DNA of 64,000 bases from Patescibacteria group bacterium (GTDB taxonomy: Bacteria > Patescibacteriota > Patescibacteriia > UBA9934 > GWF2-40-263). Every line of letters starts with the position of its first letter. Positions within the stretch are counted from its first letter, which is position 1. Shown one piece after another: positions 1-64,000 of the stretch. The position numbers were made by a program, and so were the translations under genes. The DNA is taken from NCBI GenBank assembly GCA_041661745.1, contig JBAZTR010000005.1, forward strand, positions 3,283 to 67,282, written 5' to 3'. The notes under the pieces are model-generated. The model saw only the letters and a program-made list of their open reading frames with translations, ran no database searches and was not told the origin of the DNA.

Positions 1-878
1 GATTCGTCATTACCAGCCGAAGTGCCAAGGAAAGTTATTGCGCCGTCACCATCAGTATCGATACTGACACCAGTTGTGTTGGAATCTAACTGCAACGAAG
101 CGAATTCAACTGCCGAAGAGGTCAGGACATTTTGATCCATGTCAAAAAGCTCATTGGCGCCTTGGCCCGTATCCAAAGTGAGTGAAGTTATCCCGGCGGC
201 CAAAGTAAGGGCCCCGGCCGAGGTCAAACTGTTGGACGAAGAAAAAAATTGAATATCACCAGAACCACCGCTTTGCAAAACAAGATTATTTGCCCCGGTA
301 ACATTAATTTGCGGATTAGTTCCACCCAAAACTAAATTTCCCGAGGTAAGAACCGGAATTTGATTACCCGAAGCGCTTTGAGCCGGAGTAAAGCCGCCAA
401 CCGTATTTGAGTTAAGAGCGTAAGGGCTAGCAAAGACACGATGGCGCGGACTTAGTGTTTCAAAACTTACCGCCGCACAAGAAGAAGAAACTTGCGAGGC
501 AACTTCAATGTTTAAATAAACTGTGTCACTGTCACTAAAATTATAGTTGAGGGTATCGCCACCGGCGCTGGTGTCGCCAATACCAACACTGAAGACACCG
601 TTAGTAACGTCAACGGTCATGGTCGAAGGTGTACCGCTTGGCCAGACTTTTGAACCAGCCGATTGCGCGTCATAAAACGAGAAGCGAAAACAATAATTTC
701 CATCAAGCAAATCTCCGGTGCTATCGAGTAACCGACCCTGGTGTCCGATTATTTCTGGAACCCCGGCTGCGGCAAAAACCGTGCTTGGGAAAAGAGAGGT
801 AAAGACAAAGCAAAAACTGGTAAGAATATAACATAACTTACCAAATGTATTTTGGTTTTTCTGCGTTCTACTTCGCAT
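1..878 (-). CDS. Secreted repetitive surface protein, N-terminal part only; the 3' end runs off the window edge
   Basis: Minus-strand ATG at 878-876 gives MRSRTQKNQ... with a hydrophobic signal peptide ([16 protein letters not shown]). The rest is Gly/Ser/Thr/Asn-rich and repetitive, like an adhesin or beta-helix protein. The frame stays open to position 1. It is absent from the ORF track because there is no stop in the window. Confidence 0.5.
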
Positions 879-989
879 GGCATAATTATATCATATTCAA
901 GCGAAAATTTTGGGGTTTATCCACAGTTTTTTTTGGTTTTTTTGCAAACAAAAAAAACCGGAAAACCAGTTTAAAAACTCTTTTTACTC

Positions 990-1754
990 TTAATTCCGTT
1001 TTTTTCTAAGTTTGATTAGAAAAAATATACCTCCCACCACCATTATGGCTCCAAAATATTGACCCGGTGTCAAGGACAAAAAACGAATTTCATCCACACG
1101 TAAAAAATCTAAAACGATTCTGGCCGCGCCGTATAAAATCAAGAAAGCAGCAAGCAAATTTCCCGTGGAGAATTTTCTTAAAAAAATAAACGCGATAAAA
1201 ATCACGAGACCTAACAACGAATGGTATAAACCAAGATCGTGACGAATGATTCCATCCGGATATTGAACCCCAAGGAAAAAATTTGTTGGCAGCCCCGGAT
1301 GATCATGAATCAAAAAACATCCAATACGACCAATAAAATATCCGAGCGGTAATCCAAAAATCAAAACATCGGTATATTCAAGAAGATCTAATTTTTTATA
1401 TTTTAGATATCCTAATCCGGCTATGGCCGCACCAACCAATCCTCCAATCATCGACATACCCCCATGCCACACAATAAAAATTTCTAAAGGGTTGGCCAAG
1501 TAAAACGCCGGCTCGTAAAAAACAATGTGAAAAATTCGCGCGCCAATCATGGCCCCAATAATTATAAAACCAAGCGTGTCCCAAATTATCACTGACTTTA
1601 AACCACGTTTTTTGGCTAACCAAGCGCTTGTCACTGCCCCGAAGATAAATCCAAGGGCAACAAAAAGTCCCCAAGTTTTAATAGCAATCGGAAAAATTTG
1701 AATTTCGGTGGAATTAAGATAAGGAATCACATTTTTGGCTGTTTTTTGTGCCAA
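990..1754 (-). CDS. lgt: Prolipoprotein diacylglyceryl transferase
   Basis: 254-aa polytopic membrane protein. It carries an HGG motif and a conserved C-terminal stretch (QYPDG...GLYHSLLG) typical of Lgt. Confidence 0.65.
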   Translation of the reverse strand: MAQKTAKNVIPYLNSTEIQIFPIAIKTWGLFVALGFIFGAVTSAWLAKKRGLKSVIIWDTLGFIIIGAMIGARIFHIVFYEPAFYLANPLEIFIVWHGGMSMIGGLVGAAIAGLGYLKYKKLDLLEYTDVLIFGLPLGYFIGRIGCFLIHDHPGLPTNFFLGVQYPDGIIRHDLGLYHSLLGLVIFIAFIFLRKFSTGNLLAAFLILYGAARIVLDFLRVDEIRFLSLTPGQYFGAIMVVGGIFFLIKLRKKRN

Positions 1755-3160
1755 TCTGTCACACTTTGGTAAAACTTCCCTGCCCTAAACAAACAAGTTT
1801 CATCAAAAGGCTTGGCCATTAACTGCAAACCAATTGGTAAGCCTTCGTCAAAGCCACAAGGCAAGGAAAGAGCCGGAATTCCCGCTAAATTAGCGGAAAC
1901 TGTGTATATATCCGAAAGATACATGGCTAAAGGATCGTTAAACTTATCCCCAATGTCCCAAGCCACGGTCGGCGAGGTTGGTGTGATGATAACATCAACG
2001 TGTTTAAAAGCTTCCTCAAAATCACGGCGAATCAATTCACGCACACGTAAGGCTTTTTTGTAGTAAGCATCAGAGTAACCTTTTGAGAGAGCAAAACTTC
2101 CTAACATAATGCGGCGCTTGGTTTCCGCACCAAAACCTTCGCCCCGGGCTTTTAGATAAGTTGTTAAAAGATTTTCTCCGTCAACGGCGTGACCAAAACG
2201 AATCCCGTCCATACGTGCCAAGTTTGAACTGACTTCACATGGCATAACGATGTAATAAGCAGCAATGGCGTACTCGGTGTGCGGCAAAGAAATTTCTTTA
2301 ACCTCGGCCCCGTTATTTCGTAAAACTTCGATTGCTTCGAGAACCGCTTTTTTAACTTCAACATCCATGCCTTTAACAAAATATTCTTTTGGAACACCGA
2401 CTCGCAGACCCTTGATGTCGTTCGGAATTAATTCGGGAATAACGACGTCTGTTTCAACGGCCGTGGCGTCCTTATCATCATTGCCGGCAATCACGGAAAA
2501 AACTTCGGCCACGTCTTCAACAGTGTGAGCACAGACACCAATTTGATCTAGCGAAGAGCCCAAAGCTATGGCCCCGTAACGACTAACGCGGCCGTAGGTG
2601 GGCTTTAAGCCCACCACGCCGCATAATGCGGCGGGCTGCCGGACCGAGCCGCCCGTATCGGTTCCCAGGGCGGCCGGCACAAAGCCGGCAGCCACGGCCG
2701 CGATTGATCCGCCAGACGAGCCGCCAGGCGTTTTTTTAATATTCCAAGGATTTTTGGTGGGAAAAAATGCTGAATTTTCAGTCGATGAACCCATGGCAAA
2801 TTCGTCCATGTTGGTTTCGCCGATAATTATGGCGCCAGCCTCACGTAATCTTTTAATAACCGTGGCGTCATAAACCGCTTCATATTCTTGGAGCATTTTA
2901 GAACCGGCCGTGGCTTTACGACCAGCTACAAGAATATTATTTTTAACAGCAATGGGAATGCCGGCCAAGCGTCCTTTTTTATTTTTTATATCATGAGCTT
3001 CGGCTAACGCCTCGTCATTAGCCACATGCAAAAAAGCATTGATCTCGTGATCGTGTTTTTTTATTCGTTCAAGTGAATTTTCTATAACCGCTTCGGCTGA
3101 AACTTTTTTATCAGCCAAAAGTTTTTTTATTTCACTAATCGTTAAAAAAGATGTGTCCAT
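1727..3160 (-). CDS. gatA: Glu-tRNA(Gln)/Asp-tRNA(Asn) amidotransferase subunit A
   Basis: 477 aa with the amidase signature GGSSGGSIAAVAAG. The conserved N-terminus (TISEIKKLL...) sits next to gatC. Confidence 0.9.
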   Translation of the reverse strand: MDTSFLTISEIKKLLADKKVSAEAVIENSLERIKKHDHEINAFLHVANDEALAEAHDIKNKKGRLAGIPIAVKNNILVAGRKATAGSKMLQEYEAVYDATVIKRLREAGAIIIGETNMDEFAMGSSTENSAFFPTKNPWNIKKTPGGSSGGSIAAVAAGFVPAALGTDTGGSVRQPAALCGVVGLKPTYGRVSRYGAIALGSSLDQIGVCAHTVEDVAEVFSVIAGNDDKDATAVETDVVIPELIPNDIKGLRVGVPKEYFVKGMDVEVKKAVLEAIEVLRNNGAEVKEISLPHTEYAIAAYYIVMPCEVSSNLARMDGIRFGHAVDGENLLTTYLKARGEGFGAETKRRIMLGSFALSKGYSDAYYKKALRVRELIRRDFEEAFKHVDVIITPTSPTVAWDIGDKFNDPLAMYLSDIYTVSANLAGIPALSLPCGFDEGLPIGLQLMAKPFDETCLFRAGKFYQSVTDWHKKQPKM

Positions 3161-3165
3161 ATTTT

Positions 3166-3471
3166 CTATTCTGTTCGGCTCTCAAAAACCGCGGGCACTT
3201 CAAGCAACGCACCAGACTTTCGCGGAAAAGAATTAATGGCCGCGTCGCGTTCGTCCGGGTCAACCGCCTGCGCTTCATCGACACGCCAAACGTTATTAGA
3301 AATCGCTCCAGTCGCCATTTCTGGAACATTGGTTGTATCGACTTCGGCCAGTTTATCAACATAACCGATAATTGACTCAAAATAACCGCGATAGGCTTCA
3401 ACCTCGTCATTAGCGATCTCCAAACGCGAAAGTTTGGCTATATGTTTAATGTCATCTGTGGAAAACTCCAT
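3166..3471 (-). CDS. gatC: Glu-tRNA(Gln) amidotransferase subunit C
   Basis: 101-aa protein with the GatC N-terminal region (IKHIAKLSRLEI...). It lies directly upstream of gatA. Confidence 0.8.
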   Translation of the reverse strand: MEFSTDDIKHIAKLSRLEIANDEVEAYRGYFESIIGYVDKLAEVDTTNVPEMATGAISNNVWRVDEAQAVDPDERDAAINSFPRKSGALLEVPAVFESRTE

Positions 3472-3472
3472 A

Positions 3473-6053
<2,581 letters not shown>

Positions 6054-6064
6054 ATTTCATTGAT

Positions 6065-6442
6065 TTAGTGGGCGAGTAATAAATTTATTTGCTCGGCCAG
6101 TTGATGTGGGGTAATTTGGCTTTTAAGAAAATATTTGCTAGCGCCGTTTTCCAAAGCTTCGGTAATTTGTTTTCGGTCGCTTAAGCCGGTTAAAACAATA
6201 ATCGGAATATTAACCAAACTTTCGACTGAACGCAGACCTTTAATCCAACGTAAGCCGGACTGTTCTTCCAAAGCGATATCAACAATTATTATATCAGGAA
6301 CGGCCAGTTTAATCTTTTTATCAGCTTCGGAAAAATTTTTAACCGCCTTGGTTTGAAATTTATGAACGGTAAAATGCCGGGCGCAAATATCAGCAAAAAA
6401 GGCATCGTCTTCAATCATTAAAACAACTGGTTTCCGACGCAT
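6065..6442 (-). CDS. Response regulator receiver-domain protein (CheY-like, single domain)
   Basis: 125 aa. The acidic pocket (IEDD...D) and the beta5 region (IIVLTG) are typical of a REC domain. Confidence 0.65.
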   Translation of the reverse strand: MRRKPVVLMIEDDAFFADICARHFTVHKFQTKAVKNFSEADKKIKLAVPDIIIVDIALEEQSGLRWIKGLRSVESLVNIPIIVLTGLSDRKQITEALENGASKYFLKSQITPHQLAEQINLLLAH

Positions 6443-6444
6443 AC

Positions 6445-7554
6445 TTAATCGATTTCGCGCATGGCTAAACCAATAGCCACGGCCAGCTTAGGCCCAATTT
6501 CTTCAAGAGCCGGGCGAAGTTCATCAGGCGCGACTACCCGAGCCCAAGGATCACCAACATAAACATTTACATTCATAGCCTTGGTCAACTCCTCAATTAA
6601 CGATGGCAAATGAGCTGAACCGCCGGTCAAAATTATTTTTTCAATTTTTTTGCCATCAGTCAATTCCATTTTGGAGTAAGATTCAGCGGCAAATTTTATT
6701 TCGTTTAGCATGGGCTGGAGAATTGAACCAAGAACGTTAGACAACCCGTTCGGCGGCGCGGCCCCGGCTTCTGAGACATTACCTAAATCTTGTTTAAAGC
6801 GCTCAGCCTCGGCTTCGGAAACATGAAGTAACTCCATGATTTTTTTTGTAACCGTACCACCACCGACATTAATACTGCGCGTTAAAAATGGTACGCCTTT
6901 TTCGACAACCATTAAATTAGTGCGAACATACCCCATGTCAACAATCATGACTGTGCTTTTATCCTTACCAACCAAAGCGCGAATCAAAGCAAACGCTTCG
7001 GTGTCTAAAGCAACCAATTCAATTTTCGACAACTTAAAAATTTCAATATATTTTTGCACCAACGATTTGGCCGCGCCAGTCACCAACACCCGAACATATT
7101 CTTGTTTTTTTGGTTGATTTGGTAAAACCGGAGCAACGGGAGCAATCGGCTTTTCAATTTTAATTGGATCAATAAAAGTGGAGTAAGTAATCATGTCCTC
7201 GAGCGGCATGGGGGTAAGCTTTTTTACCTGCTCATTAACTGCGGCTTTAATTTCTTTTTCATCCTTGCCGCGCGGCACAGCCACGATTGCTGAAAACACA
7301 CTCGAAAGTGGCAATGCCCCGATAGCCCGTACCGAGGTCATACCCGACTGTTTGAAAATAGAAGTGATCATTTCGCTTGTCCCTTTAGGATCTTCAAGCG
7401 GATGCAAAACATCAGCCGAGCTGCGCTCGGAATATCCATAGGTAATAAGCCGCCCACGGCCCTTTTCGTTCATGAGTTCGACAATTTTAATTCCCCCGGC
7501 CCCGATGTCGATGCCCAAATAATTTTTGGTTTGTTTTTTTCCAAAGCCGAACAT
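6445..7554 (-). CDS. pilM: Type IV pilus assembly ATPase-like protein
   Basis: 369 aa with an actin/FtsA-like fold. The N-terminus (LGIDIGAGGIKIVEL) is characteristic of PilM. Confidence 0.7.
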   Translation of the reverse strand: MFGFGKKQTKNYLGIDIGAGGIKIVELMNEKGRGRLITYGYSERSSADVLHPLEDPKGTSEMITSIFKQSGMTSVRAIGALPLSSVFSAIVAVPRGKDEKEIKAAVNEQVKKLTPMPLEDMITYSTFIDPIKIEKPIAPVAPVLPNQPKKQEYVRVLVTGAAKSLVQKYIEIFKLSKIELVALDTEAFALIRALVGKDKSTVMIVDMGYVRTNLMVVEKGVPFLTRSINVGGGTVTKKIMELLHVSEAEAERFKQDLGNVSEAGAAPPNGLSNVLGSILQPMLNEIKFAAESYSKMELTDGKKIEKIILTGGSAHLPSLIEELTKAMNVNVYVGDPWARVVAPDELRPALEEIGPKLAVAIGLAMREID

Positions 7555-7635
7555 AGCTTGCTACGCCGAAGCTTAATTGCGAAGGCGAGTGCGTTAATTA
7601 TAACACAAGTCAAGAGAGAGGTTAAGGTGTTTAAA

Positions 7636-7662
7636 AAGAATAAAAAAGGCCGCTTGGAAGCG
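7636..7662 (-). terminator. Rho-independent terminator of the island-1 gene
   Basis: On the minus strand, a GCCGCTTCCAAGCGGC hairpin is followed by TTTTTTATTCTTTTT. Confidence 0.55.
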
Positions 7663-7691
7663 GCAGGAGGTGACGAAGTCGAGGTAGCCGA

Positions 7692-8222
7692 CTATTCGGG
7701 CAGGTCGACCAGGGCGAAGCCGCCGTAGTCGTGGTAGTAAACCGTGTGGGGAGATTTGTTCTCCCAAACGTTGACGAGATCGTGGCCACGAAAATCCGTG
7801 AAGGTTTTCTCGAGGTCCCACAGATCGTCGTAGGCGTTCGTGTAGCTCATGCCGTCGCCCTCCCTAAAAAATCCCGGCCCACGACCACCGCGGAATTCCG
7901 TTGCTGCCGCCAGGGCGCGACGCAAGAAGTTGAGCACACCGGGCACATTCGACCGCCACCATCCCTGGTACCACATGAGCCAGATCGGCTTTCCGCGGTA
8001 GAAGATGACGGTGATGCCGAAGGAGTACCGGATCGAGTACTTGTTGGGCTTTCCGTAGGAGAGCCATGTGTCGATGTACCGGAAGTCGCCCTCACCGAAG
8101 GTCATCATCTTGGCCTTGGGAAAGAACGGAAGCCTCTTCGACTCCTTGCCAGAAGCGTAGGTTTCGTTCTTGGCCATCATGAAGAAGGCCATGGTCTCGG
8201 CAACAGTCGGCAGAGCAGACAT
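7692..8222 (-). CDS. Hypothetical protein, high-GC island 1 (176 aa)
   Basis: Local GC is far above the flanks. The minus-frame protein has balanced composition, whereas the plus-frame ORFs are R/G/P-rich antisense artifacts. It has its own promoter and terminator. I could not reconcile the start codon with the track coordinate; it may be off by 1 nt. Confidence 0.45.
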   Translation of the reverse strand: MSALPTVAETMAFFMMAKNETYASGKESKRLPFFPKAKMMTFGEGDFRYIDTWLSYGKPNKYSIRYSFGITVIFYRGKPIWLMWYQGWWRSNVPGVLNFLRRALAAATEFRGGRGPGFFREGDGMSYTNAYDDLWDLEKTFTDFRGHDLVNVWENKSPHTVYYHDYGGFALVDLPE

Positions 8223-8259
8223 TTTCCTATCCTCCTGAAAGGAACGGGTTACGGCGAGA

Positions 8260-8288
8260 CCTTAACACGAAACAAAAAAGGCGGCAAA
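8260..8288 (-). promoter_or_regulatory. Sigma70-type promoter of island 1 (TTGCCG-N17-TAAGGT)
   Basis: On the minus strand the sequence reads TTGCCG + 17 nt + TAAGGT, about 37 nt upstream of the start. Confidence 0.35.
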
Positions 8289-8341
8289 CCAAAACCCGCG
8301 CCTTTTTTTTGACGCGGGATTGGCTGGTGTCGGCTTTTTTA

Positions 8342-8418
8342 TGGTGGACTCGACGGGACTTGAACCCGTAACTCTAGGTACCAACCCTAAGCGAGGTTAT
8401 CATTACCTCCACGAGCCC
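8342..8418 (-). tRNA. tRNA, probable Pro(UGG), with an atypical anticodon arm
   Basis: The minus-strand sequence is GGGCTCGTGGAGGTAATGATAACCTCGCTTAGGGTTGGTACCTAGAGTTACGGGTTCAAGTCCCGTCGAGTCCACCA. It has a 7-bp acceptor stem, a D arm, a T arm (GGGTTCAAGTCCC) and an encoded CCA. The best anticodon-arm fold is TTAGG/CCTAG with loop GTTGGTA. That fold needs 2 nt between the D and anticodon stems and puts T at position 37. Confidence 0.55.
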
Positions 8419-8490
8419 ATAAACCGACGTTTTGATAAAACAAAACAGCTCCCAAAAAGACACGTTTAAATGTCTAAAGGGGAGCTGTTT

Positions 8491-8538
8491 AGTTGGTACC
8501 TAGAGTTAAGGTTCTTAATTTAGAACCTCGCTTAGATG
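8491..8538 (+). repeat. Inverted partial copy of the adjacent tRNA (anticodon and D-arm segments)
   Basis: GGTACCTAGAGTT (8496-8508) and CCTCGCTTAG (8526-8535) are exact reverse complements of internal segments of the tRNA at 8342-8418. A perfect hairpin GGTTCT-TAATTT-AGAACC lies between them. Confidence 0.5.
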
Positions 8539-8634
8539 TTTTTATTTCATCACAAAATTAATTTTTTGTCAACCCTTCGACCAAGCTCAGGGTTGACCCC
8601 GAGCCTGTCGAGAGGGTCAATGATGTTTTGTGGA

Positions 8635-9708
8635 TTATTTTTCATCTAAATCAAATTCCTCAATCATCTGTTTTTGTTTCTTAGACAGATTCTTTGGAGT
8701 TGCTACTTTTACCAAAACTAATTGATCACCACGGCCGCGACGATTAGGCACACCTCTCCCCCGCAGGCGAAATTCGGTATGTGACTGTGTACCAGCGGGA
8801 ATTTTAAGTTCAACTTTACCTTCAACTGTTTCCACCTCAACCGTACCGCCCAAAGTAGCTGTGACAAAATTAATTGTCGTCTCAGAATGAATGTCGTATC
8901 CATCACGAATAAAGCGATCGTCGTCGCGCACCCGCAAACGAATAAACAAATCGCCCGACTGGCCGCCTTTAATTGCTTCACCTTGACCAGACAAACGTAA
9001 AGTATTGCCGTCCTCCACACCAGCCGGAATATCAACGGTTAAAGTTTTTTTATTTTTTTGTAAACCGGAACCACGACATTCACTACAGGTTTTTTCCGGC
9101 GTCTCCCCCGCCCCATCGCAAGCTGAACAATTTACTTTACTCTGAATTGCCCCGAGAATAGTGCGTTGGACACGAACCTGATAACCAGCCCCGTTGCATT
9201 CGCCGCATTTTTTCATTTTGCTGCCCGGTTCAGCGCCAATTCCGCCACAACGAGGGCAAGCTTCGGTTTTATTAAAACTAACATCTTTGGAAGCACCAAA
9301 AACACTTTCTTCAAAAGTTAAAGTTAAATCAACTTGTAAATCACGTCCGCGGTTACTTCGTTTGCGCCCGCCACCACCAAAACCAAAAGCACTGCCAAAC
9401 AAATCGCCCAAGTCGCCAATGTCGCCAAAATCAAAATTAACGCCACCTTGATTGAAACCGCCAAAACCGCCACCACCAGGAAAACCTTGCGCACCGTCAA
9501 AACCGGCCGCGCCAAACTGGTCGTAGCGCTGGCGCTTTTCCGGATCACCAAGAACTTGGTAGGCTTCGTTGATTTCCTTAAACTTGGCTTCATCACCACC
9601 GACTTTATCCGGGTGATGTTGGTGAGCCAAGGTCCGAAAAGCTTTTTTAATTTCTTCGGCTGAAGCATTTTTCTCCACCCCGAGAACTTTGTAATAATCT
9701 TTGGACAT
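8635..9708 (-). CDS. dnaJ: Chaperone DnaJ
   Basis: J domain with HPD (YYKVLGV...HHPDK), a G/F-rich region and four CxxCxGxG zinc-finger repeats. Confidence 0.9.
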
Positions 9709-9714
9709 GAAATT

Positions 9715-10368
9715 TTATTTGATCATTTTTTCCAATCGCTCTACCGATAAGTCAAGGTAAGATTCTGTTACATCATCAACGCCAGGTAATTCATCGTTAT
9801 AACGTTTATCAATAATTCCGAGCACCGGTAACCCGGCCGCTTTGGCACTGGCCGCGCCATTTGGCGAATCCTCCACAGCCACACAACCATCTTTGTCACA
9901 ACCAAGTTTTTCAACAGCTTTCAAATAAACATCCGGGGCCGGTTTGCCGTTAGGCACTTCCTCGGTCGAAACAATCGTATCGAACATTGAGGTCCAACCG
10001 AGTCGATCGAATAAACGTTCGACGTAAGCCCGCGAAGCACTGGTAGCCACAGCGATTTTGGCACCAGCCGCTTTAAGCGCTCGCAAAAAATCTTCAACAC
10101 CGGGTTTCGGACTAACTCCTTCACTCTCTTCGATTTCTTTATATGCCGCAACCACATCCCGACCAAATTCATCAGGCTCTATAGACAAATCATAAGTTTG
10201 TGTCAGAAAAGAAAAATTTTCTTTCGCTGGTTTACTCATCAAGTGCTTCTGCAAAGCCGGGTCATATTGTTTCTCGTGCTTTTTCAAAGCCTTGGTCCAA
10301 GCCTTAGTCCAAACTGCTTCGCTGTCGACCAAAGTTCCGTCAAGATCGAAAATTACCGCTTTAAGCAT
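9715..10368 (-). CDS. HAD-superfamily hydrolase (beta-phosphoglucomutase/phosphatase-like)
   Basis: Motif I FDLDGTLVDSE is at the N-terminus, with a downstream K and D/D motifs of the HAD family. Confidence 0.75.
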   Translation of the reverse strand: MLKAVIFDLDGTLVDSEAVWTKAWTKALKKHEKQYDPALQKHLMSKPAKENFSFLTQTYDLSIEPDEFGRDVVAAYKEIEESEGVSPKPGVEDFLRALKAAGAKIAVATSASRAYVERLFDRLGWTSMFDTIVSTEEVPNGKPAPDVYLKAVEKLGCDKDGCVAVEDSPNGAASAKAAGLPVLGIIDKRYNDELPGVDDVTESYLDLSVERLEKMIK

Positions 10369-10371
10369 ATT

Positions 10372-10605
10372 TTAATAATCGCGTTTTTCTAACACCAAAC
10401 CAATGAATAAACAAACAATGATAACAGCCAGGCCGGCGGTGACCACGTGCCAATCAGCGGCTGAAGCCAGAGTTTTGTAGTAACCCGGACACAACTCTTT
10501 GCCCGGCACTTGTTCCATAGAGCAATCATTAGTGCGAACGGCGGACTGAAAAAACCATGACTCAATAGACTCCGTTTCCGCGGAGCCACTTGTTTTATGC
10601 GTCAT
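10372..10605 (-). CDS. Small hypothetical membrane protein (77 aa)
   Basis: The ORF lies between HAD and dnaK in the same orientation with a C-terminal TM helix. It has no recognisable motif. Confidence 0.3.
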   Translation of the reverse strand: MTHKTSGSAETESIESWFFQSAVRTNDCSMEQVPGKELCPGYYKTLASAADWHVVTAGLAVIIVCLFIGLVLEKRDY

Positions 10606-10607
10606 AA

Positions 10608-12512
10608 TTATTCGTCCTTCTTTTCTTTGAACTCAGCATCAACCGGACCATCTTGCTTTGGCGGTTCCTGATTTGGCGCGCTGTCTGTTTTGTTCGAAGA
10701 GTCTGAGCTTGTCGAAGACTGGTACATTTTGGTGGCAACTTTTTGCGCAGCGTTGGTTAACTCATCAGCCGCTTTCTTAATAGCTTCGTGATCATCGCCG
10801 TCTTTCACCTTCTTAAGTGCTTCAATTTTTTCTTCGATTTCTTTTTTCTCTTCGGCCGTGGCTTTATCACCGGCATCCTTTAACATTTTTTCAGCCGTGT
10901 AAATCATGGTCTCAGCCATGTTCTTGTGTTCGATCTGTTCTTTTTTCTTGGCATCTTCGACAGCATGTGCTTCAGCTTCGCGTTTCATGCGTTCGACTTC
11001 GTCTTTATTCAAACCAGTCGAAGCGGTAATGGTAATGCTTTGTTTTTGATTGGTGGCTTTGTCAGTTGCCGAAACACTCAATATACCGTTGGCATCAATA
11101 TCAAAAGAAACTTCAATCTGCGGAATACCACGCGGGGCCGGCGGCAGACCGGAAAGCATAAACTTTCCAAGAGTCTTGTTGTCAGAAGCCATGGGGCGTT
11201 CACCTTGAAGGACATGAATTTCCACGCTCGGCTGATTATCGCCAGCAGTGGAAAAAATTTGTGACTTGGAAGTCGGCACTGTGGTGTTACGAGTAATTAA
11301 CGGGGTCATGACACCGCCCAAAGTTTCGATACCAAGGGAAAGCGGAGTGACGTCGAGTAACAAAACATCTTTTACTTCGCCAGCCAGAACACCGCCTTGA
11401 ACAGCCGCGCCAATGGCCACGACTTCATCAGGGTTAACGCTAATGTTTGGTTTCTTACCAAAAAATTCTTCAACTTTTTTTAACACCAGCGGCATGCGGG
11501 TCATACCACCAACCATAACGATTTCTTCGATTTCGTTTTTGGAAAGTTTAGCATCACGAAGTGCGGCTTCGACTGGGCCAAAAGTTTTATCAACCAAATC
11601 CATTACCAATTCTTCCAACTTGGCGCGCGTCATGCTCAAAGCCAAATGTTTTGGGCCGTTGGCATCGCTGGTAATGAAAGGCTGGTTGATTTCCGTTTGC
11701 TGGGTGGTAGAAAGTTCGATCTTGGCTTTTTCTGCGGCATCCTTAATGCGTTGCAAAGCCAACGGATCCTTTGAGAGATCGATTCCTTCTTGCTTTTTGA
11801 ATTCACCAATAATCCAATCGATTAAAACGCGATCAAAATCATCGCCACCAAGGTGGGTATCGCCATTAGTCGACTTAACTTCAACTGTGTCAGCGGAAAC
11901 ATCAAGCACGGAAACGTCGAAAGTGCCGCCGCCCAGATCGTAAATTAAAATTTGTTGACCGACTTTTTTATCAAAGCCATAAGCCAAAGCCGCGGCTGTT
12001 GGTTCGTTGATAATACGCTTAACAGTGAGACCAGCGATTTCGCCAGCCGTTTTGGTGGCCGCGCGTTGTGCATCGTCAAAATAAGCCGGCACAGTAATAA
12101 CCGCTTCGGTAATTTTTTCACCAAGTTTTTCTTCGGCATCCTCTTTAAGCTTACGCAAAATCATGGCCGAAATTTCTTCAGGAGTCTGTTCCTTGCCACC
12201 CATCATTATGGCCACACCATCACCACGACGTTGAATTTTGTAAGGCAAAACCTTCAGGTCGCGTTGCACTTCGGCATCCTCCCAACGGCGGCCGATTAAG
12301 CGCTTAATGGAATACAAAGTATTTTCGGGATTAGTAACTGCCTGGCGTTTGGCCGTGGCGCCAACGGTGCGCTCACCGGTTTTGGAAATAGCCACAACCG
12401 ACGGCGTGGTCCGCGCGCCTTCCTTATTTTCTAAAACTTTTGGTTGTCCGCCCTCGATTACGGACATACAGGAGTTGGTGGTGCCGAGGTCGATTCCTAA
12501 TATTTTTGACAT
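10608..12512 (-). CDS. dnaK: Chaperone DnaK (Hsp70)
   Basis: N-terminus [15 protein letters not shown] and full-length Hsp70 signatures (DLGGGTFD, the substrate-binding domain and an acidic C-terminus). Confidence 0.95.
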
Positions 12513-12522
12513 ATTTATTTTT

Positions 12523-12612
12523 AGCTTGTAGCTGGTAGGAGGTAGCTTGTAGGGTTGCTTGGTTTGAATTATTCCAAACCGGCAAATCCTACAAGCTACA
12601 AGCTACTTCCTA
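12523..12612. repeat. Palindromic intergenic element, copy A (AGCTTGTAG family)
   Basis: TTTAGCTTGTAG...TAGCTTGTAGG ... CCTACAAGCTACAAGCTACTTCCTACAAGCT with an internal hairpin GGTTTGAATTATTCCAAACC. A near-identical copy lies at 37307-37404. Confidence 0.6.
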
Positions 12613-12620
12613 CAAGCTGG

Positions 12621-13130
12621 TTACAAACTATTAATAATTACTTTCGCCGGACAAACCACTTTTCCGTCCACCTTCCAGCCGCGGCGGACAACTTCCAACA
12701 CGATTCCATCTTCACGCTCTTCCTCGCGTCGACTGCCGGCGGATTCGTGAAGTTCGGGATTGAATTTTTCACCGGTGCCATCGAATGATTCAGCTCCCAA
12801 ATCTTTGAGAGCGACTTCGAGTTGGGCTTTAATTTGCAGCGCCCCGGCAATCCATTTATCTGCGGCTTCGTCGTCAGTGTGTGGACGGTGTTTACCGGCG
12901 GCGTCGAAATTATTCATGATTGGCAGAAGCGAGATTAAAAGTTCAACCGTGGTGGCCCGACGCATTTCGCCACGTTCGCGCGATAAATCTTTTTTTAAAT
13001 TGTCGTAGTCGGCCAGTGCCCGTTTCCAGCCGGCAAGATATTCATCGCGTTGGCTTTCTGTCTGAGAGGCTTGAGAGGCTGGAGATGCCGGAGAGGCATT
13101 TTGTTTTTCTTCTTCTTTTTTGTCTGTCAT
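12621..13130 (-). CDS. grpE: Nucleotide exchange factor GrpE
   Basis: The acidic N-terminus and the GrpE core and C-terminus (RGWKVDGKVV...AKVII) are present. The likely true start is MTDKKEEE at 13130; the ORF track extends to 13223. Confidence 0.8.
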   Translation of the reverse strand: MTDKKEEEKQNASPASPASQASQTESQRDEYLAGWKRALADYDNLKKDLSRERGEMRRATTVELLISLLPIMNNFDAAGKHRPHTDDEAADKWIAGALQIKAQLEVALKDLGAESFDGTGEKFNPELHESAGSRREEEREDGIVLEVVRRGWKVDGKVVCPAKVIINSL

Positions 13131-13167
13131 AAAATAAATTAATTTTTTACAAAGCCTTTCCGGCCTT

Positions 13168-13884
13168 TCAGTCCTTTCCGGCCTCTCCAGCATCAAGATC
13201 CAACAATTCTTTTGCCTCCTCAATCAACGCGATATTTTTTTCGTAATCCATGCGGAGCGGCCCAAGCAGGCCGAGGAAACCGGTAACTTTGTTTGGCAAC
13301 TGATATTTAACAAGAATTGCCGCCATGTCTTCGCCAAAAGGATTTTCTTTACCAATCATGACTTGCGGTTCAGACGAAATGGAGTCGAAAATCTCCCCAG
13401 CCACATCGTCGAAGCGATCGACAATGGACGACAAATTGCGCAAGACTTCAAGATCGCGAAATTCCGGTTTTTGGAAAAGGTTAGCCACCCCGGTGTAAAA
13501 ACTGCGGCGCGGATCGAAAGCGACAATGGCGGTTTCGCCGGAAAGGTCAACCAACTTTCTGGCCAGTGAACGCAAAGCGTCTTCGCCATCAAACGCCCCG
13601 ACCATGGACTGACGCAACTTGGCACTGCCACGATTAGCATGTTTGGACGGAACAAAGTTGCGCAAATAGAATTCGTAAGCCTTCTCAGTCGGCACGCGGC
13701 CAGCTGAAGCGTGCGGCGAGCGCAAGTAACCCTCATCCTCCAACACCATCATTTCGTTGCGAATAGTGGCCGGCGAAACGTCGAAACCGCAATTTTCACA
13801 AAGATACTTTGAACCAACCGGCTCAGCCGTTCGGACATATTCTTCAATTATGGCGCGCAAAATGCGCTGGCAACGTTCGTCCAT
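13168..13884 (-). CDS. hrcA: Heat-inducible transcription repressor HrcA
   Basis: N-terminal winged helix (RILRAIIEEYVRTAEPVGSKYL). It is first in an hrcA-grpE-dnaK-dnaJ array, with CIRCE immediately upstream. Confidence 0.85.
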   Translation of the reverse strand: MDERCQRILRAIIEEYVRTAEPVGSKYLCENCGFDVSPATIRNEMMVLEDEGYLRSPHASAGRVPTEKAYEFYLRNFVPSKHANRGSAKLRQSMVGAFDGEDALRSLARKLVDLSGETAIVAFDPRRSFYTGVANLFQKPEFRDLEVLRNLSSIVDRFDDVAGEIFDSISSEPQVMIGKENPFGEDMAAILVKYQLPNKVTGFLGLLGPLRMDYEKNIALIEEAKELLDLDAGEAGKD

Positions 13885-13894
13885 AAATTAAAAA

Positions 13895-13921
13895 CTAGCA
13901 CTCCCTATTATAGAGTGCTAA
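13895..13921. promoter_or_regulatory. CIRCE operator (HrcA binding site)
   Basis: CTAGCACTC-CCTATTATA-GAGTGCTAA matches TTAGCACTC-N9-GAGTGCTAA with one mismatch. It sits about 10 nt upstream of the hrcA start. Confidence 0.85.
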
Positions 13922-13934
13922 TTTATAGTGTCAA
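13907..13934 (-). promoter_or_regulatory. hrcA promoter overlapping CIRCE
   Basis: The minus strand reads TTGACA + 16-17 nt + TATAAT, and the -10 hexamer lies inside the CIRCE spacer. Confidence 0.55.
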
Positions 13935-13964
13935 GGCCTTTTTAAGCCGCAATTTTTTAGATCC

Positions 13965-15218
13965 TTATTTCCCTGTCCTTTCGGCGAGTTCCTTAGCGCG
14001 GGCTTGGGCTTCGGAAATTTTTTCAGGCGAGGCCACCGAATCCCTAAAAAGTATTCTTTTCATCTTACCAAGAAGCCCTTGCGGTCGCGCCGGCGGTCTG
14101 ACTGGCGCGATTTCTACTTTTTTCTCTCCCGGTACTTCAATAGCAACCGCGGTAATGTCGTCTGATTTGCGGCGCATATTATACGGGTCACGCGAAGCGT
14201 CTAATGCGGTGTCTCGCAAATTTTCCAGTTGAGCTTGTAGATTGTCTCCCTTCATGGCCTTACCGATTTTTCTAGTGGGCAAATTATCAGACACGCCATC
14301 GGAAACAAGAATAATACGATCGCCTTTTCTAAGATTGGGAACAAAAGCGGTGTGAACAGCAAAGTCTTTTCTAAAAGTCAGATCCTCTTTACTCATTCCA
14401 ACCATTTGCGTTACCTTGCTTCGAAAATGTCCGTCAAAATACAATTTGAAAGCGCGGACGGTTTGGACTAATCGCAACAGACGCCGATCTTCAAGTGAGT
14501 TCTTTTTTGTCTTTTTAAGATCAGGTATGGCTTTTTCAATTTCTTCCCCGTTGTTCACAACAGCTATTCTAAACGCCTCCAAAATCTGATGATCAGTGCC
14601 AAAATTTTTCCTCAATAATTCCGCGGCAAAATCAGCGCCCCCGGTTGCTTCGGAAATCAATTCAGCGGCCTCAAGATCGATAATATCTTTCTTAACCCAT
14701 AAGTCCAGCATGCCGTCATCTTCCATTTTTACCCGCTCGATTGTTCCATCGGCGCGTTGAATAAAAGCCTGCGAATCGCCGACACTTTTAATTATAGCTT
14801 GGCAACCGCTCGGAGTTTCCAACATTCTAGCTATCATTAATGTGGCTGAGGCAGTTTTTCCGCCGGGTGAAGTTAATTTTTTGGAAAACTTTTCGCCCTC
14901 CTCAATTATTTTACGAAATTCGGCTTCCATGGATCTGTTTAATTCGTCCAAATTTCGGCCAACCATGTGTGGCGCGGCCTCACGTGCCAAACGTACAGCC
15001 TCGCGGCTCATCTTTTCACCAGATTCTTGACCACCGGCGCCATCGGACAAAATAATCAAACCGTTTTCCGCGTCAACAAAAGAAGCGTCTTCATTACGTT
15101 CAGGATGTTTTTCCGAAGCTCTGGTGGCCTCGGCCGTAACAAAAGGAATATGCTCGCGTTCTCTTTGCTCGGTTTTGATAGGTGGATGATAAGACCTTCT
15201 GTCTTCTAAGGATGACAT
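13965..15218 (-). CDS. PP2C-family Ser/Thr protein phosphatase (paralog 1)
   Basis: RxxNED motif (PERNEDA), a metal-binding SDGAGG, and a C-terminal VSDGVSDNL. It aligns along its length with the adjacent 408-aa paralog. Confidence 0.65.
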   Translation of the reverse strand: MSSLEDRRSYHPPIKTEQREREHIPFVTAEATRASEKHPERNEDASFVDAENGLIILSDGAGGQESGEKMSREAVRLAREAAPHMVGRNLDELNRSMEAEFRKIIEEGEKFSKKLTSPGGKTASATLMIARMLETPSGCQAIIKSVGDSQAFIQRADGTIERVKMEDDGMLDLWVKKDIIDLEAAELISEATGGADFAAELLRKNFGTDHQILEAFRIAVVNNGEEIEKAIPDLKKTKKNSLEDRRLLRLVQTVRAFKLYFDGHFRSKVTQMVGMSKEDLTFRKDFAVHTAFVPNLRKGDRIILVSDGVSDNLPTRKIGKAMKGDNLQAQLENLRDTALDASRDPYNMRRKSDDITAVAIEVPGEKKVEIAPVRPPARPQGLLGKMKRILFRDSVASPEKISEAQARAKELAERTGK

Positions 15219-15222
15219 AATA

Positions 15223-16449
15223 TTAGCTAACTTTTTCTAATTCTTTGGTTTCATTACTTCCTTTGGCAAGGCCCAGAGCGCGGGCTTGGGCTTCAGAAAT
15301 TTCAGCTGGAAGAGCTGCTGCGGATTTCCTTGTCAGTATGCCTCTTAGCCGCCCAAAAAAACTGGACGAGGGGGCCGGAGATTTAGCTGGTGTTGTTTCA
15401 ACTATTGCCGCTTCCGGCACTTCAATACCAATCGATGTTATATCATCGGCCTTGTGCCGCATATGGTTCTGGTCGCGTGAGCGAGCCAGGGCAGTGTCTC
15501 GCAAATTTTCCAACTGATCTTGAAAATCGGTACCAACAGCGGCCGCATCAATTTGTTCGGTATTTAAATTATCAGACACGCCGTCAGAAACAAGAAAAAG
15601 CCGATCGCCCGGACGCAAATTGGCAACAATGGCAGTATGAATAACGAACTCCCCACCCTCCATTTGTTTTCTGTCCGCCCCAACCGATTGAGTCACGGCA
15701 CCACGTTTCTCGTTGGAAAAATATCGTTTAAAAGCGGTTACAATTTGAAACAGCAGCAAATTTTCTTTTCTTAAATCATCTGAGTTCGCGTCTAAATCCC
15801 ACAAACCCATGCCAAAAAATTTAGTTATTTGTTCCACGGAACCAAAATTACGTGCCAATAATTCAGCAGAAAAACTGTTTACATCAGTTGCTTCGGAAAT
15901 TAAGTTAGCCACTTCTGGCGAAAATCTTTGCATTTCCACCAGTAAGTTTAAATAGCCGTCTTCAAATAATTCAACTTTTTCAAGTTGCCCGTTAGCCCGT
16001 TTAATATAGGCGCGCGAGTCGCCAAGACCCTTAACAACGGCACTATAACGGCCGTTGACTTCAATTAGTTTGGCTAAAATTAAAGTGGCCATGGCCTCTT
16101 TACTGCCCTTGGGGGTAAGTTGCCTAGAAATTTTTTCACCTTTTTTAAGTATGAGATTAATTTCTGCATCCATGGCCTGGCTTAGCTCGTCGATTGTATT
16201 GCCAGTCATGCGTGGAGCGCTTTCCTTAACAAGTTGAATGGTGGCCCGACTCATTTTATCACCAGAAGCATGACCGCCAGCACCATCAGACAAAGCAACC
16301 AAGCCGTTTTCAGCGTCAGAAAAAGTGGAATCTTCGTTTCTATCAGGATGTTTTTCCGAGGCAATGGTGGTTTCAGCTGTAACAAAACGTCGTTGTTCGC
16401 GTTTTTCACGAACCATGGTTGGACTGAAAAAAAATTCTGGGCTAGCCAT
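15223..16449 (-). CDS. PP2C-family Ser/Thr protein phosphatase (paralog 2)
   Basis: Same motifs as paralog 1 (PDRNEDS, LSDGAGGHASG, LVSDGVSDNL). The two genes are tandem and separated by 4 nt. Confidence 0.65.
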   Translation of the reverse strand: MASPEFFFSPTMVREKREQRRFVTAETTIASEKHPDRNEDSTFSDAENGLVALSDGAGGHASGDKMSRATIQLVKESAPRMTGNTIDELSQAMDAEINLILKKGEKISRQLTPKGSKEAMATLILAKLIEVNGRYSAVVKGLGDSRAYIKRANGQLEKVELFEDGYLNLLVEMQRFSPEVANLISEATDVNSFSAELLARNFGSVEQITKFFGMGLWDLDANSDDLRKENLLLFQIVTAFKRYFSNEKRGAVTQSVGADRKQMEGGEFVIHTAIVANLRPGDRLFLVSDGVSDNLNTEQIDAAAVGTDFQDQLENLRDTALARSRDQNHMRHKADDITSIGIEVPEAAIVETTPAKSPAPSSSFFGRLRGILTRKSAAALPAEISEAQARALGLAKGSNETKELEKVS

Positions 16450-16493
16450 ACAAAATAAATTTTACCAAAAAAATTGACCGCTGGAAAGAGCGA

Positions 16494-16895
16494 TCAAAGA
16501 AGGTCAACGACACAAGCGGCCGCCGAGGTCGCGAGGACAGCATGCCGGCCATCGTCCAGCTCGGGAAAGTCCTCCTCTTCCGAACCGCTGAGGAGATGCG
16601 TCCGAATCCGTACAGCACATCCGTACCGAGCCTGCTTAAACTGGGAAACCTCGTGTCGCTCGATCCAGCCGTCACGCGACACGACGAACTGTAGGCCGGC
16701 TATCCAGTCGGCCGACATTTCTACCCCGAAAGCGACGACGAAGAAAGTCAGCGTGCCGTCGTCATTACGGCTCATCGCCACGCTTTCGATGCTGTCGAAC
16801 AGGTAGAAGTCGAACGCTTCCTGGTTCAGGAAGGTGATGTTGCCAACGGAGATGGTTTCCCTTCTCCGTTGACGACGCAACGAGAAGGGATCCAT
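16494..16895 (-). CDS. Hypothetical protein, high-GC island 2 (133 aa)
   Basis: A high-GC block with ORFs open on both strands. The minus-frame protein has normal composition and is preceded by a consensus promoter. Confidence 0.4.
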   Translation of the reverse strand: MDPFSLRRQRRRETISVGNITFLNQEAFDFYLFDSIESVAMSRNDDGTLTFFVVAFGVEMSADWIAGLQFVVSRDGWIERHEVSQFKQARYGCAVRIRTHLLSGSEEEDFPELDDGRHAVLATSAAACVVDLL

Positions 16896-16924
16896 GGTGT
16901 CTCCGGGGGTGGAAGGAACAACGC

Positions 16925-16953
16925 ACCTTAGCCTTATTTTCAGTCCGTGTCAA
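16925..16953 (-). promoter_or_regulatory. Sigma70-type promoter of island 2 (TTGACA-N17-TAAGGT)
   Basis: On the minus strand, TTGACA lies at 16953-16948 and TAAGGT at 16930-16925 with an exact 17-nt spacer. The -35 hexamer falls within the last codons (GLDTD) of the antiporter gene. Confidence 0.45.
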
Positions 16954-18667
16954 GGCCAATGTCTTCATCGGCCTCTTTTTTACCGGTTTTCTTTATCTTC
17001 TCCCATTGTTTAGCCTTATCTTTATTGCGCCGCAAGAGTTCACTAAAACGCTCGGCTCCCAAAATACTGGGGACAATTACATAGGCCGCCCCGGCCGTAT
17101 AACATTCTAAAGCTTCTTCGGCTGACCGCGCCGCGACAATGGCCGTGCCTTTAAATTTTTCTTCACGCAAATAAGTTAACAATTCCAAGCTGGTGGTGAC
17201 ATCGGGAATAGTGGAAAGAATTAGTCGTGTTTTTTCAGCACGCAGTTCTTTAAGAAAATCTTCGTCGCCAGCATCGCCGTAAATTGCCGGAATTCTTTTT
17301 GCTTTAAGTTCTTCGATTACATTAGGATCATAATCAACCACCAAATATTTGTGACCGATTTTCTTTACCTCATTCAACAAAACCTCGCCGGTACGATGAC
17401 AACCAAAAAGAATCGTGTTAGGCGAATTTAAAGTTCGCGCGCGCGCCGCGTGTCTAACACGACCGTTTTCCAAAAAGCGAAGAACCGGCCGCAACCATTC
17501 ATAAATTCGCTCGTTTTCTTTAACCAAGTAAGTCGAACCGGCAATGGTAATTAAACCAACGACCGTGGCCAAGGTAAGAGCCGCGGGAGAAACAAATCCC
17601 AGTGAAATGCCGGCCCCCAACATAATAAAAGAAAATTCCGAAACCTGAGCCGCCGTGGTACCGGTCAAAAAGCCGGTTTGGGGGTGGTAACCAAGAGCCC
17701 GCAAAACCAACATCATGATAATGGGATTACCAATAAGCACGTAAAGCGAAAAAATTATGATTGGCCAAAGCAAGGTTGAGGCCGTCGACAACTGAAGCTG
17801 CGAACCCAGAACGATAAAAAACAAAATTAAAAAGAAATCGCGAAGCGGTTTAATCCGCGCGTTAATTTCCCGCTCGTAGTGCGTTCCGGAAAGAGCGACA
17901 CCGGCAATAAGCGCGCCAATTTCCACACCAAAACCAAAGTAATAAAGCAGGCCGGCCACGGTAAAACACCAACCCAATGAAAAAACCAACAAAAGTTCTT
18001 GTGATGACGCGGCAAACTTAACTAAATGTGGCACCACCTTGGCCGAAAGAAACCAAAAAACCACCACCACTACCAAACCCTTGGCCAACGATAACCATAA
18101 AATATCAATTGGTGTCTGGCCTTTCCCAACCGCTCCCAGCACCAACAAAATAATCATGGCCACCAAATCCTGTACGATCAAAAAACCGACAGCAATTTTT
18201 CCGTAAAGGGTATCAAGATCTTCCTTGTCCATGAGCATCTTAACAATGATGATGGTACTGGAAAAAGAAAAGGCAATGGAAATAAATAAACTGGTAGTGA
18301 TGTCAAAGCCCAAGGCGTGAGCAATAAGGAAACCAACAGCTGAAGTAAAAAATACTTGGCCCAAACCACTGGCCACGGCCACGGTGCCGACTTCCCTAAT
18401 GCGCCGCCAATTAAGACCCAAGCCAACGGTAAACAAAAGAAAAGCCACGCCTAATTTTCCCAAAGAATCTAAAACTTCGGTTTCGTGGGTTAAGGCCAAA
18501 AAAGCCGGACCAACTAAAATTCCGGCCACCAAGTAGGCAATTACCAACGGCTGTTTAAAAACCCTAACCAAAAAAGACAACGCCGCGGCAATGACAATTA
18601 CTCCACCAATCTGAAAAAATAAACTTTCTGGCATATCCTCCTTTTGATTGAATTTATTATAGCACAA
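16940..18667 (-). CDS. CPA2-family monovalent cation:proton antiporter with a C-terminal RCK/TrkA-N domain (KefB-like)
   Basis: About 12 TM helices with CPA2-like motifs, followed by a Rossmann NAD-binding TrkA-N domain (ILFGCHRTG...DAGDEDFL). Confidence 0.8.
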   Translation of the reverse strand: MCYNKFNQKEDMPESLFFQIGGVIVIAAALSFLVRVFKQPLVIAYLVAGILVGPAFLALTHETEVLDSLGKLGVAFLLFTVGLGLNWRRIREVGTVAVASGLGQVFFTSAVGFLIAHALGFDITTSLFISIAFSFSSTIIIVKMLMDKEDLDTLYGKIAVGFLIVQDLVAMIILLVLGAVGKGQTPIDILWLSLAKGLVVVVVFWFLSAKVVPHLVKFAASSQELLLVFSLGWCFTVAGLLYYFGFGVEIGALIAGVALSGTHYEREINARIKPLRDFFLILFFIVLGSQLQLSTASTLLWPIIIFSLYVLIGNPIIMMLVLRALGYHPQTGFLTGTTAAQVSEFSFIMLGAGISLGFVSPAALTLATVVGLITIAGSTYLVKENERIYEWLRPVLRFLENGRVRHAARARTLNSPNTILFGCHRTGEVLLNEVKKIGHKYLVVDYDPNVIEELKAKRIPAIYGDAGDEDFLKELRAEKTRLILSTIPDVTTSLELLTYLREEKFKGTAIVAARSAEEALECYTAGAAYVIVPSILGAERFSELLRRNKDKAKQWEKIKKTGKKEADEDIGLDTD

Positions 18668-18783
18668 AAAAATATTAGATTGAATAAATTATTTGTCGGA
18701 TAAATCCAGACAAGTTGCGTGTTGCCACTTTTGGCTAAGAATAGTACAGTTTTCTTACAACAAAAAATATTGTAATTATTTTT

Positions 18784-19548
18784 TTGACTGATATGAAGAC
18801 GAATATTAATCTAAAACCACAGACCCTTGAACTTTTGGGGTTAAAAGCCAAGGATCTTGATGTCTATCTGGCCGTCTTAAAACTGGGTTCGGCCCCGCTC
18901 CGTCGGGTGGCCGAGGCCTCTGGTTACAATCGCGGCACCTCATACGATGCTATCAAGCGTTTAATCGCCGCCGGACTTATAAGCTATGTCGATGCCAAAC
19001 CGCATCGTTACTTCACGGCCGAAGATCCGCAAAAGCTTCGGGGTCTGGCCACCCGTCGCGAAGTAGCCCTTCAAGAAGCGCGACAACAACTCGATTCCCT
19101 TCTCCCGGATTTTCAGGCCTTGGCCGGCTCGGCGACATATCGTCCGACAGTACGTTATTACGAAGGCAAGGATGGCATAAAAGATATTTTAAAAGATGTT
19201 TTAAAAACCACCGAACGAACAAAAAACAAAACTTATCGCATTTATTCTTCGTCAAAATTACGAGAACTTATTGCCGCGGCGTGGCCAAGCTTTCTTAAAA
19301 CTCGCATTGAGCTCGGCGTTCACGTCAAAGCCATTTCCATCGGACCGGGTGGTGAAACCGCCGGACTTGATGAAAGAAAATGGTTAAGCAAAGAAAAAAG
19401 TTCATCGGCTTATATTTTCATCTATGGCAAAAAAACCGCTTACGTTTCGGCTGACGAATTCAACAAATTATTCGGAGCGATTATTGATGATGAAAATATT
19501 ACTTCGTCACAGACTATGATTTTTGACGCTTTGTGGAAATCACTTTAA
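18784..19548 (+). CDS. TrmB-family transcriptional regulator
   Basis: N-terminal wHTH (LDVYLAVLKLGSAPLRRVAEASGYNRGTSYDAIKRLIAAGLI), typical of the TrmB sugar-regulator family. Confidence 0.55.
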   Translation: MTDMKTNINLKPQTLELLGLKAKDLDVYLAVLKLGSAPLRRVAEASGYNRGTSYDAIKRLIAAGLISYVDAKPHRYFTAEDPQKLRGLATRREVALQEARQQLDSLLPDFQALAGSATYRPTVRYYEGKDGIKDILKDVLKTTERTKNKTYRIYSSSKLRELIAAAWPSFLKTRIELGVHVKAISIGPGGETAGLDERKWLSKEKSSSAYIFIYGKKTAYVSADEFNKLFGAIIDDENITSSQTMIFDALWKSL

Positions 19549-19564
19549 CTCACAAAAAAACAAT

Positions 19565-21394
19565 ATGTGTGGAATAATCGGCTACATTGGTCCTAGAAAA
19601 AACATTGTAAAAGACATTATCTTACCCGGACTAACTGCCCTCGAAGAACGCGGTTATGATTCGGCCGGTGTTTGTTCATTAAATAATGGCGAATTAAAAT
19701 TAGTTAAAACTGTTGGCAAGCTCGAAGCTTTGCGCGGCCACGAAGGTTTGGAACAAATGAATGAGGCTGATGTGGCTATTGGCCACACGCGCTGGGCCAC
19801 TCATGGCGGCGTGACCGTGCCTAACACTCACCCGCATACCGACTGCTCGGGCGAATTGGCAATTGTTCATAATGGCATTATTGAAAATTATCTTGAGCTA
19901 AAAAAAGAATTGGAAAATTCCGGCCACACCTTTCGTTCGGAAACCGATTCCGAAGTTGTGGCCCATTTAATTGAGCAGGCTTTAACTGATGGCACACAAA
20001 CGCTTGAAGTGGCCGTAACTACAGCTGTCGGAAAAATGCGCGGTACCTGGGGACTGGCGGTTTTAAGCAAACGTTTCCCCAAAGAAATTGTCGTGGCTCG
20101 TCATGGTAGCCCAATTTTAATCGGCCTGGGACAAGATGAAATTTTCGTCGCCTCGCTCGAAGATGCTTTCACTTCTTTTACCAAAAGATTTTTTGTTTTG
20201 CCCGAAGGAAAAGTTTGTACTATACACGCCGATGGTTGTGGGGAAATTGCCGAAACTATTTTAACTGCCGACAGCGACGAACAAGTTACAGCCGCTCCGT
20301 TTCCTCATTTCATGTTAAAAGAAATTCACGAACAACCCGAAACTATTCTTAGAGCTTTAAATAATGGCGGACGTTTATTTTTAGAAGACGGCTCGGCCAA
20401 ACTTGGCGGCTTAGAAGGACGAAAGCAGGAATTGTTATCAACCAAACATCTGCGTTCAGTCGCTTGCGGCACAGCTAAATACGCGTCTGAACTTGGCGGC
20501 TGGTGGCTAACCAAATACGGCGGCTTTGACACAGTTGTGACTGAAGCGGCCTCAGAGGCCAGGCCAGCCCATTACCCGGCGGCCACGGCGGTTTTAGCCG
20601 TCAGTCAGTCCGGTGAAACTCACGACACCTTACAAAAAATAAAAGAAGCCAAGGAACTTGGCCATAATGTTTTTTCCATTATCAATCGCGTTGGTAAAGC
20701 CATTGCCCGGGAAACCGGTTGCGGGGTTTACACTAATGCCGGGCCAGAAAAAGCCGTGGCTTCGACTAAAGTTTTTTTGGCGCAATCAACAATCTTCTTG
20801 TTGTTAACTTTGTGGTTTGGCCGAGGCCGCGAAAAAATTAATAAAGATTTTGGCCGGGCTTTGGGACGGGCCCTCCTTGCTTTGTCCGAAGATGTTCGAC
20901 GAACAATTAATAAAACCGACGAAGCCGCGCGCCGCATTGGCAATGACATATCACAAAAACCCAATGCTTATTTTATTGGGCGCAATGCCGGAGCGATGGT
21001 GGCCAAGGAAGGAGCGCTTAAATTAAAAGAAGTCGCCTATATTCACGCCGAAGCATATGAAGCCGGCGAACTTAAACACGGGGCCATTGCTTTGATTGAA
21101 GAAAATTTTCCGGTGATTGGAATTATTTTGTCCGAAGACGAAAAAGACGCCATGATTAGCAACCTGACCGAGGTCAAAGCGCGCGGCGCCAAAACCATTG
21201 TCATCACTCCGGAAAGTTTAAATGTGCCAGCCACGGCGGCCGATGAAGTAATTCACTTCCCTGACGCGCATTCTATGACAGCACCACTTTTGGCAGTTAT
21301 CCCCCTGCAACTTCTGGCTTATTACACGGCCGTGGCTCGCGGCTTTAATCCGGATCGACCAAGAAATTTAGCTAAAAGCGTAACCGTTGGTTAA
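19565..21394 (+). CDS. glmS: Glutamine--fructose-6-phosphate aminotransferase (isomerizing)
   Basis: Starts MCGIIGY with the Ntn Cys2, and carries two SIS domains with the C-terminal ...PRNLAKSVTVG. The true ATG is at 19565; the ORF track starts upstream. Confidence 0.9.
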   Translation: MCGIIGYIGPRKNIVKDIILPGLTALEERGYDSAGVCSLNNGELKLVKTVGKLEALRGHEGLEQMNEADVAIGHTRWATHGGVTVPNTHPHTDCSGELAIVHNGIIENYLELKKELENSGHTFRSETDSEVVAHLIEQALTDGTQTLEVAVTTAVGKMRGTWGLAVLSKRFPKEIVVARHGSPILIGLGQDEIFVASLEDAFTSFTKRFFVLPEGKVCTIHADGCGEIAETILTADSDEQVTAAPFPHFMLKEIHEQPETILRALNNGGRLFLEDGSAKLGGLEGRKQELLSTKHLRSVACGTAKYASELGGWWLTKYGGFDTVVTEAASEARPAHYPAATAVLAVSQSGETHDTLQKIKEAKELGHNVFSIINRVGKAIARETGCGVYTNAGPEKAVASTKVFLAQSTIFLLLTLWFGRGREKINKDFGRALGRALLALSEDVRRTINKTDEAARRIGNDISQKPNAYFIGRNAGAMVAKEGALKLKEVAYIHAEAYEAGELKHGAIALIEENFPVIGIILSEDEKDAMISNLTEVKARGAKTIVITPESLNVPATAADEVIHFPDAHSMTAPLLAVIPLQLLAYYTAVARGFNPDRPRNLAKSVTVG

Positions 21395-21398
21395 AAAG

Positions 21399-21428
21399 AA
21401 AAAACCGGCTGAGGTCAGCCGGCTTTTT
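21399..21428. terminator. Bidirectional terminator between convergent glmS and the GT4 transferase
   Basis: AAAAAACCGGCTGAGGTCAGCCGGCTTTTTT: a GC stem flanked by an A tract on one side and a T tract on the other. Confidence 0.7.
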
Positions 21429-22491
21429 TATTTTCTTTTAGACTAAGGCCCACGGCCAGAATCAGACCCAGAAGACATAAAAGGCCAAAAGCAATTAATT
21501 TTTCTTTGCTTTGTAAAAATAAAGTTAAAACACCAAAACAACCGGCCACCACATAAAAAAACAAAACGGTTTTTCGTTCCGACAAACCGGCCAGCAACAA
21601 ACGATGATGCAAGTGAGTGCGATCACCGTGCACCGCGGCTTTAAGACCGCCTTGCAAAACCCGACGAGAAATAACAAAAACCAAATCAACAAGTGGAATA
21701 CCAATAACCAACAAAGCCGTGGCCAATTTGCCGCCAGAAATAACGGCCAGAGTGCCGATTAAAAATCCAACAAAGGTACTTCCCCCTTCCCCAAGAAAAA
21801 TTGAAGCCGGATGAAAATTAAAAACCAAAAAGCCAAGTAAGGCCCCGCATGAAATTACCGAAAGCAAAGCCACGTCGGGTTGAAAATATGCCGCGGTCAG
21901 CGACAAAGCCAAAATCATGAGCGTTCCAATGGAAGCGACGCCGGTGGCCAAACCGTCTAAGCCGTCCAAAAATTTCATTGTAAACATTACTACCATAAGC
22001 CAAACAAAAACCAAAAGATCCGATTGCCACGCGGCCAAATAAATTACCCCGCCAAAAGGATTGGTTAATTTTTCCACCTCAACCCCAAACAAAATAACGG
22101 TAAGAGCCGCCAGAACCGGAGCGATAATGGCAAATTTTGGCGGCAAAGAATATTTGTCATCAAAAAACCCGCCAATCATTAAAATCAAGCCACCTAAAAA
22201 GAAACCAAGATAATGTTGCCAACTAATTTCCCCACTGGTTAAAGCGTTAGAAACCAATAAAACAAAAAAGATCACCAAAACCAGTGGTGTAAAAATAGCT
22301 AAGCCACCAAAAAGCGGCGTGGGTTTGCTGTGCAGCTTGCGCGGCGCGGCCGGCAAATCAAGTAAACCAAAACGCGGGGCAAATTTTCGAACCAACCAAG
22401 TGGCCATTAGTGCCAAAACAAAAGACGCGACAAACCAAGGGGTCAAATAAATCGCGTCTTGAAAAATTATTTTTAGGAGTTCAACGCTCAT
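21415..22491 (-). CDS. Polyprenyl-phosphate N-acetylhexosamine-1-phosphate transferase (MraY/WecA family, GT4)
   Basis: About 10 TM helices. PRKLHSKPTPLFGG and the DD..D cytoplasmic-loop motifs are typical of WecA/MraY. Confidence 0.7.
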   Translation of the reverse strand: MSVELLKIIFQDAIYLTPWFVASFVLALMATWLVRKFAPRFGLLDLPAAPRKLHSKPTPLFGGLAIFTPLVLVIFFVLLVSNALTSGEISWQHYLGFFLGGLILMIGGFFDDKYSLPPKFAIIAPVLAALTVILFGVEVEKLTNPFGGVIYLAAWQSDLLVFVWLMVVMFTMKFLDGLDGLATGVASIGTLMILALSLTAAYFQPDVALLSVISCGALLGFLVFNFHPASIFLGEGGSTFVGFLIGTLAVISGGKLATALLVIGIPLVDLVFVISRRVLQGGLKAAVHGDRTHLHHRLLLAGLSERKTVLFFYVVAGCFGVLTLFLQSKEKLIAFGLLCLLGLILAVGLSLKENKKAG

Positions 22492-25106
22492 ACCGCTTTT
22501 TCTACTTCAACCTGTCCACCAGTTTTTAAAACAATGGTATCGCGCGGCTTAACCTCGCCGGACAGCAAAACATTGGCCGCGGCGTTTTCCACATTCTCTT
22601 GAATTACACGGCGAAGCGGTCGAGCCCCAAACAACGGATCAAAACCTTTTTTGGCCAACTCTTCGACCACGGCGTCTTCGGCCCGCAATTTTATTCCCTT
22701 CATTTCTAAACGTTCGGCCACCTGTTTAATCATAAGGTAGGCAATCTGCCGAACGTCATCAAGCGTCAACGGTTTAAAAACAATGACCGCGTCAAAACGA
22801 TTCAAAAACTCCGGACGATAAATTCCTTTTAATTCTTGTTCTAACAATTCGGTTTTGATTTCCTCCAGCGGCCGGTTGGCTTTAACCGCGTCCTGAATAA
22901 AAGAGGTCCCGGCATTGGACGTGGCAATTAAAATAGTGCTGGTAAAATCAATCGTCCGCCCGGCGGCATCAGTTAAACGACCGTCGTCCATGACTTGCAG
23001 AAAAAGATTTAAAATTTCCGGACTGGCTTTTTCAAGCTCGTCAAGCAAAATAATTGAAAAAGGTTCTTGCCGCACAGCCTCCGTTAACAAGCCGCCTTCT
23101 TTTGAATCAGGGTTACCGATTAAGCGATGGATACTGGCGGTGTCCTGATATTCGGACATATCAAAACGTTGCATGGCCCCTTCGCTACCAAAATAAGCTT
23201 CGGCCACGGCTTTAGCCAATTCGGTTTTACCAACGCCGGTCGGCCCCAGAAAAAGAAAATTAGCAATTGGCCGTTTACCACTGCGAAGTTCGGCTCGCGA
23301 CCGGCGCAGGGCCGAGGAAACGGCTTTAACCGCTTCCTCTTGGCCAATCACCCGACCGTGCAAACGATCTTCGAAATGTAAAAGTTTTTCTTTTTCGTCT
23401 TCGGTTACTTTATTTAAAGGAATACCGGTTTTTTCTGACATGACTTTGGAAACATCTTCGCCGGTCACCAAAGTGTTTGAGCCCTTCTTTTGTCTGGCTT
23501 CCAAAGCCACTTCTTTAGCTAATTCAATGGCCTTTTCCGGTAAATAACTTTCGTGCAAATACCGGTCGGAAAAAATAACCGATTTTTCCAAAGCTTCAAA
23601 AGAAAAAATAATGTTATTTTGACCTTCGATCTCGGCCATTTTTGATTCCAAAATATTAATTGCCTCGGAGGTCGTTGGTTCGGGGATATTTATTTTCTGT
23701 AAAATTCGACCAAGGGCCGAAGGTTCAACGGCTTCAGAAAAAGCTTCAGGGGTGGTTGTGGCAATAAGCCAAGTAACCCCGCGCGCCAAAGCATCGGCCA
23801 AAACCGAAGCTAAATCCATGGTGTGCTCACTACCAGAAGTGATACCGGTTATTTTTTCAATATCGTTAACCACTAAAATAATATTGCGAGAACGAGCCAC
23901 TTCGGACAAAATCGACATTAATCTTTCTTCAGCCTCGGATGGGTTAGCTCCAGACAAAAGCGTTGAAATGGAAAGCGAAACCAAGCGCTTGTCTTTTAAA
24001 ACCTCGGGCACGTCTTCCTCAACCATTTTTTGGGCAATACCAGCAATAATCGTTTTCTTACCAATCCCGGGCGGCCCAACTAAAATCACGCTCTGCCCGC
24101 CACCTTCAATCGCTCGAAAAATTTCACGAATTTCTTTTTCGCGATCAATCAGCATGGGCAAACGGCCATAAACCGCTTCAACGGTCAAATCGTCGGCCAC
24201 ACGGTCCAAAAGCGGCGTGGCCACGCTGGTCATGGCCCGGTTCATATCACCAACCGGCTTATGCAAAGCCGCCCGACGAAATTTTTCGTAACGAAGGCGA
24301 AGTTCTTCGTTAATGCGAACCCATTCCACGGCGTGATCAAATTGTTCTTTAGTAATTTCTTTAGAGGTTAACCAATCAGCCAAAAGCGGCTCGGCGTGAA
24401 AGGCTTTTTGAAAAAGTTCGAGAATAGAAACTGTTCTTTGACCTCGTTCGTAAGCCGAAATAAATGACTGAAAAATCACGTCTTGGCCGACGGCTGATAA
24501 AGCCGTGCTTTCACCAACCGTTAAAGCGGCCAAACTTTTTTCAATCGCTGGTTTTAAATCGTCAAAGCGTATGCCTAACCGAGCCAAAACAACCCGCGGT
24601 TTTTCCGCTGACAAACAACCGGAAAATAAATGAATCGCGGCCACCTCGGCATGATGAAAGCGTTCGGAAAATTCAAAAGCCTCTTCCACGGCCCGACGCG
24701 CGGCGTTTTCAAAAGTTTCGGCAATATTTTCGGTTCGACCAATGGCCGGGCCGATGGTTGGTGGTTCGTTGTTATAAAGTCGCTTTGGTAAATAGTGAGA
24801 GCGTCGAGACGATTCGCTTAAACGATAAATAACAAATTCACCACAAAGCAAAACAAAGAAAAGCAAACCGGCCGTTAAATTCGGTTCAAACCAAAAAGGC
24901 GAGGTTAACATTTCGTGACCTTGACCGCGGATAAACAAATCGAAAAAAGCTTTACCTAAAGCCGCAAGACCCAAAAGCATTACCCCAACGGTCAAAGCCT
25001 GATCAGTCCGTTCGCGAACAAGCGAAACCGCCCGCGAAACACGATCCAGCTTTTCCGACCAAAGATATGATTTTCCGTTAATGATGACGGAATTTTGTGG
25101 AGACAT
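22488..25106 (-). CDS. ClpC/ClpB-like AAA+ chaperone with an N-terminal transmembrane extension
   Basis: Two AAA+ modules (VILVGPPGIGKKT ; FLFLGPTGVGKTELAKA) and a ClpB_D2-small C-terminus. The first ~90 aa contain two predicted TM helices, which is unusual for this family. Confidence 0.85.
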   Translation of the reverse strand: MSPQNSVIINGKSYLWSEKLDRVSRAVSLVRERTDQALTVGVMLLGLAALGKAFFDLFIRGQGHEMLTSPFWFEPNLTAGLLFFVLLCGEFVIYRLSESSRRSHYLPKRLYNNEPPTIGPAIGRTENIAETFENAARRAVEEAFEFSERFHHAEVAAIHLFSGCLSAEKPRVVLARLGIRFDDLKPAIEKSLAALTVGESTALSAVGQDVIFQSFISAYERGQRTVSILELFQKAFHAEPLLADWLTSKEITKEQFDHAVEWVRINEELRLRYEKFRRAALHKPVGDMNRAMTSVATPLLDRVADDLTVEAVYGRLPMLIDREKEIREIFRAIEGGGQSVILVGPPGIGKKTIIAGIAQKMVEEDVPEVLKDKRLVSLSISTLLSGANPSEAEERLMSILSEVARSRNIILVVNDIEKITGITSGSEHTMDLASVLADALARGVTWLIATTTPEAFSEAVEPSALGRILQKINIPEPTTSEAINILESKMAEIEGQNNIIFSFEALEKSVIFSDRYLHESYLPEKAIELAKEVALEARQKKGSNTLVTGEDVSKVMSEKTGIPLNKVTEDEKEKLLHFEDRLHGRVIGQEEAVKAVSSALRRSRAELRSGKRPIANFLFLGPTGVGKTELAKAVAEAYFGSEGAMQRFDMSEYQDTASIHRLIGNPDSKEGGLLTEAVRQEPFSIILLDELEKASPEILNLFLQVMDDGRLTDAAGRTIDFTSTILIATSNAGTSFIQDAVKANRPLEEIKTELLEQELKGIYRPEFLNRFDAVIVFKPLTLDDVRQIAYLMIKQVAERLEMKGIKLRAEDAVVEELAKKGFDPLFGARPLRRVIQENVENAAANVLLSGEVKPRDTIVLKTGGQVEVEKAV

Positions 25107-25130
25107 AAAAAAATAAAAACCAAGCTAGCT

Positions 25131-25496
25131 TCAAAAAAATAAATGATACGCAAAACCAAAGACGGAAAAAGGCAAGAAAAGAAGATAGGCCAACAAAAAT
25201 AACAAAACTAAAACCAACCAAAGCAGCAGGGCTATCCCCCGGACAATAACCACAACCAAACGAACAAAAAAACTAATAATCCGACCGGTTATATCTGTCG
25301 TGCCATACATTGGCACAAAGAGATTTGTTAACCAAACCCCAAGTCCCAAATTGGTGTATTTATTTTTTATTGATTGACCACTACCCTCTAAAACAGAAAC
25401 TAACCCGCGGGTGTACCACCAAACCGGAAAAAACAAAATCCAACCGATCGCCTCGCCGATCAGTTTGGCCCCGTCCAAAGGAATTGTACTGGTCAT
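25131..25496 (-). CDS. Hypothetical small membrane protein
   Basis: Three to four TM helices. The likely start is the internal MTSTIPLD; the track ORF overlaps the ftsI 3' end by 85 nt. Confidence 0.35.
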   Translation of the reverse strand: MTSTIPLDGAKLIGEAIGWILFFPVWWYTRGLVSVLEGSGQSIKNKYTNLGLGVWLTNLFVPMYGTTDITGRIISFFVRLVVVIVRGIALLLWLVLVLLFLLAYLLFLPFSVFGFAYHLFF

Positions 25497-25507
25497 AACG
25501 TTTAAAA

Positions 25508-27313
25508 TTACCGCTCTGGTGGTATCTCGTAATATTTTAGCAAGAAATCGGCGATTTCGCCAAAAAGCGGTGCAGCCGAAGATTCGGCCCATTCCACATC
25601 ACGCGGATGGTCCAAACGAACCAACATGGCAAACCGCGGATTAGAGACCGGGGCAAAACCGGCAAATGAGCCGATATTATTATCAGTTTGATAGCCACCA
25701 TCAGCACTAGCCACCTGTGCCGTGCCGGTTTTACCAGCCACATAATAACCGGGCACACCGGCTTTTTTGCCGTGGCCGTTTTCCACCACCGAGACCAACA
25801 TGGCTCCGATGAGACTGGCACTCTTTTCGCTAATTACCCGACGAACTTCTTTTTTACCTTTTGTTTCGACGGTTCCATCGGAATATTTTATTTGATCAAT
25901 GATTTGCGGCTCTAACAAAACCCCGTTATTAGCCAAAGCCGCATAAGCCATGACCAGCTGAAGCGGCGTAACGGAAATTCCTTGACCAAAAGACGCTGTG
26001 GCCGAATAAACTTCAGCACTTTTGTTTAAGGAAGAAACATCGCCAAAAACTTCGGTGTCCAAATCAATACCGGTTGATTCGCCAAAACCGAAATTTTTGA
26101 CGTATTCTTTAAATTTTTCCTGGCCGGTTTGTTGCATGGCAAAAACCGTGCCGGTGTTAACTGAATTTTCAAGAATCTGCGTTAAGGTCACGGTGCCATA
26201 AACTTTATTTTCCGCATTAGACAGCGGCTTATCCCAACCACCAACCATAATCGAACCGGTATCATTATAAGTTGAGGACGGCTCGAGCACGCCGGAATCT
26301 AAAGCCGCGACTAAAGTAAACGGTTTAAAAACCGAACCCGGTTCGTAAGCATCAAAAGTCACCGGATTGTTAAAGTCATTAATACTTGAAACACTGCCAT
26401 AATTGGCCGGATCAAAATCCGGCGAGCCACACATGGCCAAAATTTTTCCTGTGCTTGGTTCAACAATAACGACCGAACCGCCATCAGCTCCGTGTTTTTG
26501 TACGGCCGTCTTTAAACGATCACAGGCAAAAAACTGAATATTGCGATCAATGGTCAAGACAACATCGGCCCCATCAATGGCTGGTTGGAAAGCGCGATCA
26601 GCCGCGGCAATCAAGCGGCCGGCAATATCCCCCTCGGAACGTAAAAAACCAGGTGTCCCGGCCAAGAGATCATCAAAATAACCTTCAATACCGTATTTAC
26701 CAGATAACGAACCGTCGGAGTTGGAACCTAAAAAACCAAAAAGATGTCCGCCCAAACCGGCTTCGGGATAAAATCTAGACGATTCGCGAACATAAGAAAT
26801 ACCGGTTATGTCGGCCGCTTCAAGTTCGACCAAAACATCGTCAGGTACATGACGCTGGATTGGTTCGTATGGATCAGTCTTATTAGAAAGCTTAACGGTA
26901 AAATCAGCCTTAGTCGTATCGTCCCAATCAAACAGCGTCGCTAATTTTTCCACGGTTTCGCCGGGGTTATCAATCTGACGTGGATCAGCATAAACATAAG
27001 CCAACTTTTGATTAGTAACCACGGCCACTAAATTATTGTCTTTGCCGTCATGAACCAAAATGTCACCACGCTCGGCAAACAATTCTTGAAACAATTCGTG
27101 CTGACCACTGGCCACGGCTTCATAAAAAGAATGGTCGAAAATTTGTAAAATAAAAAGTTTGCCGATTATCGCGCCAGCCAGCAAAACCAAAAGAACCGAC
27201 AAAATTTGTAGCCGAAAATCACGAGGCTGCACTCGTTTTTTGTCGCCCTTCCAACGGTTGGACTGTTCGTCCATATTTTTTTTAGTTTTCCACCACGACC
27301 GTTTCTTCCTCAA
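25508..27313 (-). CDS. Peptidoglycan D,D-transpeptidase (PBP2/FtsI-like class B PBP)
   Basis: An N-terminal TM helix, then SxxK (GSVFKP), SxN and KTGTA motifs. Confidence 0.85.
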   Translation of the reverse strand: MRKKRSWWKTKKNMDEQSNRWKGDKKRVQPRDFRLQILSVLLVLLAGAIIGKLFILQIFDHSFYEAVASGQHELFQELFAERGDILVHDGKDNNLVAVVTNQKLAYVYADPRQIDNPGETVEKLATLFDWDDTTKADFTVKLSNKTDPYEPIQRHVPDDVLVELEAADITGISYVRESSRFYPEAGLGGHLFGFLGSNSDGSLSGKYGIEGYFDDLLAGTPGFLRSEGDIAGRLIAAADRAFQPAIDGADVVLTIDRNIQFFACDRLKTAVQKHGADGGSVVIVEPSTGKILAMCGSPDFDPANYGSVSSINDFNNPVTFDAYEPGSVFKPFTLVAALDSGVLEPSSTYNDTGSIMVGGWDKPLSNAENKVYGTVTLTQILENSVNTGTVFAMQQTGQEKFKEYVKNFGFGESTGIDLDTEVFGDVSSLNKSAEVYSATASFGQGISVTPLQLVMAYAALANNGVLLEPQIIDQIKYSDGTVETKGKKEVRRVISEKSASLIGAMLVSVVENGHGKKAGVPGYYVAGKTGTAQVASADGGYQTDNNIGSFAGFAPVSNPRFAMLVRLDHPRDVEWAESSAAPLFGEIADFLLKYYEIPPER

Positions 27314-27731
27314 CTAAAACCGTGCCAACAAAAACCTGGCTTTCGCCGGTTGATTCGTTTTCTTGAGCGCGAATCAAACGACCAACATTATTTTCGTAAT
27401 CAGTAAAATTAAAAACATCACCTTCCTCCACTGCCGTCTCGTCAAAAACTGCGGTAACGGTTCCGCGATCTTCGGTTGAAAGTTCGTAGGGTTCGCCTTC
27501 GTAAACTGCTCCCTCTTCATCGGTTTCAAGATCACTTTCCGCCGGCCGATAAAAAATTGTTTCGTCGGTTTTAGGATTTAAATAAATAAACGCTCCCTCG
27601 TCGGAAAAAAGCCAATAAACAAGCTCACTCCCTTCAAGAGTTACTTCAGCTCGACCCTTGTATTCAAACGGGTCATTTTTTACGAGTAAAGTAGTGTTAG
27701 TTTTAAGAGCGAGAAGTTGATCGGTTGTCAT
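27282..27731 (-). CDS. Hypothetical acidic protein (149 aa)
   Basis: The ORF is in an operon position between rarA and ftsI. It has no recognisable motif. Confidence 0.35.
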   Translation of the reverse strand: MTTDQLLALKTNTTLLVKNDPFEYKGRAEVTLEGSELVYWLFSDEGAFIYLNPKTDETIFYRPAESDLETDEEGAVYEGEPYELSTEDRGTVTAVFDETAVEEGDVFNFTDYENNVGRLIRAQENESTGESQVFVGTVLVEEETVVVEN

Positions 27732-28981
27732 AGAAACTTTTTATTTTTTAATTCTTCGGGAAGATAAGTTTGGTTAGTAGCGTCTTCTTCGGGCGGATAC
27801 AAATAATCTTTTCCGTAATCCAAGTCTTTCATCAATTTGGTTGGCGCGTTACGCAAATGAATCGGCACCGGCGGATTTGGCCCTTCATGAATTGTCGAAG
27901 CTACTTCGCCATAAGCCTTATACAGCTCAATCGACTTTGGGGCGCGAGCGAGATAAACCACTACCTGTGCCAAATTGACATTACACTCAGGTAAACCAAT
28001 GGAATGAGCTGCTTGGTAAGCTGCCGTGGCTTGCAAAAGGGCCTGTGGATCAGCTAACCCGACATCCTCGGAAGCAAAGCGTATCAGACGCCGGGCAATA
28101 TACAACGGATCCTCGCCGGCTTCAAGCATGCGGCCAAGCCAGTACAAGGCAGCGTTAGCATCACCACCGCGCATGGACTTATGAAGCGCCGAAATAATAT
28201 TGTAATGTTCCTCGCCGGCGCGGTCGTAAAGTAAATGTGATTTTTGAAAAGCCTCCCGAATTTCCGTCGCGGATAATTTTAGCACATTTTCGTCTTGCGT
28301 TGTTGTGAAAGAATCCACAGCAACCTCAAGGGCATTCAAAGCTGATCGCGCGTCACCATCAGCCAGGCCGGAAAGTAACGATTCCGCCTCCAAAGATAAT
28401 TCAATTTTCTTTTTTCCCAAACCCCTAACCTCATCTTTAAGCGCGGCCCGCACAATAACCAAAATATTTTCCGGCGTCAACTTTTCCAAAACAAAAACTC
28501 TAGAGCGAGAAAGCAAAGCCGAGTTAACTTCAAACGAAGGATTTTCCGTGGTCGCTCCAATAAGAGTAATAGTGCCATCTTCCACGGCTGGCAAAAAAGC
28601 GTCTTGCTGACTTTTGTTAAAGCGATGAATTTCATCGATAAAAACGATGGTTCTTTTTTTAAAAAACTTAATTTGCTCGCGAGCCTCCTTAATTGCTTCA
28701 CGAACCTCGGCCACACTCGACGAGGTGGCCGAAAGAGCAACAAAACGCGACTTGGTTTCGCCGGCAATAATCCGAGCCAAAGTGGTTTTACCCGTGCCTG
28801 GCGGACCCCAAAAAATCATGGATGGCAATTTATCCTGCGCAATAAGCCGGCGAAGCAAACCGGTTACCCCTAAAATTTTGTCCTGTCCAACAAATTCAAC
28901 CAAAGTCCGCGGCCGCATGCGTTCGGCCAAGGGGGCGTTAGCTAAACGGTTTGTGTTTTCTTGAGATGAAAATAAATCCAT
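27728..28981 (-). CDS. rarA: Replication-associated recombination protein A (AAA+ ATPase RarA/MgsA)
   Basis: MRPRTLVEFVGQD...WGPPGTGKTTLARIIA, plus sensor motifs and a MgsA C-terminal domain. Confidence 0.85.
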   Translation of the reverse strand: MDLFSSQENTNRLANAPLAERMRPRTLVEFVGQDKILGVTGLLRRLIAQDKLPSMIFWGPPGTGKTTLARIIAGETKSRFVALSATSSSVAEVREAIKEAREQIKFFKKRTIVFIDEIHRFNKSQQDAFLPAVEDGTITLIGATTENPSFEVNSALLSRSRVFVLEKLTPENILVIVRAALKDEVRGLGKKKIELSLEAESLLSGLADGDARSALNALEVAVDSFTTTQDENVLKLSATEIREAFQKSHLLYDRAGEEHYNIISALHKSMRGGDANAALYWLGRMLEAGEDPLYIARRLIRFASEDVGLADPQALLQATAAYQAAHSIGLPECNVNLAQVVVYLARAPKSIELYKAYGEVASTIHEGPNPPVPIHLRNAPTKLMKDLDYGKDYLYPPEEDATNQTYLPEELKNKKFL

Positions 28982-28984
28982 ATT

Positions 28985-29495
28985 TTTCAGACCCCTCACC
29001 CCTTTCCCCCGCTACTTGCAGATGAGCGGGGCTCTTCCCCTCCCCCAAGGCTGGGAGGGGAGAAAATTTCGGTTTTAATTATTTTAATTACAGAATCAAT
29101 GTCCTTTAAGACTTGTTCGTTTGTAAATCTCAAAATTTTATACCCAAATCCTTCTAAAACATCGCTCCTAAATTTGTCGTGTTCGGAAAAATCTTTCTTT
29201 TGATGAATCGGCCCATCAACCTCAATAATCAATTTAAGAGTGCGGCTACAAAAATCCGTTATAAAATTTTCTATTCCGACTTGCCGAGAAAACTTAACAC
29301 CCAACCTACTGTTTCTTAAACGACGCCAAAGAACTTCTTCAGCCTCCGTACTTTTTTCCCTTAATTCCCTTCGACTCTCTTTAAGTTTAGAAGGGTTCAT
29401 TTTTGGTACTTCTAACATAAAAATCTTGCCCCCTCTCAGCCCCGGGAGAGGGGGATGGCCTCTCTTGATTTGGAGAGGGGTGAGGGATTCGCTAA
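28985..29495. mobile_element. Miniature DUF559 element: the gene is flanked by GC hairpins and ~20-nt terminal inverted repeats
   Basis: Left end CAGACCCCTCACCCCTTTCC (28985-) versus the reverse complement of the right end, GAATCCCTCACCCCTCTCC (-29495). CCCCTCCC...GGGAGGGG hairpins lie inside both flanks. Confidence 0.45.
28996..29418 (-). CDS. DUF559 endonuclease-domain protein (Vsr/restriction-endonuclease-like fold)
   Basis: EEVLWRRLRN...FSRQVGIENFITDF...IIEVDG..H...D..R...L...G..ILRF matches the DUF559 family. A paralog is at 45577-45954. Confidence 0.75.
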   Translation of the reverse strand: MLEVPKMNPSKLKESRRELREKSTEAEEVLWRRLRNSRLGVKFSRQVGIENFITDFCSRTLKLIIEVDGPIHQKKDFSEHDKFRSDVLEGFGYKILRFTNEQVLKDIDSVIKIIKTEIFSPPSLGGGEEPRSSASSGGKG

Positions 29496-29521
29496 CTTGA
29501 TTCTAAACCTATCTAACACCC

Positions 29522-29550
29522 TTGACAAACGGCAATTTTTTTGCTAATCT
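29522..29550 (+). promoter_or_regulatory. Sigma70-type promoter of island 3 (TTGACA-N17-TAATCT)
   Basis: TTGACA lies at 29522-29527 and TAATCT at 29545-29550 with an exact 17-nt spacer. It is followed by a GGCCTGA-GTGAAA-TCAGGCC hairpin in the leader. Confidence 0.5.
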
Positions 29551-29608
29551 AACCCTCCTTGGCCTGAGTGAAATCAGGCCTAAACGTTCCTTGAGACAGG
29601 AGCTGGTC

Positions 29609-29830
29609 ATGCGAGGAAACTTTGGCTGGACCCCAGAGCAGAGAGAAGTGGCCAGGCGTAACGATGCCTGGCGGCGAGAACTGCGGCGCCGCGGAACCCA
29701 GGAAGGTGGCATCGTCGAAAGCGCCGACGATGTCCGGGCCATGCTCGGCAGCGGCGGCCGCTTCCTCGCCCGCTTCTTCCCAGATCGCCCCTCCGATCGT
29801 CTGCCCCCTACTTCACCCGACGATGAGTAG
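29609..29830 (+). CDS. Small hypothetical protein, high-GC island 3 (73 aa, Arg-rich)
   Basis: The ATG at 29609 is preceded by AGGAGCTGG. The GC-rich body reads MRGNFGWTPEQREVARRNDAWRRELRRRG..., and the antisense ORFs look like artifacts. GGGCTTTTTT follows the stop. Confidence 0.4.
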   Translation: MRGNFGWTPEQREVARRNDAWRRELRRRGTQEGGIVESADDVRAMLGSGGRFLARFFPDRPSDRLPPTSPDDE

Positions 29831-29882
29831 AGGGCTTTTTTAATTTTCAATATTCGCTCTTCGATGATAATATATTAACCGT

Positions 29883-31319
29883 ATGCAAACCTCGACTGAT
29901 CAAAAAATCTGGGAAGAAGAACAGCTAATTATTGCTGCAGAAAAACAAAAAACCCCCGAACTTTTTGTAACTTCAAAAAAAGAGCCAGGACAACTTTTTA
30001 CGCGTATCGGTATTCTTGATTATCCAACTTCCTTGCCCAAAGGTTATATAAAATACTCGCCGCTTGATTTTATTGTCGAAGAAATATTACCCGACGACAC
30101 AGTTGTTGATGTAGACAGTTTTAAAACTGACTCAAAGGCGATTATGTCCGGCCAAGGCACAATTTATGCCGATATTGTTAAAGTTGGCATTTCCACGCTT
30201 GATGCGGTTAATCGCATTGCCGAGGCTTTGAACCTTGATCCAAAACAAATCGGCTACGCCGGAATTAAAGATGCTGTTGCCCTAACTTCGCAAACTGTCA
30301 GTTTCCGTGGCGGTGTTACGGTTGAAGAAATTAAAAAACTTTCAGTTCAAGGAGTTATTATAAAAAACGTGGTGGAAGGAAAAGGGGCCGTCCAAATCGG
30401 CGCGCTTAAGGGAAACCATTTTACTTTATTCGTTAGAACGGAAAAACAGATTGACGAAGTCGCTTTTCAAAAAAATATCTCTCTTATCAACGAAAAAGGC
30501 ATTCCCAATTACTTTGGCCCGCAACGTTTTGGCAGTCCGCGCTTTTTGTCGCACTTATTCGGCATGCATTTGCTGCGTGGTGAGCCAAAAGAAGTGGTAA
30601 AAACTTATTTCTTTAAAACCAGTGAATTTGAATATCCATTCGTCACCAATTTACGAAACGAAGCCGCCAAACACTGGGGCGACTGGCCAGCGGTGGAGAA
30701 AATCTTTTCCACACTTCCCTACACCTTTCGTCATGAATTGAAGATATTGGAAACTTTAAAAGAACCGGGCAAACAAGATTCGTTTGTCGAAGCCTTATCA
30801 ACTATCGATCGCCAAGTTGATTTGTGGGCCCGCGCTTACGCCAGTTTTTTAAACAATCTTATTTTTTCCGAAGCCGAAACTGCCAGTCTTCCCTTGCCCG
30901 AGACAACTATTCAACTTTTAACGGAAAATCCCGAAGCACAAAATTTATATGGTAAATGGCTGGCAACACACGGCACCAAAAAATTCGTGGAAAATTTAAA
31001 ACAATTTCGTTTTACCAATTTTATTCACTTGGGCAATGCGGCTATTCCATCGCGCGTTAGGCCACATGTGCATAACTATAAAATTGTCCCCGAAGGCGTG
31101 GCTATTTGTTTTGATTTGCCCAAAGGGGCCTATGCCACCACGGTTTTAATGTTTCTATTCGACACCGTTACCGGCCAGCCTTTTCCTGAATGGATGAGCC
31201 GGACTGATTTTGATTCAAAAGAATTATTAAGTCTTGGTTCAATTGCAGAAATTAAAAAAGCCCTCGGGCCTTCTGTTGAACAGTTGATGTCCAAAAAACA
31301 GGAAGTTGAGGGGGATTAA
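29883..31319 (+). CDS. truD: tRNA pseudouridine(13) synthase TruD/Pus7 family (long form)
   Basis: The TruD signature YAGIKDAVALTSQ (GxKD..A.T.Q) is present. At 478 aa it resembles archaeal/eukaryotic Pus7-like forms rather than the ~350-aa bacterial TruD. Confidence 0.7.
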   Translation: MQTSTDQKIWEEEQLIIAAEKQKTPELFVTSKKEPGQLFTRIGILDYPTSLPKGYIKYSPLDFIVEEILPDDTVVDVDSFKTDSKAIMSGQGTIYADIVKVGISTLDAVNRIAEALNLDPKQIGYAGIKDAVALTSQTVSFRGGVTVEEIKKLSVQGVIIKNVVEGKGAVQIGALKGNHFTLFVRTEKQIDEVAFQKNISLINEKGIPNYFGPQRFGSPRFLSHLFGMHLLRGEPKEVVKTYFFKTSEFEYPFVTNLRNEAAKHWGDWPAVEKIFSTLPYTFRHELKILETLKEPGKQDSFVEALSTIDRQVDLWARAYASFLNNLIFSEAETASLPLPETTIQLLTENPEAQNLYGKWLATHGTKKFVENLKQFRFTNFIHLGNAAIPSRVRPHVHNYKIVPEGVAICFDLPKGAYATTVLMFLFDTVTGQPFPEWMSRTDFDSKELLSLGSIAEIKKALGPSVEQLMSKKQEVEGD

Positions 31320-31326
31320 TTGGTTG

Positions 31327-31360
31327 GGGACTAAGGGACTGGGATACTGAGGGACTGAGT
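31327..31360. repeat. Short tandem repeat, (GGGACTxx) x4
   Basis: GGGACTAAGGGACTGGGATACTGAGGGACTGAG lies immediately after the truD stop. Confidence 0.5.
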
Positions 31361-31380
31361 TTTTGAAAACTTCGTAGATA

Positions 31381-31428
31381 CGCGAACGCCGTGTAGACTG
31401 GTTCCACCCAAGAGGGGTGGGTCTACAC
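31381..31428. terminator. Large bidirectional hairpin between convergent truD and the island-4 gene
   Basis: CGCCGTGTAGAC-tggttccacccaagaggggtgg-GTCTACACGGCG: a 12-bp stem whose loop holds a nested CCACCC/GGGTGG hairpin. Confidence 0.55.
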
Positions 31429-31459
31429 GGCGTGAGTGCGGCTGCGTCTGCTAGTGTGA

Positions 31460-32041
31460 CTAGCGGGGGACGCACCGCATGTGGGCCTCGGTGTCCAGGA
31501 CGCGGAGGTCCCGGATCTCCCCGACCTCGTCGTCGTTGAGGGCGTGGGCCGGATTCACCGTCACACTGCCGTCCGGGTTCCGGAAGCAGTGGACGTGCCC
31601 GAAGGTCCGCCCGAGGATCTCGGTGAGCTTGGCCTGGAGGGCCGGGGACATGTCCAGGGCGGGCTTTCCTGCCTCGAGGACGACGACCAGGAAGTACATC
31701 CGGTCGCCCTCCTTCTGGAACATGGTCAGCCCGGTCACGGACCATCCGAACACCCTGGTCACGTCCGCGAGGACGCAGCGCAGGGAGACGGACTGGCGTC
31801 CCTCGGCCTTCCAACCGAACACCGGCGTGCCGGAGTCGGCCTGGCGGTTGCCGACGGCATCGGTGCGATCGCCGCGGAGGCCGTCGCGGCCGGCGGCACT
31901 GGCGCGCTCGATGTTGCGCTCGGTCAGCTCGGTCTGGCGCTGGGTGGAGCGCACGGTGCAGACGACTCCGAGTCCCTTGAGCATCGCGGCCGCCCGGTCG
32001 TTGATGCGGGGCTTGACGATGAACCTGACGATCTGCGACAT
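31460..32041 (-). CDS. Hypothetical protein, high-GC island 4 (~193 aa)
   Basis: The ATG at 32041-32039 is preceded by GGAGGTTCAA. The protein MSQIVRFIVKPRINDRAAAMLKGLGV... has two VFGW repeats. The overlapping 295-aa (-) and 188/217-aa (+) ORFs are R/G/P-rich antisense artifacts. Confidence 0.45.
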   Translation of the reverse strand: MSQIVRFIVKPRINDRAAAMLKGLGVVCTVRSTQRQTELTERNIERASAAGRDGLRGDRTDAVGNRQADSGTPVFGWKAEGRQSVSLRCVLADVTRVFGWSVTGLTMFQKEGDRMYFLVVVLEAGKPALDMSPALQAKLTEILGRTFGHVHCFRNPDGSVTVNPAHALNDDEVGEIRDLRVLDTEAHMRCVPR

Positions 32042-32133
32042 TTGAACCTCCTGGCGTTGAGCCAGAGTGGTGGGGGGGGGCTGGGTGGAACGAACACTCA
32101 ATCGGACCCTTTCGGATCAGAATCAAGCGTATA

Positions 32134-32162
32134 AATATATCATAAAAACACCCTTATGTCAA
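32134..32162 (-). promoter_or_regulatory. Sigma70-type promoter of island 4 (TTGACA-N17-TATATT)
   Basis: On the minus strand, TTGACA lies at 32162-32157 and TATATT at 32139-32134 with a 17-nt spacer. The -35 hexamer sits inside the AACACCCTT-GACAT-AAGGGTGTT hairpin that terminates the upstream methyltransferase gene. Confidence 0.45.
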
Positions 32163-32187
32163 GGGTGTTTTGCCTATTTAAGCCAAA

Positions 32188-32691
32188 TTATCGCCTATAT
32201 AAGTACATTTTAAGTTTACCTTCCACGTCATCAACCTTATCTGCCTCCCAGCCGACAATTGGCCAAACGTACGCAACCACACGCGCCCCAGGCTTTAGTT
32301 CCCTTTCCAACTTGGGCTTTATTTTGGCATAAGGCTCGGGCATGAGAAAAAGATAAACAATGTCAGCATCAGACAAATCAACTTTATATAAATTAGCCCA
32401 TTTAATTTTGACGTCGGTTTTGGCCAACCAGTTTCTAACAATCGCCACAATAATTTGGGGAATTGATAATTCAACACCAATGGCCTTAACCCCAAACCTC
32501 TTAGCCGCGGCTACGGACAGTCGAGCGTCACCGCATCCAAGATCGTAAAACTTCTCGCCAGGCTTCATTTCGACAAAATTCAAAAACCTCTCGATATCCT
32601 TCTTTTTAGTTGGCACCCACGGCGCACCCTGATTGGCGGCATAAGCCGTGGAGGCAATAAGAATAAGAATGATTAAAAGCACAACATACAT
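32188..32691 (-). CDS. Membrane-anchored class I SAM-dependent methyltransferase (small)
   Basis: An N-terminal TM helix, then WVPT, motif I LGCGDARL and a downstream acidic motif. A paralog is at 38469-39035. Confidence 0.55.
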   Translation of the reverse strand: MYVVLLIILILIASTAYAANQGAPWVPTKKKDIERFLNFVEMKPGEKFYDLGCGDARLSVAAAKRFGVKAIGVELSIPQIIVAIVRNWLAKTDVKIKWANLYKVDLSDADIVYLFLMPEPYAKIKPKLERELKPGARVVAYVWPIVGWEADKVDDVEGKLKMYLYRR

Positions 32692-32763
32692 AGTCGCTAT
32701 ATTATATTCGAATTAATGATTATTGCCAAAACAAAAACACGCGAATCGTTTTCGTGTGTTTTT

Positions 32764-32838
32764 GGTCGGGCTGGCGGGACTTGAACCCACGGCCTCTACG
32801 TCCCGAACGTAGCGCTCTACCTACTGAGCTACAGCCCG
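32764..32838 (-). tRNA. tRNA-Pro (anticodon CGG)
   Basis: The minus-strand sequence is CGGGCTGTAGCTCAGTAGGTAGAGCGCTACGTTCGGGACGTAGAGGCCGTGGGTTCAAGTCCCGCCAGCCCGACCA. It folds into a canonical cloverleaf with a C1-G72 pair, anticodon loop TTCGGGA and an encoded CCA. Confidence 0.85.
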
Positions 32839-32845
32839 ATATTTT

Positions 32846-32919
32846 TGGTGGCTGTAGCGAAGTATAAACTACTGCCCCGCCTCTGGCGGGGTCCCGCTAT
32901 AAGCGGGAAGCTACAGCCC
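32846..32919 (-). ncRNA. tRNA-like structured element adjacent to tRNA-Pro (non-canonical; possible tRNA remnant or regulatory RNA)
   Basis: The minus-strand sequence is GGGCTGTAGC-TTCCCGCTTATAGCGGGA-CCCCGCCAGAGGCGGGG-CAGTAGTTTATACTTC-GCTACAGCC-ACCA. It has a 9-10-bp closing stem identical to the tRNA-Pro 5' end, two perfect internal hairpins, and a 3' ACCA. There is no GTTC T-loop. Confidence 0.35.
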
Positions 32920-33033
32920 GATGCGAAAAAAGTATATATAACTTTACGGTTTTTGGCAAGATTACAAACTTCCATCCTTGCCACTTTTAAATTTTTATGT
33001 TTCAATCTCCCCAACATAAGACGACGGAGGCTT

Positions 33034-33266
33034 GTGTGAAAAACGCTCTTTTGATTGCCGTCGGCATCGGACTGTTCTCCCTTGGCACGGTCATCCACGA
33101 ATTATCCGTGTTCTTCAATACCTTTATCGGCTTCACAGCTCTCATGTACAAATGGCCACTTGAAGCTTTTGAATGCTTCAGTCTAATCATGATCCTAGCA
33201 CTAGGCGTTGCTTCTTCGACCAAGGCGCGCACTTATGAAGACGAAAAGGATGACGACCCAGGCTAG
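33034..33266 (+). CDS. Small hypothetical membrane protein (~77 aa)
   Basis: A GTG start at 33034 is preceded by GGAGGCTTGT. Two TM helices and an acidic tail. A CCAGC-cac-CAGCTGG+T6 terminator follows. Confidence 0.35.
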
Positions 33267-33343
33267 TACTCCTCTCCAGCCACCAGCTGGATTTTTTAAA
33301 TTATCTTATTTTTTCTTGCATAACTTTAAAAAGAAAGCCCGGA

Positions 33344-33895
33344 CTAGAAGTCCAGGCCTTCGCGGGCTTTCACCCCTTTGTAATAATAATGTTTTACCAT
33401 CTTCATTTCCGTAACCAGGTCAACTTTTTCCAAGACACTCGGCAAGGCGTGACGGCCGGTTAAAACCAATTCCATGTGCGCCGGCTTTTCGTCCAAAAAA
33501 CTCAGCGCATCTTTTTCTGGCAAAAGCCCCAAGGCGGCCACGGTATTGAATTCATCAAGAACAATTAAATCGTAACCATCGGCAAACATAACTCGCGCTT
33601 CGTTTAAACCACGCTGAACCTCGGCCTTGTCTTCATCAGTCACAGAAAAATCAAAGCGCCCAGTGACCGAATCAATACGGTCACGACCGGTCACAACAAA
33701 ATCAATGAGGTGACTTAACTTTTCCTGCAACGACTGCCGCTCGGAATAATGAACTCCGCCTTTGTCGAAAAAAATTATTCCAACTTTCTTCCCCGCTCCA
33801 ACGGCGCGCAAAGCAAGCCCTAGCGAGGCTGTGGTTTTGCCTTTGCCATCGCCGGTATAAACTTGAATCATGCCAAAAGTTTGATCTGGTGACAT
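33344..33895 (-). CDS. cobO: ATP:cob(I)alamin adenosyltransferase (CobO/BtuR family)
   Basis: P-loop YTGDGKGKTTA is followed by a CobA/BtuR-like core. It lies immediately downstream of the B12-dependent RNR. Confidence 0.75.
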   Translation of the reverse strand: MSPDQTFGMIQVYTGDGKGKTTASLGLALRAVGAGKKVGIIFFDKGGVHYSERQSLQEKLSHLIDFVVTGRDRIDSVTGRFDFSVTDEDKAEVQRGLNEARVMFADGYDLIVLDEFNTVAALGLLPEKDALSFLDEKPAHMELVLTGRHALPSVLEKVDLVTEMKMVKHYYYKGVKAREGLDF

Positions 33896-33912
33896 AGTCC
33901 TCCGTTATTTTT

Positions 33913-36900
33913 TTAACTACAACCCGAGGTTGCCCCGCAATTTAAGCATTTGTAACACGAGGCATTACGCACCATAATCGAACCGCAGGTGGGACAGGCT
34001 GGGGCATCAGACTGGTTATCAAAAGTTGAGGTCAAGCTCGCTTTTTTTTCGCCGGTAAACAAAGTCGGCTGTGGTTCCTCTTTACTACTGTCGGCCAGAG
34101 CAGGAACAGCAATGACAGTTTCTTCGACGCCATTATTTTCCACATTCATGACCCCGACAGCTCGTTGTTCTTCCGGTGTCATAAACTTCATGGCCATCCA
34201 GCGGAAAATGTAATCAACTAATGATTTGGCAATACGGATATTTGGGTTGTTGGTATAACCGGAAGGTTCAAAACGCATATGAACAAACCTGTTGACCAGT
34301 GACTGTAACGGCACACCATACTGCAAACCAACAGAAACTGAGGTGGCAAAGGCATCGGCCAAGCCACTAATGACCGAACCTTCTTTAGACATGGTTATAA
34401 ACATTTCACCCGGCGTGCCATCATCATATAAACCGACAGTGAGATAACCTTTGTGCGTACCCACTTGGAATTTATGAGTAATAGCTTTGCGCTCATCTGG
34501 CAAGCGACGACGCAACGGTTTGAAGGTTTCGTTGCGGCCATCGCCAACAGCCACCTCGGCTTTTTTGGCAACTTTCTTTGATTGGTCTTTATCAAGCGAA
34601 GTGGTTAAAGCCTGCTGACGTTTGGAACCGTCACGATAAACAGCCACGGCTTTAATGCCCATCTTCCAGGCTTCCACATAAACTTTTTCAATATCCTCAA
34701 CCGTGGCGCTGTTGGGCAAGTTAACGGTTTTGGAAATGGCGCCTGACAAAAACGGCTGAACCGCGGCCATCATGCGCAGGTGCCCCATGTACTGAATTGA
34801 ACGTGTGCCGTTAGCTGGTTTGAAAGCGCAATCAAAAACCGACAAATGTTCTTCTTTAAAATGCGGCGCGCCTTCAATGGTATCTTTTTCATTGATGTAA
34901 GCAAGGATATCTTTCTTTTCATCTTCGGTGTAGCCAAGGCGAGTTAAGGCTTCGGGAACGGTTTTGTTTACAATCTTAATCATGCCGCCGCCAACCAACC
35001 ACTTGTATTTAACCAAGGCAATGTCCGGTTCAACACCGGTGGTGTCGCAGTCCATTAAGAAAGCAATGGTACCAGTGGGGGCCAAAAGAGAAATTTGCGA
35101 GTTCCTAAAACCAAAGCGCGCGCCGCGTTCAACCACTTCACGCCAGGCTTCGCGGGCTTCGGAAAGCATTTGGCCAGAAACACCCTGGGCAGGAAGCTTA
35201 TCAGTTTCGTCACGATGACGACGCATGACATCAAGCATTGATTCGGCATTTTCTTGATACGAAATAAACGGCCCTTTCTTTTCGGCAATACGCGTTGACT
35301 GCGCGTAGCACACGCCGCTTTGGAGCGAAGTAATGGCCGCGGCCAAATTGCGCCCATTGTCGGAATCATAAGCCAAACCAAAACTCATGAGTAGCGCTCC
35401 GAGGTTGGCGTACCCAATACCCAAAGGACGGAAAATTAAACTGTTTTCTTCAATGGCCGGCGTTGGATAACTGGAATTGCCGACAATAATTTCCATGGCC
35501 GTAATCATGATTTCGTTGGCTTGTTTAAAAGCCGCCAGATCAAATTCAGATAAGCCGTTAACTTCTTTACGGAAGCGCATTAGGTTTAATGAAGACAAAT
35601 TGCAAGCCGAGTCATCAAGAAACATAAACTCCGAGCAAGGATTGGAAGCATTAATGCGACCGCTCTTTTTACAAGTGTGCCATTTGTTGGATTCGGTGTC
35701 GTATTGCAAACCAGGGTCACCGCATTGCCAAGCCGCTTCGCAGATTTTTTTCATGAGATCGGCGGCTTTAAAAGAAGTTGAAGGATTGCCGCTAATAACT
35801 TCTTTTGTAACCCAATCACCGCCGTTAATTATGGCGTTCATGAAATCATCGTTAACCCGCACTGAGTTGTTGGCGTTTTGAAAATAAATGGAGGAGTAAG
35901 CCGAACCATCAATGGAACCATCATACCCGGCGTCCATTAAAGCCCAGGCTTTCTTTTCTTCCTCGGCTTTGCAGATGATAAATTCTTCAATGTCAGGATG
36001 ATCGACGTTTAAAACCACCATTTTGGCGGCCCGACGAGTTTTGCCGCCACTCTTGATAACCCCGGCAAACGAGTCCAGTCCTTTCATGAAAGAGACAGGG
36101 CCAGAAGCACGACCATTGGAACCACCCAAATATTCTTTAGAGGAACGCAAAGTAGAAAAATTAGTCCCAGTGCCAGAACCACCTTTAAACAGCATACCCT
36201 CGGTAACCGCCAAGTTGAGAATGGAACGCATGTCGTCCTGCACGGAATTAATGAAACAAGCCGAACACTGCGGATTGTTTACCACTCCGACATTAAACCA
36301 CACCGGCGAATTAAACGCGGCCATTTGATTAATCAAAATATGCGTTAATTCGTGTTCAAAAACCGTGCCATCATCAGCGGTTTGAAAATAACCATCCTGT
36401 CGGCCCCAGCCGGCAATTGTTTTGGCCACGCGATCAATTAACTGGCGAGCCGATTGTTCGCGATCGGCCTGACCAACCTTACCGCGAAAATATTTTGAAG
36501 CCATGATGTTGGTGGCGGTTTGCGACCAAAATTCAGGCACCTCAACACCGGTTTGTTCAAAAACCACTTTACCCTTTTCGTTATTAATTCGAGCATCACG
36601 CAATTCCCACTTTATTTTTTCGTAAGGATGAACCCCGGCTTCGGTAAAATATCGTTTAATTTGCAAACCATGACCATAAACCGCTTCGCCGGCCTGGTGT
36701 GCACGATGTAGCGAACCAGCCCGGAAAGACATGTATTTTTTGGCAGCATGAATTAAATTATGATCAATCAGAGTCAGGTTAATCATTTCCCGAACATCCA
36801 TGGTGGTTGGCTGGCCATCGCCCTCAAAAGCCCGCTGTAGACGCGAAACCGCATGGCGAGTAATCTTGTCGATTAACTTCATGTCTTTAACCCCCGCTTC

Positions 36901-37071
36901 CACCATGGCCGCGCCGACGGAACGTTTAATTTTTTCGGCCTGAAACGGTTCGGTAATACCACTACGCTTTGTAACGATCTTTAACGAAGTAACAAAAGAC
37001 CAGGCAGCGTCGGAAACGCCGTCTGGCGATGAAACCGCTACGACTTTTGGGCCAAAGGAGGAATCGGACAT
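33913..37071 (-). CDS. nrdJ: Adenosylcobalamin-dependent ribonucleoside-triphosphate/diphosphate reductase (class II, NrdJ) with an N-terminal ATP cone
   Basis: ATP cone (VTKRSGITEPFQAEKIKRSV), the active-site region NPCSEFMFLDDSACNL and a C-terminal CxxC...CxxC zinc ribbon. The track ORF begins at a TTG at 37146; the ATG candidates are at 37071 and 37062. Confidence 0.85.
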   Translation of the reverse strand: MSDSSFGPKVVAVSSPDGVSDAAWSFVTSLKIVTKRSGITEPFQAEKIKRSVGAAMVEAGVKDMKLIDKITRHAVSRLQRAFEGDGQPTTMDVREMINLTLIDHNLIHAAKKYMSFRAGSLHRAHQAGEAVYGHGLQIKRYFTEAGVHPYEKIKWELRDARINNEKGKVVFEQTGVEVPEFWSQTATNIMASKYFRGKVGQADREQSARQLIDRVAKTIAGWGRQDGYFQTADDGTVFEHELTHILINQMAAFNSPVWFNVGVVNNPQCSACFINSVQDDMRSILNLAVTEGMLFKGGSGTGTNFSTLRSSKEYLGGSNGRASGPVSFMKGLDSFAGVIKSGGKTRRAAKMVVLNVDHPDIEEFIICKAEEEKKAWALMDAGYDGSIDGSAYSSIYFQNANNSVRVNDDFMNAIINGGDWVTKEVISGNPSTSFKAADLMKKICEAAWQCGDPGLQYDTESNKWHTCKKSGRINASNPCSEFMFLDDSACNLSSLNLMRFRKEVNGLSEFDLAAFKQANEIMITAMEIIVGNSSYPTPAIEENSLIFRPLGIGYANLGALLMSFGLAYDSDNGRNLAAAITSLQSGVCYAQSTRIAEKKGPFISYQENAESMLDVMRRHRDETDKLPAQGVSGQMLSEAREAWREVVERGARFGFRNSQISLLAPTGTIAFLMDCDTTGVEPDIALVKYKWLVGGGMIKIVNKTVPEALTRLGYTEDEKKDILAYINEKDTIEGAPHFKEEHLSVFDCAFKPANGTRSIQYMGHLRMMAAVQPFLSGAISKTVNLPNSATVEDIEKVYVEAWKMGIKAVAVYRDGSKRQQALTTSLDKDQSKKVAKKAEVAVGDGRNETFKPLRRRLPDERKAITHKFQVGTHKGYLTVGLYDDGTPGEMFITMSKEGSVISGLADAFATSVSVGLQYGVPLQSLVNRFVHMRFEPSGYTNNPNIRIAKSLVDYIFRWMAMKFMTPEEQRAVGVMNVENNGVEETVIAVPALADSSKEEPQPTLFTGEKKASLTSTFDNQSDAPACPTCGSIMVRNASCYKCLNCGATSGCS

Positions 37072-37306
37072 AAGAAGCATGGGGTTAAGGGCCAGTCCTT
37101 TTTTTAGGACAAGAAAAGACAATCCGCTGGGATTATCTTTTCGCAAAGACGCCCGTTATTGACGGTCTTTGCGCCCACTGAAACGAATCCGAAATGGTCC
37201 TCCTTTCCATTTCGTGGTGCTTATATTTTATGTCTTCCGAGGGGGTGTGTCAAAGACAAAGTTGTCCACAGAATTTATAAAAAAACGACACTTATTTTTG
37301 GCTTTG

Positions 37307-37404
37307 TTTAGCTTGTAGTCTGCAGAAATTAGCTTGTAGGATTTTGGAACAAAAAAACTTGTAACTTTGAATCCACCTACAAGCTACAAGCTACTTCCTA
37401 CAAC
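37307..37404. repeat. Palindromic intergenic element, copy B (AGCTTGTAG family)
   Basis: TTTAGCTTGTAG...TAGCTTGTAGG...CCTACAAGCTACAAGCTACTTCCTACAA. Its 3' arm is identical over ~29 nt to copy A at 12584-12612. Confidence 0.6.
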
Positions 37405-37980
37405 CTAAAAAGGCATTGTAAAATTTATCGCTGTCTTTTCCGTCTTCAAACGAAAGTCAACCGGAATCGCCTTACGCTCCCCGGAACGATCTTCGTAGGC
37501 CAAAGCTTTATATTTTAAGCCGTATTCATAAACAGCTTTGGTCACCCGCACGTCGTCGAGACAATATTGTTTTACTTTGTCCTTCTCCCCCTTTTTCCAC
37601 CACTCAATGGCCTGCAAACCATGGCCGGTCTTCCCCTGCCCGACTGTTGCCATTGCGACATGATCAAGCTTTAAACGAAAACCAAGAGCTTTTTGAATTT
37701 CTTCCAAAATATCCAAATTGGGAAAAGCTAAAAAATCTCCGGGATAATAATTATTCATGATCGGCAAATCAAAACCCTTGCTATTGTAACCGATTAAACG
37801 GTCGGCTCGTTCCAGGCGCGGCCATAATTCACCAAACTCGTGTTCCTCGAAAGCGCGATACTCGTCGTTTTCGTAAAAATATGCCCCGATCACGGAAATT
37901 TTGAATTCCGAGCGATCGCGGCTGTTAATATCATCAAAGGTATTTTTTGTTTCAATATCGAAGACTACTTCTTTGGACAT
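37405..37980 (-). CDS. DEDD-type 3'-5' exonuclease (RNase H-like fold, PolB-exonuclease-like)
   Basis: Exo I VVFDIETKN, Exo II YNSKGFDLP and a C-terminal Y...D motif. Confidence 0.55.
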   Translation of the reverse strand: MSKEVVFDIETKNTFDDINSRDRSEFKISVIGAYFYENDEYRAFEEHEFGELWPRLERADRLIGYNSKGFDLPIMNNYYPGDFLAFPNLDILEEIQKALGFRLKLDHVAMATVGQGKTGHGLQAIEWWKKGEKDKVKQYCLDDVRVTKAVYEYGLKYKALAYEDRSGERKAIPVDFRLKTEKTAINFTMPF

Positions 37981-37983
37981 ATG

Positions 37984-38466
37984 TTACGAAACTACGAAAG
38001 ACTACTAAACTACGAAAGTTTTTGGTCGACGTTAATTATTTTTGGTTTTAAAATTCTTTGGTAAGTCACACCTTTTTCTGAAAAACGGATTAACAAACCT
38101 AATTCTGTTTTAGTATTAGCCAAATATTGCTTAATTTGTTCAAAATCTGATGTTTTAAATTGTCCAGAAGATTTTATTTCAACCACGACCGTATCTTCCA
38201 CTATAAAATCCAAAATATATTTTCCAACCACCACTTCTTGATATTTAAGAGGAATACTTACCTCTCGTTTAAATTTCAAGTCCCTCTTTCCAAAAGCAAC
38301 CATCAAGGCTTTTTGTAAATATCTTTCTTTGTGTTGACCGCCGATCTCTTTAAAAACATCGAAACATGCGCCAACTATTTCATAGCTTAAATCCGGTTGT
38401 ATAAGGTCATCTCTTTTAAGCTTCGACACAATTTCGTAGTTTCGTATTTTTTCGTTGTTTCGTAAC
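37984..38466. mobile_element. Miniature element: GxxExxY-family gene bounded by ~35-nt terminal inverted repeats
   Basis: Left end GTTACGAAACTACGAAAGACTACTAAACTACGAAAG versus the reverse complement of the right end, GTTACGAAACAACGAAAAAATACGAAACTACGAAAAT. Confidence 0.5.
38010..38429 (-). CDS. GxxExxY-family protein (PD-(D/E)xK-like small selfish-element protein)
   Basis: EIVGACFDVFKEIGGQHKERYLQKAL...LDFIVEDTVVVEIKS...GLLIRF fits the GxxExxY family pattern. The motif is a GxxxExY variant. Confidence 0.65.
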   Translation of the reverse strand: MSKLKRDDLIQPDLSYEIVGACFDVFKEIGGQHKERYLQKALMVAFGKRDLKFKREVSIPLKYQEVVVGKYILDFIVEDTVVVEIKSSGQFKTSDFEQIKQYLANTKTELGLLIRFSEKGVTYQRILKPKIINVDQKLS

Positions 38467-38468
38467 CC

Positions 38469-39035
38469 CTAAGGGATTAAATAAAGATACAGTTTTTCTC
38501 CCCGGGCTTCATCGGTCTTAATTAATGGCAAGGACGGGTATTTAAAGGTTCGGGAAATGACACGTGTGCCAGAAGGATAATATTTTTTTAGAAGCGGTTC
38601 AAGCCTTTGCTGAGTTTCTGGAAAAAGATAAGTGGCAATAACATCAGCCTTGGGCAATTCGGCCTTAAAAAAATTTCCACCACGTAAATCAATCTTGTCG
38701 GACAAACCGGCTATTTTGGCACGAAGTAAACCGAGCCAACGGACGCCCGGATGATGTTCGTAACCAATTCCTTTGGCCGCATTAAAATTTTTAACGGCCG
38801 TTAAAAGAAGTGAGCCGTCGCCGCAACCAAAATCAACCACGGTTTCGCCCGGCTTCAATTCGGCCATTTCAAACATCTTTTTACCAATTTTTCCGCGGGT
38901 TGGCACCCAAGGCACACTGACCAAACCGGAAATAAGCAAGGTAACTAAAAAAGCCAAGGACAAAAGAAGTAAAAATTGTATAAAAAGAATTAATAACACT
39001 AAGAATGAATACATAAGATTATTTTTCGTTACCAA
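38469..39035 (-). CDS. Membrane-anchored class I SAM-dependent methyltransferase (paralog of 32188-32691)
   Basis: An N-terminal TM helix, then VPWVPT and motif I FGCGDGSL. It is collinear with the other methyltransferase (APWVPT...LGCGDARL). Confidence 0.55.
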   Translation of the reverse strand: MVTKNNLMYSFLVLLILFIQFLLLLSLAFLVTLLISGLVSVPWVPTRGKIGKKMFEMAELKPGETVVDFGCGDGSLLLTAVKNFNAAKGIGYEHHPGVRWLGLLRAKIAGLSDKIDLRGGNFFKAELPKADVIATYLFPETQQRLEPLLKKYYPSGTRVISRTFKYPSLPLIKTDEARGEKLYLYLIP

Positions 39036-40002
39036 AAATTAACTTTCCGGCTGTCCACAAATCAGTACGCCCCAATTCCTTTTCGGCATACCACCACTCA
39101 ACTCCCCACAAATACGCTTCGGAAAACCCGGCATATTTGGCAAAGGAAATATTGTCAGCCAAATCTTCAGAAGTAAAAGCCTCGGCTCGTTCTTCGCCCG
39201 ACAATTCGTTAATCGGTTCGGAAAACCACGGTTCAGCCTGAAGTTCGGAAATAATAATTTCTTTTGTAAACAAACCGGCAACCATGGCTCGAAAACGATA
39301 AACCAATGGTTTCAATGGATAAGGCATAAGGCCGGTAGCCGGACTATAACTGACGCGATACATTGAAATACCCAAAACGTCAGAAATTTTGGCTGAAGGA
39401 ATCCAAGGATCCAGTTCCCCGCTAACCGTTAGCATAATTGGCTTGTTATCAAGCGATTTGACCAAGGAAATTTCTTTATCCAATAATTCCGCGCTGGGTG
39501 ACGGACAAATTCCAAAAGGAAAAAACGGTTCGTTTTCCACTTGCCAACGTTCTACGGCCGGACTGTCTTTATATCTTTCCACAACTGTCTTTTCCATGTT
39601 CAATACTGCCGCCTCAGTTTCAGAACCAACCAGCCCTTCGGCCCAATCGGGGGTATAACACTCTGGCCAACGTGGCACCTTATTACCAATAACTAAAATT
39701 AATTCAACGCCGCGTTTTTCGGCTTCGTTCACAAAAAAATCATTGAGTGACCAATCGTATTGTCCTTTTTCGGTTTCGATTTGCGACCAATAAATAGGCA
39801 GGCGGATTTTTCTCACCCCCAAATCTTCAAGAACAGCAATATAAGCTTCCCGCGGATCAAGACCTAAACCATAGGCGTAGGCCGCACTAAAAGTTACTCC
39901 TAGTTCCGGCTGTTTTGGTTCGAAAAAAAACTTTATTGAACAAAAAATCGCCCCGACCAAGCAAAAAAACAAAACCGCCGTGACGATAATTCGTTTCGTC
40001 AT
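39019..40002 (-). CDS. Glycoside hydrolase, GH5-like (beta/alpha)8 barrel, secreted or membrane-anchored
   Basis: A signal/TM N-terminus, an (R)LPIYW motif, and ENEP (catalytic acid) in the characteristic GH5 context. Confidence 0.5.
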   Translation of the reverse strand: MTKRIIVTAVLFFCLVGAIFCSIKFFFEPKQPELGVTFSAAYAYGLGLDPREAYIAVLEDLGVRKIRLPIYWSQIETEKGQYDWSLNDFFVNEAEKRGVELILVIGNKVPRWPECYTPDWAEGLVGSETEAAVLNMEKTVVERYKDSPAVERWQVENEPFFPFGICPSPSAELLDKEISLVKSLDNKPIMLTVSGELDPWIPSAKISDVLGISMYRVSYSPATGLMPYPLKPLVYRFRAMVAGLFTKEIIISELQAEPWFSEPINELSGEERAEAFTSEDLADNISFAKYAGFSEAYLWGVEWWYAEKELGRTDLWTAGKLIFGNEK

Positions 40003-41573
40003 ATTTCTTCTTTCTTTTCTCGTAAAAATGCCAACCAACCTTCAATAAGTTTTATGGCCGCTTTAAACGGCGCTTCAATAATAAAATCTAAAAAGAAAAG
40101 AAGAATGTTTACGCGCGGGGCGCGCATACTAATCCAACGACCGGCCCGAACAATCGGCAAAAAGAAAATGTCAAAAATGGCGCTGCCCACCCCACCCGAA
40201 CCCTCGACCATAACCAGCTCGCGACGACTGCCGCGAATTCGGAAGCCAAAAAAGGTGACCAGAGACAAAAAGAACAAAAAGAAAAAAATGGAAACCGCAT
40301 TAAAACCAAAGGATTGGAGGAAATATGAGATTACGCCGACGAACAACAAAAACATTAGAGCGTACAAAATACCAAAAATTATGCCCATGCCACCCTTGGC
40401 CCACGGTCGCCGCAAAGAAAACTTTAAAGGCTTGGGTGAATCAAAACCAAGCACCGAGCGCAACTCGCCAATTAAAAGTTCAGTGTTCTTTTTTTCCGGA
40501 ATATTAATGGTCATGCTGATAATAACCAACAACATCGGATGGAATAAAATATTGGTTAAAAGTGGCGTCCACCCGGCATCTTTGGCAACCAAACGATCAT
40601 ACGGCAATTCAACTAGTAAAGCTAAAATTGATTTTGTTAGTAAAATGAAAACAACGGCCCGCAAAATACTGCGACCGATGCGGGTACGAAAATAATCATA
40701 ACGCTTGGCCGCAGCTTCGGCCACGACCGCGCTAAAACGTGCCTCGTCGGCCAAAACCTCGTCAATTTCATCAATATACTTTTCGGCCACATCGCGGAAA
40801 ATTTTAAAAGCCACGGAACGTTGGCGAACAAAACGGAATAAACGTTCACTGGCCGGATGTGACAATTGTTTTTCAACCGCTTCAATAACTTGAGGAAGTC
40901 GATTGGCCACGCGATTAACCAACTCTGGGGTAGGATTTTTAGACCATTCTGGAAAATACAGCGAAAAAACGCGATACCTTAAGGTGGCTAAATTTGATTT
41001 TAAAACAGCTCGGTGAACAGCAATGTACAGCTGTAATTCCTGATCCTCTGATTTAACCACGCCGGTTGACCAAGTCATGCGGCCTTTCAAATTTTGGTAA
41101 GCCAAACTAACCAAAGCTTCATCAACCGTAGGCTGACAGAGTTTGTATTCAATTTCCGTGGAAAGAACATCAAGAAGCCACAAGTTAAAACGTTGTGTAT
41201 CACGACCAGCCTCTTCGGCCTGCGCGAAAAGCGGCTGAAATTTACGAAAGACACTGGCCACTTCGTCCAAAATTTTTGTTGAAACAAAATTATTGGGAAA
41301 ATAACGGGCCCAAATAAGTTCGTGAATCAAATCCGAAGATAACGCCACCACATCTTCCTCGCCAAAACGTCTTTTTAAAATACGACGAATAGCATTGCGT
41401 CTAAGCAAATGCTCTTCATCGTATTCCAAAGCATTTCTAACATTTTCGTAAACACTGGCGGCCGCGGAAACCGTGTCGCTAACCGCAATGACTTCACCCT
41501 CGGGTTTAGTCTCTTTGGCGATTTTAGCTTCGCGCACCGTGGCAAAAAAAGCACGTAAATATGTGTCTTCCAT
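39999..41573 (-). CDS. Hypothetical protein with a C-terminal polytopic membrane domain (524 aa)
   Basis: A long soluble N-terminal region, then ~4-5 TM helices. No recognisable catalytic motif. Confidence 0.4.
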   Translation of the reverse strand: MEDTYLRAFFATVREAKIAKETKPEGEVIAVSDTVSAAASVYENVRNALEYDEEHLLRRNAIRRILKRRFGEEDVVALSSDLIHELIWARYFPNNFVSTKILDEVASVFRKFQPLFAQAEEAGRDTQRFNLWLLDVLSTEIEYKLCQPTVDEALVSLAYQNLKGRMTWSTGVVKSEDQELQLYIAVHRAVLKSNLATLRYRVFSLYFPEWSKNPTPELVNRVANRLPQVIEAVEKQLSHPASERLFRFVRQRSVAFKIFRDVAEKYIDEIDEVLADEARFSAVVAEAAAKRYDYFRTRIGRSILRAVVFILLTKSILALLVELPYDRLVAKDAGWTPLLTNILFHPMLLVIISMTINIPEKKNTELLIGELRSVLGFDSPKPLKFSLRRPWAKGGMGIIFGILYALMFLLFVGVISYFLQSFGFNAVSIFFFLFFLSLVTFFGFRIRGSRRELVMVEGSGGVGSAIFDIFFLPIVRAGRWISMRAPRVNILLFFLDFIIEAPFKAAIKLIEGWLAFLREKKEEI

Positions 41574-41620
41574 AGCGGCTAATATTGTACCTCGTTTCCA
41601 AATTTGGTGGAAGTCTTAAT

Positions 41621-42379
41621 TTATTTTATGAAGGCGTAATCACTCCACCACTTCTTGTTGTATTCCAGGGCTTCGGCCGACTGTTCCGACGGTCTGGGTG
41701 GCAAAGCTGTGGCAATCCCAGTAAAAGCAGTGTAAAGAACCGGAGGTCTGTCAGGTCTCTTCTTAACAGTAATAATCAAGTTGTCGGTCATCGGCACTTC
41801 AACTCCCGAAACAACGTTAACTTTTATTCTATCAACCGCCTGCCCAGCCCCGCGCCACTCTTCAGACACTCTATCAGCAATCTCGGGAGTAATTTTTACA
41901 AGCGAAGCTGTGCCTAATTTTTCGGCCACGGGAATACCAAAATTGTCTTTATCTTCTGGAGTTACAACAACTCTAAAATCAACGCTCATGTTCCCGGTAA
42001 TTGGATCTTTTATCCAAAACGGAATTTGACCGGTGGCTAAGATTGTCTTAATTTTCTCTAAACAAAAAGAAACAATTTTTTCCGGATTATTTATGGTCGG
42101 ATTGAATTTTGAACCAGCCGTCGCTAATTGACTAGCTAAAAAGTCGTCATCAATCGTTCGATGTTCAGAACCATCTAAAAAATCTTGACCAATCAACCTT
42201 GACTGTGCCTCTCGGGAAAGTGAAACCAGATGCCTAGCAATATGAATTAGACTTTCGGTGGTAATTTTAATACTTTCCAAATCAGCCTGCTCAAAAACTC
42301 CAACTTTTTCGCCATACTGACGAATACCGTCTTGCTCAAAGTAATCTTCTGGTCTATTTGTTTGTTCCTTTTCCACCAT
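41621..42379 (-). CDS. Hypothetical protein (~253 aa)
   Basis: The likely start is MVEKEQ at 42379; the track ORF extends 32 codons upstream and overlaps the preceding gene. No recognised domain. Confidence 0.35.
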   Translation of the reverse strand: MVEKEQTNRPEDYFEQDGIRQYGEKVGVFEQADLESIKITTESLIHIARHLVSLSREAQSRLIGQDFLDGSEHRTIDDDFLASQLATAGSKFNPTINNPEKIVSFCLEKIKTILATGQIPFWIKDPITGNMSVDFRVVVTPEDKDNFGIPVAEKLGTASLVKITPEIADRVSEEWRGAGQAVDRIKVNVVSGVEVPMTDNLIITVKKRPDRPPVLYTAFTGIATALPPRPSEQSAEALEYNKKWWSDYAFIK

Positions 42380-42383
42380 ATTT

Positions 42384-43721
42384 CTAAACAATGAGCGGCA
42401 ACCTTTCCAATTCGCTCTGACGACGTCCCAAAACAATTTCTTCAATGCGATAAGTACCGTGCGTTGGAGCTTCAATATAACCGCTCCAGGCCATGCGGGC
42501 TAAACCACCGGAGTTAATCCAGTCAAACAGCCATTCGTCGGTATAACGCGGGTCGTCTTGAGCCACGCCGCCACCGACATAGCGAAGCCACAAGCGATTG
42601 AACTCTTCTTGACTGCCAATTGGCGGCGCCATAACTAAAGCTAAACCTAAACCGGTATAGAAAGAAAGTTCACTTGGTTTAGTCCAAAGAATATCGGTGT
42701 TTTTAAGAATTTCGGTAAAGCCGTCAAAATATTTGGCCCGTGAATCAAAGGTTGGAATATAAAGTCCGTCGCCCTGGTGTTGTTTAAGGCCAATTTCCTC
42801 GGCTGCCTCACGATAATACTTAGCCACGTCGTGTCTGGTTCCGGCAATCAAGTTTAAACGAATTTCATCTTTTAAAATATGCTTCTTTAAACTTTTTAAA
42901 ACTTGCACGCCAAGCGCCTTTTGTGCCCCGGCTCCGCCGACTGAATAAGTTATGGTTAAAGGATGATTAGGACGGCGGCGTAAGCGATTCCAACCAAACT
43001 CTTTTAACAAAACATTTTTATAACGTGAACGGAAAATGTTTTTCGGATCAAGGTTAACCAAACGCTCGGCTAATAAATCTTTAAGTGCCCCGGATTTGGA
43101 ACCGCCAATTAATTCCTTAGGCAAAGGAAAACCAGTGAGAAAAATATTCTCCTCACGCACACCGTAAAGTTTTAAGCGTTCAACCACCCGACCGTTGCTA
43201 GCAAAATATTTAATCCGCGACTTTTGGGGATTAAGCGGGGCCCAAGTCCGCGAAATATCAGCGTCGCAAGTAACACAATAAATTTCCCCGGGGTAATCAA
43301 AATGTTCAGCCGCGAAAGCCGGCAAAAAGAAAGTGGTAACTAAAGGCAGTGGATTTTTAGCCAAGGTTTCAACAAGATCACGCCCCATTTCGTGTTTTTG
43401 GATATACCGATAGAGCTGTTTTAATTGTAGGTTTGGTTCAGATAAGTCTCGTCGCGGATAAAAAGACGGGATTTCCTGTAAATAATCCATGGCCTCAAAC
43501 AAAAACTTTCCAAACAACGGAATTGGTTTAAGACGAGAAATGGTTTCGTATAATTCGCGACTTTGCCGCCAAAGTTTTTTATCCTCGGTTGGTATGCCCC
43601 GATATTCATTGGCGGAAATTACTTCACCGCCCGAAAGATCACGGAGCGGCCAGGCGGCTCGCGAATGACCGTAACCCATGTTTACATCAACAACGTGAGC
43701 TTTTTTTGTTTCGGTTTTCAT
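42384..43721 (-). CDS. GT-B fold glycosyltransferase-like protein (MurG/UgtP/MGDG-synthase-like C-terminal half)
   Basis: ITYSVGGAGAQKALG (like the MurG GGSQGA loop) and a C-terminal ...TKPSELSFYTGLGLALVMAPPIGSQEEFN (like the MurG E/NA..L region). The N-terminal half is not recognisable. Confidence 0.4.
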   Translation of the reverse strand: MKTETKKAHVVDVNMGYGHSRAAWPLRDLSGGEVISANEYRGIPTEDKKLWRQSRELYETISRLKPIPLFGKFLFEAMDYLQEIPSFYPRRDLSEPNLQLKQLYRYIQKHEMGRDLVETLAKNPLPLVTTFFLPAFAAEHFDYPGEIYCVTCDADISRTWAPLNPQKSRIKYFASNGRVVERLKLYGVREENIFLTGFPLPKELIGGSKSGALKDLLAERLVNLDPKNIFRSRYKNVLLKEFGWNRLRRRPNHPLTITYSVGGAGAQKALGVQVLKSLKKHILKDEIRLNLIAGTRHDVAKYYREAAEEIGLKQHQGDGLYIPTFDSRAKYFDGFTEILKNTDILWTKPSELSFYTGLGLALVMAPPIGSQEEFNRLWLRYVGGGVAQDDPRYTDEWLFDWINSGGLARMAWSGYIEAPTHGTYRIEEIVLGRRQSELERLPLIV

Positions 43722-43724
43722 ATT

Positions 43725-44438
43725 TTAAAAAATCGTTCTTTCTTTTGAGTTCTTAATCAAGGCGTAAGCTTCTTCGGCCGTATCAACAACAGTGAAGAGT
43801 TTGGTGTCATTGACATCAATGGCGTCAAACTTTTCGCAAACATCTTTTTTGATCCAATTGACCAGCGGATCCCAAAACTCGTGGCCTAAACAAATCATGG
43901 GAACCTTTTGCGCTTTTCCGGTTTGAATTAACATGACCATTTCAAAAAATTCATCAAGCGTGCCAAAACCACCGGGGCAAAAAACATAAGCCTGAGCCGA
44001 AGCGGCCATCATGACTTTTCGGGTGAAAAAATAATAGAAAGCCCGACCTTCTTTAACATAATCATTCATGCGCTGTTTGGTTGGCAATTGAATATTTAAA
44101 CCAATTGATTGTCCGCCGGCTTCAAAAGCCCCCTTGTTGGCGGCTTCCATAATTCCCGGACCACCACCGGTAATGACGGCAAATTTATTTTTAGCCAAAA
44201 GTCGACCCAGTTTTTCGGTTTCCTTATACCAACGATTATTTTTATCAAGCCGTGCTGAACCAAAAATTGTCACCTCGCGTGAAGTTTCCGACAAAAACTG
44301 AAAACCTTCAACAAATTCGGCCATAATGCGAAAAACGCGCCAAGGAATGTCGGCCATGGTCGCCGGCGGCCGGCCGTCGTTCATAGCATCGGGAAAACGA
44401 CAGGTGTTGTCATTATTTTTTTGTTTCTTTGTCGCCAT
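43725..44438 (-). CDS. LOG-family / TIGR00730 Rossmann-fold nucleotide-binding protein (cytokinin riboside 5'-monophosphate phosphoribohydrolase-like)
   Basis: ITGGGPGIMEAANKGA...PGGFGTLDEFFE are the signature motifs. Confidence 0.8.
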   Translation of the reverse strand: MATKKQKNNDNTCRFPDAMNDGRPPATMADIPWRVFRIMAEFVEGFQFLSETSREVTIFGSARLDKNNRWYKETEKLGRLLAKNKFAVITGGGPGIMEAANKGAFEAGGQSIGLNIQLPTKQRMNDYVKEGRAFYYFFTRKVMMAASAQAYVFCPGGFGTLDEFFEMVMLIQTGKAQKVPMICLGHEFWDPLVNWIKKDVCEKFDAIDVNDTKLFTVVDTAEEAYALIKNSKERTIF

Positions 44439-44450
44439 AATTTCTATTTT

Positions 44451-45032
44451 TTAAATTTTTAAGAATTGATGAAGAATTTTATCGGCAGCCGCGGCCACTT
44501 CGGGAAACGGCGGTGATCCATCTATAATAGCATCGGCCGACGATCGATACGGTGTTATGAACTGCCGCGCGGCCGGCACCACTACCCGCCAATGATATTC
44601 CGTGTCGTAACCGGGCTGGCGAAGCAATCGCCGGCGCAAAGCTTCTTCTTCGGAAACTTCGAGCCACAAACGAAGATCAAACAAGTTTCGAATTCGCTCA
44701 TCGGAAAAAAGCATTATTCCTTCGGCAAAAATTATCGGGAAAGGGGTAAAAATTGTTTTTCCAACGCGTCGACTTTCTTTACGACTGTAAAGTGGCGACC
44801 AGATTTCGTTTCCCTTCTTTAATTCCACCAATGCCTCATAAGCCTCATCAAGATGAAAACTTTCAGGAATGTCCCAATGCGGCCGGTTTTCAACTCTTGG
44901 ACATTCGTCTTCGTCCTTATAAAAATCATCGAAACGAAAACGCTTGACTCCACCCTGGCTTTCTAAATGCTGAGCCAAAGTTGATTTGCCTGCCCCAGAG
45001 AAACCGGCTAGTCCGACAAGAAATGGAATCAT
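44451..45032 (-). CDS. P-loop nucleoside/nucleotide kinase (uridine kinase/PRK family-like)
   Basis: Walker A GLAGFSGAGKSTLA with a uridine-kinase-like architecture. Confidence 0.55.
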   Translation of the reverse strand: MIPFLVGLAGFSGAGKSTLAQHLESQGGVKRFRFDDFYKDEDECPRVENRPHWDIPESFHLDEAYEALVELKKGNEIWSPLYSRKESRRVGKTIFTPFPIIFAEGIMLFSDERIRNLFDLRLWLEVSEEEALRRRLLRQPGYDTEYHWRVVVPAARQFITPYRSSADAIIDGSPPFPEVAAAADKILHQFLKI

Positions 45033-45038
45033 AAACGT

Positions 45039-45470
45039 TTACTTCCTCCGATATTTTCCAATAAGTTCGGCTTTCCCCAACATGTTTTGTTCCATAACGG
45101 AAACAAAATTTTCCTTAGTGATATTTTCCACGTGTCCAGTCTTCAGGGCATACACAGTAAAAACGTAATGGTGGGTACCTTTCATGGGACAAGGCCCGCC
45201 ATAGCCGCGACCAGAAAAATCGTTTTTTAAATCATCACCACCGGTTTTTCCACCTTGCGAAATTTCTCGCGTCATCGCTGGAACATTAACGACTAACCAA
45301 TGCAAAAAGTTTCCCGAAGGCGAATCAGGGTCAAAACAGGATAAAGCAAAACTTTTCGTGCCCTCGGGAACATCGCTCCACTCCAAATGTGGCGAGACAT
45401 TGGCCCCATCACAAGTATGCAGAGCCGGGATAGCACCATCGGGTTTAATATCAACACTTTCTAAAATCAT
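45039..45470 (-). CDS. YbhB/YbcL-family phosphatidylethanolamine-binding protein (PEBP/RKIP-like)
   Basis: SPHLEWSDVPEGTKSFALSCFDPDSPSG...HWLV and GY.GP.P...HHYVFTVYAL are the PEBP signatures. The likely start is the internal MILESVD. Confidence 0.8.
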   Translation of the reverse strand: MILESVDIKPDGAIPALHTCDGANVSPHLEWSDVPEGTKSFALSCFDPDSPSGNFLHWLVVNVPAMTREISQGGKTGGDDLKNDFSGRGYGGPCPMKGTHHYVFTVYALKTGHVENITKENFVSVMEQNMLGKAELIGKYRRK

Positions 45471-45502
45471 AGCGACTTTATTGTACCTTGTTGGACAGGG
45501 TG

Positions 45503-45570
45503 TGTTCAATAGCAATCCTCCACCCCAACCCTCCCCCAATAGGGGAGGGAGAACCAGTTTCAGAGGAAGG
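45503..45570. repeat. GC hairpin repeat, left flank of DUF559 gene 2 (direct copy of 45943-46000)
   Basis: AATCCTCCACCCCAACCCTCCCCCAATAGGGGAGGGAGAACCAGTTTCAGA matches the right-flank copy at about 90%. Confidence 0.55.
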
Positions 45571-45576
45571 ACTAAA

Positions 45577-45954
45577 CTAAAGATTTTCCTTTATTTTCTT
45601 GACTACTGCTTCTGGATTATCCAAAACTTCTTCGTTCTTAAAGTGCAGAATCTTAAAACCCAAACCTTTTAAGTCTTCACTTCGGATTAAATCGTATTCG
45701 GCAATATCTTTCTTTAAATGAATCTTTCCATCTAATTCAATGACTAATTTTTTGCTTCGACAACAAAAATCAACAATATATCTGCCAATACCAACTTGCC
45801 GATAAAAAATAGCCCCCAGCTCTTTACGACGCAAATACTGCCAAAGAACAACTTCGGCGTCGGTTTGGTTATTTCTTAAAACTCTCCGAGTTTCTTTAAG
45901 CTTACTAGAATTAAAAACCTGTTTGTCGGACATAATATTAATCCTCCTCCCCAT
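45577..45954 (-). CDS. DUF559 endonuclease-domain protein (paralog of 28996-29418)
   Basis: AEVVLWQYLRRKELGAIFYRQVGIGRYIVDFCCRSKKLVIELDGKIH...GFKILHF is collinear with the first DUF559 protein. Confidence 0.75.
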   Translation of the reverse strand: MGRRINIMSDKQVFNSSKLKETRRVLRNNQTDAEVVLWQYLRRKELGAIFYRQVGIGRYIVDFCCRSKKLVIELDGKIHLKKDIAEYDLIRSEDLKGLGFKILHFKNEEVLDNPEAVVKKIKENL

Positions 45955-46033
45955 CCCTCCCCCAATGGGGGAGGGAGAGCTGATTTCAGACGCCGGTCTT
46001 CCCCTCCCTTTGGGAGGGGATAAGAGAGGAAGG
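45943..46033. repeat. GC hairpin repeat, right flank of DUF559 gene 2, plus a second TCTTCCCCTCCC-TTT-GGGAGGGGA hairpin
   Basis: AATCCTCCTCCCCATCCCTCCCCCAATGGGGGAGGGAGAGCTGATTTCAGA is followed by CGGTCTTCCCCTCCCTTTGGGAGGGGATAAGAG. Confidence 0.55.
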
Positions 46034-46035
46034 AT

Positions 46036-47163
46036 TTAAAATTCTTCCTCAATGGCCTGAATTAAGGTTTTCATCCCCAGGCCCTTCTCGGCCGAAACAA
46101 AGACCGGGTTATAGGTTTTCCATCTTTTAGCAATAGTACTGAAATCTGTTTTTGAACAAAGGTCGATTTTGTTAAAAACGTAAAGTTTGGGCGTTTTTTC
46201 CACACCCAATTCACACAAAACTTTTTCCACCACGGCTATTTTGAAACGCATCATGGGGTCGGAAACATCAATAACATGGAGCAGTAGATCAGATTCGACA
46301 GCTTCGGACAAAGTTGATTTGAAAGCATGAAGAAGTTCGGGTGGAAGATTTTTAATAAAACCAATAGTGTCGGAAACCAAGGCCTGTTCGTGGCGCTCGG
46401 GTAAATACAATTGACCAACGCGGGTGTCGAGAGTGGCAAAAAGTTTATTAGCCACGTATTCATGGCGGCCGGTAAGGGTATTCAAAAGCGAAGTTTTACC
46501 GGCATTGGTATAACCAACAACCGAAATCGTTTTTAAACCGCGACGCCGACGATCTTGACGATGTCCGGCCCGAACGTTTTCGTATTGCTTAATTTTTTCG
46601 ACAATAGTACGTTCGCGTTCTTTTAAGTGGCGCTTCATGCGTTCGATGTTGGTTTCGCCAATACCGCTGGTACCAATACCGCCACCTTGGCGCGATAATT
46701 CTAGCCCCATGCGAAAAATGCGCGGCCCCATGTGGCGAATGCCGGCCAATTCGATTTCCAATCGCGCTTCAGTGGTTTGAGCGTGTTTGGCAAAAATTTT
46801 CAAAATCAAATCCAGCCGGTCCCAAACCTCTACCCCGGCTGGTTTTAAAATTTCCTGGAGTTCGTACATTTGCCTGGGCTTTAGACGGTCGTTGACAATC
46901 AAAAATTTGGCGCCCAAGGTTCGACCCTCGTCGCTTAATTCGGCAGCCTTGCCCGGACCAATGAAAGTGCGTGGATGCGGGGCAAAACGCCGTTGATATT
47001 TTTTAACAATTACCAAACCGCCGAAAGTGTTAACCAACTCTTCCAGCTCACGCAAACGCTCCTCACTCTGCGCCGCCCGCATGCGCGGGTGAATCAGATC
47101 GATAAGAATGGCCTTTCCGGCGAAGCCGGATCCGGCTCCGCCGGATTTCTTTTCTGGAGTCAT
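46036..47163 (-). CDS. hflX: GTPase HflX
   Basis: The HflX N-terminal domain is followed by a G domain (ISVVGYTNAGKTSLLN, DTIGF, NKID). Confidence 0.85.
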   Translation of the reverse strand: MTPEKKSGGAGSGFAGKAILIDLIHPRMRAAQSEERLRELEELVNTFGGLVIVKKYQRRFAPHPRTFIGPGKAAELSDEGRTLGAKFLIVNDRLKPRQMYELQEILKPAGVEVWDRLDLILKIFAKHAQTTEARLEIELAGIRHMGPRIFRMGLELSRQGGGIGTSGIGETNIERMKRHLKERERTIVEKIKQYENVRAGHRQDRRRRGLKTISVVGYTNAGKTSLLNTLTGRHEYVANKLFATLDTRVGQLYLPERHEQALVSDTIGFIKNLPPELLHAFKSTLSEAVESDLLLHVIDVSDPMMRFKIAVVEKVLCELGVEKTPKLYVFNKIDLCSKTDFSTIAKRWKTYNPVFVSAEKGLGMKTLIQAIEEEF

Positions 47164-47180
47164 GGCTCCATGATATCACA

Positions 47181-47209
47181 TTGACAATTATAGATAATTA
47201 TACTAATAT
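47181..47209 (+). promoter_or_regulatory. Sigma70-type promoter of island-5 gene A (TTGACA-N17-TAATAT)
   Basis: TTGACA lies at 47181-47186 and TAATAT at 47204-47209 with an exact 17-nt spacer in an AT-rich block. The GC-rich leader begins right after the -10 hexamer. Confidence 0.5.
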
Positions 47210-47283
47210 TCTCTTCCTTGCCATTCAGGGTCTGGCTGGGATTTGTTCTCTTAACAACGACCCTATACAACACAGGTGAATAA

Positions 47284-48132
47284 ATGCGAGGCAACGCCGC
47301 GGCCCTCAAGAAACTCGTTCCCACCGTCTTCGCCGACAGCAAGGTCCGGTTCGACGAGAACACCGGCGAGCCCATCCTGGTCGTCAGGATCGTGAAGAAG
47401 GTCACCACCCAGCTCGCGAGGGAGATCAGGGTTCTGGTCATCACGACCGAGCCCGAACTCAACACCAAGGGCATGGCCGAGAAGCTCAACTCCTTCGCCT
47501 TCGACGACGAGAAGATCTACGAGCTCCACTTCGACCGGGACGGCCTCAAGACCTGCCTGGTCGATGACGTGGTCGTCGAGGCCACCAAGAACCCGGGGCT
47601 CCGGGAATTCCTCTCGCACTACTTCCACAACTGCTGCACCGCGGTCAGCGACCTCGACAAGACGCTGGGACGCCTCCCCTCGGTGGAGCAGCTCACCGGG
47701 GACATCGAACGCGAAGTCGAGCCGCGACTCGTGGAAGCCTTCACCAAGGGCAACCCGGTCGCCTTCGTCACCGGCCCGACCAACATCGTGCCGATCTGCC
47801 CCTGCAAGGCAACGATGCTCGACCCCTTGTTCCTCGACGTCCTCGGCATGGTCGGCGGCGAGGAGCTCAAGACCCTCAACAAGAAGCGAGCCGAGCTCGA
47901 GGCGATGGCCCGGGACAAGGCGACTCTCGTTACCATCGTCCCTGTGGAGTGCCGCAACATCTTCTTCAACCTCGCCGCCACGATCATCGTCGCAGCGATC
48001 GAGGCCCTGCTCCCGGACATCGTCCAGGCCGAGCAGGACAAGATCGCGGTCAACGCGGGGGCGGCCATCGCGGCCCTCCACGACGCACGGCGCGCGACCG
48101 CCGAGGCCAGCACCGACATGACCGAGGCCTAG
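47284..48132 (+). CDS. Hypothetical protein, high-GC island 5 paralog A (282 aa; HNCC and PICPCK Cys motifs)
   Basis: The ATG is preceded by AGGTGAATAA. Composition is balanced and third-codon positions are almost all G/C. It is homologous over most of its length to the next gene. The antisense ORFs (47263-48174 minus, 47564-48121 plus) are artifacts. Confidence 0.5.
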   Translation: MRGNAAALKKLVPTVFADSKVRFDENTGEPILVVRIVKKVTTQLAREIRVLVITTEPELNTKGMAEKLNSFAFDDEKIYELHFDRDGLKTCLVDDVVVEATKNPGLREFLSHYFHNCCTAVSDLDKTLGRLPSVEQLTGDIEREVEPRLVEAFTKGNPVAFVTGPTNIVPICPCKATMLDPLFLDVLGMVGGEELKTLNKKRAELEAMARDKATLVTIVPVECRNIFFNLAATIIVAAIEALLPDIVQAEQDKIAVNAGAAIAALHDARRATAEASTDMTEA

Positions 48133-48233
48133 CCCAGGCCCACGTTCCCGCTTCTTCAGAAGAAGCCACGGCAACTCTTGCCGCGCGCTCTATGGAGAAG
48201 TGGTTTTTTATTTTAGAAAACAACAACGCGGCG

Positions 48234-48262
48234 TTGACAAGGCCGGGGAAATATTATAATCT
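48234..48262 (+). promoter_or_regulatory. Sigma70-type promoter of island-5 gene B (TTGACA-N17-TAATCT)
   Basis: TTGACA lies at 48234-48239 and TAATCT at 48257-48262 with a 17-nt spacer. The leader that follows is homologous to the gene A leader (GCCATAAGGGGTCTGGCGTGGGTTGTTCC versus GCCATTCAGGGTCTGGCTGGGATTTGTTC). Confidence 0.5.
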
Positions 48263-48340
48263 TTTCCTCCTGCCATAAGGGGTCTGGCGTGGGTTGTTCC
48301 TAAAAATTTGACTGACCCCAACCTTTGTTCGGAGGTTCCC

Positions 48341-49072
48341 GTGCTAACTTCCCTAGCGTCGCTCGTTGCTCTCGTCCCGGAGGTCTTCACCAACCTCGGG
48401 ATCACCTTCGATCCCGAGACCAACGCGCCTCTCCTGGTCGTCAAGATCGTGAAGCGGGACGGTGTCCTGACTCTCACGACCGAACCCGAATTCGACACCA
48501 AGGGCATGACCGAGAAGCTCGACCCCACATCCTTCGAGGAGGGAGTCGTCTACGAACTCCAGTTCGGCCCGAAAGAAATGGGAATCTACTCAGTCGACGG
48601 CGTGGTCACCAACTCCAGTATCAACCCCGGTCTCCAAGAACTGGGCGTGCACCTCTACTACCACGGCTGTTGCGCGGCCGGCGACCTCGACAAAACACTG
48701 AGATGTCTCCCGTCGGTTGAGAATCTCACCGAGAGTCTCGGCGTCAGCGTCGAGAGATACCTCATGAAGGCCCTCAACGAGAACGACACGGATGCCTTCG
48801 TCACCGGACCGATCGGCAACTGGGCGATCTTCGAGAAGGAGGCAGTGGACGGGGATATGGAGGCTATCACCATCCCCATCCCACTGGAGCGCGAGAACAT
48901 GTTCTACAGCCTCGCAGTCACGATCCTCGTCGCGGTGTTCGAAGCTTTGTTTCCAGACATCGTCCGAGCGCAGCAGATGGCCATCATAGACAGGACCGAG
49001 AGGATCCTCGTGGCCGCGCGGAAGAAGCTCTGCCCGCATCCGCCGGACGACACACCGTACCGCGTCAGATGA
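48341..49072 (+). CDS. Hypothetical protein, high-GC island 5 paralog B (~243 aa; HGCC Cys motif)
   Basis: A GTG at 48341 is preceded by GGAGG 5 nt upstream, and from there the product aligns with the paralog A N-terminus (LVPEVF/LVPTVF ... LLVVKIVK/ILVVRIVK ... GDLDKTLRCLPSVENLT/SDLDKTLGRLPSVEQLT). The track ORF starts at a TTG at 48308. Confidence 0.5.
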   Translation: MLTSLASLVALVPEVFTNLGITFDPETNAPLLVVKIVKRDGVLTLTTEPEFDTKGMTEKLDPTSFEEGVVYELQFGPKEMGIYSVDGVVTNSSINPGLQELGVHLYYHGCCAAGDLDKTLRCLPSVENLTESLGVSVERYLMKALNENDTDAFVTGPIGNWAIFEKEAVDGDMEAITIPIPLERENMFYSLAVTILVAVFEALFPDIVRAQQMAIIDRTERILVAARKKLCPHPPDDTPYRVR

Positions 49073-49111
49073 GCGGCTCCCGACCGCGTGTTCGGCACCC
49101 TCGCCTCCCCC

Positions 49112-49140
49112 AAACTCGGGAGGCTTTTAAAAAACCAAAA
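49112..49140 (+). terminator. Terminator after island 5 (GCCTCCC-ccaaact-CGGGAGGC + TTTT)
   Basis: The hairpin is followed by TTTTAAAAAA and belongs to the same CCCTCCCCC..GGGAGGG hairpin family seen near the DUF559 genes. Confidence 0.5.
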
Positions 49141-49162
49141 AATAAGGCACAATAGCACCGTT

Positions 49163-50227
49163 ATGAATAAAACTCGCCACGAACAGTTTTCCGAATTATT
49201 TCCCAATGAACCAAAATATCGCTGGAAGCAAGTCGAGTTAGCTTTGTTTCAAGAAAAAAATCACGGTTGGAATGACGCCACTTCCCTGCCCGCGGCTATG
49301 CGGGCCAGCTTGGCGGAAAAAATTTCTTGGCTATCTTTTGAAAAAGTAACCGAGGTGGCCGAACAAGACGGTTCGGTTAGGAAGGTCTTACTTGAAGCCG
49401 AAGATGGCAGCCGGATTGAATCGGTTTTAATGCAAAATAAATCCGGAAAATATTCGGTTTGTGTTTCGACTCAAGTTGGTTGTGCCATGGGCTGTGCTTT
49501 TTGTTCAACTGGCAAACTTGGTTTGAAACGAAGTTTAACGGCCGATGAAATTGTTGATCAACTACGCTATTGGCAGTTGTCACAAAATCCAATCACTATT
49601 CCCGCCCCGAACGGCGACACTGAAGGAAAAGAAATAATTACCAATATTGTTTTGATGGGTATGGGCGAACCCATGAACAATTACGAAAATGTTCGCGAAG
49701 CTTTAAATACAATTCTTGCCAACACTGGCATTGGCCCCACCCACATCACCGTGTCTTCGGCCGGCGTGCTGCCGCGCCTTAAAAAGATTTTGGAAGATAA
49801 AGAATGGCCACCGGTGTGTATTGCTATTTCTCTTCACAGTGCTGATCCGATTATCAGAAAAAAAATCATGCCTTCGTCTAGCCCAAACTTTTTACCAGAG
49901 CTCTACGAATGGGCCGAGGAATATTTAAGTAAATTCGGCAATCGCAGCCACTATCTGACTTTTGAATACATAATGCTGGACGGCGTAAACGATAGTGTCG
50001 AGGATGCTAAAAAACTGGCGGCTTATGCCAAGCCACTCAGTCACGCCAAAATAAATTTGATTCCCTACAACGACGCGGCTGGCGAATTCCAAACCAGTTC
50101 ACAAGAAAAAATCTTCGCCTTCATGGAAGTTTTACAAGATGCCGGACTTGATGTAACGCGCCGACAGTCACTAGGTGGATCGATTAAAGCGGCTTGCGGA
50201 CAGTTGGCCGCTGGGGTTGTTCGCTAA
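49163..50227 (+). CDS. rlmN: 23S rRNA (adenine2503-C2)-methyltransferase, radical SAM
   Basis: The radical-SAM CAMGCAFCSTG cluster and RlmN-specific N- and C-terminal regions (MGMGEP, SSAG) are present. The likely start is the internal MNKTRHEQF. Confidence 0.85.
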   Translation: MNKTRHEQFSELFPNEPKYRWKQVELALFQEKNHGWNDATSLPAAMRASLAEKISWLSFEKVTEVAEQDGSVRKVLLEAEDGSRIESVLMQNKSGKYSVCVSTQVGCAMGCAFCSTGKLGLKRSLTADEIVDQLRYWQLSQNPITIPAPNGDTEGKEIITNIVLMGMGEPMNNYENVREALNTILANTGIGPTHITVSSAGVLPRLKKILEDKEWPPVCIAISLHSADPIIRKKIMPSSSPNFLPELYEWAEEYLSKFGNRSHYLTFEYIMLDGVNDSVEDAKKLAAYAKPLSHAKINLIPYNDAAGEFQTSSQEKIFAFMEVLQDAGLDVTRRQSLGGSIKAACGQLAAGVVR

Positions 50228-50289
50228 GAAATCTGATATAATAAGACAGTCCCCACCGTAGCTCGTCTCGAGCGAAGGGGGACTGTTTT

Positions 50290-51621
50290 ATGAAATTCGC
50301 AAAAAAAATGGAGCCTGTATCCTCAAGCGACATCCGTCCGAAGTCGAGCTTAGCTCGACGAAGGCGGATAAAAAATCTTTTTAAAATCATTGGCCCGGGT
50401 TTTATTACCGGTGCCTCTGACGATGACCCGTCGGGCATTGCCACTTATTCGCAATCCGGCGCGCGTTTTGGTTACACTCAACTCTGGACAGCTCTCTTTA
50501 CCACCCCGTTCATGATCGTTATTCAAGAAATGTGCGGACGAATAGGAATGGTTAAGGGTCGTGGCCTGGCTTTAGCCATTAAGGAACGTTATGGCCGAAA
50601 GATTCTTTTCCCGATTGTTTTGCTTTTGGTTATTGCCAACACTATCAATATCGGTGCCGACCTTGGAGCTATGGCCGCCTCGGCGCAGTTGATTATTGGC
50701 TTACCGTTTATTTTTCTGTTAATTGGCATGACTATTTTGACTTTAGTTTTAGAAATTTTTGTCAGTTACAAAGTCTATGCCAAATATTTAAAATATCTCG
50801 CCTTGTCCCTGTTCGCTTACGTTATTGTCGTCTTTATCGTTAAGCAAGATTGGAACGCCATTGCTGTCGCAACTTTTATTCCAAAGATAAGTTTTAATCA
50901 AGATTATCTGATGGCTATTGTCGCCATCCTTGGCACCACTATTTCCCCTTATCTTTTCTTTTGGCAATCAAACGAGGAGGTGGAAGAAGAAGTGGCTGAC
51001 GGAAAACTCAAGTCCATGGATCATGGTACGCCCAAAGTAACCTCAATCGACATTCGCCGCATGCGCTGGGACACGATTATTGGTATGATTTTTTCCAACT
51101 TAATCATGTTTTTTATTATCGCTACGGCCGCTTCAACACTTTTTGCCAACGGAATTACCAATGTTGAAACCGCCGAGCAAGCCGCTTTGGCCTTGCGCCC
51201 CTTGGCCGGAAACTTTGCTTCCCTGCTCTTTCTTATTGGCATTATGGGCGTCGGCCTCTTAGGCGTGCCAGTTCTGGCCGGTTCAGCTTCATATGCCGTG
51301 GCCGAATTATTTGGTTGGAAATCCGGTTTGTATCGAAAATTCAAAGCCGCTCACGGCTTTTATGGCATTATAACTCTGGCTACTTTGGTTGGCCTTTTAG
51401 TAAACTTTCTCGGTATTCAATCATTTACCATGCTTTATTATGCGGCCATTATTAATGGAATCGTTGCCCCAATTCTAATGGTGGCAATAGTCATGTTGGC
51501 TGGTGATAAAAAAACAATGGGAAAATTTGCCAGTCCCAAAGTTTTATCAATCGCCGGTTGGTTAATTACGGCCTTTATGGCCGCGGCGGCCGGTTTGTTA
51601 ATTTACAGTTTACTCACATAA
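50290..51621 (+). CDS. mntH: Nramp-family divalent metal cation transporter (MntH-like)
   Basis: GPGFITGASDDDPSGIATYSQSGARFGY is the Nramp consensus. The protein has 11-12 TM helices. Confidence 0.85.
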   Translation: MKFAKKMEPVSSSDIRPKSSLARRRRIKNLFKIIGPGFITGASDDDPSGIATYSQSGARFGYTQLWTALFTTPFMIVIQEMCGRIGMVKGRGLALAIKERYGRKILFPIVLLLVIANTINIGADLGAMAASAQLIIGLPFIFLLIGMTILTLVLEIFVSYKVYAKYLKYLALSLFAYVIVVFIVKQDWNAIAVATFIPKISFNQDYLMAIVAILGTTISPYLFFWQSNEEVEEEVADGKLKSMDHGTPKVTSIDIRRMRWDTIIGMIFSNLIMFFIIATAASTLFANGITNVETAEQAALALRPLAGNFASLLFLIGIMGVGLLGVPVLAGSASYAVAELFGWKSGLYRKFKAAHGFYGIITLATLVGLLVNFLGIQSFTMLYYAAIINGIVAPILMVAIVMLAGDKKTMGKFASPKVLSIAGWLITAFMAAAAGLLIYSLLT

Positions 51622-52238
51622 TCCACCAACCACGGATCACAAATTGTGTTGGTATGAAAATTGATTGGACGAACTAACGGGACAAAAACATTTTTTACTG
51701 AAGTTTGGCGCGCTGGCCACAAACCGGCGCGTTGTTTTTTATGGTAAAGACAAGAAACCCATAAAGTTGGATCCCATGGACAATATAAATTGTGAATGAA
51801 GGGGGATGAAGGGTTTGAGGGGGACGAAGAGGACGAAGGGAACGGAAAGTCGGTATCATCTGATTGAGAGAAGACGATGGCTTTAACCGACTTCGGCAAA
51901 GAAAAATTTTCCAAATAATTATTCAAAAGGAAACAACCCATGGAATGGCAAATAATTTTTTCCGGTTGGATCTGTTCCAAAAAAGTCTTTAGACGTTCGT
52001 GCGTTTCTCGAGCTTGAGCCAAAGCTCTTTCTTTTTCGTAATGACCGAGAAGAAAAAGTGGGTTAAGAAGTTTAAGCGGATTAACTTGTTGTTCTATTCC
52101 CCAGGGGAAAGAAACCGCTTCACCTTTCTCTACCAATTCCTTAAACGCCTCAAAAGACGCGCTTGGCCCAAAAGGCGGACGAATAAACGGAGCGGTTAAA
52201 CCCGCGGCAAAACCGTGGATTAAAACTATTTTTGGCAT
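51603..52238 (-). CDS. Alpha/beta-hydrolase-fold protein (putative esterase)
   Basis: N-terminus IVLIHGF, a nucleophile elbow CHSMGC (GxSxG variant), and a low-complexity Ser/Pro linker. Confidence 0.45.
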   Translation of the reverse strand: MPKIVLIHGFAAGLTAPFIRPPFGPSASFEAFKELVEKGEAVSFPWGIEQQVNPLKLLNPLFLLGHYEKERALAQARETHERLKTFLEQIQPEKIICHSMGCFLLNNYLENFSLPKSVKAIVFSQSDDTDFPFPSSSSSPSNPSSPFIHNLYCPWDPTLWVSCLYHKKQRAGLWPARQTSVKNVFVPLVRPINFHTNTICDPWLVDYVSKL

Positions 52239-52296
52239 ATTGTTTATCAGTGTAGCATAAAAAATGAATAGAAAAATAAAAAGTCTTTTTTCCTCT

Positions 52297-52560
52297 CCCC
52301 CAAACCCCCTCCCCTCCGGGAGGGGGCTTTACGCCCCGTGTCTCCGCTCCTCGGACAGCTAACCGTCTTCAGCGGCCTGGCTCGCTAACTCGCTGGCCAA
52401 CTGCGCCGAGTAATTGGCGCTCACTCCTCGGCTTGTTGGCTGCACTCGAACAGAGGCTCGCCTTCCGACCTACGGAACCGGCCGCTTCAGCCGGGCTGTC
52501 CTCCGGGGCTCGACGCGGGGCGGTTTTATTTTTTAAAAGAAAAACCACCGAAGCAAATCA
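52297..52560. other. GC-rich non-coding block (candidate ncRNA or decayed high-GC cassette)
   Basis: About 260 nt at over 60% GC with no ORF of 60 aa or more in any frame. It starts with a CCCCCTCCCCTCC-GGGAGGGGG hairpin and ends with a GC hairpin + T tract and an AAAAACCAC...GTGGTTTTT hairpin. Confidence 0.3.
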
Positions 52561-52578
52561 GTGGTTTTTATTTTAAGA

Positions 52579-54441
52579 TTATCTCAACACCCCACCCCAC
52601 TCAACAACCGTAAAGCCGTCGCGTTCTGGTGTTGTCGGCAAGGCCGGCGGATTGGCTTTGATTGGAGCATCAAGTGGTTCGTAATCCATGAGAATACGAA
52701 TTAAGGTATCAGGTGTTTCCGAAATCGATAATGGAGCCAACTGGTTCATAACACTTGTGCCGTAAAAACCGATTTTATAATACGCAGCACTTTGCATACG
52801 CGGTTCCCAGAATTCAATAAAGTCAGTTGTCTCTTTTGTGTTCAGACCAAGACGTGCCAAGGTGGAAACCAAAAAGTCATGAACACCGGATTGTTTCACT
52901 ACCCAATAACGATTAGGTGAAACATAGATGCCACCACGGCCTTCCCAGAACAGATACGGATAATCTTCGCCATCGTCGCGATTGATCAATGTGCCATCAG
53001 GCGAAGCGGTAACTCGCCAACCGTTTTTATAAACCGGCTCGGTATAAGTGAAACCACCTTGCGGATAAAGGGCAACATCAAGATCAGTTGTGGTTTCCGG
53101 GTACAAATAAATCACCGGTTTACCACATTCAGCCATTGGCAAAATGGAAGAGTTTTTAAATTCAATCCAACGACCAAGTGAATCTTGAACATAAAAGAAA
53201 GGATGCGCGGCGGCAAACTGCTCCAAGGTTTCGTGAGTTTCGCCTTCTTGCGGCCAAGCTCTCCAGCCTTCAAAACTGGAAGTGTAGTAATCGCCTTCAT
53301 AAGACTTTGGCTCGTAAACTTTTTCTCCGTTTGCCGTTAGGCCGGCTTCAACCAAATCAAATTCATCGCTATCAACATCAACCACGTTTAATCCGGCGGT
53401 TGTTCCGCAGCCACCCATTTTACCACCAAAATATGAAGCAGAATTTACTGTTCCATCGCTCCAAGTAATTGTTGGTACGCCGGTAACCGAACTGGTCAAA
53501 TCCCCTTGAATCCCCGTAGTTTCATTGTTATCTGTCCACAAACCCAGGTCTAAATTATACCAAACGGTTCGACCGTCTTGACGGACGTAATAGAAAAGTT
53601 CGTTAGCAAAGGGGATGTCAAAATCAGACCCATTATAAAGAGACAAAACATTACCGTTTTCAAGTTCCACCTCAGTTTCAGAATCAGAAAAAGAAATTTC
53701 ATTGGGATAATCAACGCGTTGCCACACGCCGATAAGACTATAACTTTGTCCATCTTTATCTTTCGCTTTGTCAGTTTCCAGTTCGGCAATCTTTGCTCCA
53801 GTATCAAGAATAATTACCTGGGCTCCCGGCGATGGGGCTTCTTGATTGTTTAAACCTAAAGAAGCCAAACCTTCTTCACCCAAAAATGAACTTGCTGTAG
53901 CTTGTCGAACCGGAGCTGTAAAGGAACTACTTACCTCGCTTGCATATTTATCCAAAACCACAATCTCACCGGTTGGAGCAACCAATAAATAAAAATTTCG
54001 GTAGGTTACGCCTAAGCCGGAAATACCACCAATATAACTTTGCAGTTCGTAACCATCGTAAGTTCCACCTTTAACTGTCCCTAGACCAAAGGCTTTAGGA
54101 CCAACTCCGTCTTCCGGAAGAAGCTCTTGGCCGCCGAACACAATATTGTTCCAACCAGAATCGGTTTCCCGTTTTTTTTGATCACCAACTTCAGTCCACT
54201 CAATTGTTAAAGTATTAGGATCGGTGACAATGGTTGGCTCTGGTTTGGTTGTTTCTTCGACGACCACTTCTTCAGTCGGTGGCACTTCAACCGGTTCGAC
54301 TTTAAATTTATTCCAGGCCCAACCGACGGCAAAAGCCAAGGCCACGATCACAACGACAATCGACACCCAAACCACTGGCGAATGCTCGGCCCGAGCTGGA
54401 CGCGGCGGTGGGGCGAGATTTGTTTTAATTGTTTTCCTCAT
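52579..54441 (-). CDS. Hypothetical secreted or membrane-anchored protein (620 aa)
   Basis: An N-terminal TM/signal anchor, a Thr/Gly/Asp-rich beta-rich body with a KMGGCGTTAGL segment. No recognised family. Confidence 0.4.
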   Translation of the reverse strand: MRKTIKTNLAPPPRPARAEHSPVVWVSIVVVIVALAFAVGWAWNKFKVEPVEVPPTEEVVVEETTKPEPTIVTDPNTLTIEWTEVGDQKKRETDSGWNNIVFGGQELLPEDGVGPKAFGLGTVKGGTYDGYELQSYIGGISGLGVTYRNFYLLVAPTGEIVVLDKYASEVSSSFTAPVRQATASSFLGEEGLASLGLNNQEAPSPGAQVIILDTGAKIAELETDKAKDKDGQSYSLIGVWQRVDYPNEISFSDSETEVELENGNVLSLYNGSDFDIPFANELFYYVRQDGRTVWYNLDLGLWTDNNETTGIQGDLTSSVTGVPTITWSDGTVNSASYFGGKMGGCGTTAGLNVVDVDSDEFDLVEAGLTANGEKVYEPKSYEGDYYTSSFEGWRAWPQEGETHETLEQFAAAHPFFYVQDSLGRWIEFKNSSILPMAECGKPVIYLYPETTTDLDVALYPQGGFTYTEPVYKNGWRVTASPDGTLINRDDGEDYPYLFWEGRGGIYVSPNRYWVVKQSGVHDFLVSTLARLGLNTKETTDFIEFWEPRMQSAAYYKIGFYGTSVMNQLAPLSISETPDTLIRILMDYEPLDAPIKANPPALPTTPERDGFTVVEWGGVLR

Positions 54442-56167
54442 ATCTTGGAATGATAATTATTCCGTTTTTAATTTGTTCTTTAAGGTCATTGGATGTCGAG
54501 CTTAGCTCGGTTTCGGCCAAAGCCGCCAAAACTTTCTGCGCGGCCGTGTCGCTCATCGGTGTCGGTTGGCTGTTTTTGGTAAAAACCGGCAAAAGATGAA
54601 TTTCAATCTGACTATCGGAAATTATGACACCAGCTGTGAGTCCTGTCCATGTCTCGGGAATACTTTGATCAAAAACGAAATTGCCAAGCGAGTACCAAAC
54701 CGGCGTATCGCCGATAACTTCACCGCCCTGTGGCACGTGCGGATGGCCGCCAATAACTAAATCAGCTCCGGCCTCAACAATCAGTTTAGCTAAACGTTTT
54801 TCCGAAGAATCAGGCGAAGTCACATACTCCGTACCCCAATGTGGCATGACAATAACAAAATTCCCATCAGCTTTGGCCGCGGCAATTTCAGCAAGCAAAG
54901 CCTTTTCGTTTGGCTGAAAAGCATGATATCCAATAAAAGAAATCGGCCAATCGCCAATCGTTGTATCGTAACGCATGGTGGAATTCAAATAGGAACCGAG
55001 CCATGGCAAACCAATCTTTTCCAACCAAGTGTGGGTTTCCAACTCTCCGGCTGAACCAACATCCGAAGCATGATTGTTGGCCAAACTCACGGCGTCAAGA
55101 TATTTTTTCGCTTCCTCGACATAAGTTGGATCGAAAACAAAACGGAACGGCGGATCATAAGTGTAAGTGCTCGGCTGCTCATTGACTGTGCCTTCAAGAT
55201 TACCAACAACAAAATCAGTTCCGTCTAAAAACCTATCCATTTTAGCCCATGGATAACCAACATCATCGGCCGCATCAATTTGTTTCCTGGTGCCGCGATC
55301 GAGCATGATATCACCGACAAAATGAAGGGAAATAAAATCATCATCTGCTGGTTCACCTTTTGTAAAGTAGCCAAGAAGATGACTGGTGTTTTCTTCCCAA
55401 TTATCTGAACCGGTTAAGGTCAAGGCGTCGGTGTGACCGGTTAAAGAAAAAATTTCTGTGCCACGAGCACGATTAATTTGCATGAGCATGGAAATAACAT
55501 TATTGGAATCGACTTCAAGATCAACCTGGCAGAGTTCGTCTTGGCAACCGCGGGCGATTGTTCGTTCAGTTATTTCATCATGAAAAATCGCGGCATAATG
55601 CGGCAAGTAATGCGACATGTCGGCGCTCCCAATAACGAAAGCGCTTGGTAAATCGTTGGCAATGGCTTCGGTCAAAACTTTTGCCTCTTCGGCCGATAAT
55701 TTGTCGTGAATGGCCAAAGCGACAATTTTGGCATTGGGAAAATATTCTTTAATGAAAGGTGTTAAGGCCGTGACCCCATGTTCTTTTTCAAAAGTCTTTT
55801 CCTCGTTTTTTAAAACAGAGACGTCGGCCAAAAGTTTCTCAACGGCATTTTGATCGGTTTCCAAATCACCATAGGGCGTCGGCCAACTTCCCAAAGAAAT
55901 CTGGGCCGGCGAATGGCCGGTGGAAAAATGATTCGGCGAAATAACGACCACGGTTTTTACATCAAGGGAACCGACGACCGAAAACAAATCAGTTATCCCA
56001 TCAATCGCCAACAAATGATGCGGACTAACAGCACTTAAAATCGGAATCTCACCGATTGGTTCAAGCTCAGTCGGACAGCTACCGCACAGTTGGCCAAACA
56101 AAAAAGCTATGGCAAGTAGCCAAACAACACTGATTCCAACAATAATCCGAAGGATCACCGAACGCAT
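54425..56167 (-). CDS. Fusion protein: N-terminal Memo/LigB-like (extradiol-dioxygenase-fold) domain + C-terminal CapA/PgsA-type metallophosphoesterase
   Basis: The N-terminal half has VVISPNHFSTGHS and SADMSHY (Memo/LigB-like). The C-terminal half has FVGDIMLDRG, NLEG, ANNHASD and GGHPH (the CapA signature). Confidence 0.55.
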   Translation of the reverse strand: MRSVILRIIVGISVVWLLAIAFLFGQLCGSCPTELEPIGEIPILSAVSPHHLLAIDGITDLFSVVGSLDVKTVVVISPNHFSTGHSPAQISLGSWPTPYGDLETDQNAVEKLLADVSVLKNEEKTFEKEHGVTALTPFIKEYFPNAKIVALAIHDKLSAEEAKVLTEAIANDLPSAFVIGSADMSHYLPHYAAIFHDEITERTIARGCQDELCQVDLEVDSNNVISMLMQINRARGTEIFSLTGHTDALTLTGSDNWEENTSHLLGYFTKGEPADDDFISLHFVGDIMLDRGTRKQIDAADDVGYPWAKMDRFLDGTDFVVGNLEGTVNEQPSTYTYDPPFRFVFDPTYVEEAKKYLDAVSLANNHASDVGSAGELETHTWLEKIGLPWLGSYLNSTMRYDTTIGDWPISFIGYHAFQPNEKALLAEIAAAKADGNFVIVMPHWGTEYVTSPDSSEKRLAKLIVEAGADLVIGGHPHVPQGGEVIGDTPVWYSLGNFVFDQSIPETWTGLTAGVIISDSQIEIHLLPVFTKNSQPTPMSDTAAQKVLAALAETELSSTSNDLKEQIKNGIIIIPRYEENN

Positions 56168-56197
56168 AATGGTTAATCAACCGCGATTTCTCTTTTT

Positions 56198-57175
56198 CTA
56201 TTTAACTATCGTCGGGGCCGGGTACAAAGCCGGATCAATTGTTCGCGAGAAACAAACCCGACCGGCCTCGTGATTCCAGTTCTGGCCATACGGGCCGCTG
56301 TCGTAATAAATCGGGTAAGAGGTATTTTGACCTTCGGCCGACACTCTATCAAAAGTCGCGCACAGTTCGAATTCCAAATCTGATTTAAGATTGTACTCGT
56401 AAGCCGCCTTAGTGGATGGATCGACCGGCACGGTAAAACCGGAAATGGAATTGGTTAAAACGTTCAATGTGGCCGGCAATTCTCTCTTTAATGAAAAATA
56501 ATTAATCGCTTCGTTTTGAATGGAAGATAAATCACTGACTCTTTGCGCATCAAGACGAACGGCTCTTTGTTCGGCCGGTGAACCGACAAAAACAAAGCCG
56601 AGAACAATTGTTGCCAGGGCCACCACAGCCGTGATAATGGCCACGTTTCTAGCCATCACGGTTTTGTTTGTCACATCACGCCGCAAATCCCAAAGGTAAT
56701 AAGCAAACACGGCCGCGGCAACAAGCAAAACAACAATCACTTTCAAAATGAACCGTGTGGTTATTTCGCCGTTTAAAAAATAATTAACTAAAGTAATTAG
56801 GTCAACGATAATCGTAATGGAAGCGATAAAAAGCGTTAGGTACAACAACCATTTACGAATGGCAATATTGGTTTTGGCCGGTTCGCTTTTCATGTCCTTA
56901 TAAATCATCCAGGAAATCAGAATAAATACTGGCCAAGCAATAATCAACACTGACATTGAAAGGCGGATAGTGTCCAAAGCCGAGGTGTAATAAAAATTCA
57001 GAATATCGGGAAACTTAACATTGATGTATTGAAAATACAGAGCGATGAAACTGGTAACGCCCATGTAAAGCGTCACAATAGCTAGGAGGTGTGAAAACAC
57101 ATCCTTGGCCGTGCTGCGTGATTTTTCCATATTAAAATTTTTAGTTTTTTTACAAAAGAAGCAAAAGTCTGGCAA
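56198..57175 (-). CDS. Hypothetical polytopic membrane protein (325 aa)
   Basis: About 6 TM helices followed by an extracytoplasmic C-terminal domain. Confidence 0.4.
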   Translation of the reverse strand: MPDFCFFCKKTKNFNMEKSRSTAKDVFSHLLAIVTLYMGVTSFIALYFQYINVKFPDILNFYYTSALDTIRLSMSVLIIAWPVFILISWMIYKDMKSEPAKTNIAIRKWLLYLTLFIASITIIVDLITLVNYFLNGEITTRFILKVIVVLLVAAAVFAYYLWDLRRDVTNKTVMARNVAIITAVVALATIVLGFVFVGSPAEQRAVRLDAQRVSDLSSIQNEAINYFSLKRELPATLNVLTNSISGFTVPVDPSTKAAYEYNLKSDLEFELCATFDRVSAEGQNTSYPIYYDSGPYGQNWNHEAGRVCFSRTIDPALYPAPTIVK

Positions 57176-57833
57176 TTGATTCTTTAAGATCGCCGTGACA
57201 TGGTTCCAAATTAAAAATCAAACTATTAACCCATTGCGAATCGAATTGGTTTTGTTCATAATCACAAGTTAGCCCCTGCCCTTCCAAAACTTTTTTCATT
57301 CCGCTGCTTTCGTTACCGGTAATCGCCACAAGTTTTTTGTCGAAACGACAGTACGGCGAGGAATAAAACAACCATTTCATACCAGCGCTATCGGTAGTTT
57401 GCCACTTAACGGCCGTACAAACATTAGCTTTGGCCAAAAAACATTCGACGTTGTCGCAGGTTCTTGCTCCAAGGTGAAGACTGTTTACAATGCTGAAAAA
57501 AATTATTGCGGCCGTGGCAAAGGCCAAACCGACAAAAAACCAAATTTTTGTTTTTTTCTTTTCAACCGCGGTCATTTTAGGCAAACCCTTACGCACGGCC
57601 AGCCAATAAAATCCGGCAATCGGCAAACAAAGCAAAAAGAGCAAACCGGAAAAGAAACTGACCTGACCGATCATGACCGTAAAAAACTGGATGATTCCCG
57701 ACGGAGCTTTAACTGTAAAAATTTGTGAAAGACCGACCAAAATCAGTAAGCTTCCCCCAGCAATAAAGAAAGCCATCAAAAATTTAAACAAAGCAATTCT
57801 GAAGCTTATAAATTTTTCAAATTTATTGCCCAT
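57150..57833 (-). CDS. Hypothetical membrane protein (227 aa)
   Basis: Four TM helices and a Cys-containing C-terminal domain. It is translationally coupled to the flanking genes. Confidence 0.4.
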   Translation of the reverse strand: MGNKFEKFISFRIALFKFLMAFFIAGGSLLILVGLSQIFTVKAPSGIIQFFTVMIGQVSFFSGLLFLLCLPIAGFYWLAVRKGLPKMTAVEKKKTKIWFFVGLAFATAAIIFFSIVNSLHLGARTCDNVECFLAKANVCTAVKWQTTDSAGMKWLFYSSPYCRFDKKLVAITGNESSGMKKVLEGQGLTCDYEQNQFDSQWVNSLIFNLEPCHGDLKESIARLLLLL

Positions 57834-58875
57834 AAGCAGCTTGGTTAATTATGGTGTTGTCAACGTGAAAAATGTCGCTGGAGAAGCCACGGAAAAAACC
57901 ACGAACCTCCTCGGAATAAGTCTCGGCACGAACATAAGCATCAGTCTGCTTTAACCAATCAACCGATTCGTCTTTCACGTAAGAAAATTGATTACCAATT
58001 TCGTTTTGCATGGTAGTTAAAAAAGTGGATTCTTCCGGCTTGGGGTTATAAAACGCTTTAGCAAAACCATTGCGTTCGGCTTCCTCCTTGGCTCTGGCAT
58101 CTAAAGTTTGCCTCTCCAGCGCGTCTAAATTAACAAAAGCCCGCGATTCCAACTGTCGCGCAACAACCGAGCTGTCTACAGTTCCATCATTAAAAAACTG
58201 TTGAGCTAATTCGTGGTTAGCTGTTGAATCTCTAGGATTTACTTCCAGAACATTGACCAAAGCTTCTCGATAGTCAAAATTGGCGTCTTTTATTAAATCT
58301 TGCAAAGCACGAATAGTGCCCCGATCAAGTCCGTTATCGATCGCGTCAAGCCAAGCTTGTGTGGCTTGAGCCAGCTGATTATGCATTGTCTGGGCCCTGC
58401 CGGTTAAACCTAACTCGTCTTCCTCGTAAGTTGGTCGATAATAAGATTTAACCCAATCTTCATCAATTGGTTGATTAACTATGAAATCGCCTGAGCTTAA
58501 ATTTAAATAATCAAGCCAGTCTTCCACGGCCTGGGCTTGGGCCGCGGCCTTTTTTTCCTCAGCTGTCGGTTCATCAGTTGGTGTAGTTGTTTGATTGGTT
58601 GGTGGAGTATAATCCTGTTTTGTCTCGTAATAATCTTCCACATCGGATCCGGAATAAGATGATTGACCAGAACACTCGGCAATAATTTCGTTACAATTAT
58701 AGCCGGACAGACCACCGGTGTAAATTCCTTGTGACTCGGCATATGCTCCGAGTTCCCTTGCTTGCAGACAAAGTTGATACGCCTGACCACAATAATCTTC
58801 GGCGCGAATGATCCCGACAGAAAGCAAGGCCGAGACAACCACCAGACTACTGATAATTAAAAACTTATTTTTCAT
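57823..58875 (-). CDS. Hypothetical secreted protein (350 aa)
   Basis: A signal peptide followed by an acidic, Q/E/D-rich coiled region. Confidence 0.4.
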   Translation of the reverse strand: MKNKFLIISSLVVVSALLSVGIIRAEDYCGQAYQLCLQARELGAYAESQGIYTGGLSGYNCNEIIAECSGQSSYSGSDVEDYYETKQDYTPPTNQTTTPTDEPTAEEKKAAAQAQAVEDWLDYLNLSSGDFIVNQPIDEDWVKSYYRPTYEEDELGLTGRAQTMHNQLAQATQAWLDAIDNGLDRGTIRALQDLIKDANFDYREALVNVLEVNPRDSTANHELAQQFFNDGTVDSSVVARQLESRAFVNLDALERQTLDARAKEEAERNGFAKAFYNPKPEESTFLTTMQNEIGNQFSYVKDESVDWLKQTDAYVRAETYSEEVRGFFRGFSSDIFHVDNTIINQAAYGQ

Positions 58876-58886
58876 ATTTTGAAAAA

Positions 58887-59093
58887 TTAGTTAGAAGCGC
58901 TGGCAAAAACCACAATCATCACGGCAAAAATTATGATGATGGAGAAAATAATGGCAATAGTACTGGCGGCCTTGTTCTGATTACTGATCGGTTGAACCGG
59001 GTCAACATTATTTACGCCGGATAAATTTTCTTGACAGCGTGGACAAGAATTTGTGTTGTTTGGCACCGGGGTGCCGCAATTTGGGCAAAACAT
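58887..59093 (-). CDS. Zinc-ribbon + TM small protein (68 aa)
   Basis: MFCPNCGTPV...CPRCQ zinc ribbon followed by a C-terminal TM helix. Confidence 0.4.
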   Translation of the reverse strand: MFCPNCGTPVPNNTNSCPRCQENLSGVNNVDPVQPISNQNKAASTIAIIFSIIIIFAVMIVVFASASN

Positions 59094-59421
59094 ATTTTTT
59101 AAAACCTATAAAAAGTATAGGGATAATCGTCGCAACAAGAAAAAGCGCGGTCAGGGTTTCAAAGGTGTAAATAAGTGAAAGAGTAAAATCAAATTGCACG
59201 CGATCGGGACCGGTCACCAACAAATAAGAAACAACAACAATTAAAGCAAGCAAAATTAAAAAGGCAAGCGTTAAAAACGAATTGCCTTTTTTATTTGGCT
59301 TAGTTGATACGGCCGACGTCGGAACAGCTGCCACCCCAGCGACCGAAGTAACGGCCCGACCGCAGTTTGTACAAAAACGCGTCCCCTTTGGAAAACTCGC
59401 TCCGCAACTTATGCAGAACAT
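59008..59421 (-). CDS. Zinc-ribbon + TM protein (137 aa), paralog of the previous gene
   Basis: MFCISCGASF...CTNCG zinc ribbon, a TM helix and a basic tail. Its 3' end overlaps the next gene's start by 86 nt in a different frame. Confidence 0.4.
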   Translation of the reverse strand: MFCISCGASFPKGTRFCTNCGRAVTSVAGVAAVPTSAVSTKPNKKGNSFLTLAFLILLALIVVVSYLLVTGPDRVQFDFTLSLIYTFETLTALFLVATIIPILFIGFKKYVLPKLRHPGAKQHKFLSTLSRKFIRRK

Positions 59422-59514
59422 ATGTTTAAAATTTTAAATTCCTCCTTTGTCCGGCGAATACAATAAAAGCACCACTGTGGATAATTATAGCAGAAAAAGG
59501 ATTTGACAGCACTT

Positions 59515-61014
59515 CTAATAAGCCTTAGCAAAAATAACTCTTCGCTCGGATTTCTTACCGCAAACAATACATTTTCCGGCTTCGTCTTTTTGATTAAGAG
59601 GTAAACAGCGAATGGCCGCTTTGGTTTCTTCGTTGATTTTTTCTTCGCATTCTTGATTTCCGCACCAGTGACTATAAACATAACCACCGTCGGCTTTCAA
59701 AATTTCTATAAGTTTGTTGTAGTCATCGACTTCAAAAGAATTTTTCTCTCTGAACTCCTTAGCTTTAGCAAATAAAGTTTTTTGAAGATCAAGCAACTCG
59801 TCAGTCGCAACTTTCTTTAAATCAGTCATGGAAACAATCTTCTTTTCCCCGGAATCACGGCGAACCAACACCACCTGATCCTTCGCCACATCCTTAGGAC
59901 CGACCTCGAGTCTTAACGGAACGCCCTTTTTCTCCCATTCATTAAATTTAAATCCGGCGCTAATGTTGTCGCGATAATCAACCTCAATTTCAAGATTAGC
60001 ACTTAGCAAATCTTTTTGAATCATTTCGACCTTCTCGACAACTGCTTTCTTTTCTTCTTCAGTCTTAAAGATGGGGACAATGACTATTTTTATTGGGGCG
60101 ATTTCCGGCGGCAAAACCAAACCCTTATCATCACTGTGCGTCATAATCAATCCGCCGATTAATCGAGTACTAACGCCCCAGCTGGTTTGCCAGGCAAATT
60201 GTTTGTTTCCTTCTCTGTCGACAAATTCAATATCAAAAGCTTTGGAAAAATTCTGTCCCAAATGATGGGAAGTTCCAGCTTGCAAAGATTTTTTATCCTG
60301 CATCATGGCCTCGATACAATAAGTGTGCAAAGCCCCGGGAAACTTGTCGTGCTCCGGTTTGCGACCGACAATTACCGGCATGGCCAAATAATTTTCGGAA
60401 AAATCCCGATAAACTTCAAGCATTTTTTGGGCTTCGGCCTCGGCCTCGGCTTCGGTTTCGTGAACCGTATGCCCTTCCTGCCACAAAAACTCCGTGGTGC
60501 GTAAAAACAAACGTGTTCGCATTTCCCACCTAACCACATTGGCCCACTGGTTAATTAAAATCGGCAAATCACGCCAAGACTGAACCCAGCGCGAGTAGGC
60601 ATCGTAAATAATCGTTTCCGAAGTTGGCCTGATAATCAATTCTTCTTCTAATTTAGACTTGGGATCGGCCATGAGCCCTGAACCATCGGGATTATCGACT
60701 AAGCGATAATGAGTGACCACGGCGCATTCCTTAGCAAACCCCTTAACATGGCTGGCTTCTTTATTCAAAAAAGATTTCGGTATGAGTAAAGGAAAGTAAG
60801 CATTTTTGTGGCCCGTGGCTTTAAACTTTTGATCCAATATTTTTTGGATATTTTCCCAAATGGCATAGCCGTATGGTTTTATAACCATACAACCCTTTAC
60901 CACCGAATGTTCGGCCAAATCGGCCTTTTCAATGACATCAAGATACCACTCAGAAAAATCCTCGGCTCGAGAAGTAAGGCTTTGCTGTTTTGCTTTTGCG
61001 TTTTGCTCGTTCAT
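59515..61014 (-). CDS. proS: Proline--tRNA ligase (archaeal/eukaryotic-type class II ProRS)
   Basis: Class II motifs and a ProRS anticodon-binding domain. The C-terminal zinc-binding extension (CGNQECE...CIVCGKK...AKAY) is typical of archaeal-type ProRS. Confidence 0.9.
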   Translation of the reverse strand: MNEQNAKAKQQSLTSRAEDFSEWYLDVIEKADLAEHSVVKGCMVIKPYGYAIWENIQKILDQKFKATGHKNAYFPLLIPKSFLNKEASHVKGFAKECAVVTHYRLVDNPDGSGLMADPKSKLEEELIIRPTSETIIYDAYSRWVQSWRDLPILINQWANVVRWEMRTRLFLRTTEFLWQEGHTVHETEAEAEAEAQKMLEVYRDFSENYLAMPVIVGRKPEHDKFPGALHTYCIEAMMQDKKSLQAGTSHHLGQNFSKAFDIEFVDREGNKQFAWQTSWGVSTRLIGGLIMTHSDDKGLVLPPEIAPIKIVIVPIFKTEEEKKAVVEKVEMIQKDLLSANLEIEVDYRDNISAGFKFNEWEKKGVPLRLEVGPKDVAKDQVVLVRRDSGEKKIVSMTDLKKVATDELLDLQKTLFAKAKEFREKNSFEVDDYNKLIEILKADGGYVYSHWCGNQECEEKINEETKAAIRCLPLNQKDEAGKCIVCGKKSERRVIFAKAY

Positions 61015-61129
61015 ATATTTATTAAAAAAGTCCTTATAAAGCCTATCTTAAAAAAGACTTTTTGACTAGCCCATAATTAAAAACCATAAATGACAATAAA
61101 GATACCCAAGGTCTGCTATAATAAAAGAT

Positions 61130-61786
61130 ATGAAACTAATCCTGCCCATTCTTATTGGTATATCGGTTTTCCTCTCCGGTTGCGGTTTAACCTTACCATC
61201 AAAAAAAGAAATCGAAGTTCCCTTCACCTCGCAAGCCCCGGCTGGCGACTGGTCTGAACCCTGGCAGAACGCCTGCGAGGAAACCTCGATCTACATGGTC
61301 AGCAGTTTTTACGCTGGCGATGAAATAAAACAAACAGAAGCAACAAAACGCATTCGCGAAATTTTTGCCGTTAAGGCCGAAGATCTAAAAATCAGCAAGG
61401 ACGAGTCTTTGCAAACAATTGCCGACCTTATCGCCGCCCTCGACCTTCCTTGGAAAACGCACATTTTTTACGACCCGACTATGGATGATTTAAAAACTGA
61501 GTTAGCTCTTAATAACCCAATCATTGTTCCGGTGTATGCCCCGGCCCTTTCCTCAATCTACTCCATCGCCAGCAGTGCGGACTATCACGTCATTGTCCTG
61601 ACCGGTTATGATGACAAAGACGGCGTCTTCATTATAAACGATCCCGGCACTTCGGAAGGTGAAGGGGTACGCATTCCCTACAAAACCTTCATGAACGCCA
61701 TTCATGATTTGAATACTGCCGATTATCAAGCTGGCAAAAAGGCCGTTCTCTTCACCGAGCAACAAAGCTGGTTGGATTTTAATTAA
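61130..61786 (+). CDS. Lipoprotein with a C39-like peptidase (BtrH-like) domain
   Basis: Lipobox LSGC, with Cys (NACEE), His (YHVIVLTGYDD) and downstream FIINDP spaced as in C39-like papain-fold domains. Confidence 0.4.
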   Translation: MKLILPILIGISVFLSGCGLTLPSKKEIEVPFTSQAPAGDWSEPWQNACEETSIYMVSSFYAGDEIKQTEATKRIREIFAVKAEDLKISKDESLQTIADLIAALDLPWKTHIFYDPTMDDLKTELALNNPIIVPVYAPALSSIYSIASSADYHVIVLTGYDDKDGVFIINDPGTSEGEGVRIPYKTFMNAIHDLNTADYQAGKKAVLFTEQQSWLDFN

Positions 61787-61866
61787 AGTTAGATAGGTAT
61801 AATAAAAACGGCCAAGCATTACTTGGTCGTTTTTTGTTTGTTATTAATAAAAGCGGCACAATGATT

Positions 61867-62418
61867 TTATAATTCTTGCTCAAAGCTAGAAACCGTGAAC
61901 CAAAACTCATCTTGTTGTTTCCCGTTGTACCATTGATCTTCTTTTTGCTCCAAAATTCCTTCAAGAGAATATCCATTTCCCGGAACAAGGCCAGAGGTGC
62001 ATTCGCTTGTTTCGTAATCAACACTGAAACCGTCGATTTCTTTAATATAAATTTCCTTCGCGTTACAAACATATCCCTTTAACCAAATCACTGTTCCGTC
62101 ATCCGTGAGAACCGAAAGATTTACGCTTCCACTATTGCAAGTGATACGGTCCTCGACCTTTGCGTTTTCAGCAAATTCACAGGCCATCTCTGTCCCGGCA
62201 AATCTTCCTGATCCAATCGTGCCGAAAATAGTTGTTGTATCCAAACCCGGTTCGTTTGGTCCAGACACGTCAGAGATTGATGGAAAATCCGTCCCTGTTG
62301 TTTGATCAACAGTCGTGCATCCTGCTCCCAAAAGAAAGAGAATAGAGACGAGGCAGTAAAATGAGTATTTCATATTTTTTAAAAGAATTTTAGAACTAAT
62401 TTTCACTACACGCCCCAT
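61867..62418 (-). CDS. Hypothetical lipoprotein (183 aa)
   Basis: Signal peptide with lipobox LLGAGC and a Cys-rich mature region. Confidence 0.4.
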   Translation of the reverse strand: MGRVVKISSKILLKNMKYSFYCLVSILFLLGAGCTTVDQTTGTDFPSISDVSGPNEPGLDTTTIFGTIGSGRFAGTEMACEFAENAKVEDRITCNSGSVNLSVLTDDGTVIWLKGYVCNAKEIYIKEIDGFSVDYETSECTSGLVPGNGYSLEGILEQKEDQWYNGKQQDEFWFTVSSFEQEL

Positions 62419-62829
62419 TTATCGACACTGCCCCGTGGTTTTATCGTAAGTCTTTTCCAAAGGACAAATACAGGCTATGCCGGAAATTTCTCCATCACTT
62501 TCTTCACAAAGTTTTACGATAATTTGATTCCAATAAGAATATTCTCCCCATGGCAAACCAATCGAAGCATTGAAAGCATCACCAGCCGGACCGCCGACAT
62601 CTGACTGGCAAAAACCAGTTTCCTTGTCGTACATTTCGTCCTGTGTCTGAAACGAGGCGATTGGACACACACATTCGCCATTAGTGAAGGCTCCGCCGCT
62701 CAATTCGCAATTATAACTAATTGGACCAGTAAGCTGAGTTTGTTCTTCCTGCTGAGTAGTCGGCCCGAAAAAGAAAAGAGCTCCGACCCCGATTATTACT
62801 CCGATTATGATAAAGATAATATTTTTCAT
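62419..62829 (-). CDS. Hypothetical secreted Cys-rich small protein (136 aa)
   Basis: A TM/signal N-terminus and eight Cys in the mature part. It lies directly upstream of the previous gene. Confidence 0.4.
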   Translation of the reverse strand: MKNIIFIIIGVIIGVGALFFFGPTTQQEEQTQLTGPISYNCELSGGAFTNGECVCPIASFQTQDEMYDKETGFCQSDVGGPAGDAFNASIGLPWGEYSYWNQIIVKLCEESDGEISGIACICPLEKTYDKTTGQCR

Positions 62830-63005
62830 ACTTTAAGGTTGTATCATAGCTTCAAAAAAATCGCCAGATAATCTGGTGATTTTTTGGCAGGGGTTCGTTA
62901 TGGATGTTAGAACACTTATAGTTAATAAAGGTACACATGCTATAACAATCTAAGACTAGACTTTGAGACTATATCGAGAGGTGGTAATATTTTTGTAGTT
63001 TCAAT

Positions 63006-63926
63006 ATGAAAGATGAAAATAAGCCAAAAAAACAGCATTGGGTTCCCCAGAGCTATTTGCGATACTTCCGAGATCCTGCCACGACTATTGAAAAGCCATT
63101 TGTTTGGCTTTTCAAGAAGGACAGGGCTTTTCGTTCCCCAAATTTGGTTCCGACCAGAACCATCTTTTACGAGGAACACTTGTACACCTTGGAAACTCCG
63201 AACGGTGACAAACATTATGAAGTTGAGGAGGCCTACGCAAAAAGCATTGACGCGAAGTATCCTCCCGTCATCCAAAAAATTGAAAGTCGAGAGCCGCTAA
63301 ATGAAGAGGAACATAAGCTTCTTTGTACCTTTGTCGCCGCGCAATTGCTGCGCACCCCGCACGTCCGAGATTCATTTATTCAATTTACGAATCAGGTTGC
63401 CGCTATGGGTAGGCAGATGGCCGCCACACACGATACTGAGTCGAAGTTGGCTGATAAAACGCGAAATTGGCACACGATTAGCATTATTAAGCTAATTCCA
63501 GAGATCGCAAAAGTGTTATACCAAATGAATGTTGCCTTCGGATGTGCTCCCTTTACTGGGAAACGCTTCATTACCACAGACAACCCAGTATTCATGCGCA
63601 ACCCAGATCTTCAATGGCAACGATTCTATGGACCCGGTCTTGGCCAGAAACATATTGAGGTATATTTTGCTGCATCGCCTTCAACTCTCGTGACATTCAC
63701 TTGGCAAAACTACAGAGGGTATGTTCGTCTCAACAATGGTTGGGTTAGCGAAATGAATCGATGGATACAGGGTCACGCCGTAGATTGGTTTGTGTCTGCT
63801 TCAAAAAAGCCAGAGCTTTATTGGTTCAGTAAGTATCCAGCAGACCCATTCTTTTTGTTCAAGATCATCAGGTTCCGCCTCGCTTTGTTGCGGAACTGGA
63901 TTAAACAACGATATGAGAAAAGATAG
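63006..63926 (+). CDS. DUF4238-family protein
   Basis: The N-terminal HWVPQSYLRYF is the hallmark HxVPQxYLxxF motif of DUF4238. Confidence 0.65.
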   Translation: MKDENKPKKQHWVPQSYLRYFRDPATTIEKPFVWLFKKDRAFRSPNLVPTRTIFYEEHLYTLETPNGDKHYEVEEAYAKSIDAKYPPVIQKIESREPLNEEEHKLLCTFVAAQLLRTPHVRDSFIQFTNQVAAMGRQMAATHDTESKLADKTRNWHTISIIKLIPEIAKVLYQMNVAFGCAPFTGKRFITTDNPVFMRNPDLQWQRFYGPGLGQKHIEVYFAASPSTLVTFTWQNYRGYVRLNNGWVSEMNRWIQGHAVDWFVSASKKPELYWFSKYPADPFFLFKIIRFRLALLRNWIKQRYEKR

Positions 63927-64000
63927 CCGCAAATTAAAGAAAGCTCACGATGCTTTTAATAAAGGCGGAATAGAAAAGGCTCGAAAGATGCTTCTAGAAT
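63913..64000 (+). CDS. Hypothetical protein, N-terminal fragment; the 3' end runs off the window edge
   Basis: ATG at 63913 gives MRKDSRKLKKAHDAFNKGGIEKARKMLLE. It overlaps the stop of the DUF4238 gene and the frame stays open to the window end. Confidence 0.25.
   Translation, partial: MRKDSRKLKKAHDAFNKGGIEKARKMLLE

Follow-up and report, generated by a model that had tools for sequence, protein, structure and literature searches.

A recurrent GUUCY-type leader motif in six GC-rich genes of an Uhrbacteria-like Patescibacteria bacterium: a likely cis-regulatory element

Background

Short elements in the leaders of bacterial mRNAs are known from several systems. In CsrA/RsmA regulons unrelated mRNAs carry GGA sites, some at the SD (ribosome-binding) sequence and others in the loops of leader hairpins; enhancers of the bS1/30S-platform kind are pyrimidine- or U-rich, lie upstream of the SD and have little sequence specificity; and 5'-terminal stabiliser stem-loops of the ompA/aprE type are carried by long-lived mRNAs. 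We analyzed a 64,000-nucleotide stretch of an Uhrbacteria-like Patescibacteria genome (GCA_041661745.1, JBAZTR010000005.1:3283-67282; "the window"), in which six GC-rich genes, I1, I2, I3, I4, I5A and I5B, have a pyrimidine-rich motif, GUUCCUU or a close variant, in their leaders (table 1). Like CsrA/RsmA sites, this is a short sequence that recurs in unrelated leaders, adjacent to the SD or in a hairpin loop, but it is pyrimidine-rich and not GGA. In I1, I2 and I3 it spans roughly positions -24 to -17 from the start codon, immediately 5' of the SD, as a bS1 enhancer would; unlike such enhancers it has a specific, conserved G-U-U-C-C core, and in the I5 family it lies 37–50 nt upstream, within a hairpin. 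I3, I4, I5A, I5B and their orthologues resemble the ompA/aprE stabilisers in having a hairpin 5–15 nt past the inferred transcript start (transcription starts are placed by promoter consensus throughout), whereas this hairpin is absent from I1 and I2 and the hairpin sequences are family-specific.

An earlier sequence-only reading had described the six genes as cassettes with a common GTTCC(TT)/CCTCC leader, possibly an anti-SD element, and had proposed motif searches against shuffled controls, folding of each leader and covariance-model searches as checks. Every leader string that it quoted was located in the sequence, at the gene to which it had been assigned.

Results and discussion

The GC-rich genes are old residents

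These genes resemble phage morons, tRNA-linked islands and integron cassettes in that each stands alone between a promoter and a terminator of its own and deviates in GC content, and I1 and I4 are near tRNA-Pro genes. The term "cassette" is nevertheless a misnomer, as I1, I3, I4 and I5 are syntenic and vertically retained in many related Patescibacteria: I4 homologues adjoin truD in at least 11 genomes, I5 homologues adjoin hflX/rlmN/Nramp in relatives, and the I1 homologue lies between dnaJ and pilM. Unlike the mobile units named above, they form no cassette array, and the neighbouring genes that were examined include no integrase. The same-locus homologues and the lack of PHROG and PADLOC matches speak against recent acquisition, be it as a genomic island or as a phage moron, and an integron gene cassette was rejected because GTTCCTT is unlike the attC core GTTRRRY and the genes are scattered across 40 kb, some on each strand.

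The I1, I3, I4 and I5 families keep near-consensus sigma-70 promoters in relatives, that of I4 being kept across homologues in genomes of 40–64% GC. The I4 and I5 genes keep both such promoters and an elevated GC3 across genomes of 33–64% GC, and the GC3 of their homologues is usually above that of the neighbours. I1 sits just downstream of the hrcA-grpE-dnaK-dnaJ operon. The I2 protein has no family match, the AF2 model of I4 (pLDDT 86) has no significant PDB match, and that of I5A (pLDDT 89.8) has no significant PDB or viral match.

Table 1. Features of the six GC-rich genes and their leaders (window positions)
Feature	Position	Strand	Description
I1 gene	7692-8222	-	176 aa, DUF5680, GC3 0.79
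I1 leader	8231-8247	-	CCGTTCCTTTCAGGAGG; motif adjoins SD; ATG at 8222
I1 -10 box	8259-8264	-	TAAGGT; -35 weak
Terminator-like hairpin	8295-8318		between I1 and upstream tRNA-Pro
I2 gene	16494-16895	-	133 aa, GC3 0.70
I2 leader	16900-16924	-	GCGTTGTTCCTTCCACCCCCGGAGA; ATG at 16895
I2 promoter	16925-16953	-	TTGACA-N17-TAAGGT
I3 promoter	29522-29550	+	TTGACA-N17-TAATCT
I3 5'-proximal hairpin	29561-29580	+	GGCCUGA-GUGAAA-UCAGGCC
I3 motif and SD	29583-29603	+	AACGTTCCTTGAGACAGGAGC
I3 gene	29610-29830	+	73 aa, GC3 0.73
I4 3' hairpin	31388-31431	-	between convergent genes truD and I4
I4 gene	31460-32041	-	193 aa, GC3 0.94
I4 motif	32077-32097	-	GTGTTCGTTCCACCCAGCCCC; AGTGTTC kept in orthologue L011
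I4 5'-proximal hairpin	32105-32118	-	GAUCC-GAAA-GGGUC
I4 promoter	32134-32162	-	TTGACA-N17-TATATT, extended -10 TG
I5A promoter	47181-47209	+	TTGACA-N17-TAATAT
I5A I5-type structured leader	47212-47268	+	CCUUGCCA; covariance model 57.7 bits, E = 1.8e-11; in seed alignment
I5A leader string	47239-47252	+	GGATTTGTTCTCTT
I5A gene	47284-48132	+	282 aa, GC3 0.93
I5B promoter	48234-48262	+	TTGACA-N17-TAATCT
I5B I5-type structured leader	48265-48323	+	stem GGGGUC/GACCCC, GUUCC in loop region
I5B leader string	48291-48304	+	GGGTTGTTCCTAAA
I5B leader string	48327-48335	+	GTTCGGAGG
I5B gene	48341-49072	+	243 aa, GTG start, GC3 0.80; I5A paralogue (39% identity)

The motif is enriched in the leaders and conserved in orthologues

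The statement that GTTCC(TT) precedes all six genes is accurate for five of them (I1, I2, I3, I4 and I5B have the exact GTTCC), while I5A has GTTCT; similarly, the strong AGGAG(G) said to follow each tract is found in four leaders only, the I2 and I5A sequences being GGAGA and AGGTG, respectively. All copies of the motif are on the sense strand, with a sigma-70-like promoter upstream and a start codon downstream. In I3 a CCTCCTT is also present at the inferred transcript start, before the 5'-proximal hairpin. A 12-bp hairpin that had been listed with these leaders (at 31381-31428) does have GTTCCACCC on the plus strand, but I4 is a minus-strand gene and the hairpin lies at its 3' end, between it and truD, and is therefore part of no leader.

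With an EM motif finder, width 6 gave the SD and widths 8–12 gave YGTTCCTT, in all six leaders, with a score higher than those of all 40 shuffled sets (z ~4). Among 2000 dinucleotide shuffles, 51 had some 5-mer in at least five of the six leaders, and 43 had some 6-mer in at least four, the level reached by GTTCCT. Both approaches place the motif above the expectation from shuffled controls. The density of GTTCC in the window is 0.81 per kb per strand, so that about 0.3 copies are expected in the 367 nt of leader, where 6 are seen, and only one of the 57 non-island ORFs of the window has a GTTCC within 120 nt upstream. Since I5A and I5B are paralogues, the leaders represent five independent families, not six. 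The motif is short, and given this paralogy and the post hoc choice of the word the significance is modest (~0.02 by k-mer shuffles), a point against a common reader of the motif (see below). The high-GC3 ORFs of other loci, a weak test in which the same families dominate the set, have GTTC[CT]T in 5 of 15 cases versus 10 of 149, and this also tells against a common reader.

Orthologous Patescibacteria leaders of I1 (L055) and I4 (L011) and eight I5-type leaders retain the motif in spite of diverged flanks. In L055, which is 50% identical to I1 in amino acid sequence, has the same dnaJ...pilM synteny and is not GC-rich, TAAGGT, CGTTCCTTT and the SD are all unchanged; the I4 leader of L011 keeps AGTGTTCC, and the eight I5-type leaders keep GG-R-A-U-GUUCY-UUU. 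The conserved C/U-G-U-U-C-C-U-U is more than SD pairing would require. Two observations run against a common reader: the distant I4 homologues L012, L013, L023-L027 and L034 have other leaders with no exact GTTCC, and the I3 orthologue of L011 has CCUUUUCCUUC in place of GUUCC.

The motif might have no dedicated function and be a by-product of pyrimidine-rich, purine-poor leaders that precede strong SDs, together with shared ancestry (I5A/I5B and the orthologues). The leaders are indeed CU-rich, the k-mer shuffle p is only ~0.02–0.03, the distant I4/I5 relatives L007-1, L008, L012 and L013 have CU tracts (UUCCUUC) and no exact GTTCC, and the result outside the window is weak. On the other hand, dinucleotide-preserving and mononucleotide shuffles seldom reproduce the motif, GTTCC is found in only that one of the 57 host upstream regions, an exact 9-mer is common to the I1 orthologues despite their diverged flanks, and the five protein families are unrelated, which makes common descent of the leaders unlikely. 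We therefore find this explanation rather unlikely. Because the motif is enriched above chance, conserved in orthologous leaders and always on the transcribed sense strand, a cis-regulatory role is likely.

Spacing favours RNA over a DNA operator

The distance from the -10 box to the motif varies from 5 to ~47 nt, whereas the motif starts 23, 24 and 23 nt before the start codon in I1, I2 and I3, respectively (21 nt in L055); in I5A and I5B the distance is 39–45 nt, and in the I5 relatives it is 37–50 nt. This combination of variable promoter spacing and fixed start-codon spacing in I1–I3 fits an element acting in RNA, or in translation, better than a promoter operator. An operator, with GTTCC or TTCC-N-GGAA bound by a transcription factor that acts on the six promoters as repressor or activator, would account for the strong promoter near every site and for the TTCC...GGAA or GGAA-N1-2-TTCC inverted repeats of several leaders (L011 TTCCTTTCGGAA, L012 GCTTCCAAGTCCGGAAGC, L019 GGAAGTTCC). 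It would not account for the invariably sense orientation, nor for the placement of the I5 motif in an RNA hairpin whose stem shows compensatory changes (below), and the EM search found no longer common palindrome; an operator is thus very improbable.

SD occlusion does not exceed the background

With their complementarity to the SD, the tracts could act as cis anti-SD elements, in which a UUCCU or CCUCC tract would pair with its own AGGAG(G) and damp translation, possibly in a temperature-dependent way. Thermometers of the fourU, ROSE and cyanobacterial hsp17 types have the same layout, a short pyrimidine tract that precedes the SD by a few nucleotides and can form a hairpin of 4–6 bp with it, and folding predicts such hairpins in I1, I3 and L055 (local energies between -3 and -7 kcal/mol; -7.0 kcal/mol for I3). 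In the RNAfold predictions the motif is paired with the SD in I1 (UCCUU/GAGGA) and I3 (GUUCCU/AGGAGC), and the 5' CCUCC of I5B with GGAGG; the SD cores are mostly paired (unpaired probability 0.01–0.38); the potential for pairing is retained in L055 (UUCC/GGAG) and in the I3 orthologue of L011; and the hrcA-grpE-dnaK-dnaJ operon just upstream of I1 could be taken in its favour. However, the occlusion is at the level expected from composition. In 12 leaders the SD core has a predicted unpaired probability of 0.244, and shuffling the upstream leader gives 0.26; 36% of the shuffle sets are as low as the real leaders, and island leaders and host genes are alike (0.35 versus 0.37, p = 0.8). When the leaders were folded none beat its own shuffles (z-scores -1.2 to +1.6), the SD accessibility computed at 10 to 55 °C shifts by at most 0.19, essentially no predicted melting, and no Rfam cis-regulatory family, thermometers included, matches any leader. 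In addition, the I5-type motif is in a loop and not opposite the SD, which tends to be more open there than in controls, and the conserved G-U-U is superfluous for SD pairing. SD sequestration or an RNA thermometer, which the sequence-only reading had offered as the common mechanism, thus fails these comparisons, and we regard the anti-SD explanation as unlikely.

The I5 family has a leader hairpin of its own

The I5A leader folds into an outer stem (AGGGUC/GACCCU), an inner stem and an apical loop with UGUUCU, and RNAalifold independently predicts the I5 hairpin with UGUUCY in the apical loop. The outer stem of 6 bp is 97% paired and has two pairs with compensatory double changes (GC/AU/GU) among only six distinct sequences, while slid controls are 13–45% paired. 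The I5B leader is absent from the seed alignment, yet the covariance model recovers it (22.5 bits, E = 0.0045). The I5-type hairpin is thus a candidate cis-regulatory RNA, with modest backing for its stem from the compensatory changes. The predicted unpaired probability of its motif is 0.77 for I5B and ranges from 0.66 to 0.98 for the I5-type leaders found in related genomes, but it is only 0.33 for I5A, which argues against a common reader. The covariance-model search gave the element no wider distribution: in 268 kb the I5-leader model R1 found only I5-family leaders (the P0004 leader with E = 1e-5) and no I1–I4 leader at E ≤10, ruling out a single structured leader RNA common to the six genes. 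Presentation of the motif differs, being SD-adjacent in I1, I2 and I3 and in an apical hairpin loop in I5A and I5B.

A possible common reader

We tentatively favour the explanation that a common trans-acting factor, or the 30S subunit, recognises YGUUCCUU as a sequence-specific element of the 5' UTR. It would mark the leaders of a few unrelated, strongly promoted, lineage-specific genes of elevated GC3 in this genome. In I1–I3 it falls within the region covered by a 30S initiation complex, and in the I5 family a conserved hairpin of two tiers displays it in its apical loop. Candidates for the putative reader are an RNA-binding protein, a small RNA whose seed resembles AAGGAAC and the platform of the 30S subunit. 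Such a reader would act jointly on all these transcripts, at the level of translation initiation and/or mRNA stability; given such joint control by one reader, the motif would mark a post-transcriptional regulon. The reader's existence and identity, and the direction of the regulation, are what we infer in this model. A broader version, in which YGUUCCUU labels the members of a post-transcriptional regulon of Uhrbacteria-like Patescibacteria not recognised before, one that has a dedicated reader and consists of a few ancient, lineage-restricted genes of unknown fold, with motif, promoters and GC3 bias as parts of one expression regime, seems improbable.

Conclusions

Gene regulation in the Patescibacteria/CPR, which are mostly uncultivated, is almost uncharted. 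A conserved motif common to unrelated genes with near-consensus promoters gives a concrete hypothesis that is testable by mutation, and the family-specific I5 hairpin is a second testable element. The analysis also corrects a misreading, in that the GC-rich genes are old residents and not recent foreign cassettes. More puzzling is that their codon composition is held away from that of the genome, and the leaders offer a handle on the expression of these genes.

A sequence motif shared by the leaders of six GC-rich genes

The window belongs to a metagenome-assembled genome (MAG) of 45% GC which, judging from the relatives of its TruD protein, probably lies near Candidatus Uhrbacteria. Its six GC-rich "island" genes have a GC content at third codon positions (GC3) of 0.70–0.94 as single genes, versus 0.38–0.48 for truD, hflX and rlmN. 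I5A and I5B are paralogues with 39% identity, and the remaining families are unrelated to one another. Each gene is self-contained, with its own promoter, leader (the 5' UTR between the -10 box and the start codon), Shine-Dalgarno (SD) site, ORF and terminal hairpin. Eight perfect TTGACA-N16-18-TANNNT sites are present in the window where 1.35 are expected, and five of these precede I2, I3, I4, I5A and I5B. One of the other three (37225–37253, minus strand) precedes a class II ribonucleotide reductase gene (33913–37146), whose leader is about 80 nt long.

Positions of the six GC-rich island genes in the window
Gene	Position	Strand	Domain
I1	7692–8222	-	DUF5680
I2	16494–16895	-	
I3	29610–29830	+	
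I4	31460–32041	-	
I5A	47284–48132	+	
I5B	48341–49072	+	

The sequence-only reading had noted a recurrent GTTCC(TT) or CCTCC tract upstream of all six genes. All the leader strings that it quoted are where it placed them, downstream of the -10 box and ahead of the start codon on the sense strand; exact GTTCC is found in five of the six leaders, but I5A has GTTCT. Some 5-mer is shared by at least five of the six leaders in only 2.5% of dinucleotide-shuffled sets, and some 6-mer by at least four in only 2.1%. An EM motif search finds YGTTCCTT in all six at widths 8–12, above all 40 shuffles (at width 6 it returns the SD). GTTCC has six copies in the 367 nt of leader versus about 0.3 expected at its window-wide frequency, and it lies within 120 nt upstream of only one of the 57 other ORFs of the window. 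Together with the position check, these results confirm the observation, for a word that was picked post hoc and is shared among five independent families. An independent test that used high-GC3 ORFs from other loci is dominated by the same families and adds little. It is rather unlikely that the motif is a compositional or ancestral by-product. Extra copies of GTTCCACCC (319–327) and GGGGTCTGGC (19040–19049) lie within coding sequence and were dismissed as chance matches.

The motif might also be an operator acting in the DNA, but its distance from the promoter varies (transcription starts were placed by promoter consensus only) and it is present on the sense strand only, so we consider this very unlikely. 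An opposite-strand ECF-sigma -35 box (GGAAC) was rejected, since inspection by eye found no suitable -10 box at the right spacing.

Predicted pairing of the motif with the SD

It had been suggested that the tract sequesters the SD, perhaps as a thermometer. In RNAfold predictions the motif does pair with the SD in I1 and I3, and in I5B a 5' CCUCC pairs with GGAGG. However, no leader folds better than its shuffles, and SD accessibility in 17 leaders is the same as that with the upstream leader shuffled. When 12 leaders were re-analysed for the SD core only, accessibility was 0.244 versus 0.26 for shuffled leaders, and 36% of the shuffle sets were equally low. Island leaders are also no different from host genes (ordinary genes of the same genome; 0.35 versus 0.37, p = 0.8), and predicted accessibility is almost constant from 10 to 55 °C. 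There is thus no specific signal of sequestration in the leader folds, in the shuffled-upstream controls, in the host genes or across temperature, and in these models the case against a specific role in occlusion outweighs the pairing predictions. SD pairing is to be expected of any CU-rich leader, the base order adds no measurable occlusion, and the conserved G-U-U is unnecessary for such pairing. Anti-SD pairing in cis is, in our view, an unlikely role for the motif.

Leaders in related genomes

The I1 orthologue at locus L055 of a related genome (50% amino-acid identity, GC3 only 0.41) retains the -10 box TAAGGT and, adjoining the SD, the 9-mer CGTTCCTTT; the intervening sequence has diverged. 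At locus L011 the I4 leader keeps AGTGTTCC, and the I4 promoter (TTGACAaaag...TTTTATGATATAnT) is conserved across genomes of 40–64% GC. There are exceptions to this conservation of the motif: the I3 orthologue at L011 carries CCUUUUCCUUC, and more distant I4 and I5 relatives are without exact GTTCC and keep CU tracts, for example UUCCUUC.

The pattern CCTTGCYA-(loop)-GTCTGGC-NNGG-N2-4-GTTCY-TTT is conserved in eight I5-type leaders of four assemblies, for which a two-tier hairpin is predicted. Its outer stem, GGGGUC/GACCCC, is 97% paired, with compensatory changes (GC, AU, GU) at two pairs, versus 13–45% for slid controls; RNAalifold independently gives this stem and an inner GGAA/UUYY stem with the apical loop UGUUCY, and in these predictions the motif, in the loop, is largely unpaired. 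The sole variation in a candidate GCCA/UGGC pseudoknot stem is a U·G variant. The I1, I2 and I3 leaders have no I5-like hairpin; there the motif adjoins the SD and starts 23 nt (I1 and I3) or 24 nt (I2) upstream of the start codon. The proposal of an element common to all the cassettes does not hold at the level of structure: a covariance model built from six I5-type leaders finds the held-out I5B (E = 0.0045), the P0004 leader (E = 1e-5) and nothing else in 268 kb that included the I1–I4 leaders, and no Rfam family matches any leader at gathering or E-value thresholds. A single structured RNA common to all of them was therefore rejected.

A metagenome-wide scan with the I5 leader pattern recovered this small clade only; it yielded two new true leaders (L015:2010 and L019:12271) and five further loci that are chance matches within coding sequence. 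These two contigs come from a single metagenome, and their shared I5-type leader and gene start (L015:1975–2100 and L019:12236–12360), identical for more than 90 nt, follow two different promoter sequences, which points to a swap of promoters or to recombination of paralogous units with each other. A conserved leader of about 130 nt (CCGACGATG...GGGCATATTTTCTTGGAGG), which matches no Rfam family, precedes the I4 homologues of high-GC Uhrbacteria (L012:4830–5000, L023 and L024), and a shorter version of it is common to L025 and L027; these are a candidate second family of structured leaders, distinct from the I5 type.

A hairpin that the sequence-only reading put at 31381–31428 and mentioned along with the leaders does exist, at 31388–31431. 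However, it forms the 3' hairpin of I4 (minus strand) and lies between that gene and truD, which converge, and the GTTCCACCC in its region is on the strand opposite to I4. A 9-nt complementarity between GUUCCACCC in the I4 leader and GGGUGGAAC in this hairpin (chance expectation about 0.03) is absent from the L011 orthologue and was treated as coincidence. Short tandem-like GGGACT repeats (GGGGACTAAGGGACTGGGATACTGAGGGACTGAG; 31322–31362, plus strand) separate the truD stop codon from the hairpin.

A sequence-specific element acting at the RNA level seems to us more likely than a DNA operator or simple occlusion in cis, because the motif is restricted to the sense strand, lies at a variable distance from the promoter and a constant one from the start codon in the short leaders, is displayed in the loop of a covarying hairpin, and is conserved beyond the needs of pairing. 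These five facts lead us to propose, tentatively, that the leaders share a reader acting in trans, which might be a protein, a small RNA or the 30S platform. Leader motifs of such a kind are familiar as a category; neither this instance nor the I5 hairpin is in Rfam, and a literature search brought up no work on leader motifs or GC-rich genes of CPR bacteria.

Other features of the window

A CIRCE element (13896–13921, minus strand; TTAGCACTC-N9-GAGTGCTA) lies within a perfect TTGACA-N16-TATAAT promoter before hrcA (13168–13884), at the head of an hrcA-grpE-dnaK-dnaJ operon that ends just before a tRNA-Pro gene and I1. This tRNA-Pro gene (8342–8418, minus strand; anticodon UGG) is directly upstream of I1 and reaches a score of only 37 bits with Rfam's tRNA model; a second (32763–32838, minus strand; anticodon CGG) is about 0.7 kb upstream of I4. 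The codon read by tRNA-Pro(CGG) is a common one in GC-rich genes. A GC-rich stretch of about 250 nt (52270–52530, up to 66% GC) has complementary ends (CGCCCCGUG...CGCGGGGCG) followed by a T-run on the plus strand; it has no ORF of at least 100 aa and no Rfam match even at E ≤1, and may be an unclassified structured RNA.

Age and composition of the island genes

The island genes had been described as cassettes, but they occupy the same syntenic positions in relatives and so are not recent insertions. I5 homologue loci are again beside hflX, rlmN and Nramp, and I4 homologues are convergent to truD in L011, L012 and nine more loci from a TruD-based genome scan, which include Uhrbacteria and one Doudnabacteria MAG. 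A 73-aa gene upstream of truD in L011 is the I3 counterpart, and the I1 orthologue lies between the 3' end of dnaJ and pilM, as in the window. This synteny and the lack of matches for island genes in PHROG and PADLOC searches rule out recent horizontal transfer, a phage moron and a defence island. An integron attC site was likewise rejected, as the motif is unlike GTTRRRY and there is no array and no integrase among the neighbouring genes examined. The I5 family has only nine representatives among 1.84 billion proteins (exhaustive profile search). For I4 and I5A, AF2 gives confident models (pLDDT 86 and 90), which have no significant structural neighbour among PDB or viral structures. From the synteny, the conserved promoters, the GC3 pattern and the absence of structural, PHROG or PADLOC matches, the island genes are therefore old and lineage-specific, with no assigned function and a gene-specific composition.

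GC3 was compared over 31460–32041 and 47284–49072 of the window and loci L025, L027, L031, L034, L037, L019, L006 and L008. In the low-GC genomes examined the I4 homologue is always far GC-richer than the adjacent truD (GC3 0.71/0.27, 0.74/0.35, 0.76/0.33, 0.77/0.40 and 0.86/0.48; an excess of 0.3–0.45), and most I5 homologues are likewise elevated. Gene-specific GC3 elevation is conserved across Patescibacteria, which recent transfer does not explain; it may stem from selection for expression or for stable mRNA, from biased conversion or from repeated replacement. More small high-GC3 ORFs are found near I4 and I5 homologues (L025:7013–7348, L027:6361–6603 and 7000–7359, and L008:14–682), so GC-elevated genes appear to recur in these genomes beyond the families of the window.

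Follow-up and report, generated by a model that had tools for sequence, protein, structure and literature searches.

Between dnaJ and pilM, in the 64-kb stretch of DNA analyzed here (the window), lies a tRNA-like sequence accompanied by inverted copies of two of its own internal segments, and the question raised by the locus is what such an arrangement is: the debris of an insertion, or the parts of a functional RNA. The original prediction had favored the former, suggesting that site-specific integration of the neighboring "GC island 1" had duplicated part of a tRNA, and had offered a small structured RNA at 8420-8540 as the alternative.

The tRNA-like sequence and its inverted copies

tRNAs were called with ARAGORN and with the Rfam tRNA model (Infernal), and both bore out a tRNA-like sequence with an encoded CCA at 8342-8418. 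ARAGORN reported a 77-nt tRNA-Pro (UGG) with the anticodon at position 36 instead of 34, and the Rfam score was 37.3 bits, above the gathering threshold of 29 bits (two members of the family described below, L083 and L087, fall under it) and well short of the 70.8 bits of the canonical tRNA-Pro(CGG) at 32763-32838. The 2-nt junction between the D and anticodon arms noted in the original prediction has its equivalent in a bulged U that Infernal needs in the anticodon stem, and position 37 is indeed T/U, the anticodon loop reading G-U-UGG-U-A. The oddity of the tRNA-like sequence stands, as had been proposed.

Two further features had gone unremarked. The acceptor stem is of the alanine type (G1-C72, G3·U70, A73), and in the D loop GA takes the place of GG. 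In addition, the elbow position 19:56 is mismatched (A19/C56). Acceptor identity and anticodon disagree, the alanine set of G3·U70 and A73 being joined here and in most other members to non-Ala anticodons; the genuine tRNA-Pro of the window has C1:G72.

The inverted internal copies, their permuted order and both hairpins of the original prediction were confirmed. Positions 8366-8385 match 8492-8511 in inverted orientation over 20 nt at 95%, positions 8387-8398 match 8524-8535 over 12 nt at 100%, and the two copies are permuted around the hairpin at 8509-8528. In the window alone, the 17-nt exact core of the inverted match has a BLAST E-value of about 0.001. The same architecture, built from different sequences, recurs in about 18 related loci, and the inverted copies are therefore not a product of chance.

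The probable RNA gene and its family

Given the features collected in Table 1, positions 8285-8572 of the minus strand probably constitute a single non-coding RNA gene, about 250 nt long and self-contained from promoter to terminator. The predicted transcription start lies near 8536-8538, so placed from the sequence of the promoter region. The small structured RNA of the original prediction was thus essentially right in kind but drawn too narrowly, since the leader and tRNA-like halves pair with each other and would belong to one gene.

Table 1. Parts of the putative RNA gene and its surroundings; all coordinates refer to the minus strand.
Feature	Coordinates	Strand	Remarks
DnaA-box-like motif TAATCCACA	8629..8637	-	upstream of promoter; pushed away here by an inserted palindromic repeat
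-35 hexamer TTGACA	8567..8572	-	TTGACA-type hexamer at equal distance in 18/18 members
-10-like hexamer TGAAAT	8544..8549	-	TGRAAT in most members
X' leader segment CUAAGCGAGGUU	8524..8535	-	complement of X in the tRNA-like domain
hp1 hairpin GGUUCU/AGAACC	8509..8528	-	between X' and Y'; folds in 16/16 members tested
Y' leader segment	8492..8511	-	complement of Y (anticodon loop, anticodon-stem 3' strand, variable region)
hp2 long hairpin CAGCUCCC...GGGAGCUG, inner AGACA/UGUCU	8439..8494	-	arms 8439-8462 and 8471-8494; apical part of variable length
Leader strand GUCGGUUU of leader-trailer helix	8421..8428	-	closes base of tRNA-like domain
tRNA-like domain	8342..8418	-	acceptor stem GGGCUCG/CGAGUCC with G3·U70, A73, CCA; D arm; weak anticodon arm; T arm
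X AACCUCGCUUAG	8387..8398	-	D-loop end, D-stem 3' strand, position 26, anticodon-stem 5' strand
Y GUUGGUACCUAGAGUUACGG	8366..8385	-	anticodon loop, anticodon-stem 3' strand, variable region, first T-stem bases
Trailer strand AAAGCCGAC of leader-trailer helix	8329..8337	-	pairs with leader strand 8421..8428
Intrinsic terminator CCCGCG...CGCGGG, then UUUUGGUUUG	8285..8318	-	equivalents follow the element in relatives
DUF5680 gene ("GC island 1")	7692..8222	-	neighbor, outside the RNA gene

The -35 hexamer also occurs among members in the variants TTGATA, GTGACA, TTGACG and TTGACC, and it is separated from the -10-like hexamer by a spacer of 17 nt (18 members). The latter hexamer was missed by a generic promoter scan because its second position is G. 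In most relatives the DnaA-box-like motif starts 16-18 nt before the -35 hexamer, and the composite TCCACA-N6-12-TTGAYA was found 12 times in 104 loci, 11 of these at promoters of this RNA family. Equivalents of the terminator hairpin and U-tract lie downstream of the element in relatives.

About 18 members were recovered, from metagenomes of Patescibacteria (CPR); the window itself is closest to Candidatus Uhrbacteria. Most were found in one scan of metagenomes for an exact 20-mer taken from the 5' half, which returned 22 loci, 17 with the architecture of the RNA gene (12 of them new distinct members) and 5 by chance. Conservation of the 5' half is thus partly by construction, and variation there is confined to L100b, a divergent third paralogue, and L103, both of which were found by other routes. 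A protein database search for ORFs miscalled across the element yielded only 4 proteins and 1 new member (L103). At least three copies reside on a single 45-kb contig, Ga0265296_1000726.

A genome scan with DnaJ provided 70 CPR loci. In two relatives, L074 and L076 (DnaJ about 81% identical), a homologous element occupies the space between dnaJ and pilM, with an anticodon arm wholly different from that of the window and a leader that matches its own arm. The closest GTDB relative, L002, lacks the tRNA between these genes. The tRNAs that follow dnaJ in distant relatives were set aside as ordinary Lys, Glu, Val, Leu and Ala tRNAs unrelated to the element. Neighboring genes vary from locus to locus (alaS, cca, lepA, dnaG, a P-type ATPase and others), which argues against a fixed protein partner; adjacency to alaS and cca occurs at 2 of about 14 independent loci and is within chance.

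In viral contigs neither the exact anticodon-arm pattern nor the 20-mer had a match, and blastn against phages returned no match to the element. When viral contigs were searched with a pattern of the acceptor alone, the sole matches were tRNA-Ala(GGC) genes of phages, and given that these share exactly this acceptor stem, the acceptor is of the alanine type. The family is absent from Rfam, where searches at the gathering threshold and at E-values up to 10 gave only tRNA and sub-threshold tmRNA; other matches (SdsR, CRISPR direct repeat, snoRNAs) were at chance level. Targeted full-text searches of the literature turned up no account of such an RNA, and a paper on tRNA introns in Patescibacteria does not cover it (PMC13011429).

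Across the family, ARAGORN assigns members to Thr, Leu, Ala, Ser, Asp or Pro, or makes no call, and even at the orthologous dnaJ-pilM locus the anticodon is not conserved, being UGG in the window, UGU in L074 and UGA in L076. Position 37 is C or U in 16/16 aligned members, the loop having the form [G/U/A]-U-U-R-N-Y-A and lacking the purine 37 of decoding tRNAs. In the cloverleaf, the anticodon stem is paired in 79.7% of cells, with one mismatch in its 5 bp in nearly every member, and the acceptor, D and T stems in 99-100%. All 16 aligned sequences retain G3·U70, including a copy in which three other acceptor pairs have changed; A73 is present in all members but one, CCA is encoded in 14/16 (two are without it), and the 19:56 elbow pair covaries. 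Judged by this conservation, the acceptor/T-arm half is under strong constraint of the tRNA-Ala type. The D stem is fully conserved and covarying as well, so selection also acts on the cloverleaf or on a part of it.

Pairing between the leader and the tRNA-like domain

In every member, X' and Y', parted by a covarying hairpin, are complementary to X and Y of that member's own tRNA-like domain. We counted pairs in a 16-sequence alignment whose register had been set manually in the light of the structure. The 12 pairs of X:X' were formed in 94.8% of cells, 8 of the 12 having changed on both sides, and Y:Y' was paired in 87.5% (close to 97% in its core), with 10 of 16 pairs changed on both sides. 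None of 500 shuffles reached the observed values, and slid controls were 36-47% paired. RNAalifold, given an unguided MAFFT alignment of nine full-length members, independently predicted a 14-bp Y':Y helix. Both helices contain recurrent G·U pairs, which on the opposite strand would be A·C mismatches; since such pairs are valid only on the sense RNA, they and the covariation point to selection on the inverted copies at the level of RNA.

The pairing favors the cognate partner, X':X having a predicted duplex energy of -20.8 kcal/mol (-13.9 for non-cognate combinations) and Y':Y one of -27.4 kcal/mol (-16.9 non-cognate), and both helices are far more stable than the cloverleaf anticodon stem that they would displace. 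The nested minimum free energy (MFE) structure holds leader-tRNA pairs in 11/12 members, and in 12/12 the MFE lies 6-20 kcal/mol below that of a structure forced to contain the acceptor stem. A search of the 64-kb window revealed no second target for X' or Y'.

The hairpin hp1, which shares nucleotides with X' at the latter's 3' end and with Y' at its 5' end, folds in all 16 members tested with stems of different sequence, and the apical part of hp2 differs in length across the family. The leader-trailer helix is present, with covariation, in 17/17 members tested, its sequence being unrelated in L084, L086, L087, L088, L089, L090 and L100b. The 3' end of X' (GAGG) can pair with either the 3' strand of hp1 or the 3' strand of the D stem, and the latter in turn with either the D-stem 5' strand or X'. 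Given that these four segments co-vary, at least two mutually exclusive pairings are conserved. The X:X' and Y:Y' helices and the acceptor stem cross as pseudoknots, and may be alternative states of one RNA.

Weighing the interpretations

With these results in hand, the proposal that a partial tRNA duplication was left when the DUF5680 island inserted beside a tRNA gene is scarcely credible. The island, a single 176-aa DUF5680 ORF, is certainly foreign in composition (GC 0.574, GC3 0.79 vs 0.36 for dnaJ), it lies directly against the tRNA-like gene on that gene's 3' side, an imperfect direct repeat of 15 nt (7639-7653 and 8271-8285) borders it on both sides, and the cargo of the dnaJ-pilM spacer differs between relatives. 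However, L074 and L076 carry the tRNA-like sequence with its inverted segments and have no island, whereas L002 has a DUF5680 gene at the same site and no tRNA. The flanking repeat, the only direct one, is made of terminator halves, and no direct repeat of the tRNA 3' part is found at the far island border; the copies are instead inverted, internal, permuted and upstream, and they covary with G·U pairs as expected of selection on RNA. The island contains no recombinase or integrase gene, and DUF5680 had no match in the PADLOC, PHROGs and NCBIfam libraries. What can reasonably be retained is that the dnaJ-pilM intergenic region takes up foreign DNA, given the composition of the island. Also very improbable is a mobile repeat of tRNA origin that, like a SINE or MITE, spreads in CPR genomes, its complementarity being a side effect of copying. 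Such a repeat would account for several copies per genome, as on the 45-kb contig, for variable genomic contexts and presence or absence among close relatives, and small repeats and GIY-YIG genes are inserted nearby; but paralogues on the same contig are strongly diverged with compensatory changes rather than near-identical, each copy keeps its promoter, operator-like box and terminator, terminal repeats and target duplications are absent, and the searches of phage and viral collections returned nothing.

Two further proposals accept a functional RNA. In one, the leader is a small RNA whose X' and Y' target another RNA mimicked by the tRNA-like interior, while the tRNA-like domain serves processing and stability at the 3' end: there RNase P would define where the leader ends, as in MALAT1/mascRNA, and the domain would mask X' and Y' until they are needed. 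The 3' position of the domain behind a leader-trailer stalk, the start of X' almost at the predicted 5' end, and pairing that is kept while the paired sequence varies freely are all consistent with this. We nevertheless consider it unlikely: the window holds no second target, paired sequences drift between orthologues in a way not expected with a fixed external target, and the invariant G3·U70, near-invariant A73 and covarying 19:56 argue for selection beyond recognition by RNase P. Somewhat less likely again is that the element is a tRNA active in decoding and restrained by its leader. It would then be either a genuine tRNA-Pro(UGG) under regulation by the leader, or a toxic tRNA that mistranslates when charged with alanine and whose cis-antisense leader behaves like an antitoxin. 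ARAGORN and Rfam do call a tRNA, the 7-nt loop has U33, the D stem, T stem, elbow and acceptor are intact, and two mutually exclusive conformations are conserved. Against it stand the anticodon that varies even at the orthologous locus, the pyrimidine 37 of every member, the mismatched anticodon stem, an alanine-type acceptor that the genuine tRNA-Pro of the window does not share, and the far greater stability of the leader-bound state.

We therefore favor, as the probable identity of the element, a new RNA that mimics an alanine-type tRNA and carries its own antisense clamp or switch, a proposal drawn from comparative sequence analysis. Its transcript would mature as a tRNA does, through RNase P cleavage, trimming of the 3' end and addition of CCA, and the processed RNA would be charged with alanine by AlaRS, which we propose because this enzyme needs only the acceptor helix. 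By opening the anticodon arm, the leader would serve as this clamp or switch and keep the alanine-accepting mimic away from normal decoding; the clamped state would resemble the tRNA-like domain of tmRNA in having other RNA in place of the anticodon arm. Candidate downstream roles are those of a non-ribosomal alanine donor, a regulator directed at the ribosome or AlaRS, or a sensor.

A more ambitious version of the mimic proposal, which we put forward tentatively and at somewhat less than even chances, is a new class of bacterial RNA in which an alanine-accepting tRNA mimic with its own antisense clamp and a DnaA-box-like operator toggles between a locked form, in which two leader helices split the anticodon arm, and the cloverleaf, serving as a switchable alanine carrier or sensor outside decoding. 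If so, it might function in cell-wall or lipid alanylation, in tagless ribosome rescue, or in coupling the control of AlaRS or the ribosome to replication; taken furthest, the proposal would make it a caged mistranslating tRNA.

Patescibacteria account for a large share of bacterial diversity, yet their non-coding RNAs are almost uncharted. Members of the present family are annotated now, if at all, as tRNAs with arbitrary anticodons, which can corrupt inferences of tRNA sets and genetic codes for these genomes. The mimic would also offer a natural example of a tRNA-shaped RNA whose anticodon arm is dismantled by a co-transcribed leader, through alternative pairings that are permuted, double-helical and conserved, and it would bear on RNA folding, on recognition by AlaRS and RNase P, and on the use of aminoacyl-tRNA-like molecules outside translation in reduced genomes.

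Among known RNAs, tmRNA (SsrA) offers structural parallels in its alanine-type acceptor with G3·U70 and CCA, its T arm and D-loop/T-loop elbow, and the replacement of its anticodon arm by other RNA helices. In the element, however, the tRNA-like part is contiguous at the 3' end rather than built from both ends of the RNA, it is a 5' leader within the same transcript, its segments permuted, that supplies the replacement helices, and there are several copies per genome (three on Ga0265296_1000726), not one gene. The tmRNA model RF00023 reached 28.3 bits, a weak resemblance below its threshold of 47 bits that skipped 290 model positions, and ARAGORN called no tmRNA in the window or the family loci. 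No shared tag reading frame was seen, the leader of the window having stops in all frames and hp2 varying by eye in length and sequence. On topology, the lack of a tag frame and copy number, tmRNA was rejected, including its two-piece and permuted forms.

YrlA, the tRNA-like structures of plant viruses and MALAT1 mascRNA each place a tRNA-shaped module, recognized by tRNA-processing enzymes, within a larger RNA; mascRNA forms the 3' end of MALAT1 and is released by RNase P. In none that we know of does a leader act as cis-antisense to both strands of the anticodon arm, and the Rfam models of these families gave no match at E-values up to 10. YrlA has a closed acceptor end and termini at the position of the anticodon stem, whereas the acceptor end of the element is open with CCA and its termini lie elsewhere. 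Segments that are co-transcribed with a tRNA, or belong to a partner RNA, and can pair with its anticodon-arm region are known from the archaeal pre-tRNA-Trp intron, with a box C/D guide, and from leader/trailer pairing in the split tRNAs of Nanoarchaeum. There the segment is an intron or a handle for trans-splicing, and it carries C/D boxes or bulge-helix-bulge motifs; here, in contrast, the segment is a bacterial 5' leader in permuted antisense order in which no such motifs were seen.

The four co-varying segments and two mutually exclusive pairings recall the platform of an attenuator or riboswitch, but no regulated downstream gene is evident, the element having its own terminator and variable neighbors. 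Because of the permuted double complementarity we also considered IS110 bridge RNA, H/ACA or box C/D guides, group II EBS/IBS pairing and the T-box. By reasoning from the features of these systems all were rejected, there being no transposase or partner protein nearby, the strand logic or order being wrong, and the motifs being absent.

In its acceptor half the element resembles bacterial tRNA-Ala, with G1-C72, G2-C71, G3·U70, C4-G69, A73 and a T arm of the GGGUUCRAxUCCC type, and the acceptors of a CPR tRNA-Ala (L035) and of phage tRNA-Ala are the same or nearly so. It differs from tRNA-Ala in that the anticodon of most members is not Ala and varies among orthologues, and in its pyrimidine 37, mismatched anticodon stem, leader-masked interior and unusual D arm (GAGG/CCUC). 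Three members carry a 53-nt hairpin within the T loop, an awkward fit with a canonical elbow.

The tRNA-like sequence and its locus

The contig (k141_61162, ENA ERZ27249449) encodes a DnaJ sharing 70% identity with the Candidatus Uhrbacteria UBA12432 protein, and the minus-strand gene order is dnaK, a HAD hydrolase gene, dnaJ, the element considered here (an RNA gene comprising a 5' leader and a 3' tRNA-like domain), a DUF5680 gene, pilM, a response regulator gene and ligA. ARAGORN, Infernal and repeat analysis recovered the odd tRNA, the permuted inverted copies and the nested hairpin as originally described (Table).

Table. Features of the element and its flanks in the window.
Feature	Position	Strand	Remarks
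dnaJ	8635-9708	minus	
DnaA-box-like motif, window copy	8629-8637	minus	65 nt away from the -35, displaced by inserted palindromic repeat
Inverted copy 2 (X/X')	8387-8398 with 8524-8535	minus	12 nt, 100%
Hairpin hp1	8509-8528	minus	inverted copies permuted around it
Inverted copy 1 (Y/Y')	8366-8385 with 8492-8511	minus	20 nt, 95%
Nested hairpin (hp2)	8439-8494	minus	
tRNA-like sequence	8342-8418	minus	ARAGORN: 77 nt, Pro (UGG), anticodon at position 36 rather than 34
DUF5680 gene ("GC island")	7692-8222	minus	

Against the Rfam tRNA model the tRNA-like sequence scored 37.3 bits, whereas the canonical tRNA-Pro(CGG) of the same window (32763-32838) reached 70.8 bits. The Infernal alignment required a bulged U in the anticodon stem and gave the anticodon loop as G-U-UGG-U-A, with G at position 32 and U at position 37, and in the thermodynamic fold an 8-bp rod with a UGGU tetraloop was favoured over this loop. 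Judged by its bases, the acceptor stem (GGGCUCG/CGAGUCC, with G1-C72, G3·U70, A73 and an encoded CCA) is of the alanine type; the genuine tRNA-Pro, unlike it, has C1:G72, and the identical stem is found in two phage tRNA-Ala(GGC) genes. Two IMG/VR phage contigs (L072 and L073), picked up solely through a tRNA-Ala(GGC) with this acceptor stem, carry a 14-tRNA array and a tmRNA (tag AEPLSMYAMA).

The inverted copies had been read as a possible scar of integration of the adjacent GC island. The DUF5680 gene, the only gene of the island (7636-8290), is indeed compositionally foreign (GC 0.574; GC3 0.79 versus 0.36 for dnaJ), and a 15-nt imperfect direct repeat, composed of terminator halves, lies at the island flanks (7639-7653 and 8271-8285). 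Its protein had no match in PADLOC, PHROGs or NCBIfam. The dnaJ-pilM spacer is a variable spot with different cargo among close relatives: it holds nothing in L078-L080 (DnaJ 77% identical), a 279-aa ORF with weak Cas3-HD-like matches in L077 (79%), and the tRNA-like element alone in L074 and L076 (81%), while in L002 (70%) a GIY-YIG gene and a DUF5680 gene are present and the tRNA is missing. The DUF5680 gene of L002, likewise GC-rich, is 40% identical to that of the window, and the spacer appears to take up foreign genes. Since the element occurs without the island, and DUF5680 without the tRNA, the two are independent among relatives, the outcome named beforehand as refuting the integration-scar reading.

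The L002 spacer also contains two copies of a repeat of about 70 nt (6125-6200 and 6330-6400). Two more GC-rich islands are present in the window (31239-32134 and 47263-49072, with GC up to 0.70 and 0.64), with long ORFs on both strands, none of which has a Pfam match; the canonical tRNA-Pro(CGG) lies about 650 nt from the former.

A family of RNA genes with a co-evolving leader

The 5' half of the tRNA-like sequence (GGGCTCGTGGAGGTAGTGGT) is common to the window copy, L074 and L076, but the anticodon arms of the latter two are wholly unlike that of the window (ARAGORN calls Thr-UGU and Ser-UGA, respectively), and the antisense segments of their leaders differ in step with those arms. A metagenome scan with GGGCTCGTGGAGGTARTGRT returned 22 loci, 17 of which have the element architecture (12 new distinct members plus copies of L074, L076 and a further member, L084) while 5 are chance matches in GC-rich coding DNA. 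A divergent third copy, L100b, was found by nhmmer on a contig already carrying two, and L103 was added through a search for ORFs miscalled across the element, giving a sample of about 18 members that the seed pattern biases towards one 5' half. No member was found in the viral contigs and phage genomes searched. Gene finders call the members as tRNAs of arbitrary identity or do not call them, Rfam returned nothing beyond tRNA for them (some falling under the tRNA threshold), Rfam 15 contains no such family, and full-text literature searches yielded no description of such an RNA. The family is best taken as a form of tRNA-mimic RNA, with a fair chance that it is a class of its own.

All members share one layout from 5' to 3'. 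A promoter (TTGACA-type -35, 17-nt spacer, TGRAAT-like -10) is followed, about 6-9 nt after the -10, by the leader segment X', then by hairpin hp1, the segment Y' and hairpin hp2, the apex of which ranges from about 25 nt to about 120 nt. A short linker, paired through its 3' part with the trailer, leads into the tRNA-like domain, after which come the trailer itself and an intrinsic terminator. X' is reverse-complementary to X, a stretch that runs from the last two bases of the D loop through the D-stem 3' strand and position 26 to the 5' strand of the anticodon stem; Y' is reverse-complementary to Y, which comprises the anticodon loop, the 3' strand of the anticodon stem and the variable region. 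Only 0-1 nt separates X from Y in the tRNA-like domain, and because X' and Y' follow one another in the same 5'-to-3' order as X and Y, the two helices cross.

Across members, cognate pairing was considerably stronger than non-cognate pairing, both for X':X (mean energy -20.8 versus -13.9 kcal/mol) and for Y':Y (-27.4 versus -16.9 kcal/mol). Pairs were counted in a 16-sequence alignment that was registered on invariant anchors and made with knowledge of the structure; it leaves out hp1, hp2 and the linker, and T-loop insertions were removed from it. Pairing in this alignment is 94.8% for X:X', where 8 of 12 pairs are altered on both sides, and 87.5% for Y:Y', where 10 of 16 are so altered and the misses lie at either end. 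No shuffle out of 500 attained any of five measures, and sliding the partner by 1-3 columns reduced pairing to 36-47%. When nine full-length members were aligned unguided with MAFFT, RNAalifold independently predicted a 14-bp Y':Y helix as well as the D and T hairpins, compensatory changes included. Both helices contain recurrent G·U pairs, for which the opposite strand would give A·C mismatches, and the constraint is thus on the sense RNA and not on DNA. In addition, hp1 folds in every member with differing stem sequences, and the leader-trailer helix is present in 17/17 members tested, with unrelated sequence in L084, L086-L090 and L100b. These data show that the element is an independent, conserved, multi-copy RNA gene in which the interior of the 3' tRNA-Ala-like domain and the 5' domain complementary to it evolve together.

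Two halves of the tRNA-like domain

In the 16 sequences the acceptor stem is 100% paired and G3·U70 is invariant, being kept in L100b though three other acceptor pairs differ; the D stem is 100% and the T stem 98.8% paired, the latter with covariation, and the anticodon stem is 79.7% paired, with one mismatch in nearly every member. Position 19 of the D-loop covaries with position 56 of the T-loop (A19-U56 in L082, L083, L093 and L100b, G19-C56 in nine members, G19-U56 in two, and an A19/C56 mismatch in the window copy alone), so the elbow is real. Position 37 is a pyrimidine in all members, and the anticodon is not constant between orthologues. Taken together, the stem pairing, elbow and anticodon indicate that the acceptor/T/elbow half behaves like tRNA-Ala and the anticodon half as a partner for the leader. 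CCA is not encoded in two members (L098 and L100), as is also the case for real tRNA genes that rely on CCA addition.

Some strands have two possible partners: for the 3' end of X' (GAGG) these are the hp1 3' strand (AACCUU) and the D-stem 3' strand (AACCUC), and for the D-stem 3' strand they are the D-stem 5' strand (GAGG) and X'. All four segments are altered together in L103 (GAAG, CUUU, GAAG, CUUC); the D stem has G·U in L093 where X' gives A-U; and in L100b the D stem is GGGG/CCCC and X' retains one mismatch. Both of two mutually exclusive helix sets are therefore conserved. This indicates a switch or else a compact junction that keeps hp1 and the D stem intact, with X' and Y' dividing only the anticodon arm between them. 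When folding was limited to nested, non-pseudoknotted structures, the leader-bound form was obtained in 11/12 members and was 6-20 kcal/mol more stable than the acceptor-forced form. The helices are alike in length (X:X' 12 bp, Y:Y' 13-16 bp), from which we infer that they could be two side-by-side struts between proximal and distal junctions.

Maturation would proceed as for a tRNA: the leader-trailer stalk would serve as a processing stem, RNase P would cut at G8418, and the 3' end would be trimmed or receive its CCA. The RNA could then be alanylated by AlaRS, because that enzyme requires only the G3·U70 acceptor helix, and it would be kept out of ordinary decoding because the leader would dismantle the anticodon arm. 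Functionally, the closest parallel is the tRNA-like domain found in tmRNA; the element itself does not qualify as a tmRNA by its model score, tag frame, topology or copy number.

Upstream motif, neighbours and insertions

A DnaA-box-like motif, TWATCCACA (at most one mismatch from TTATCCACA), precedes the -35 on the same strand. Its start lies 16-18 nt ahead of the -35 in 9 of 17 members and 26-28 nt ahead in another two; the promoters with the motif are those of the window, L074, L076, L087-L093, L096, L100 and L101. The composite TCCACA-N6-12-TTGAYA occurs 12 times in 104 loci, 11 of them at family promoters, that of the divergent L100b included. This distribution suggests that a transcription factor of its own may act on the family, possibly DnaA or a similar factor. 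In the window, a GC-rich palindromic repeat (8576-8620) ending in GGTCGAAGGG is inserted directly before the -35, with kin just upstream of the -35 in L082 and L083 (in tandem in L082), which looks like a small mobile repeat.

Neighbouring genes differ between loci (alaS, cca, lepA, dnaG, a P-type ATPase gene, dnaJ/pilM) and thus offer no guilt by association for a role. At L096 (2886-4676) a short (596-aa) alaS directly follows the family member, and at L103 (2010-3467) a gene for a CCA-adding enzyme directly precedes it; tRNA-related neighbours at two of about 14 independent loci are within chance.

L082, L083 and L088 have, at the same position, a 53-nt structured T-loop insertion with long hairpin(s) and GGATCC at the centre. 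L082 and L083 carry almost the same sequence here and L088 a different one, and the insertion is shorter than a group I intron could be. The member at L092 (1842-2200) is broken after AACCTCACT by an insertion containing a GIY-YIG-type ORF (WFVYIIECIDGSYYTG...), and the 600 nt that remain did not show the 3' part to be expected (GTCTGACACCGAGG...). The copy may have been disrupted, or the insertion may be intron-like. In L086, L087, L088, L096, L100 and L101 the hp2 apex is enlarged by long AT-rich palindromes with TTCCAA/TTGGAA units, bordered by GAGTTGGAAA...TTTCCAAC, which look like an expansion segment or a MITE in a tolerant loop.

Follow-up and report, generated by a model that had tools for sequence, protein, structure and literature searches.

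Heptamer-armed palindromic repeats beside dnaK and nrdJ in a Patescibacteria genome: members of a dispersed and apparently undescribed family

Cyanobacteria reportedly contain STRR heptamers, and very small dispersed repeats (SDR) of 21-27 nt are said to occur in Nostoc. In E. coli, intercistronic REPs are reported to affect mRNA stability, and REPs located at most 15 nt from a stop codon are said to have an effect on translation. REPs follow several rules, as they carry a GTAG tag, lie downstream of ORFs, form head-to-head dimers that yield large hairpins and are occasionally found inside genes (PMC3733652). The protein TnpA-REP requires the GTAG and cleaves between C and T, including CC/TAC (PMC3333891), and imperfect (“heterodimer”) pairing is favoured in REP pairs (PMC3733652, PMC3333891, PMC3116915). 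Another related group is formed by the TAACTGA heptamer repeats of Beggiatoaceae, cyanobacteria and Bacteroidetes, for which one indirect repeat was recorded among 170 sets (MacGregor 2015, PMC4679880). Heptamers are the most abundant class of long simple-sequence repeats in prokaryotes according to the statement of Mrazek 2007 that is relayed in PMC4679880.

The window considered here is a 64-kb stretch from a Patescibacteria genome near Ca. Uhrbacteria, for which an initial annotation had reported an intergenic palindrome present twice. Both palindromes were found at the places described, and the element has two loci in the window, termed copy A and copy B:

12518-12620, no strand assigned: copy A, whole palindromic element in the grpE-dnaK spacer, with an identical copy in assembly L161
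12522-12553, plus strand: variable arm of copy A, TAG CTTGTAG CTGGTAG GAGGTAG CTTGTAGG, with TAG every 7 nt
12554-12587, no strand assigned: centre of copy A, 34 nt, with the nested hairpin TTGGTTTG..CAAACCGG
12588-12618, minus strand: conserved arm of copy A, in gene sense AGCTTGTAG GAAGTAG CTTGTAG CTTGTAGG
37307-37409, no strand assigned: copy B, the entire palindrome, lying between the ORF 37405-37980 stop and the nrdJ promoter-like site
37309-37340, plus strand: variable arm of copy B, TAG CTTGTAG TCTGCAG AAATTAG CTTGTAGG
37341-37375, no strand assigned: centre of copy B, 35 nt, only weakly structured
37376-37407, minus strand: conserved arm of copy B, on the minus strand TAG GTTGTAG GAAGTAG CTTGTAG CTTGTAGG

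Copies A and B are imperfect palindromes of ~100 nt with one exact arm in common: the 28-mer CCTACAAGCTACAAGCTACTTCCTACAA is present at 12588-12615 and at 37376-37403, where shuffled sequences lead to an expectation of 0. The arms had been described as identical over ~29 nt; they are indeed identical, but over 28 nt. Each arm is built from four tandem heptamers, NNNGTAG on one strand and CTACNNN on the other, arranged head-to-tail as in a heptanucleotide simple-sequence repeat, and TRF assigns the arms a period of 7 with 4.3-4.7 units per arm (about 4.4) and 73-76% matches. The 9-mer AGCTTGTAG occurs 10 times (0.24 expected). Nine of these sites fall inside the two elements, in each of which two plus-strand sites 21 nt apart are followed by minus-strand sites 7 nt apart, with an additional minus-strand spacing of 14 nt in copy A. 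Within the window, the patterns GTAG-N3-GTAG-N3-GTAG and (TAG-N4)x4 are confined to the two copies (8 against 0.02-0.03 expected), and GTAGG directly precedes the centre on both strands of each. The centres are unrelated in sequence and, consequently, the copies have their arms in common and not the whole element. As copy A is identical in an independent ENA assembly of the same organism (L161), an assembly artefact is excluded.

On the gene-sense strand, copy A folds with -50.1 kcal/mol (z = -9.9) and copy B with -39.1 kcal/mol (z = -4.8). Both copies form long imperfect hairpins on either strand, with a nested central hairpin in copy A, which bears out the structures originally proposed. Set against the imperfect palindrome of 20-40 nt with a short loop that is typical of REPs, copy A contains a central palindrome of 30 nt and copy B none of note, and the centres of many relatives' elements contain one or two small GC-rich hairpins.

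The reported intergenic placement was confirmed, with copy A situated between the grpE stop and the dnaK start, and copy B extending from the stop of ORF 37405-37980, upstream of nrdJ. The surrounding features are as follows:

13892-13934, minus strand: promoter of the hrcA-grpE-dnaK operon, sigma-70 match 12/12 (TTGACA-16-TATAAT), overlapping CIRCE
12621-13223, minus strand: grpE, the cistron upstream of copy A, 190 aa in L161 and up to 200 aa in the ORF listing
10608-12512, minus strand: dnaK, the cistron downstream of copy A, without a Shine-Dalgarno motif
37225-37253, minus strand: nrdJ promoter-like site, TTGACA-17-TAAAAT (11/12), downstream of copy B
33913-37146, minus strand: nrdJ, class II ribonucleotide reductase

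In the mRNA hairpin, the conserved arm of copy A forms the 5' side and begins 2 nt past the grpE stop codon TAA (12621-12623). Copy A ends just 10 nt short of the dnaK ATG (12512), and dnaK must therefore be transcribed through it. In copy B, the first TAG of the conserved arm (37405-37407) serves as stop codon for the upstream RNase H-like/exonuclease ORF, and the element is located ~55 nt upstream of the nrdJ promoter-like site, outside the nrdJ leader. A Shine-Dalgarno motif is missing from dnaK and from nearly all genes of the window.

Searches of GTDB species-representative genomes placed the 18-mer CCTACAAGCTACAAGCTA at no fewer than 118 loci, against ~17 expected by our own estimate (1.2e12 positions / 4^18). 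Among these matches listed, 64 loci are CPR-labelled, as counted from record titles, and several MAGs contribute at least 5-11 loci apiece. A 28-mer with one N matched 39 metagenome contigs (~0 expected), and identical arms of 27-28 nt, including the non-consensus unit GAA(G/T)TAG, recur across unrelated genes and genomes. The possibility of a mere two-copy coincidence had been raised and is matched in one respect, namely that relatives lack the element at the orthologous spacer, but a large dispersed family is far from a coincidence. An Rfam scan at gathering thresholds returned two tRNAs only, none on the element, and the sole match of the E-value scan was a chance let-7 hairpin (25 bits against a 53.5-bit threshold). 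The elements apparently represent a widespread, undescribed family of small palindromic repeats in ultrasmall Patescibacteria.

The median length of 42 non-redundant hairpin elements is about 95 nt, and palindromic intergenic family members range from 60 to 200 nt. Both DNA strands read (NNNGTAG)4 - centre - (CTACNNN)4. The heptamer ends in GTAG; its consensus is CTTGTAG, with the variants GAAGTAG/GAATTAG, CTGGTAG and GTTGTAG. Arms mostly comprise 4 units, relatives possess exact arrays of 3-7 units, and a period of 7 accounts for 92 tandem arrays at family loci, with 0-4 for each other period. At <= -30 kcal/mol, all 48 inverted partners lay upstream of the CTA arm and none downstream, and unit matching gave the same direction (23 versus 0). 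The occupied spacers are co-directional in 26, convergent in 7 and divergent in 3 cases, and the elements usually lie at most 20 nt from both stop and start; TAG-sense arrays adjoin or provide the upstream stop codon. Flanking genes, identified from N-termini, are housekeeping operon partners (tig-smpB, rplK-rplA, pheS-pheT, atpG-atpD, ssb-rpsR, groES-groEL). Some arms are single, and some family members are located inside ORFs.

Comparison of orthologous spacers revealed turnover. Conservation in relatives, a check suggested at the outset, was assessed at the grpE-dnaK spacer, where close relatives (DnaK identity 86-92%) lack the element. At an orthologous atpG-atpD spacer, an identity of 92% is reached only after inversion of the element, with flanks at 80-85%, and in the fpg-holA spacer the arm is identical at 25/25 positions, the flank at about 74%, and the centre is different. 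Orthologous copies have the same unit number and differ by point changes. Some orthologous spacers have kept the element, and its arms are better conserved there than the coding flanks, which could instead reflect selection for function.

Like GTAG-tagged REPs, BIMEs and REPINs, these elements are small palindromes with many dispersed copies and a GTAG 5' of the hairpin on each strand. As in head-to-head REP dimers, an inverted pair with the GTAG outside gives one large imperfect hairpin with a variable linker. The extragenic location 3' of ORFs in unidirectional or convergent spacers, the rarity of divergent cases and the occasional intragenic copies are REP-like as well, and in non-CPR matches the arrays adjoin GC-rich REP-like palindromes with the GTAG likewise 5' of the hairpin. 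However, classical REPs combine one GTAG that remains unpaired with a GC-rich stem of 6-13 bp, whereas the tag at the palindrome foot is atypical here: GTAG occurs four times at a 7-nt period, is itself the stem and is paired with the opposite arm, and a central palindrome can be missing and lacks conservation. Most hosts are Patescibacteria, a phylum missing from the list of those with tagged REPs (PMC3733652). No counterpart of the RAYT that mobilises REPs was detected: a Pfam scan of about 60 window ORFs yielded no RayT/Y1 transposase, and phmmer, motif search and an HMM of 119 enterobacterial sequences yielded no RayT in ~8-kb pieces around 157 family members, these searches being of limited sensitivity.

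The TAACTGA repeats resemble the family in their tandem 7-nt units, short arrays of 2-6 copies, embedded stop codons and the scattering of one unit over distant phyla without an evident transfer mechanism, and differ from it in that the present arrays mostly form inverted pairs of strict polarity, fold into long hairpins and consist of imperfect units in which GTAG alone is fixed. A comparison with the Nostoc SDR, offered as a lead only, shows modules of <30 nt that likewise recur in numerous unrelated settings, among them hairpins and runs of tandem heptamers, with no known transposase; sequences and hosts are different. With MITEs the elements share a length of ~100 nt, terminal inverted repeats, intergenic location and hairpin folding, but no related autonomous IS was found. 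A classical MITE was rejected: no target-site duplication flanks copies A and B, their interiors are unrelated and the window contains no transposase. From the original suggestion of a REP/MITE-like repeat, the repeat family, the REP-like placement and the GTAG-5'-of-hairpin geometry are consequently retained, and the classical MITE is not.

On balance, and with modest confidence, we favour the interpretation that copies A and B are a REP/REPIN-like dispersed palindromic repeat built on heptamers and not regulators specific to dnaK or nrdJ. Under this interpretation, DNA-level processes would maintain and spread the element, or homogenise it, probably via single-stranded hairpin intermediates and a putative enzyme, for which a Y1/HUH-type mechanism is suggested by analogy. 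Its arms would lengthen and shorten in 7-nt steps. Very short spacers may tolerate the element because a TAG-first arm would close all three reading frames at the upstream stop codon and because RNA polymerase and ribosomes should be able to read through. The main consequence would be an intercistronic RNA hairpin: one stable hairpin is predicted in the grpE-dnaK spacer and another at the exonuclease gene's 3' end, and they may affect how mRNA is processed or degraded and how adjacent cistrons are coupled, as analogous intercistronic REPs do in E. coli.

Alternatively, the intercistronic stem might itself be a selected cis-acting RNA function, serving as a site for RNase III or other processing, as a 3'-exonuclease barrier or as a coupling device. 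A barrier would result in differing levels of adjacent cistrons, while in coupling a ribosome terminating at the stem foot would melt the outer helix and expose the A-rich leader of the following gene. Indeed, most co-directional stems, that of grpE-dnaK among them, begin 0-4 nt past the stop codon and leave 6-20 nt to the following start, and as Shine-Dalgarno sites are missing, initiation should depend on unstructured A-rich leaders. The persistence of the element in atpG-atpD and fpg-holA of different species, with arms exceeding coding flanks in conservation, would also fit. These points are countered by the reversed orientation at an orthologous site, the absence from grpE-dnaK of close relatives, the existence of copies in convergent spacers, of solitary arms and of copies inside ORFs, and the fact that a promoter and not a cistron follows copy B. 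Moreover, folding across family elements exhibits neither a sense-strand bias (17/28, p = 0.15) nor an excess of G-U pairs, and the arms do not co-vary, variant units often being unmirrored in the opposite arm and thereby producing 3x3 internal loops. A selected RNA hairpin is considered rather unlikely. The protein-binding site with direct repeats suggested in the initial annotation survives as a further rival, in the form of a binding array for an oligomeric ssRNA/ssDNA protein that reads GTAG/UAG every 7 nt, modelled on HutP and TRAP, which appears decidedly unlikely. HutP reportedly reads UAG-N4-UAG-N4-UAG, and UAG with 4-nt spacers is likewise present in the 5' strand of these hairpins; GTAG/TAG is invariant in units whose other three bases vary, the TAG arm invariably comes 5', whichever strand is read, arms mostly comprise 4 units and the 7-nt period, which is off the DNA helical repeat, would favour a single-strand reader. 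Binding to the 5' arm would compete with the hairpin and thereby gate its role. Yet neither HutP, TRAP nor another candidate was found among the about 60 window proteins, the elements are dispersed beside unrelated genes that form no coherent regulon, and there is no terminator to antagonise. A HutP-type antiterminator site was rejected, as the window proteins contain no HutP domain and terminator features are missing, despite its UAG pattern. In addition, related genomes contain heptamer-armed hairpins with units lacking TAG and GTAG (ACGAATT, AAATTCC, GGGGTTT, GGCAACA). These also count against the favoured REP-like reading, as a link through GTAG may leave part of the phenomenon unexplained.

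Plain heptanucleotide microsatellites generated by replication slippage, with chance inverted pairs and neither machinery nor function, would be in line with the clear predominance of period-7 arrays among the tandem repeats of these genomes, with the occurrence of several units, with the abundance of long prokaryotic heptamers in the relayed statement cited above and with a native grpE end that is similar to the unit. Slippage is nevertheless very unlikely as the explanation, given identical 27-28-nt arms with GAA(G/T)TAG in unrelated genes and genomes, a polarity of 48 to 0 and a unit number that stays near 4 and is unchanged between orthologues, which differ by point changes instead. The initial annotation had further proposed a terminator or attenuator controlling dnaK and nrdJ, and a stable hairpin directly past a stop codon, in copy B at a probable operon end, would suit this role. 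Both stems are, however, followed by A-rich and not T-rich tracts on the gene strand, no T-run follows on either strand, and the terminator scan made no such call. Between copy A and dnaK there is no room for a promoter, and family members reside inside atpG-atpD, pheS-pheT, rplK-rplA and groES-groEL. With the U-tract missing, dnaK read through copy A and copy B upstream of the nrdJ promoter-like site, this proposal fails, and control by termination is highly improbable.

The heat-shock operon has an operator of its own. The CIRCE inverted repeat TTAGCACTC-N9-GAGTGCTAG at 13892-13924 overlaps the hrcA promoter and is a real heat-shock operator, separate from copy A. Identity of the element with the CIRCE/HrcA operator (TTAGCACTC-N9-GAGTGCTAA) was rejected, as the two have no sequence in common. 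Within the same operon, the native end of grpE, AGTTTGTAA, is similar to the unit AGCTTGTAG.

The 28-mer CCTACAAGCTACAAGCTACTTCCTACAA occurs exactly at positions 12588-12615 and 37376-37403 of the plus strand, where the chance expectation is none, and forms the common arm of two palindromic intergenic elements, termed copy A and copy B. Both are present as the initial annotation had described them, with an exact shared arm and with both copies folding; the identity of this arm, claimed over approximately 29 nt, was upheld, while its length was corrected to 28 nt. In the other arm, only the outer and inner units are shared. The centers (34 and 35 nt) are unrelated in sequence, and the elements do not qualify as MITEs. 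The arms are composed of approximately four 7-nt units (TRF: period 7, 4.3-4.7 copies) in which GTAG is the constant part. Within the window, AGCTTGTAG was found 10 times vs. 0.24 expected, with nine of these occurrences inside the two copies, and the patterns GTAG-N3-GTAG-N3-GTAG and (TAG-N4)x4 are restricted to them (8 hits vs. 0.02-0.03 expected). Folding yielded long imperfect hairpins on both strands, with gene-strand energies of -50.1 kcal/mol (z = -9.9) for copy A and -39.1 kcal/mol (z = -4.8) for copy B, and the extra nested hairpin reported for copy A was recovered in its center. An independent assembly of this organism in ENA has an identical copy A. A DNA uptake sequence was also considered and rejected, as only two loci in the 64 kb contain the 9-mer.

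All relevant genes of both loci are located on the minus strand:

Features around copies A and B
10372-10605, minus: 77-aa ORF directly after dnaK, followed in the operon by genes for a HAD hydrolase and dnaJ
10608-12512, minus: dnaK
12518-12620: copy A, in the grpE-dnaK spacer
12621-13223, minus: grpE
13168-13884, minus: hrcA, first gene of the operon
13892-13934, minus: operon promoter directly upstream of hrcA, 12/12 sigma-70 match (TTGACA-16-TATAAT)
33913-37146, minus: nrdJ
37307-37409: copy B, upstream of nrdJ
37405-37980, minus: RNase H-like/exonuclease ORF
38010-38429, minus: GxxExxY / PD-(D/E)XK_3 gene, 139 aa (TIGR04256, PF13366), in a cassette at 37983-38466 beside copy B

The CIRCE inverted repeat TTAGCACTC TATAATAGG GAGTGCTAG overlaps the hrcA promoter at 13892-13934 and is the canonical HrcA operator of this operon; the heat-shock operator is thus located apart from copy A. 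Copy A starts 2 nt past the grpE TAA and stops 10 nt short of the dnaK ATG, leaving no room for a promoter, so that dnaK is necessarily transcribed through the element. At the other locus, the first TAG of the copy B arm is the stop codon of the RNase H-like/exonuclease ORF, and a TTGACA-17-TAAAAT site precedes nrdJ approximately 55 nt downstream of the end of copy B. No T-run follows copy A or copy B on either strand, and a terminator scan called neither of them. A terminator or attenuator placed before dnaK and nrdJ is effectively excluded by these features, given transcription of dnaK through copy A and the position of copy B upstream of the promoter-like site. The regulatory roles initially proposed for the two genes were not borne out.

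Shine-Dalgarno(-like) motifs are nearly absent from the approximately 60 gene starts of the window; leaders are A-rich at positions -5 to -2, and position -1 is a T in 41 of 60 genes. This suggests that Shine-Dalgarno-independent initiation is the rule in the source organism, for which the start of dnaK is therefore normal. The same lack of motifs, together with the A-rich leaders and the T at -1, weakens the idea that the CTA-sense arm (reading CTACAAG on the given strand) substitutes for a ribosome-binding site.

Several further observations were made at these loci. The nearest named relatives of DnaK are Candidatus Uhrbacteria / Patescibacteria. The 77-aa ORF has no Pfam match. In the loci L158, L159, L161, and L163, an ORF of 73-77 aa lies directly after dnaK, and in L165/L166 its position is one gene further on; the dnaK operon therefore probably includes a genuine small gene here that is conserved. 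In L161, the independent assembly, dnaK was called 15 codons short (start at 10001 vs. 12512 in the window; 619 aa vs. 634 aa), possibly because gene calling was misled by the palindrome 10 nt from the canonical start. Tandem paralogous PP2C/SpoIIE-like phosphatase genes (13965-15218 and 15223-16449; DNA segments 70-76% identical at a spacing of 1243-1285 nt) are situated just upstream of the hrcA operon. The nrdJ leader carries a small hairpin, CGAAATGG-AAAGGAGGA-CCATTTCG, at 37185-37215 (minus) downstream of the promoter-like site, whose loop contains GGAGG, one of few such motifs in the window; a corrinoid adenosyltransferase gene (33344-33895) is next after nrdJ.

The suggestion of a repeat family gained clear support from database searches, in which near-identical arms proved to be dispersed. 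The 18-mer CCTACAAGCTACAAGCTA was found in at least 118 stretches of a species-representative genome collection, where we estimate that about 17 would be expected by chance. By record title, 64 of these belong to labeled CPR lineages, and the labels listed include Saccharibacteria, Peribacteria/Peregrinibacteria, Paceibacterota, and Doudna-, Buchanan-, Falkow-, Kuenen-, Roizman-, Gottesman-, Kaiser-, Nomura-, Vogel-, Sung-, and Staskawiczbacteria. Non-CPR stretches listed include cyanobacteria, several MAGs labeled Rikenellaceae, Gammaproteobacteria, or Selenomonadaceae, and single hits in other phyla. The 28-mer with one free position matched 39 metagenome contigs. No piece of the source genome was among these loci: megablast of the window against the metagenome loci gave none, and blastn against the genome loci gave only three short matches of 68-72% identity; exact-protein look-ups with GrpE, DnaK, and P0001 were negative as well. 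The 18-mer had zero matches in IMG/VR, and a phage origin was rejected on this basis; a known RNA family was likewise rejected, as Rfam gave no match.

The family follows strict rules. The inverted partner of a (CTACAAG)n arm is always located upstream (23 vs. 0 by unit matching; 48 vs. 0 at a duplex energy of ≤ -30 kcal/mol), so that either strand reads (CTTGTAG)n, center, (CTACAAG)n. The non-redundant hairpin elements (n = 42) span 60-216 nt, with a median of about 95 nt and usually four units per arm, and their spacers are co-directional in 26 cases, convergent in seven, and divergent in three. Mostly they fill the entire spacer, with less than 20 nt to the stop and less than 20 nt to the next start; TAG-sense arrays (reading CTTGTAG) adjoin or supply the stop codon, and CTA-sense arrays end 6-35 nt before the start. 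The neighbors, recognized from their N-termini, are ordinary housekeeping operon partners: elements occupy the spacers tig-smpB, rplK-rplA, fpg-holA, pheS-pheT, atpG-atpD, ssb-rpsR, groES-groEL, and prfB-ftsE and sites before rpsM, nusB, and dnaB. A strong terminator would be intolerable between such pairs. A heat-shock-specific role, considered in view of the grpE-dnaK, groES-groEL, and CIRCE-groES contexts, was rejected since most neighbors are other housekeeping genes.

Arms are far better conserved than centers and in many cases also exceed the flanking genes in conservation. Between two species, for example, the arm in the fpg-holA spacer is identical at 25 of 25 positions, one flank is about 74% identical, and the center is different. 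Variant units (GAAGTAG, GAATTAG) often are not mirrored in the opposite arm, which results in regular internal loops in the stems while the GTAG/CTAC blocks remain in register. Period 7 clearly dominates the tandem repeats at family loci, with 92 arrays vs. 0-4 for each of periods 5, 6, and 8-11; 34 of the 92 have units of other than the CTTGTAG type. Thirty of 127 arrays lie within ORFs, all in CTA sense and in all three frames. Such sense-orientation (CTACAAG)n arrays (L022 at ~1117-1145, L015, L103, L122/L134, L124, and others) encode linker peptides of LigA, Pth, KsgA-like, and other proteins. In the LigA of L022, the array encodes the inter-domain linker, which it replaces without net length change, arguing against net insertion.

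Conservation among relatives, raised in the initial annotation, did not hold at the grpE-dnaK site, where the element is missing from four orthologous spacers:

Content of the grpE-dnaK region in relatives lacking the element (DnaK identity in parentheses)
L158 (DnaK 92%): (TCCCTTCAAT)n in the spacer before the ATG
L159 (DnaK 91%): grpE, hairpin with arms of (GGCAACA)n and (TGTTGCC)n, and hsp20, in this order
L163 (DnaK 91%): insertion of a GxxExxY gene between hrcA and grpE; dnaK preceded by (CCCCTTTAAC)n
L165 (DnaK 86%): small GC hairpins in the spacer

In the atpG-atpD spacer, a 114-nt element is common to two related genomes, L055 (1750-1864) and L056 (3660-3773), in opposite orientation. 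It is 92% identical with one copy inverted and 70% identical in the same orientation, with flanks at 80-85%, so that it was either flipped or inserted twice at one site. Hairpins with other heptamer arms (units ACGAATT, AAATTCC, GGGGTTT) were present in an unbiased 146 kb of Uhrbacteria-like contigs. Since units other than CTTGTAG also build hairpins, heptamer-armed hairpins seem to be general in these genomes. Four stop-to-start or intergenic examples, with arms of tandem GGCAACA, ACGAATT, AAATTCC, and GGGGTTT, were located at L159 8380-8455, L163 2020-2137, L165 3192-3292, and L159 16683-16770.

The dispersed near-identical arms beside unrelated genes and in unrelated genomes, free centers, inversion at an orthologous site, lack of strand bias, and loss or gain among close relatives point to a DNA-level dispersed palindromic repeat rather than a regulatory RNA tied to particular genes. 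Among described entities, the GTAG-tagged REPs and their dimers (BIMEs/REPINs) come closest. In these, GTAG lies 5' of a hairpin, and head-to-head dimers form one large hairpin, imperfectly paired, around a variable linker; they are found 3' of ORFs, where the spacer is unidirectional or convergent, and at times within genes (PMC3733652; PMC3116915). In non-CPR hits (L005, L011, L012, L037, L081, L082, L115, and a Rikenellaceae MAG), CTTGTAG arrays directly adjoin GC-rich REP-like palindromes with the same geometry as tagged REPs. The E. coli TnpA-REP requires GTAG and cuts single-stranded DNA between C and T, including CC/TAC in the complement of the tag (PMC3333891), and a site of this type is present in every CTACAAG unit of the family. 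By analogy, cutting and rejoining between neighboring units would change arrays in 7-nt steps. RayT/Y1 transposases were found neither in a Pfam scan of all ~60 ORFs of the window nor in the ~8-kb pieces around 157 family members, so that the family is not established as part of the RAYT system. A second close relative is represented by intergenic heptanucleotide repeats: TAACTGA repeats lie just upstream of SD-less starts in Beggiatoaceae, cyanobacteria, and Bacteroidetes (PMC4679880), and heptamers predominate among long SSRs (Mrazek 2007, as summarized in PMC4679880). In the accessible literature, the sequence appeared in no paper, and such repeats were not described for Patescibacteria. 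REP-like palindromes are a known kind; their construction from heptamer repeats, in Patescibacteria, is apparently undescribed.

The element would persist and spread, or be homogenized, as DNA, probably via hairpin-forming single strands. Its tolerance in tiny spacers may be due to a leading arm in which each of the three frames of either strand contains TAG and to transcription not being stopped. Effects on RNA could be superimposed, by analogy with E. coli REPs: the transcribed hairpin of copy A, at the grpE stop and 10 nt from the dnaK start, may alter mRNA processing or decay or, alternatively, the coupling of the grpE and dnaK cistrons, and that of copy B may shield the upstream message at its 3' end. 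That the hairpin is itself selected as RNA is unlikely; across the family, no preference for the transcribed strand was seen in folding energies (17/28, p = 0.15; G-U pairs 72 vs. 64), leaving selection on the sense-strand RNA without a signal. Plain slippage, which would account for tandem 7-nt units, appears very improbable alongside the fixed polarity and the conservation of the arms.

The GTAG phase, the four units, the fixed polarity, arms more conserved than neighboring coding sequence, and conservation of the arm across lineages imply a specific trans-acting partner. A putative UAG-periodic protein-binding array with HutP/TRAP-like logic is considered distinctly unlikely. Somewhat less doubtful, and still only tentatively proposed, is a new Patescibacteria REP-like system with sporadic occurrence in other phyla. 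Its module of ~28 nt with four GTAG-phased heptamers would be installed on either side of a site with constant polarity, at times as a single copy and even in-frame in protein linkers, and would be maintained across deeply divergent lineages by a dedicated non-RayT enzyme or binding protein. Candidates for such a maintainer are a different HUH/Y1-type ssDNA nuclease, cutting C/TAC every 7 nt, and a UAG-periodic RNA/ssDNA-binding oligomer. As a candidate alternative, the addition of repeats at the two 3' ends of a break would by itself generate the observed polarity of R followed by the reverse complement of R.

The genomes of CPR/Patescibacteria are very small and dense, and the organization of their expression is very little understood. 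Stop-to-start repeats in core operons of many CPR lineages (those for ATP synthase, ribosomal proteins, chaperones, and aminoacyl-tRNA synthetases), in a host with essentially no SD sites and very short spacers, would be a significant genomic parasite of streamlined genomes or else act generally as a post-transcriptional device. The elements are natural strain-typing markers and may be hotspots for inversion and rearrangement.

Other small repeats and cassettes were observed in the window. The GxxExxY cassette beside copy B has 35-nt inverted arms of tandem 8-mers that are 89% complementary, the upstream arm being of the (CTACGAAA) type and the downstream arm of the (TTTCGTAG) type. The first TAG of the downstream arm serves as the stop codon of the ORF, and the ATG of the next gene follows directly. 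The segment 37983-38466 has the appearance of an inserted cassette, and its arms might pair in RNA as those of an intervening sequence do. In a relative at 91% DnaK identity (L163 6330-6880; L164 2680-3230), a GxxExxY gene between hrcA and grpE is enclosed by inverted arms of short tandem repeats (unit ATGATT / AATCAT[AG]). As these differ from the arms of the window cassette, the layout of a nuclease ORF between tandem-repeat arms recurs with unrelated arm sequences. The nuclease was rejected as an autonomous partner of the palindromic family, since no such gene lies near any of the 157 loci. Its polarity is also opposite (CTA-type arm, ORF, TAG-type arm), so that deletion of the ORF would not yield TAG-first hairpins.

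Direct repeats at 47411-47797 and 48444-48830 (~71% identical, 1033 nt apart) occupy a higher-GC region. The ORFs obtained there by simple ORF picking (47263-48174 and 48308-49072) have no Pfam match and lie on opposite strands, which is inconsistent with a direct duplication and places the gene calls in doubt. Two small DUF559 (Vsr-like endonuclease) ORFs are located at 28996-29418 and 45577-45954. The second is bordered on both sides by a 66-nt direct repeat (45508-45573 and 45934-45999; 80% identical) that contains a CCCTCCCC..GGGGAGGG hairpin, a third copy of which lies at the first ORF (29038-29070); together, ORF and repeats have the look of another, selfish type of small cassette.
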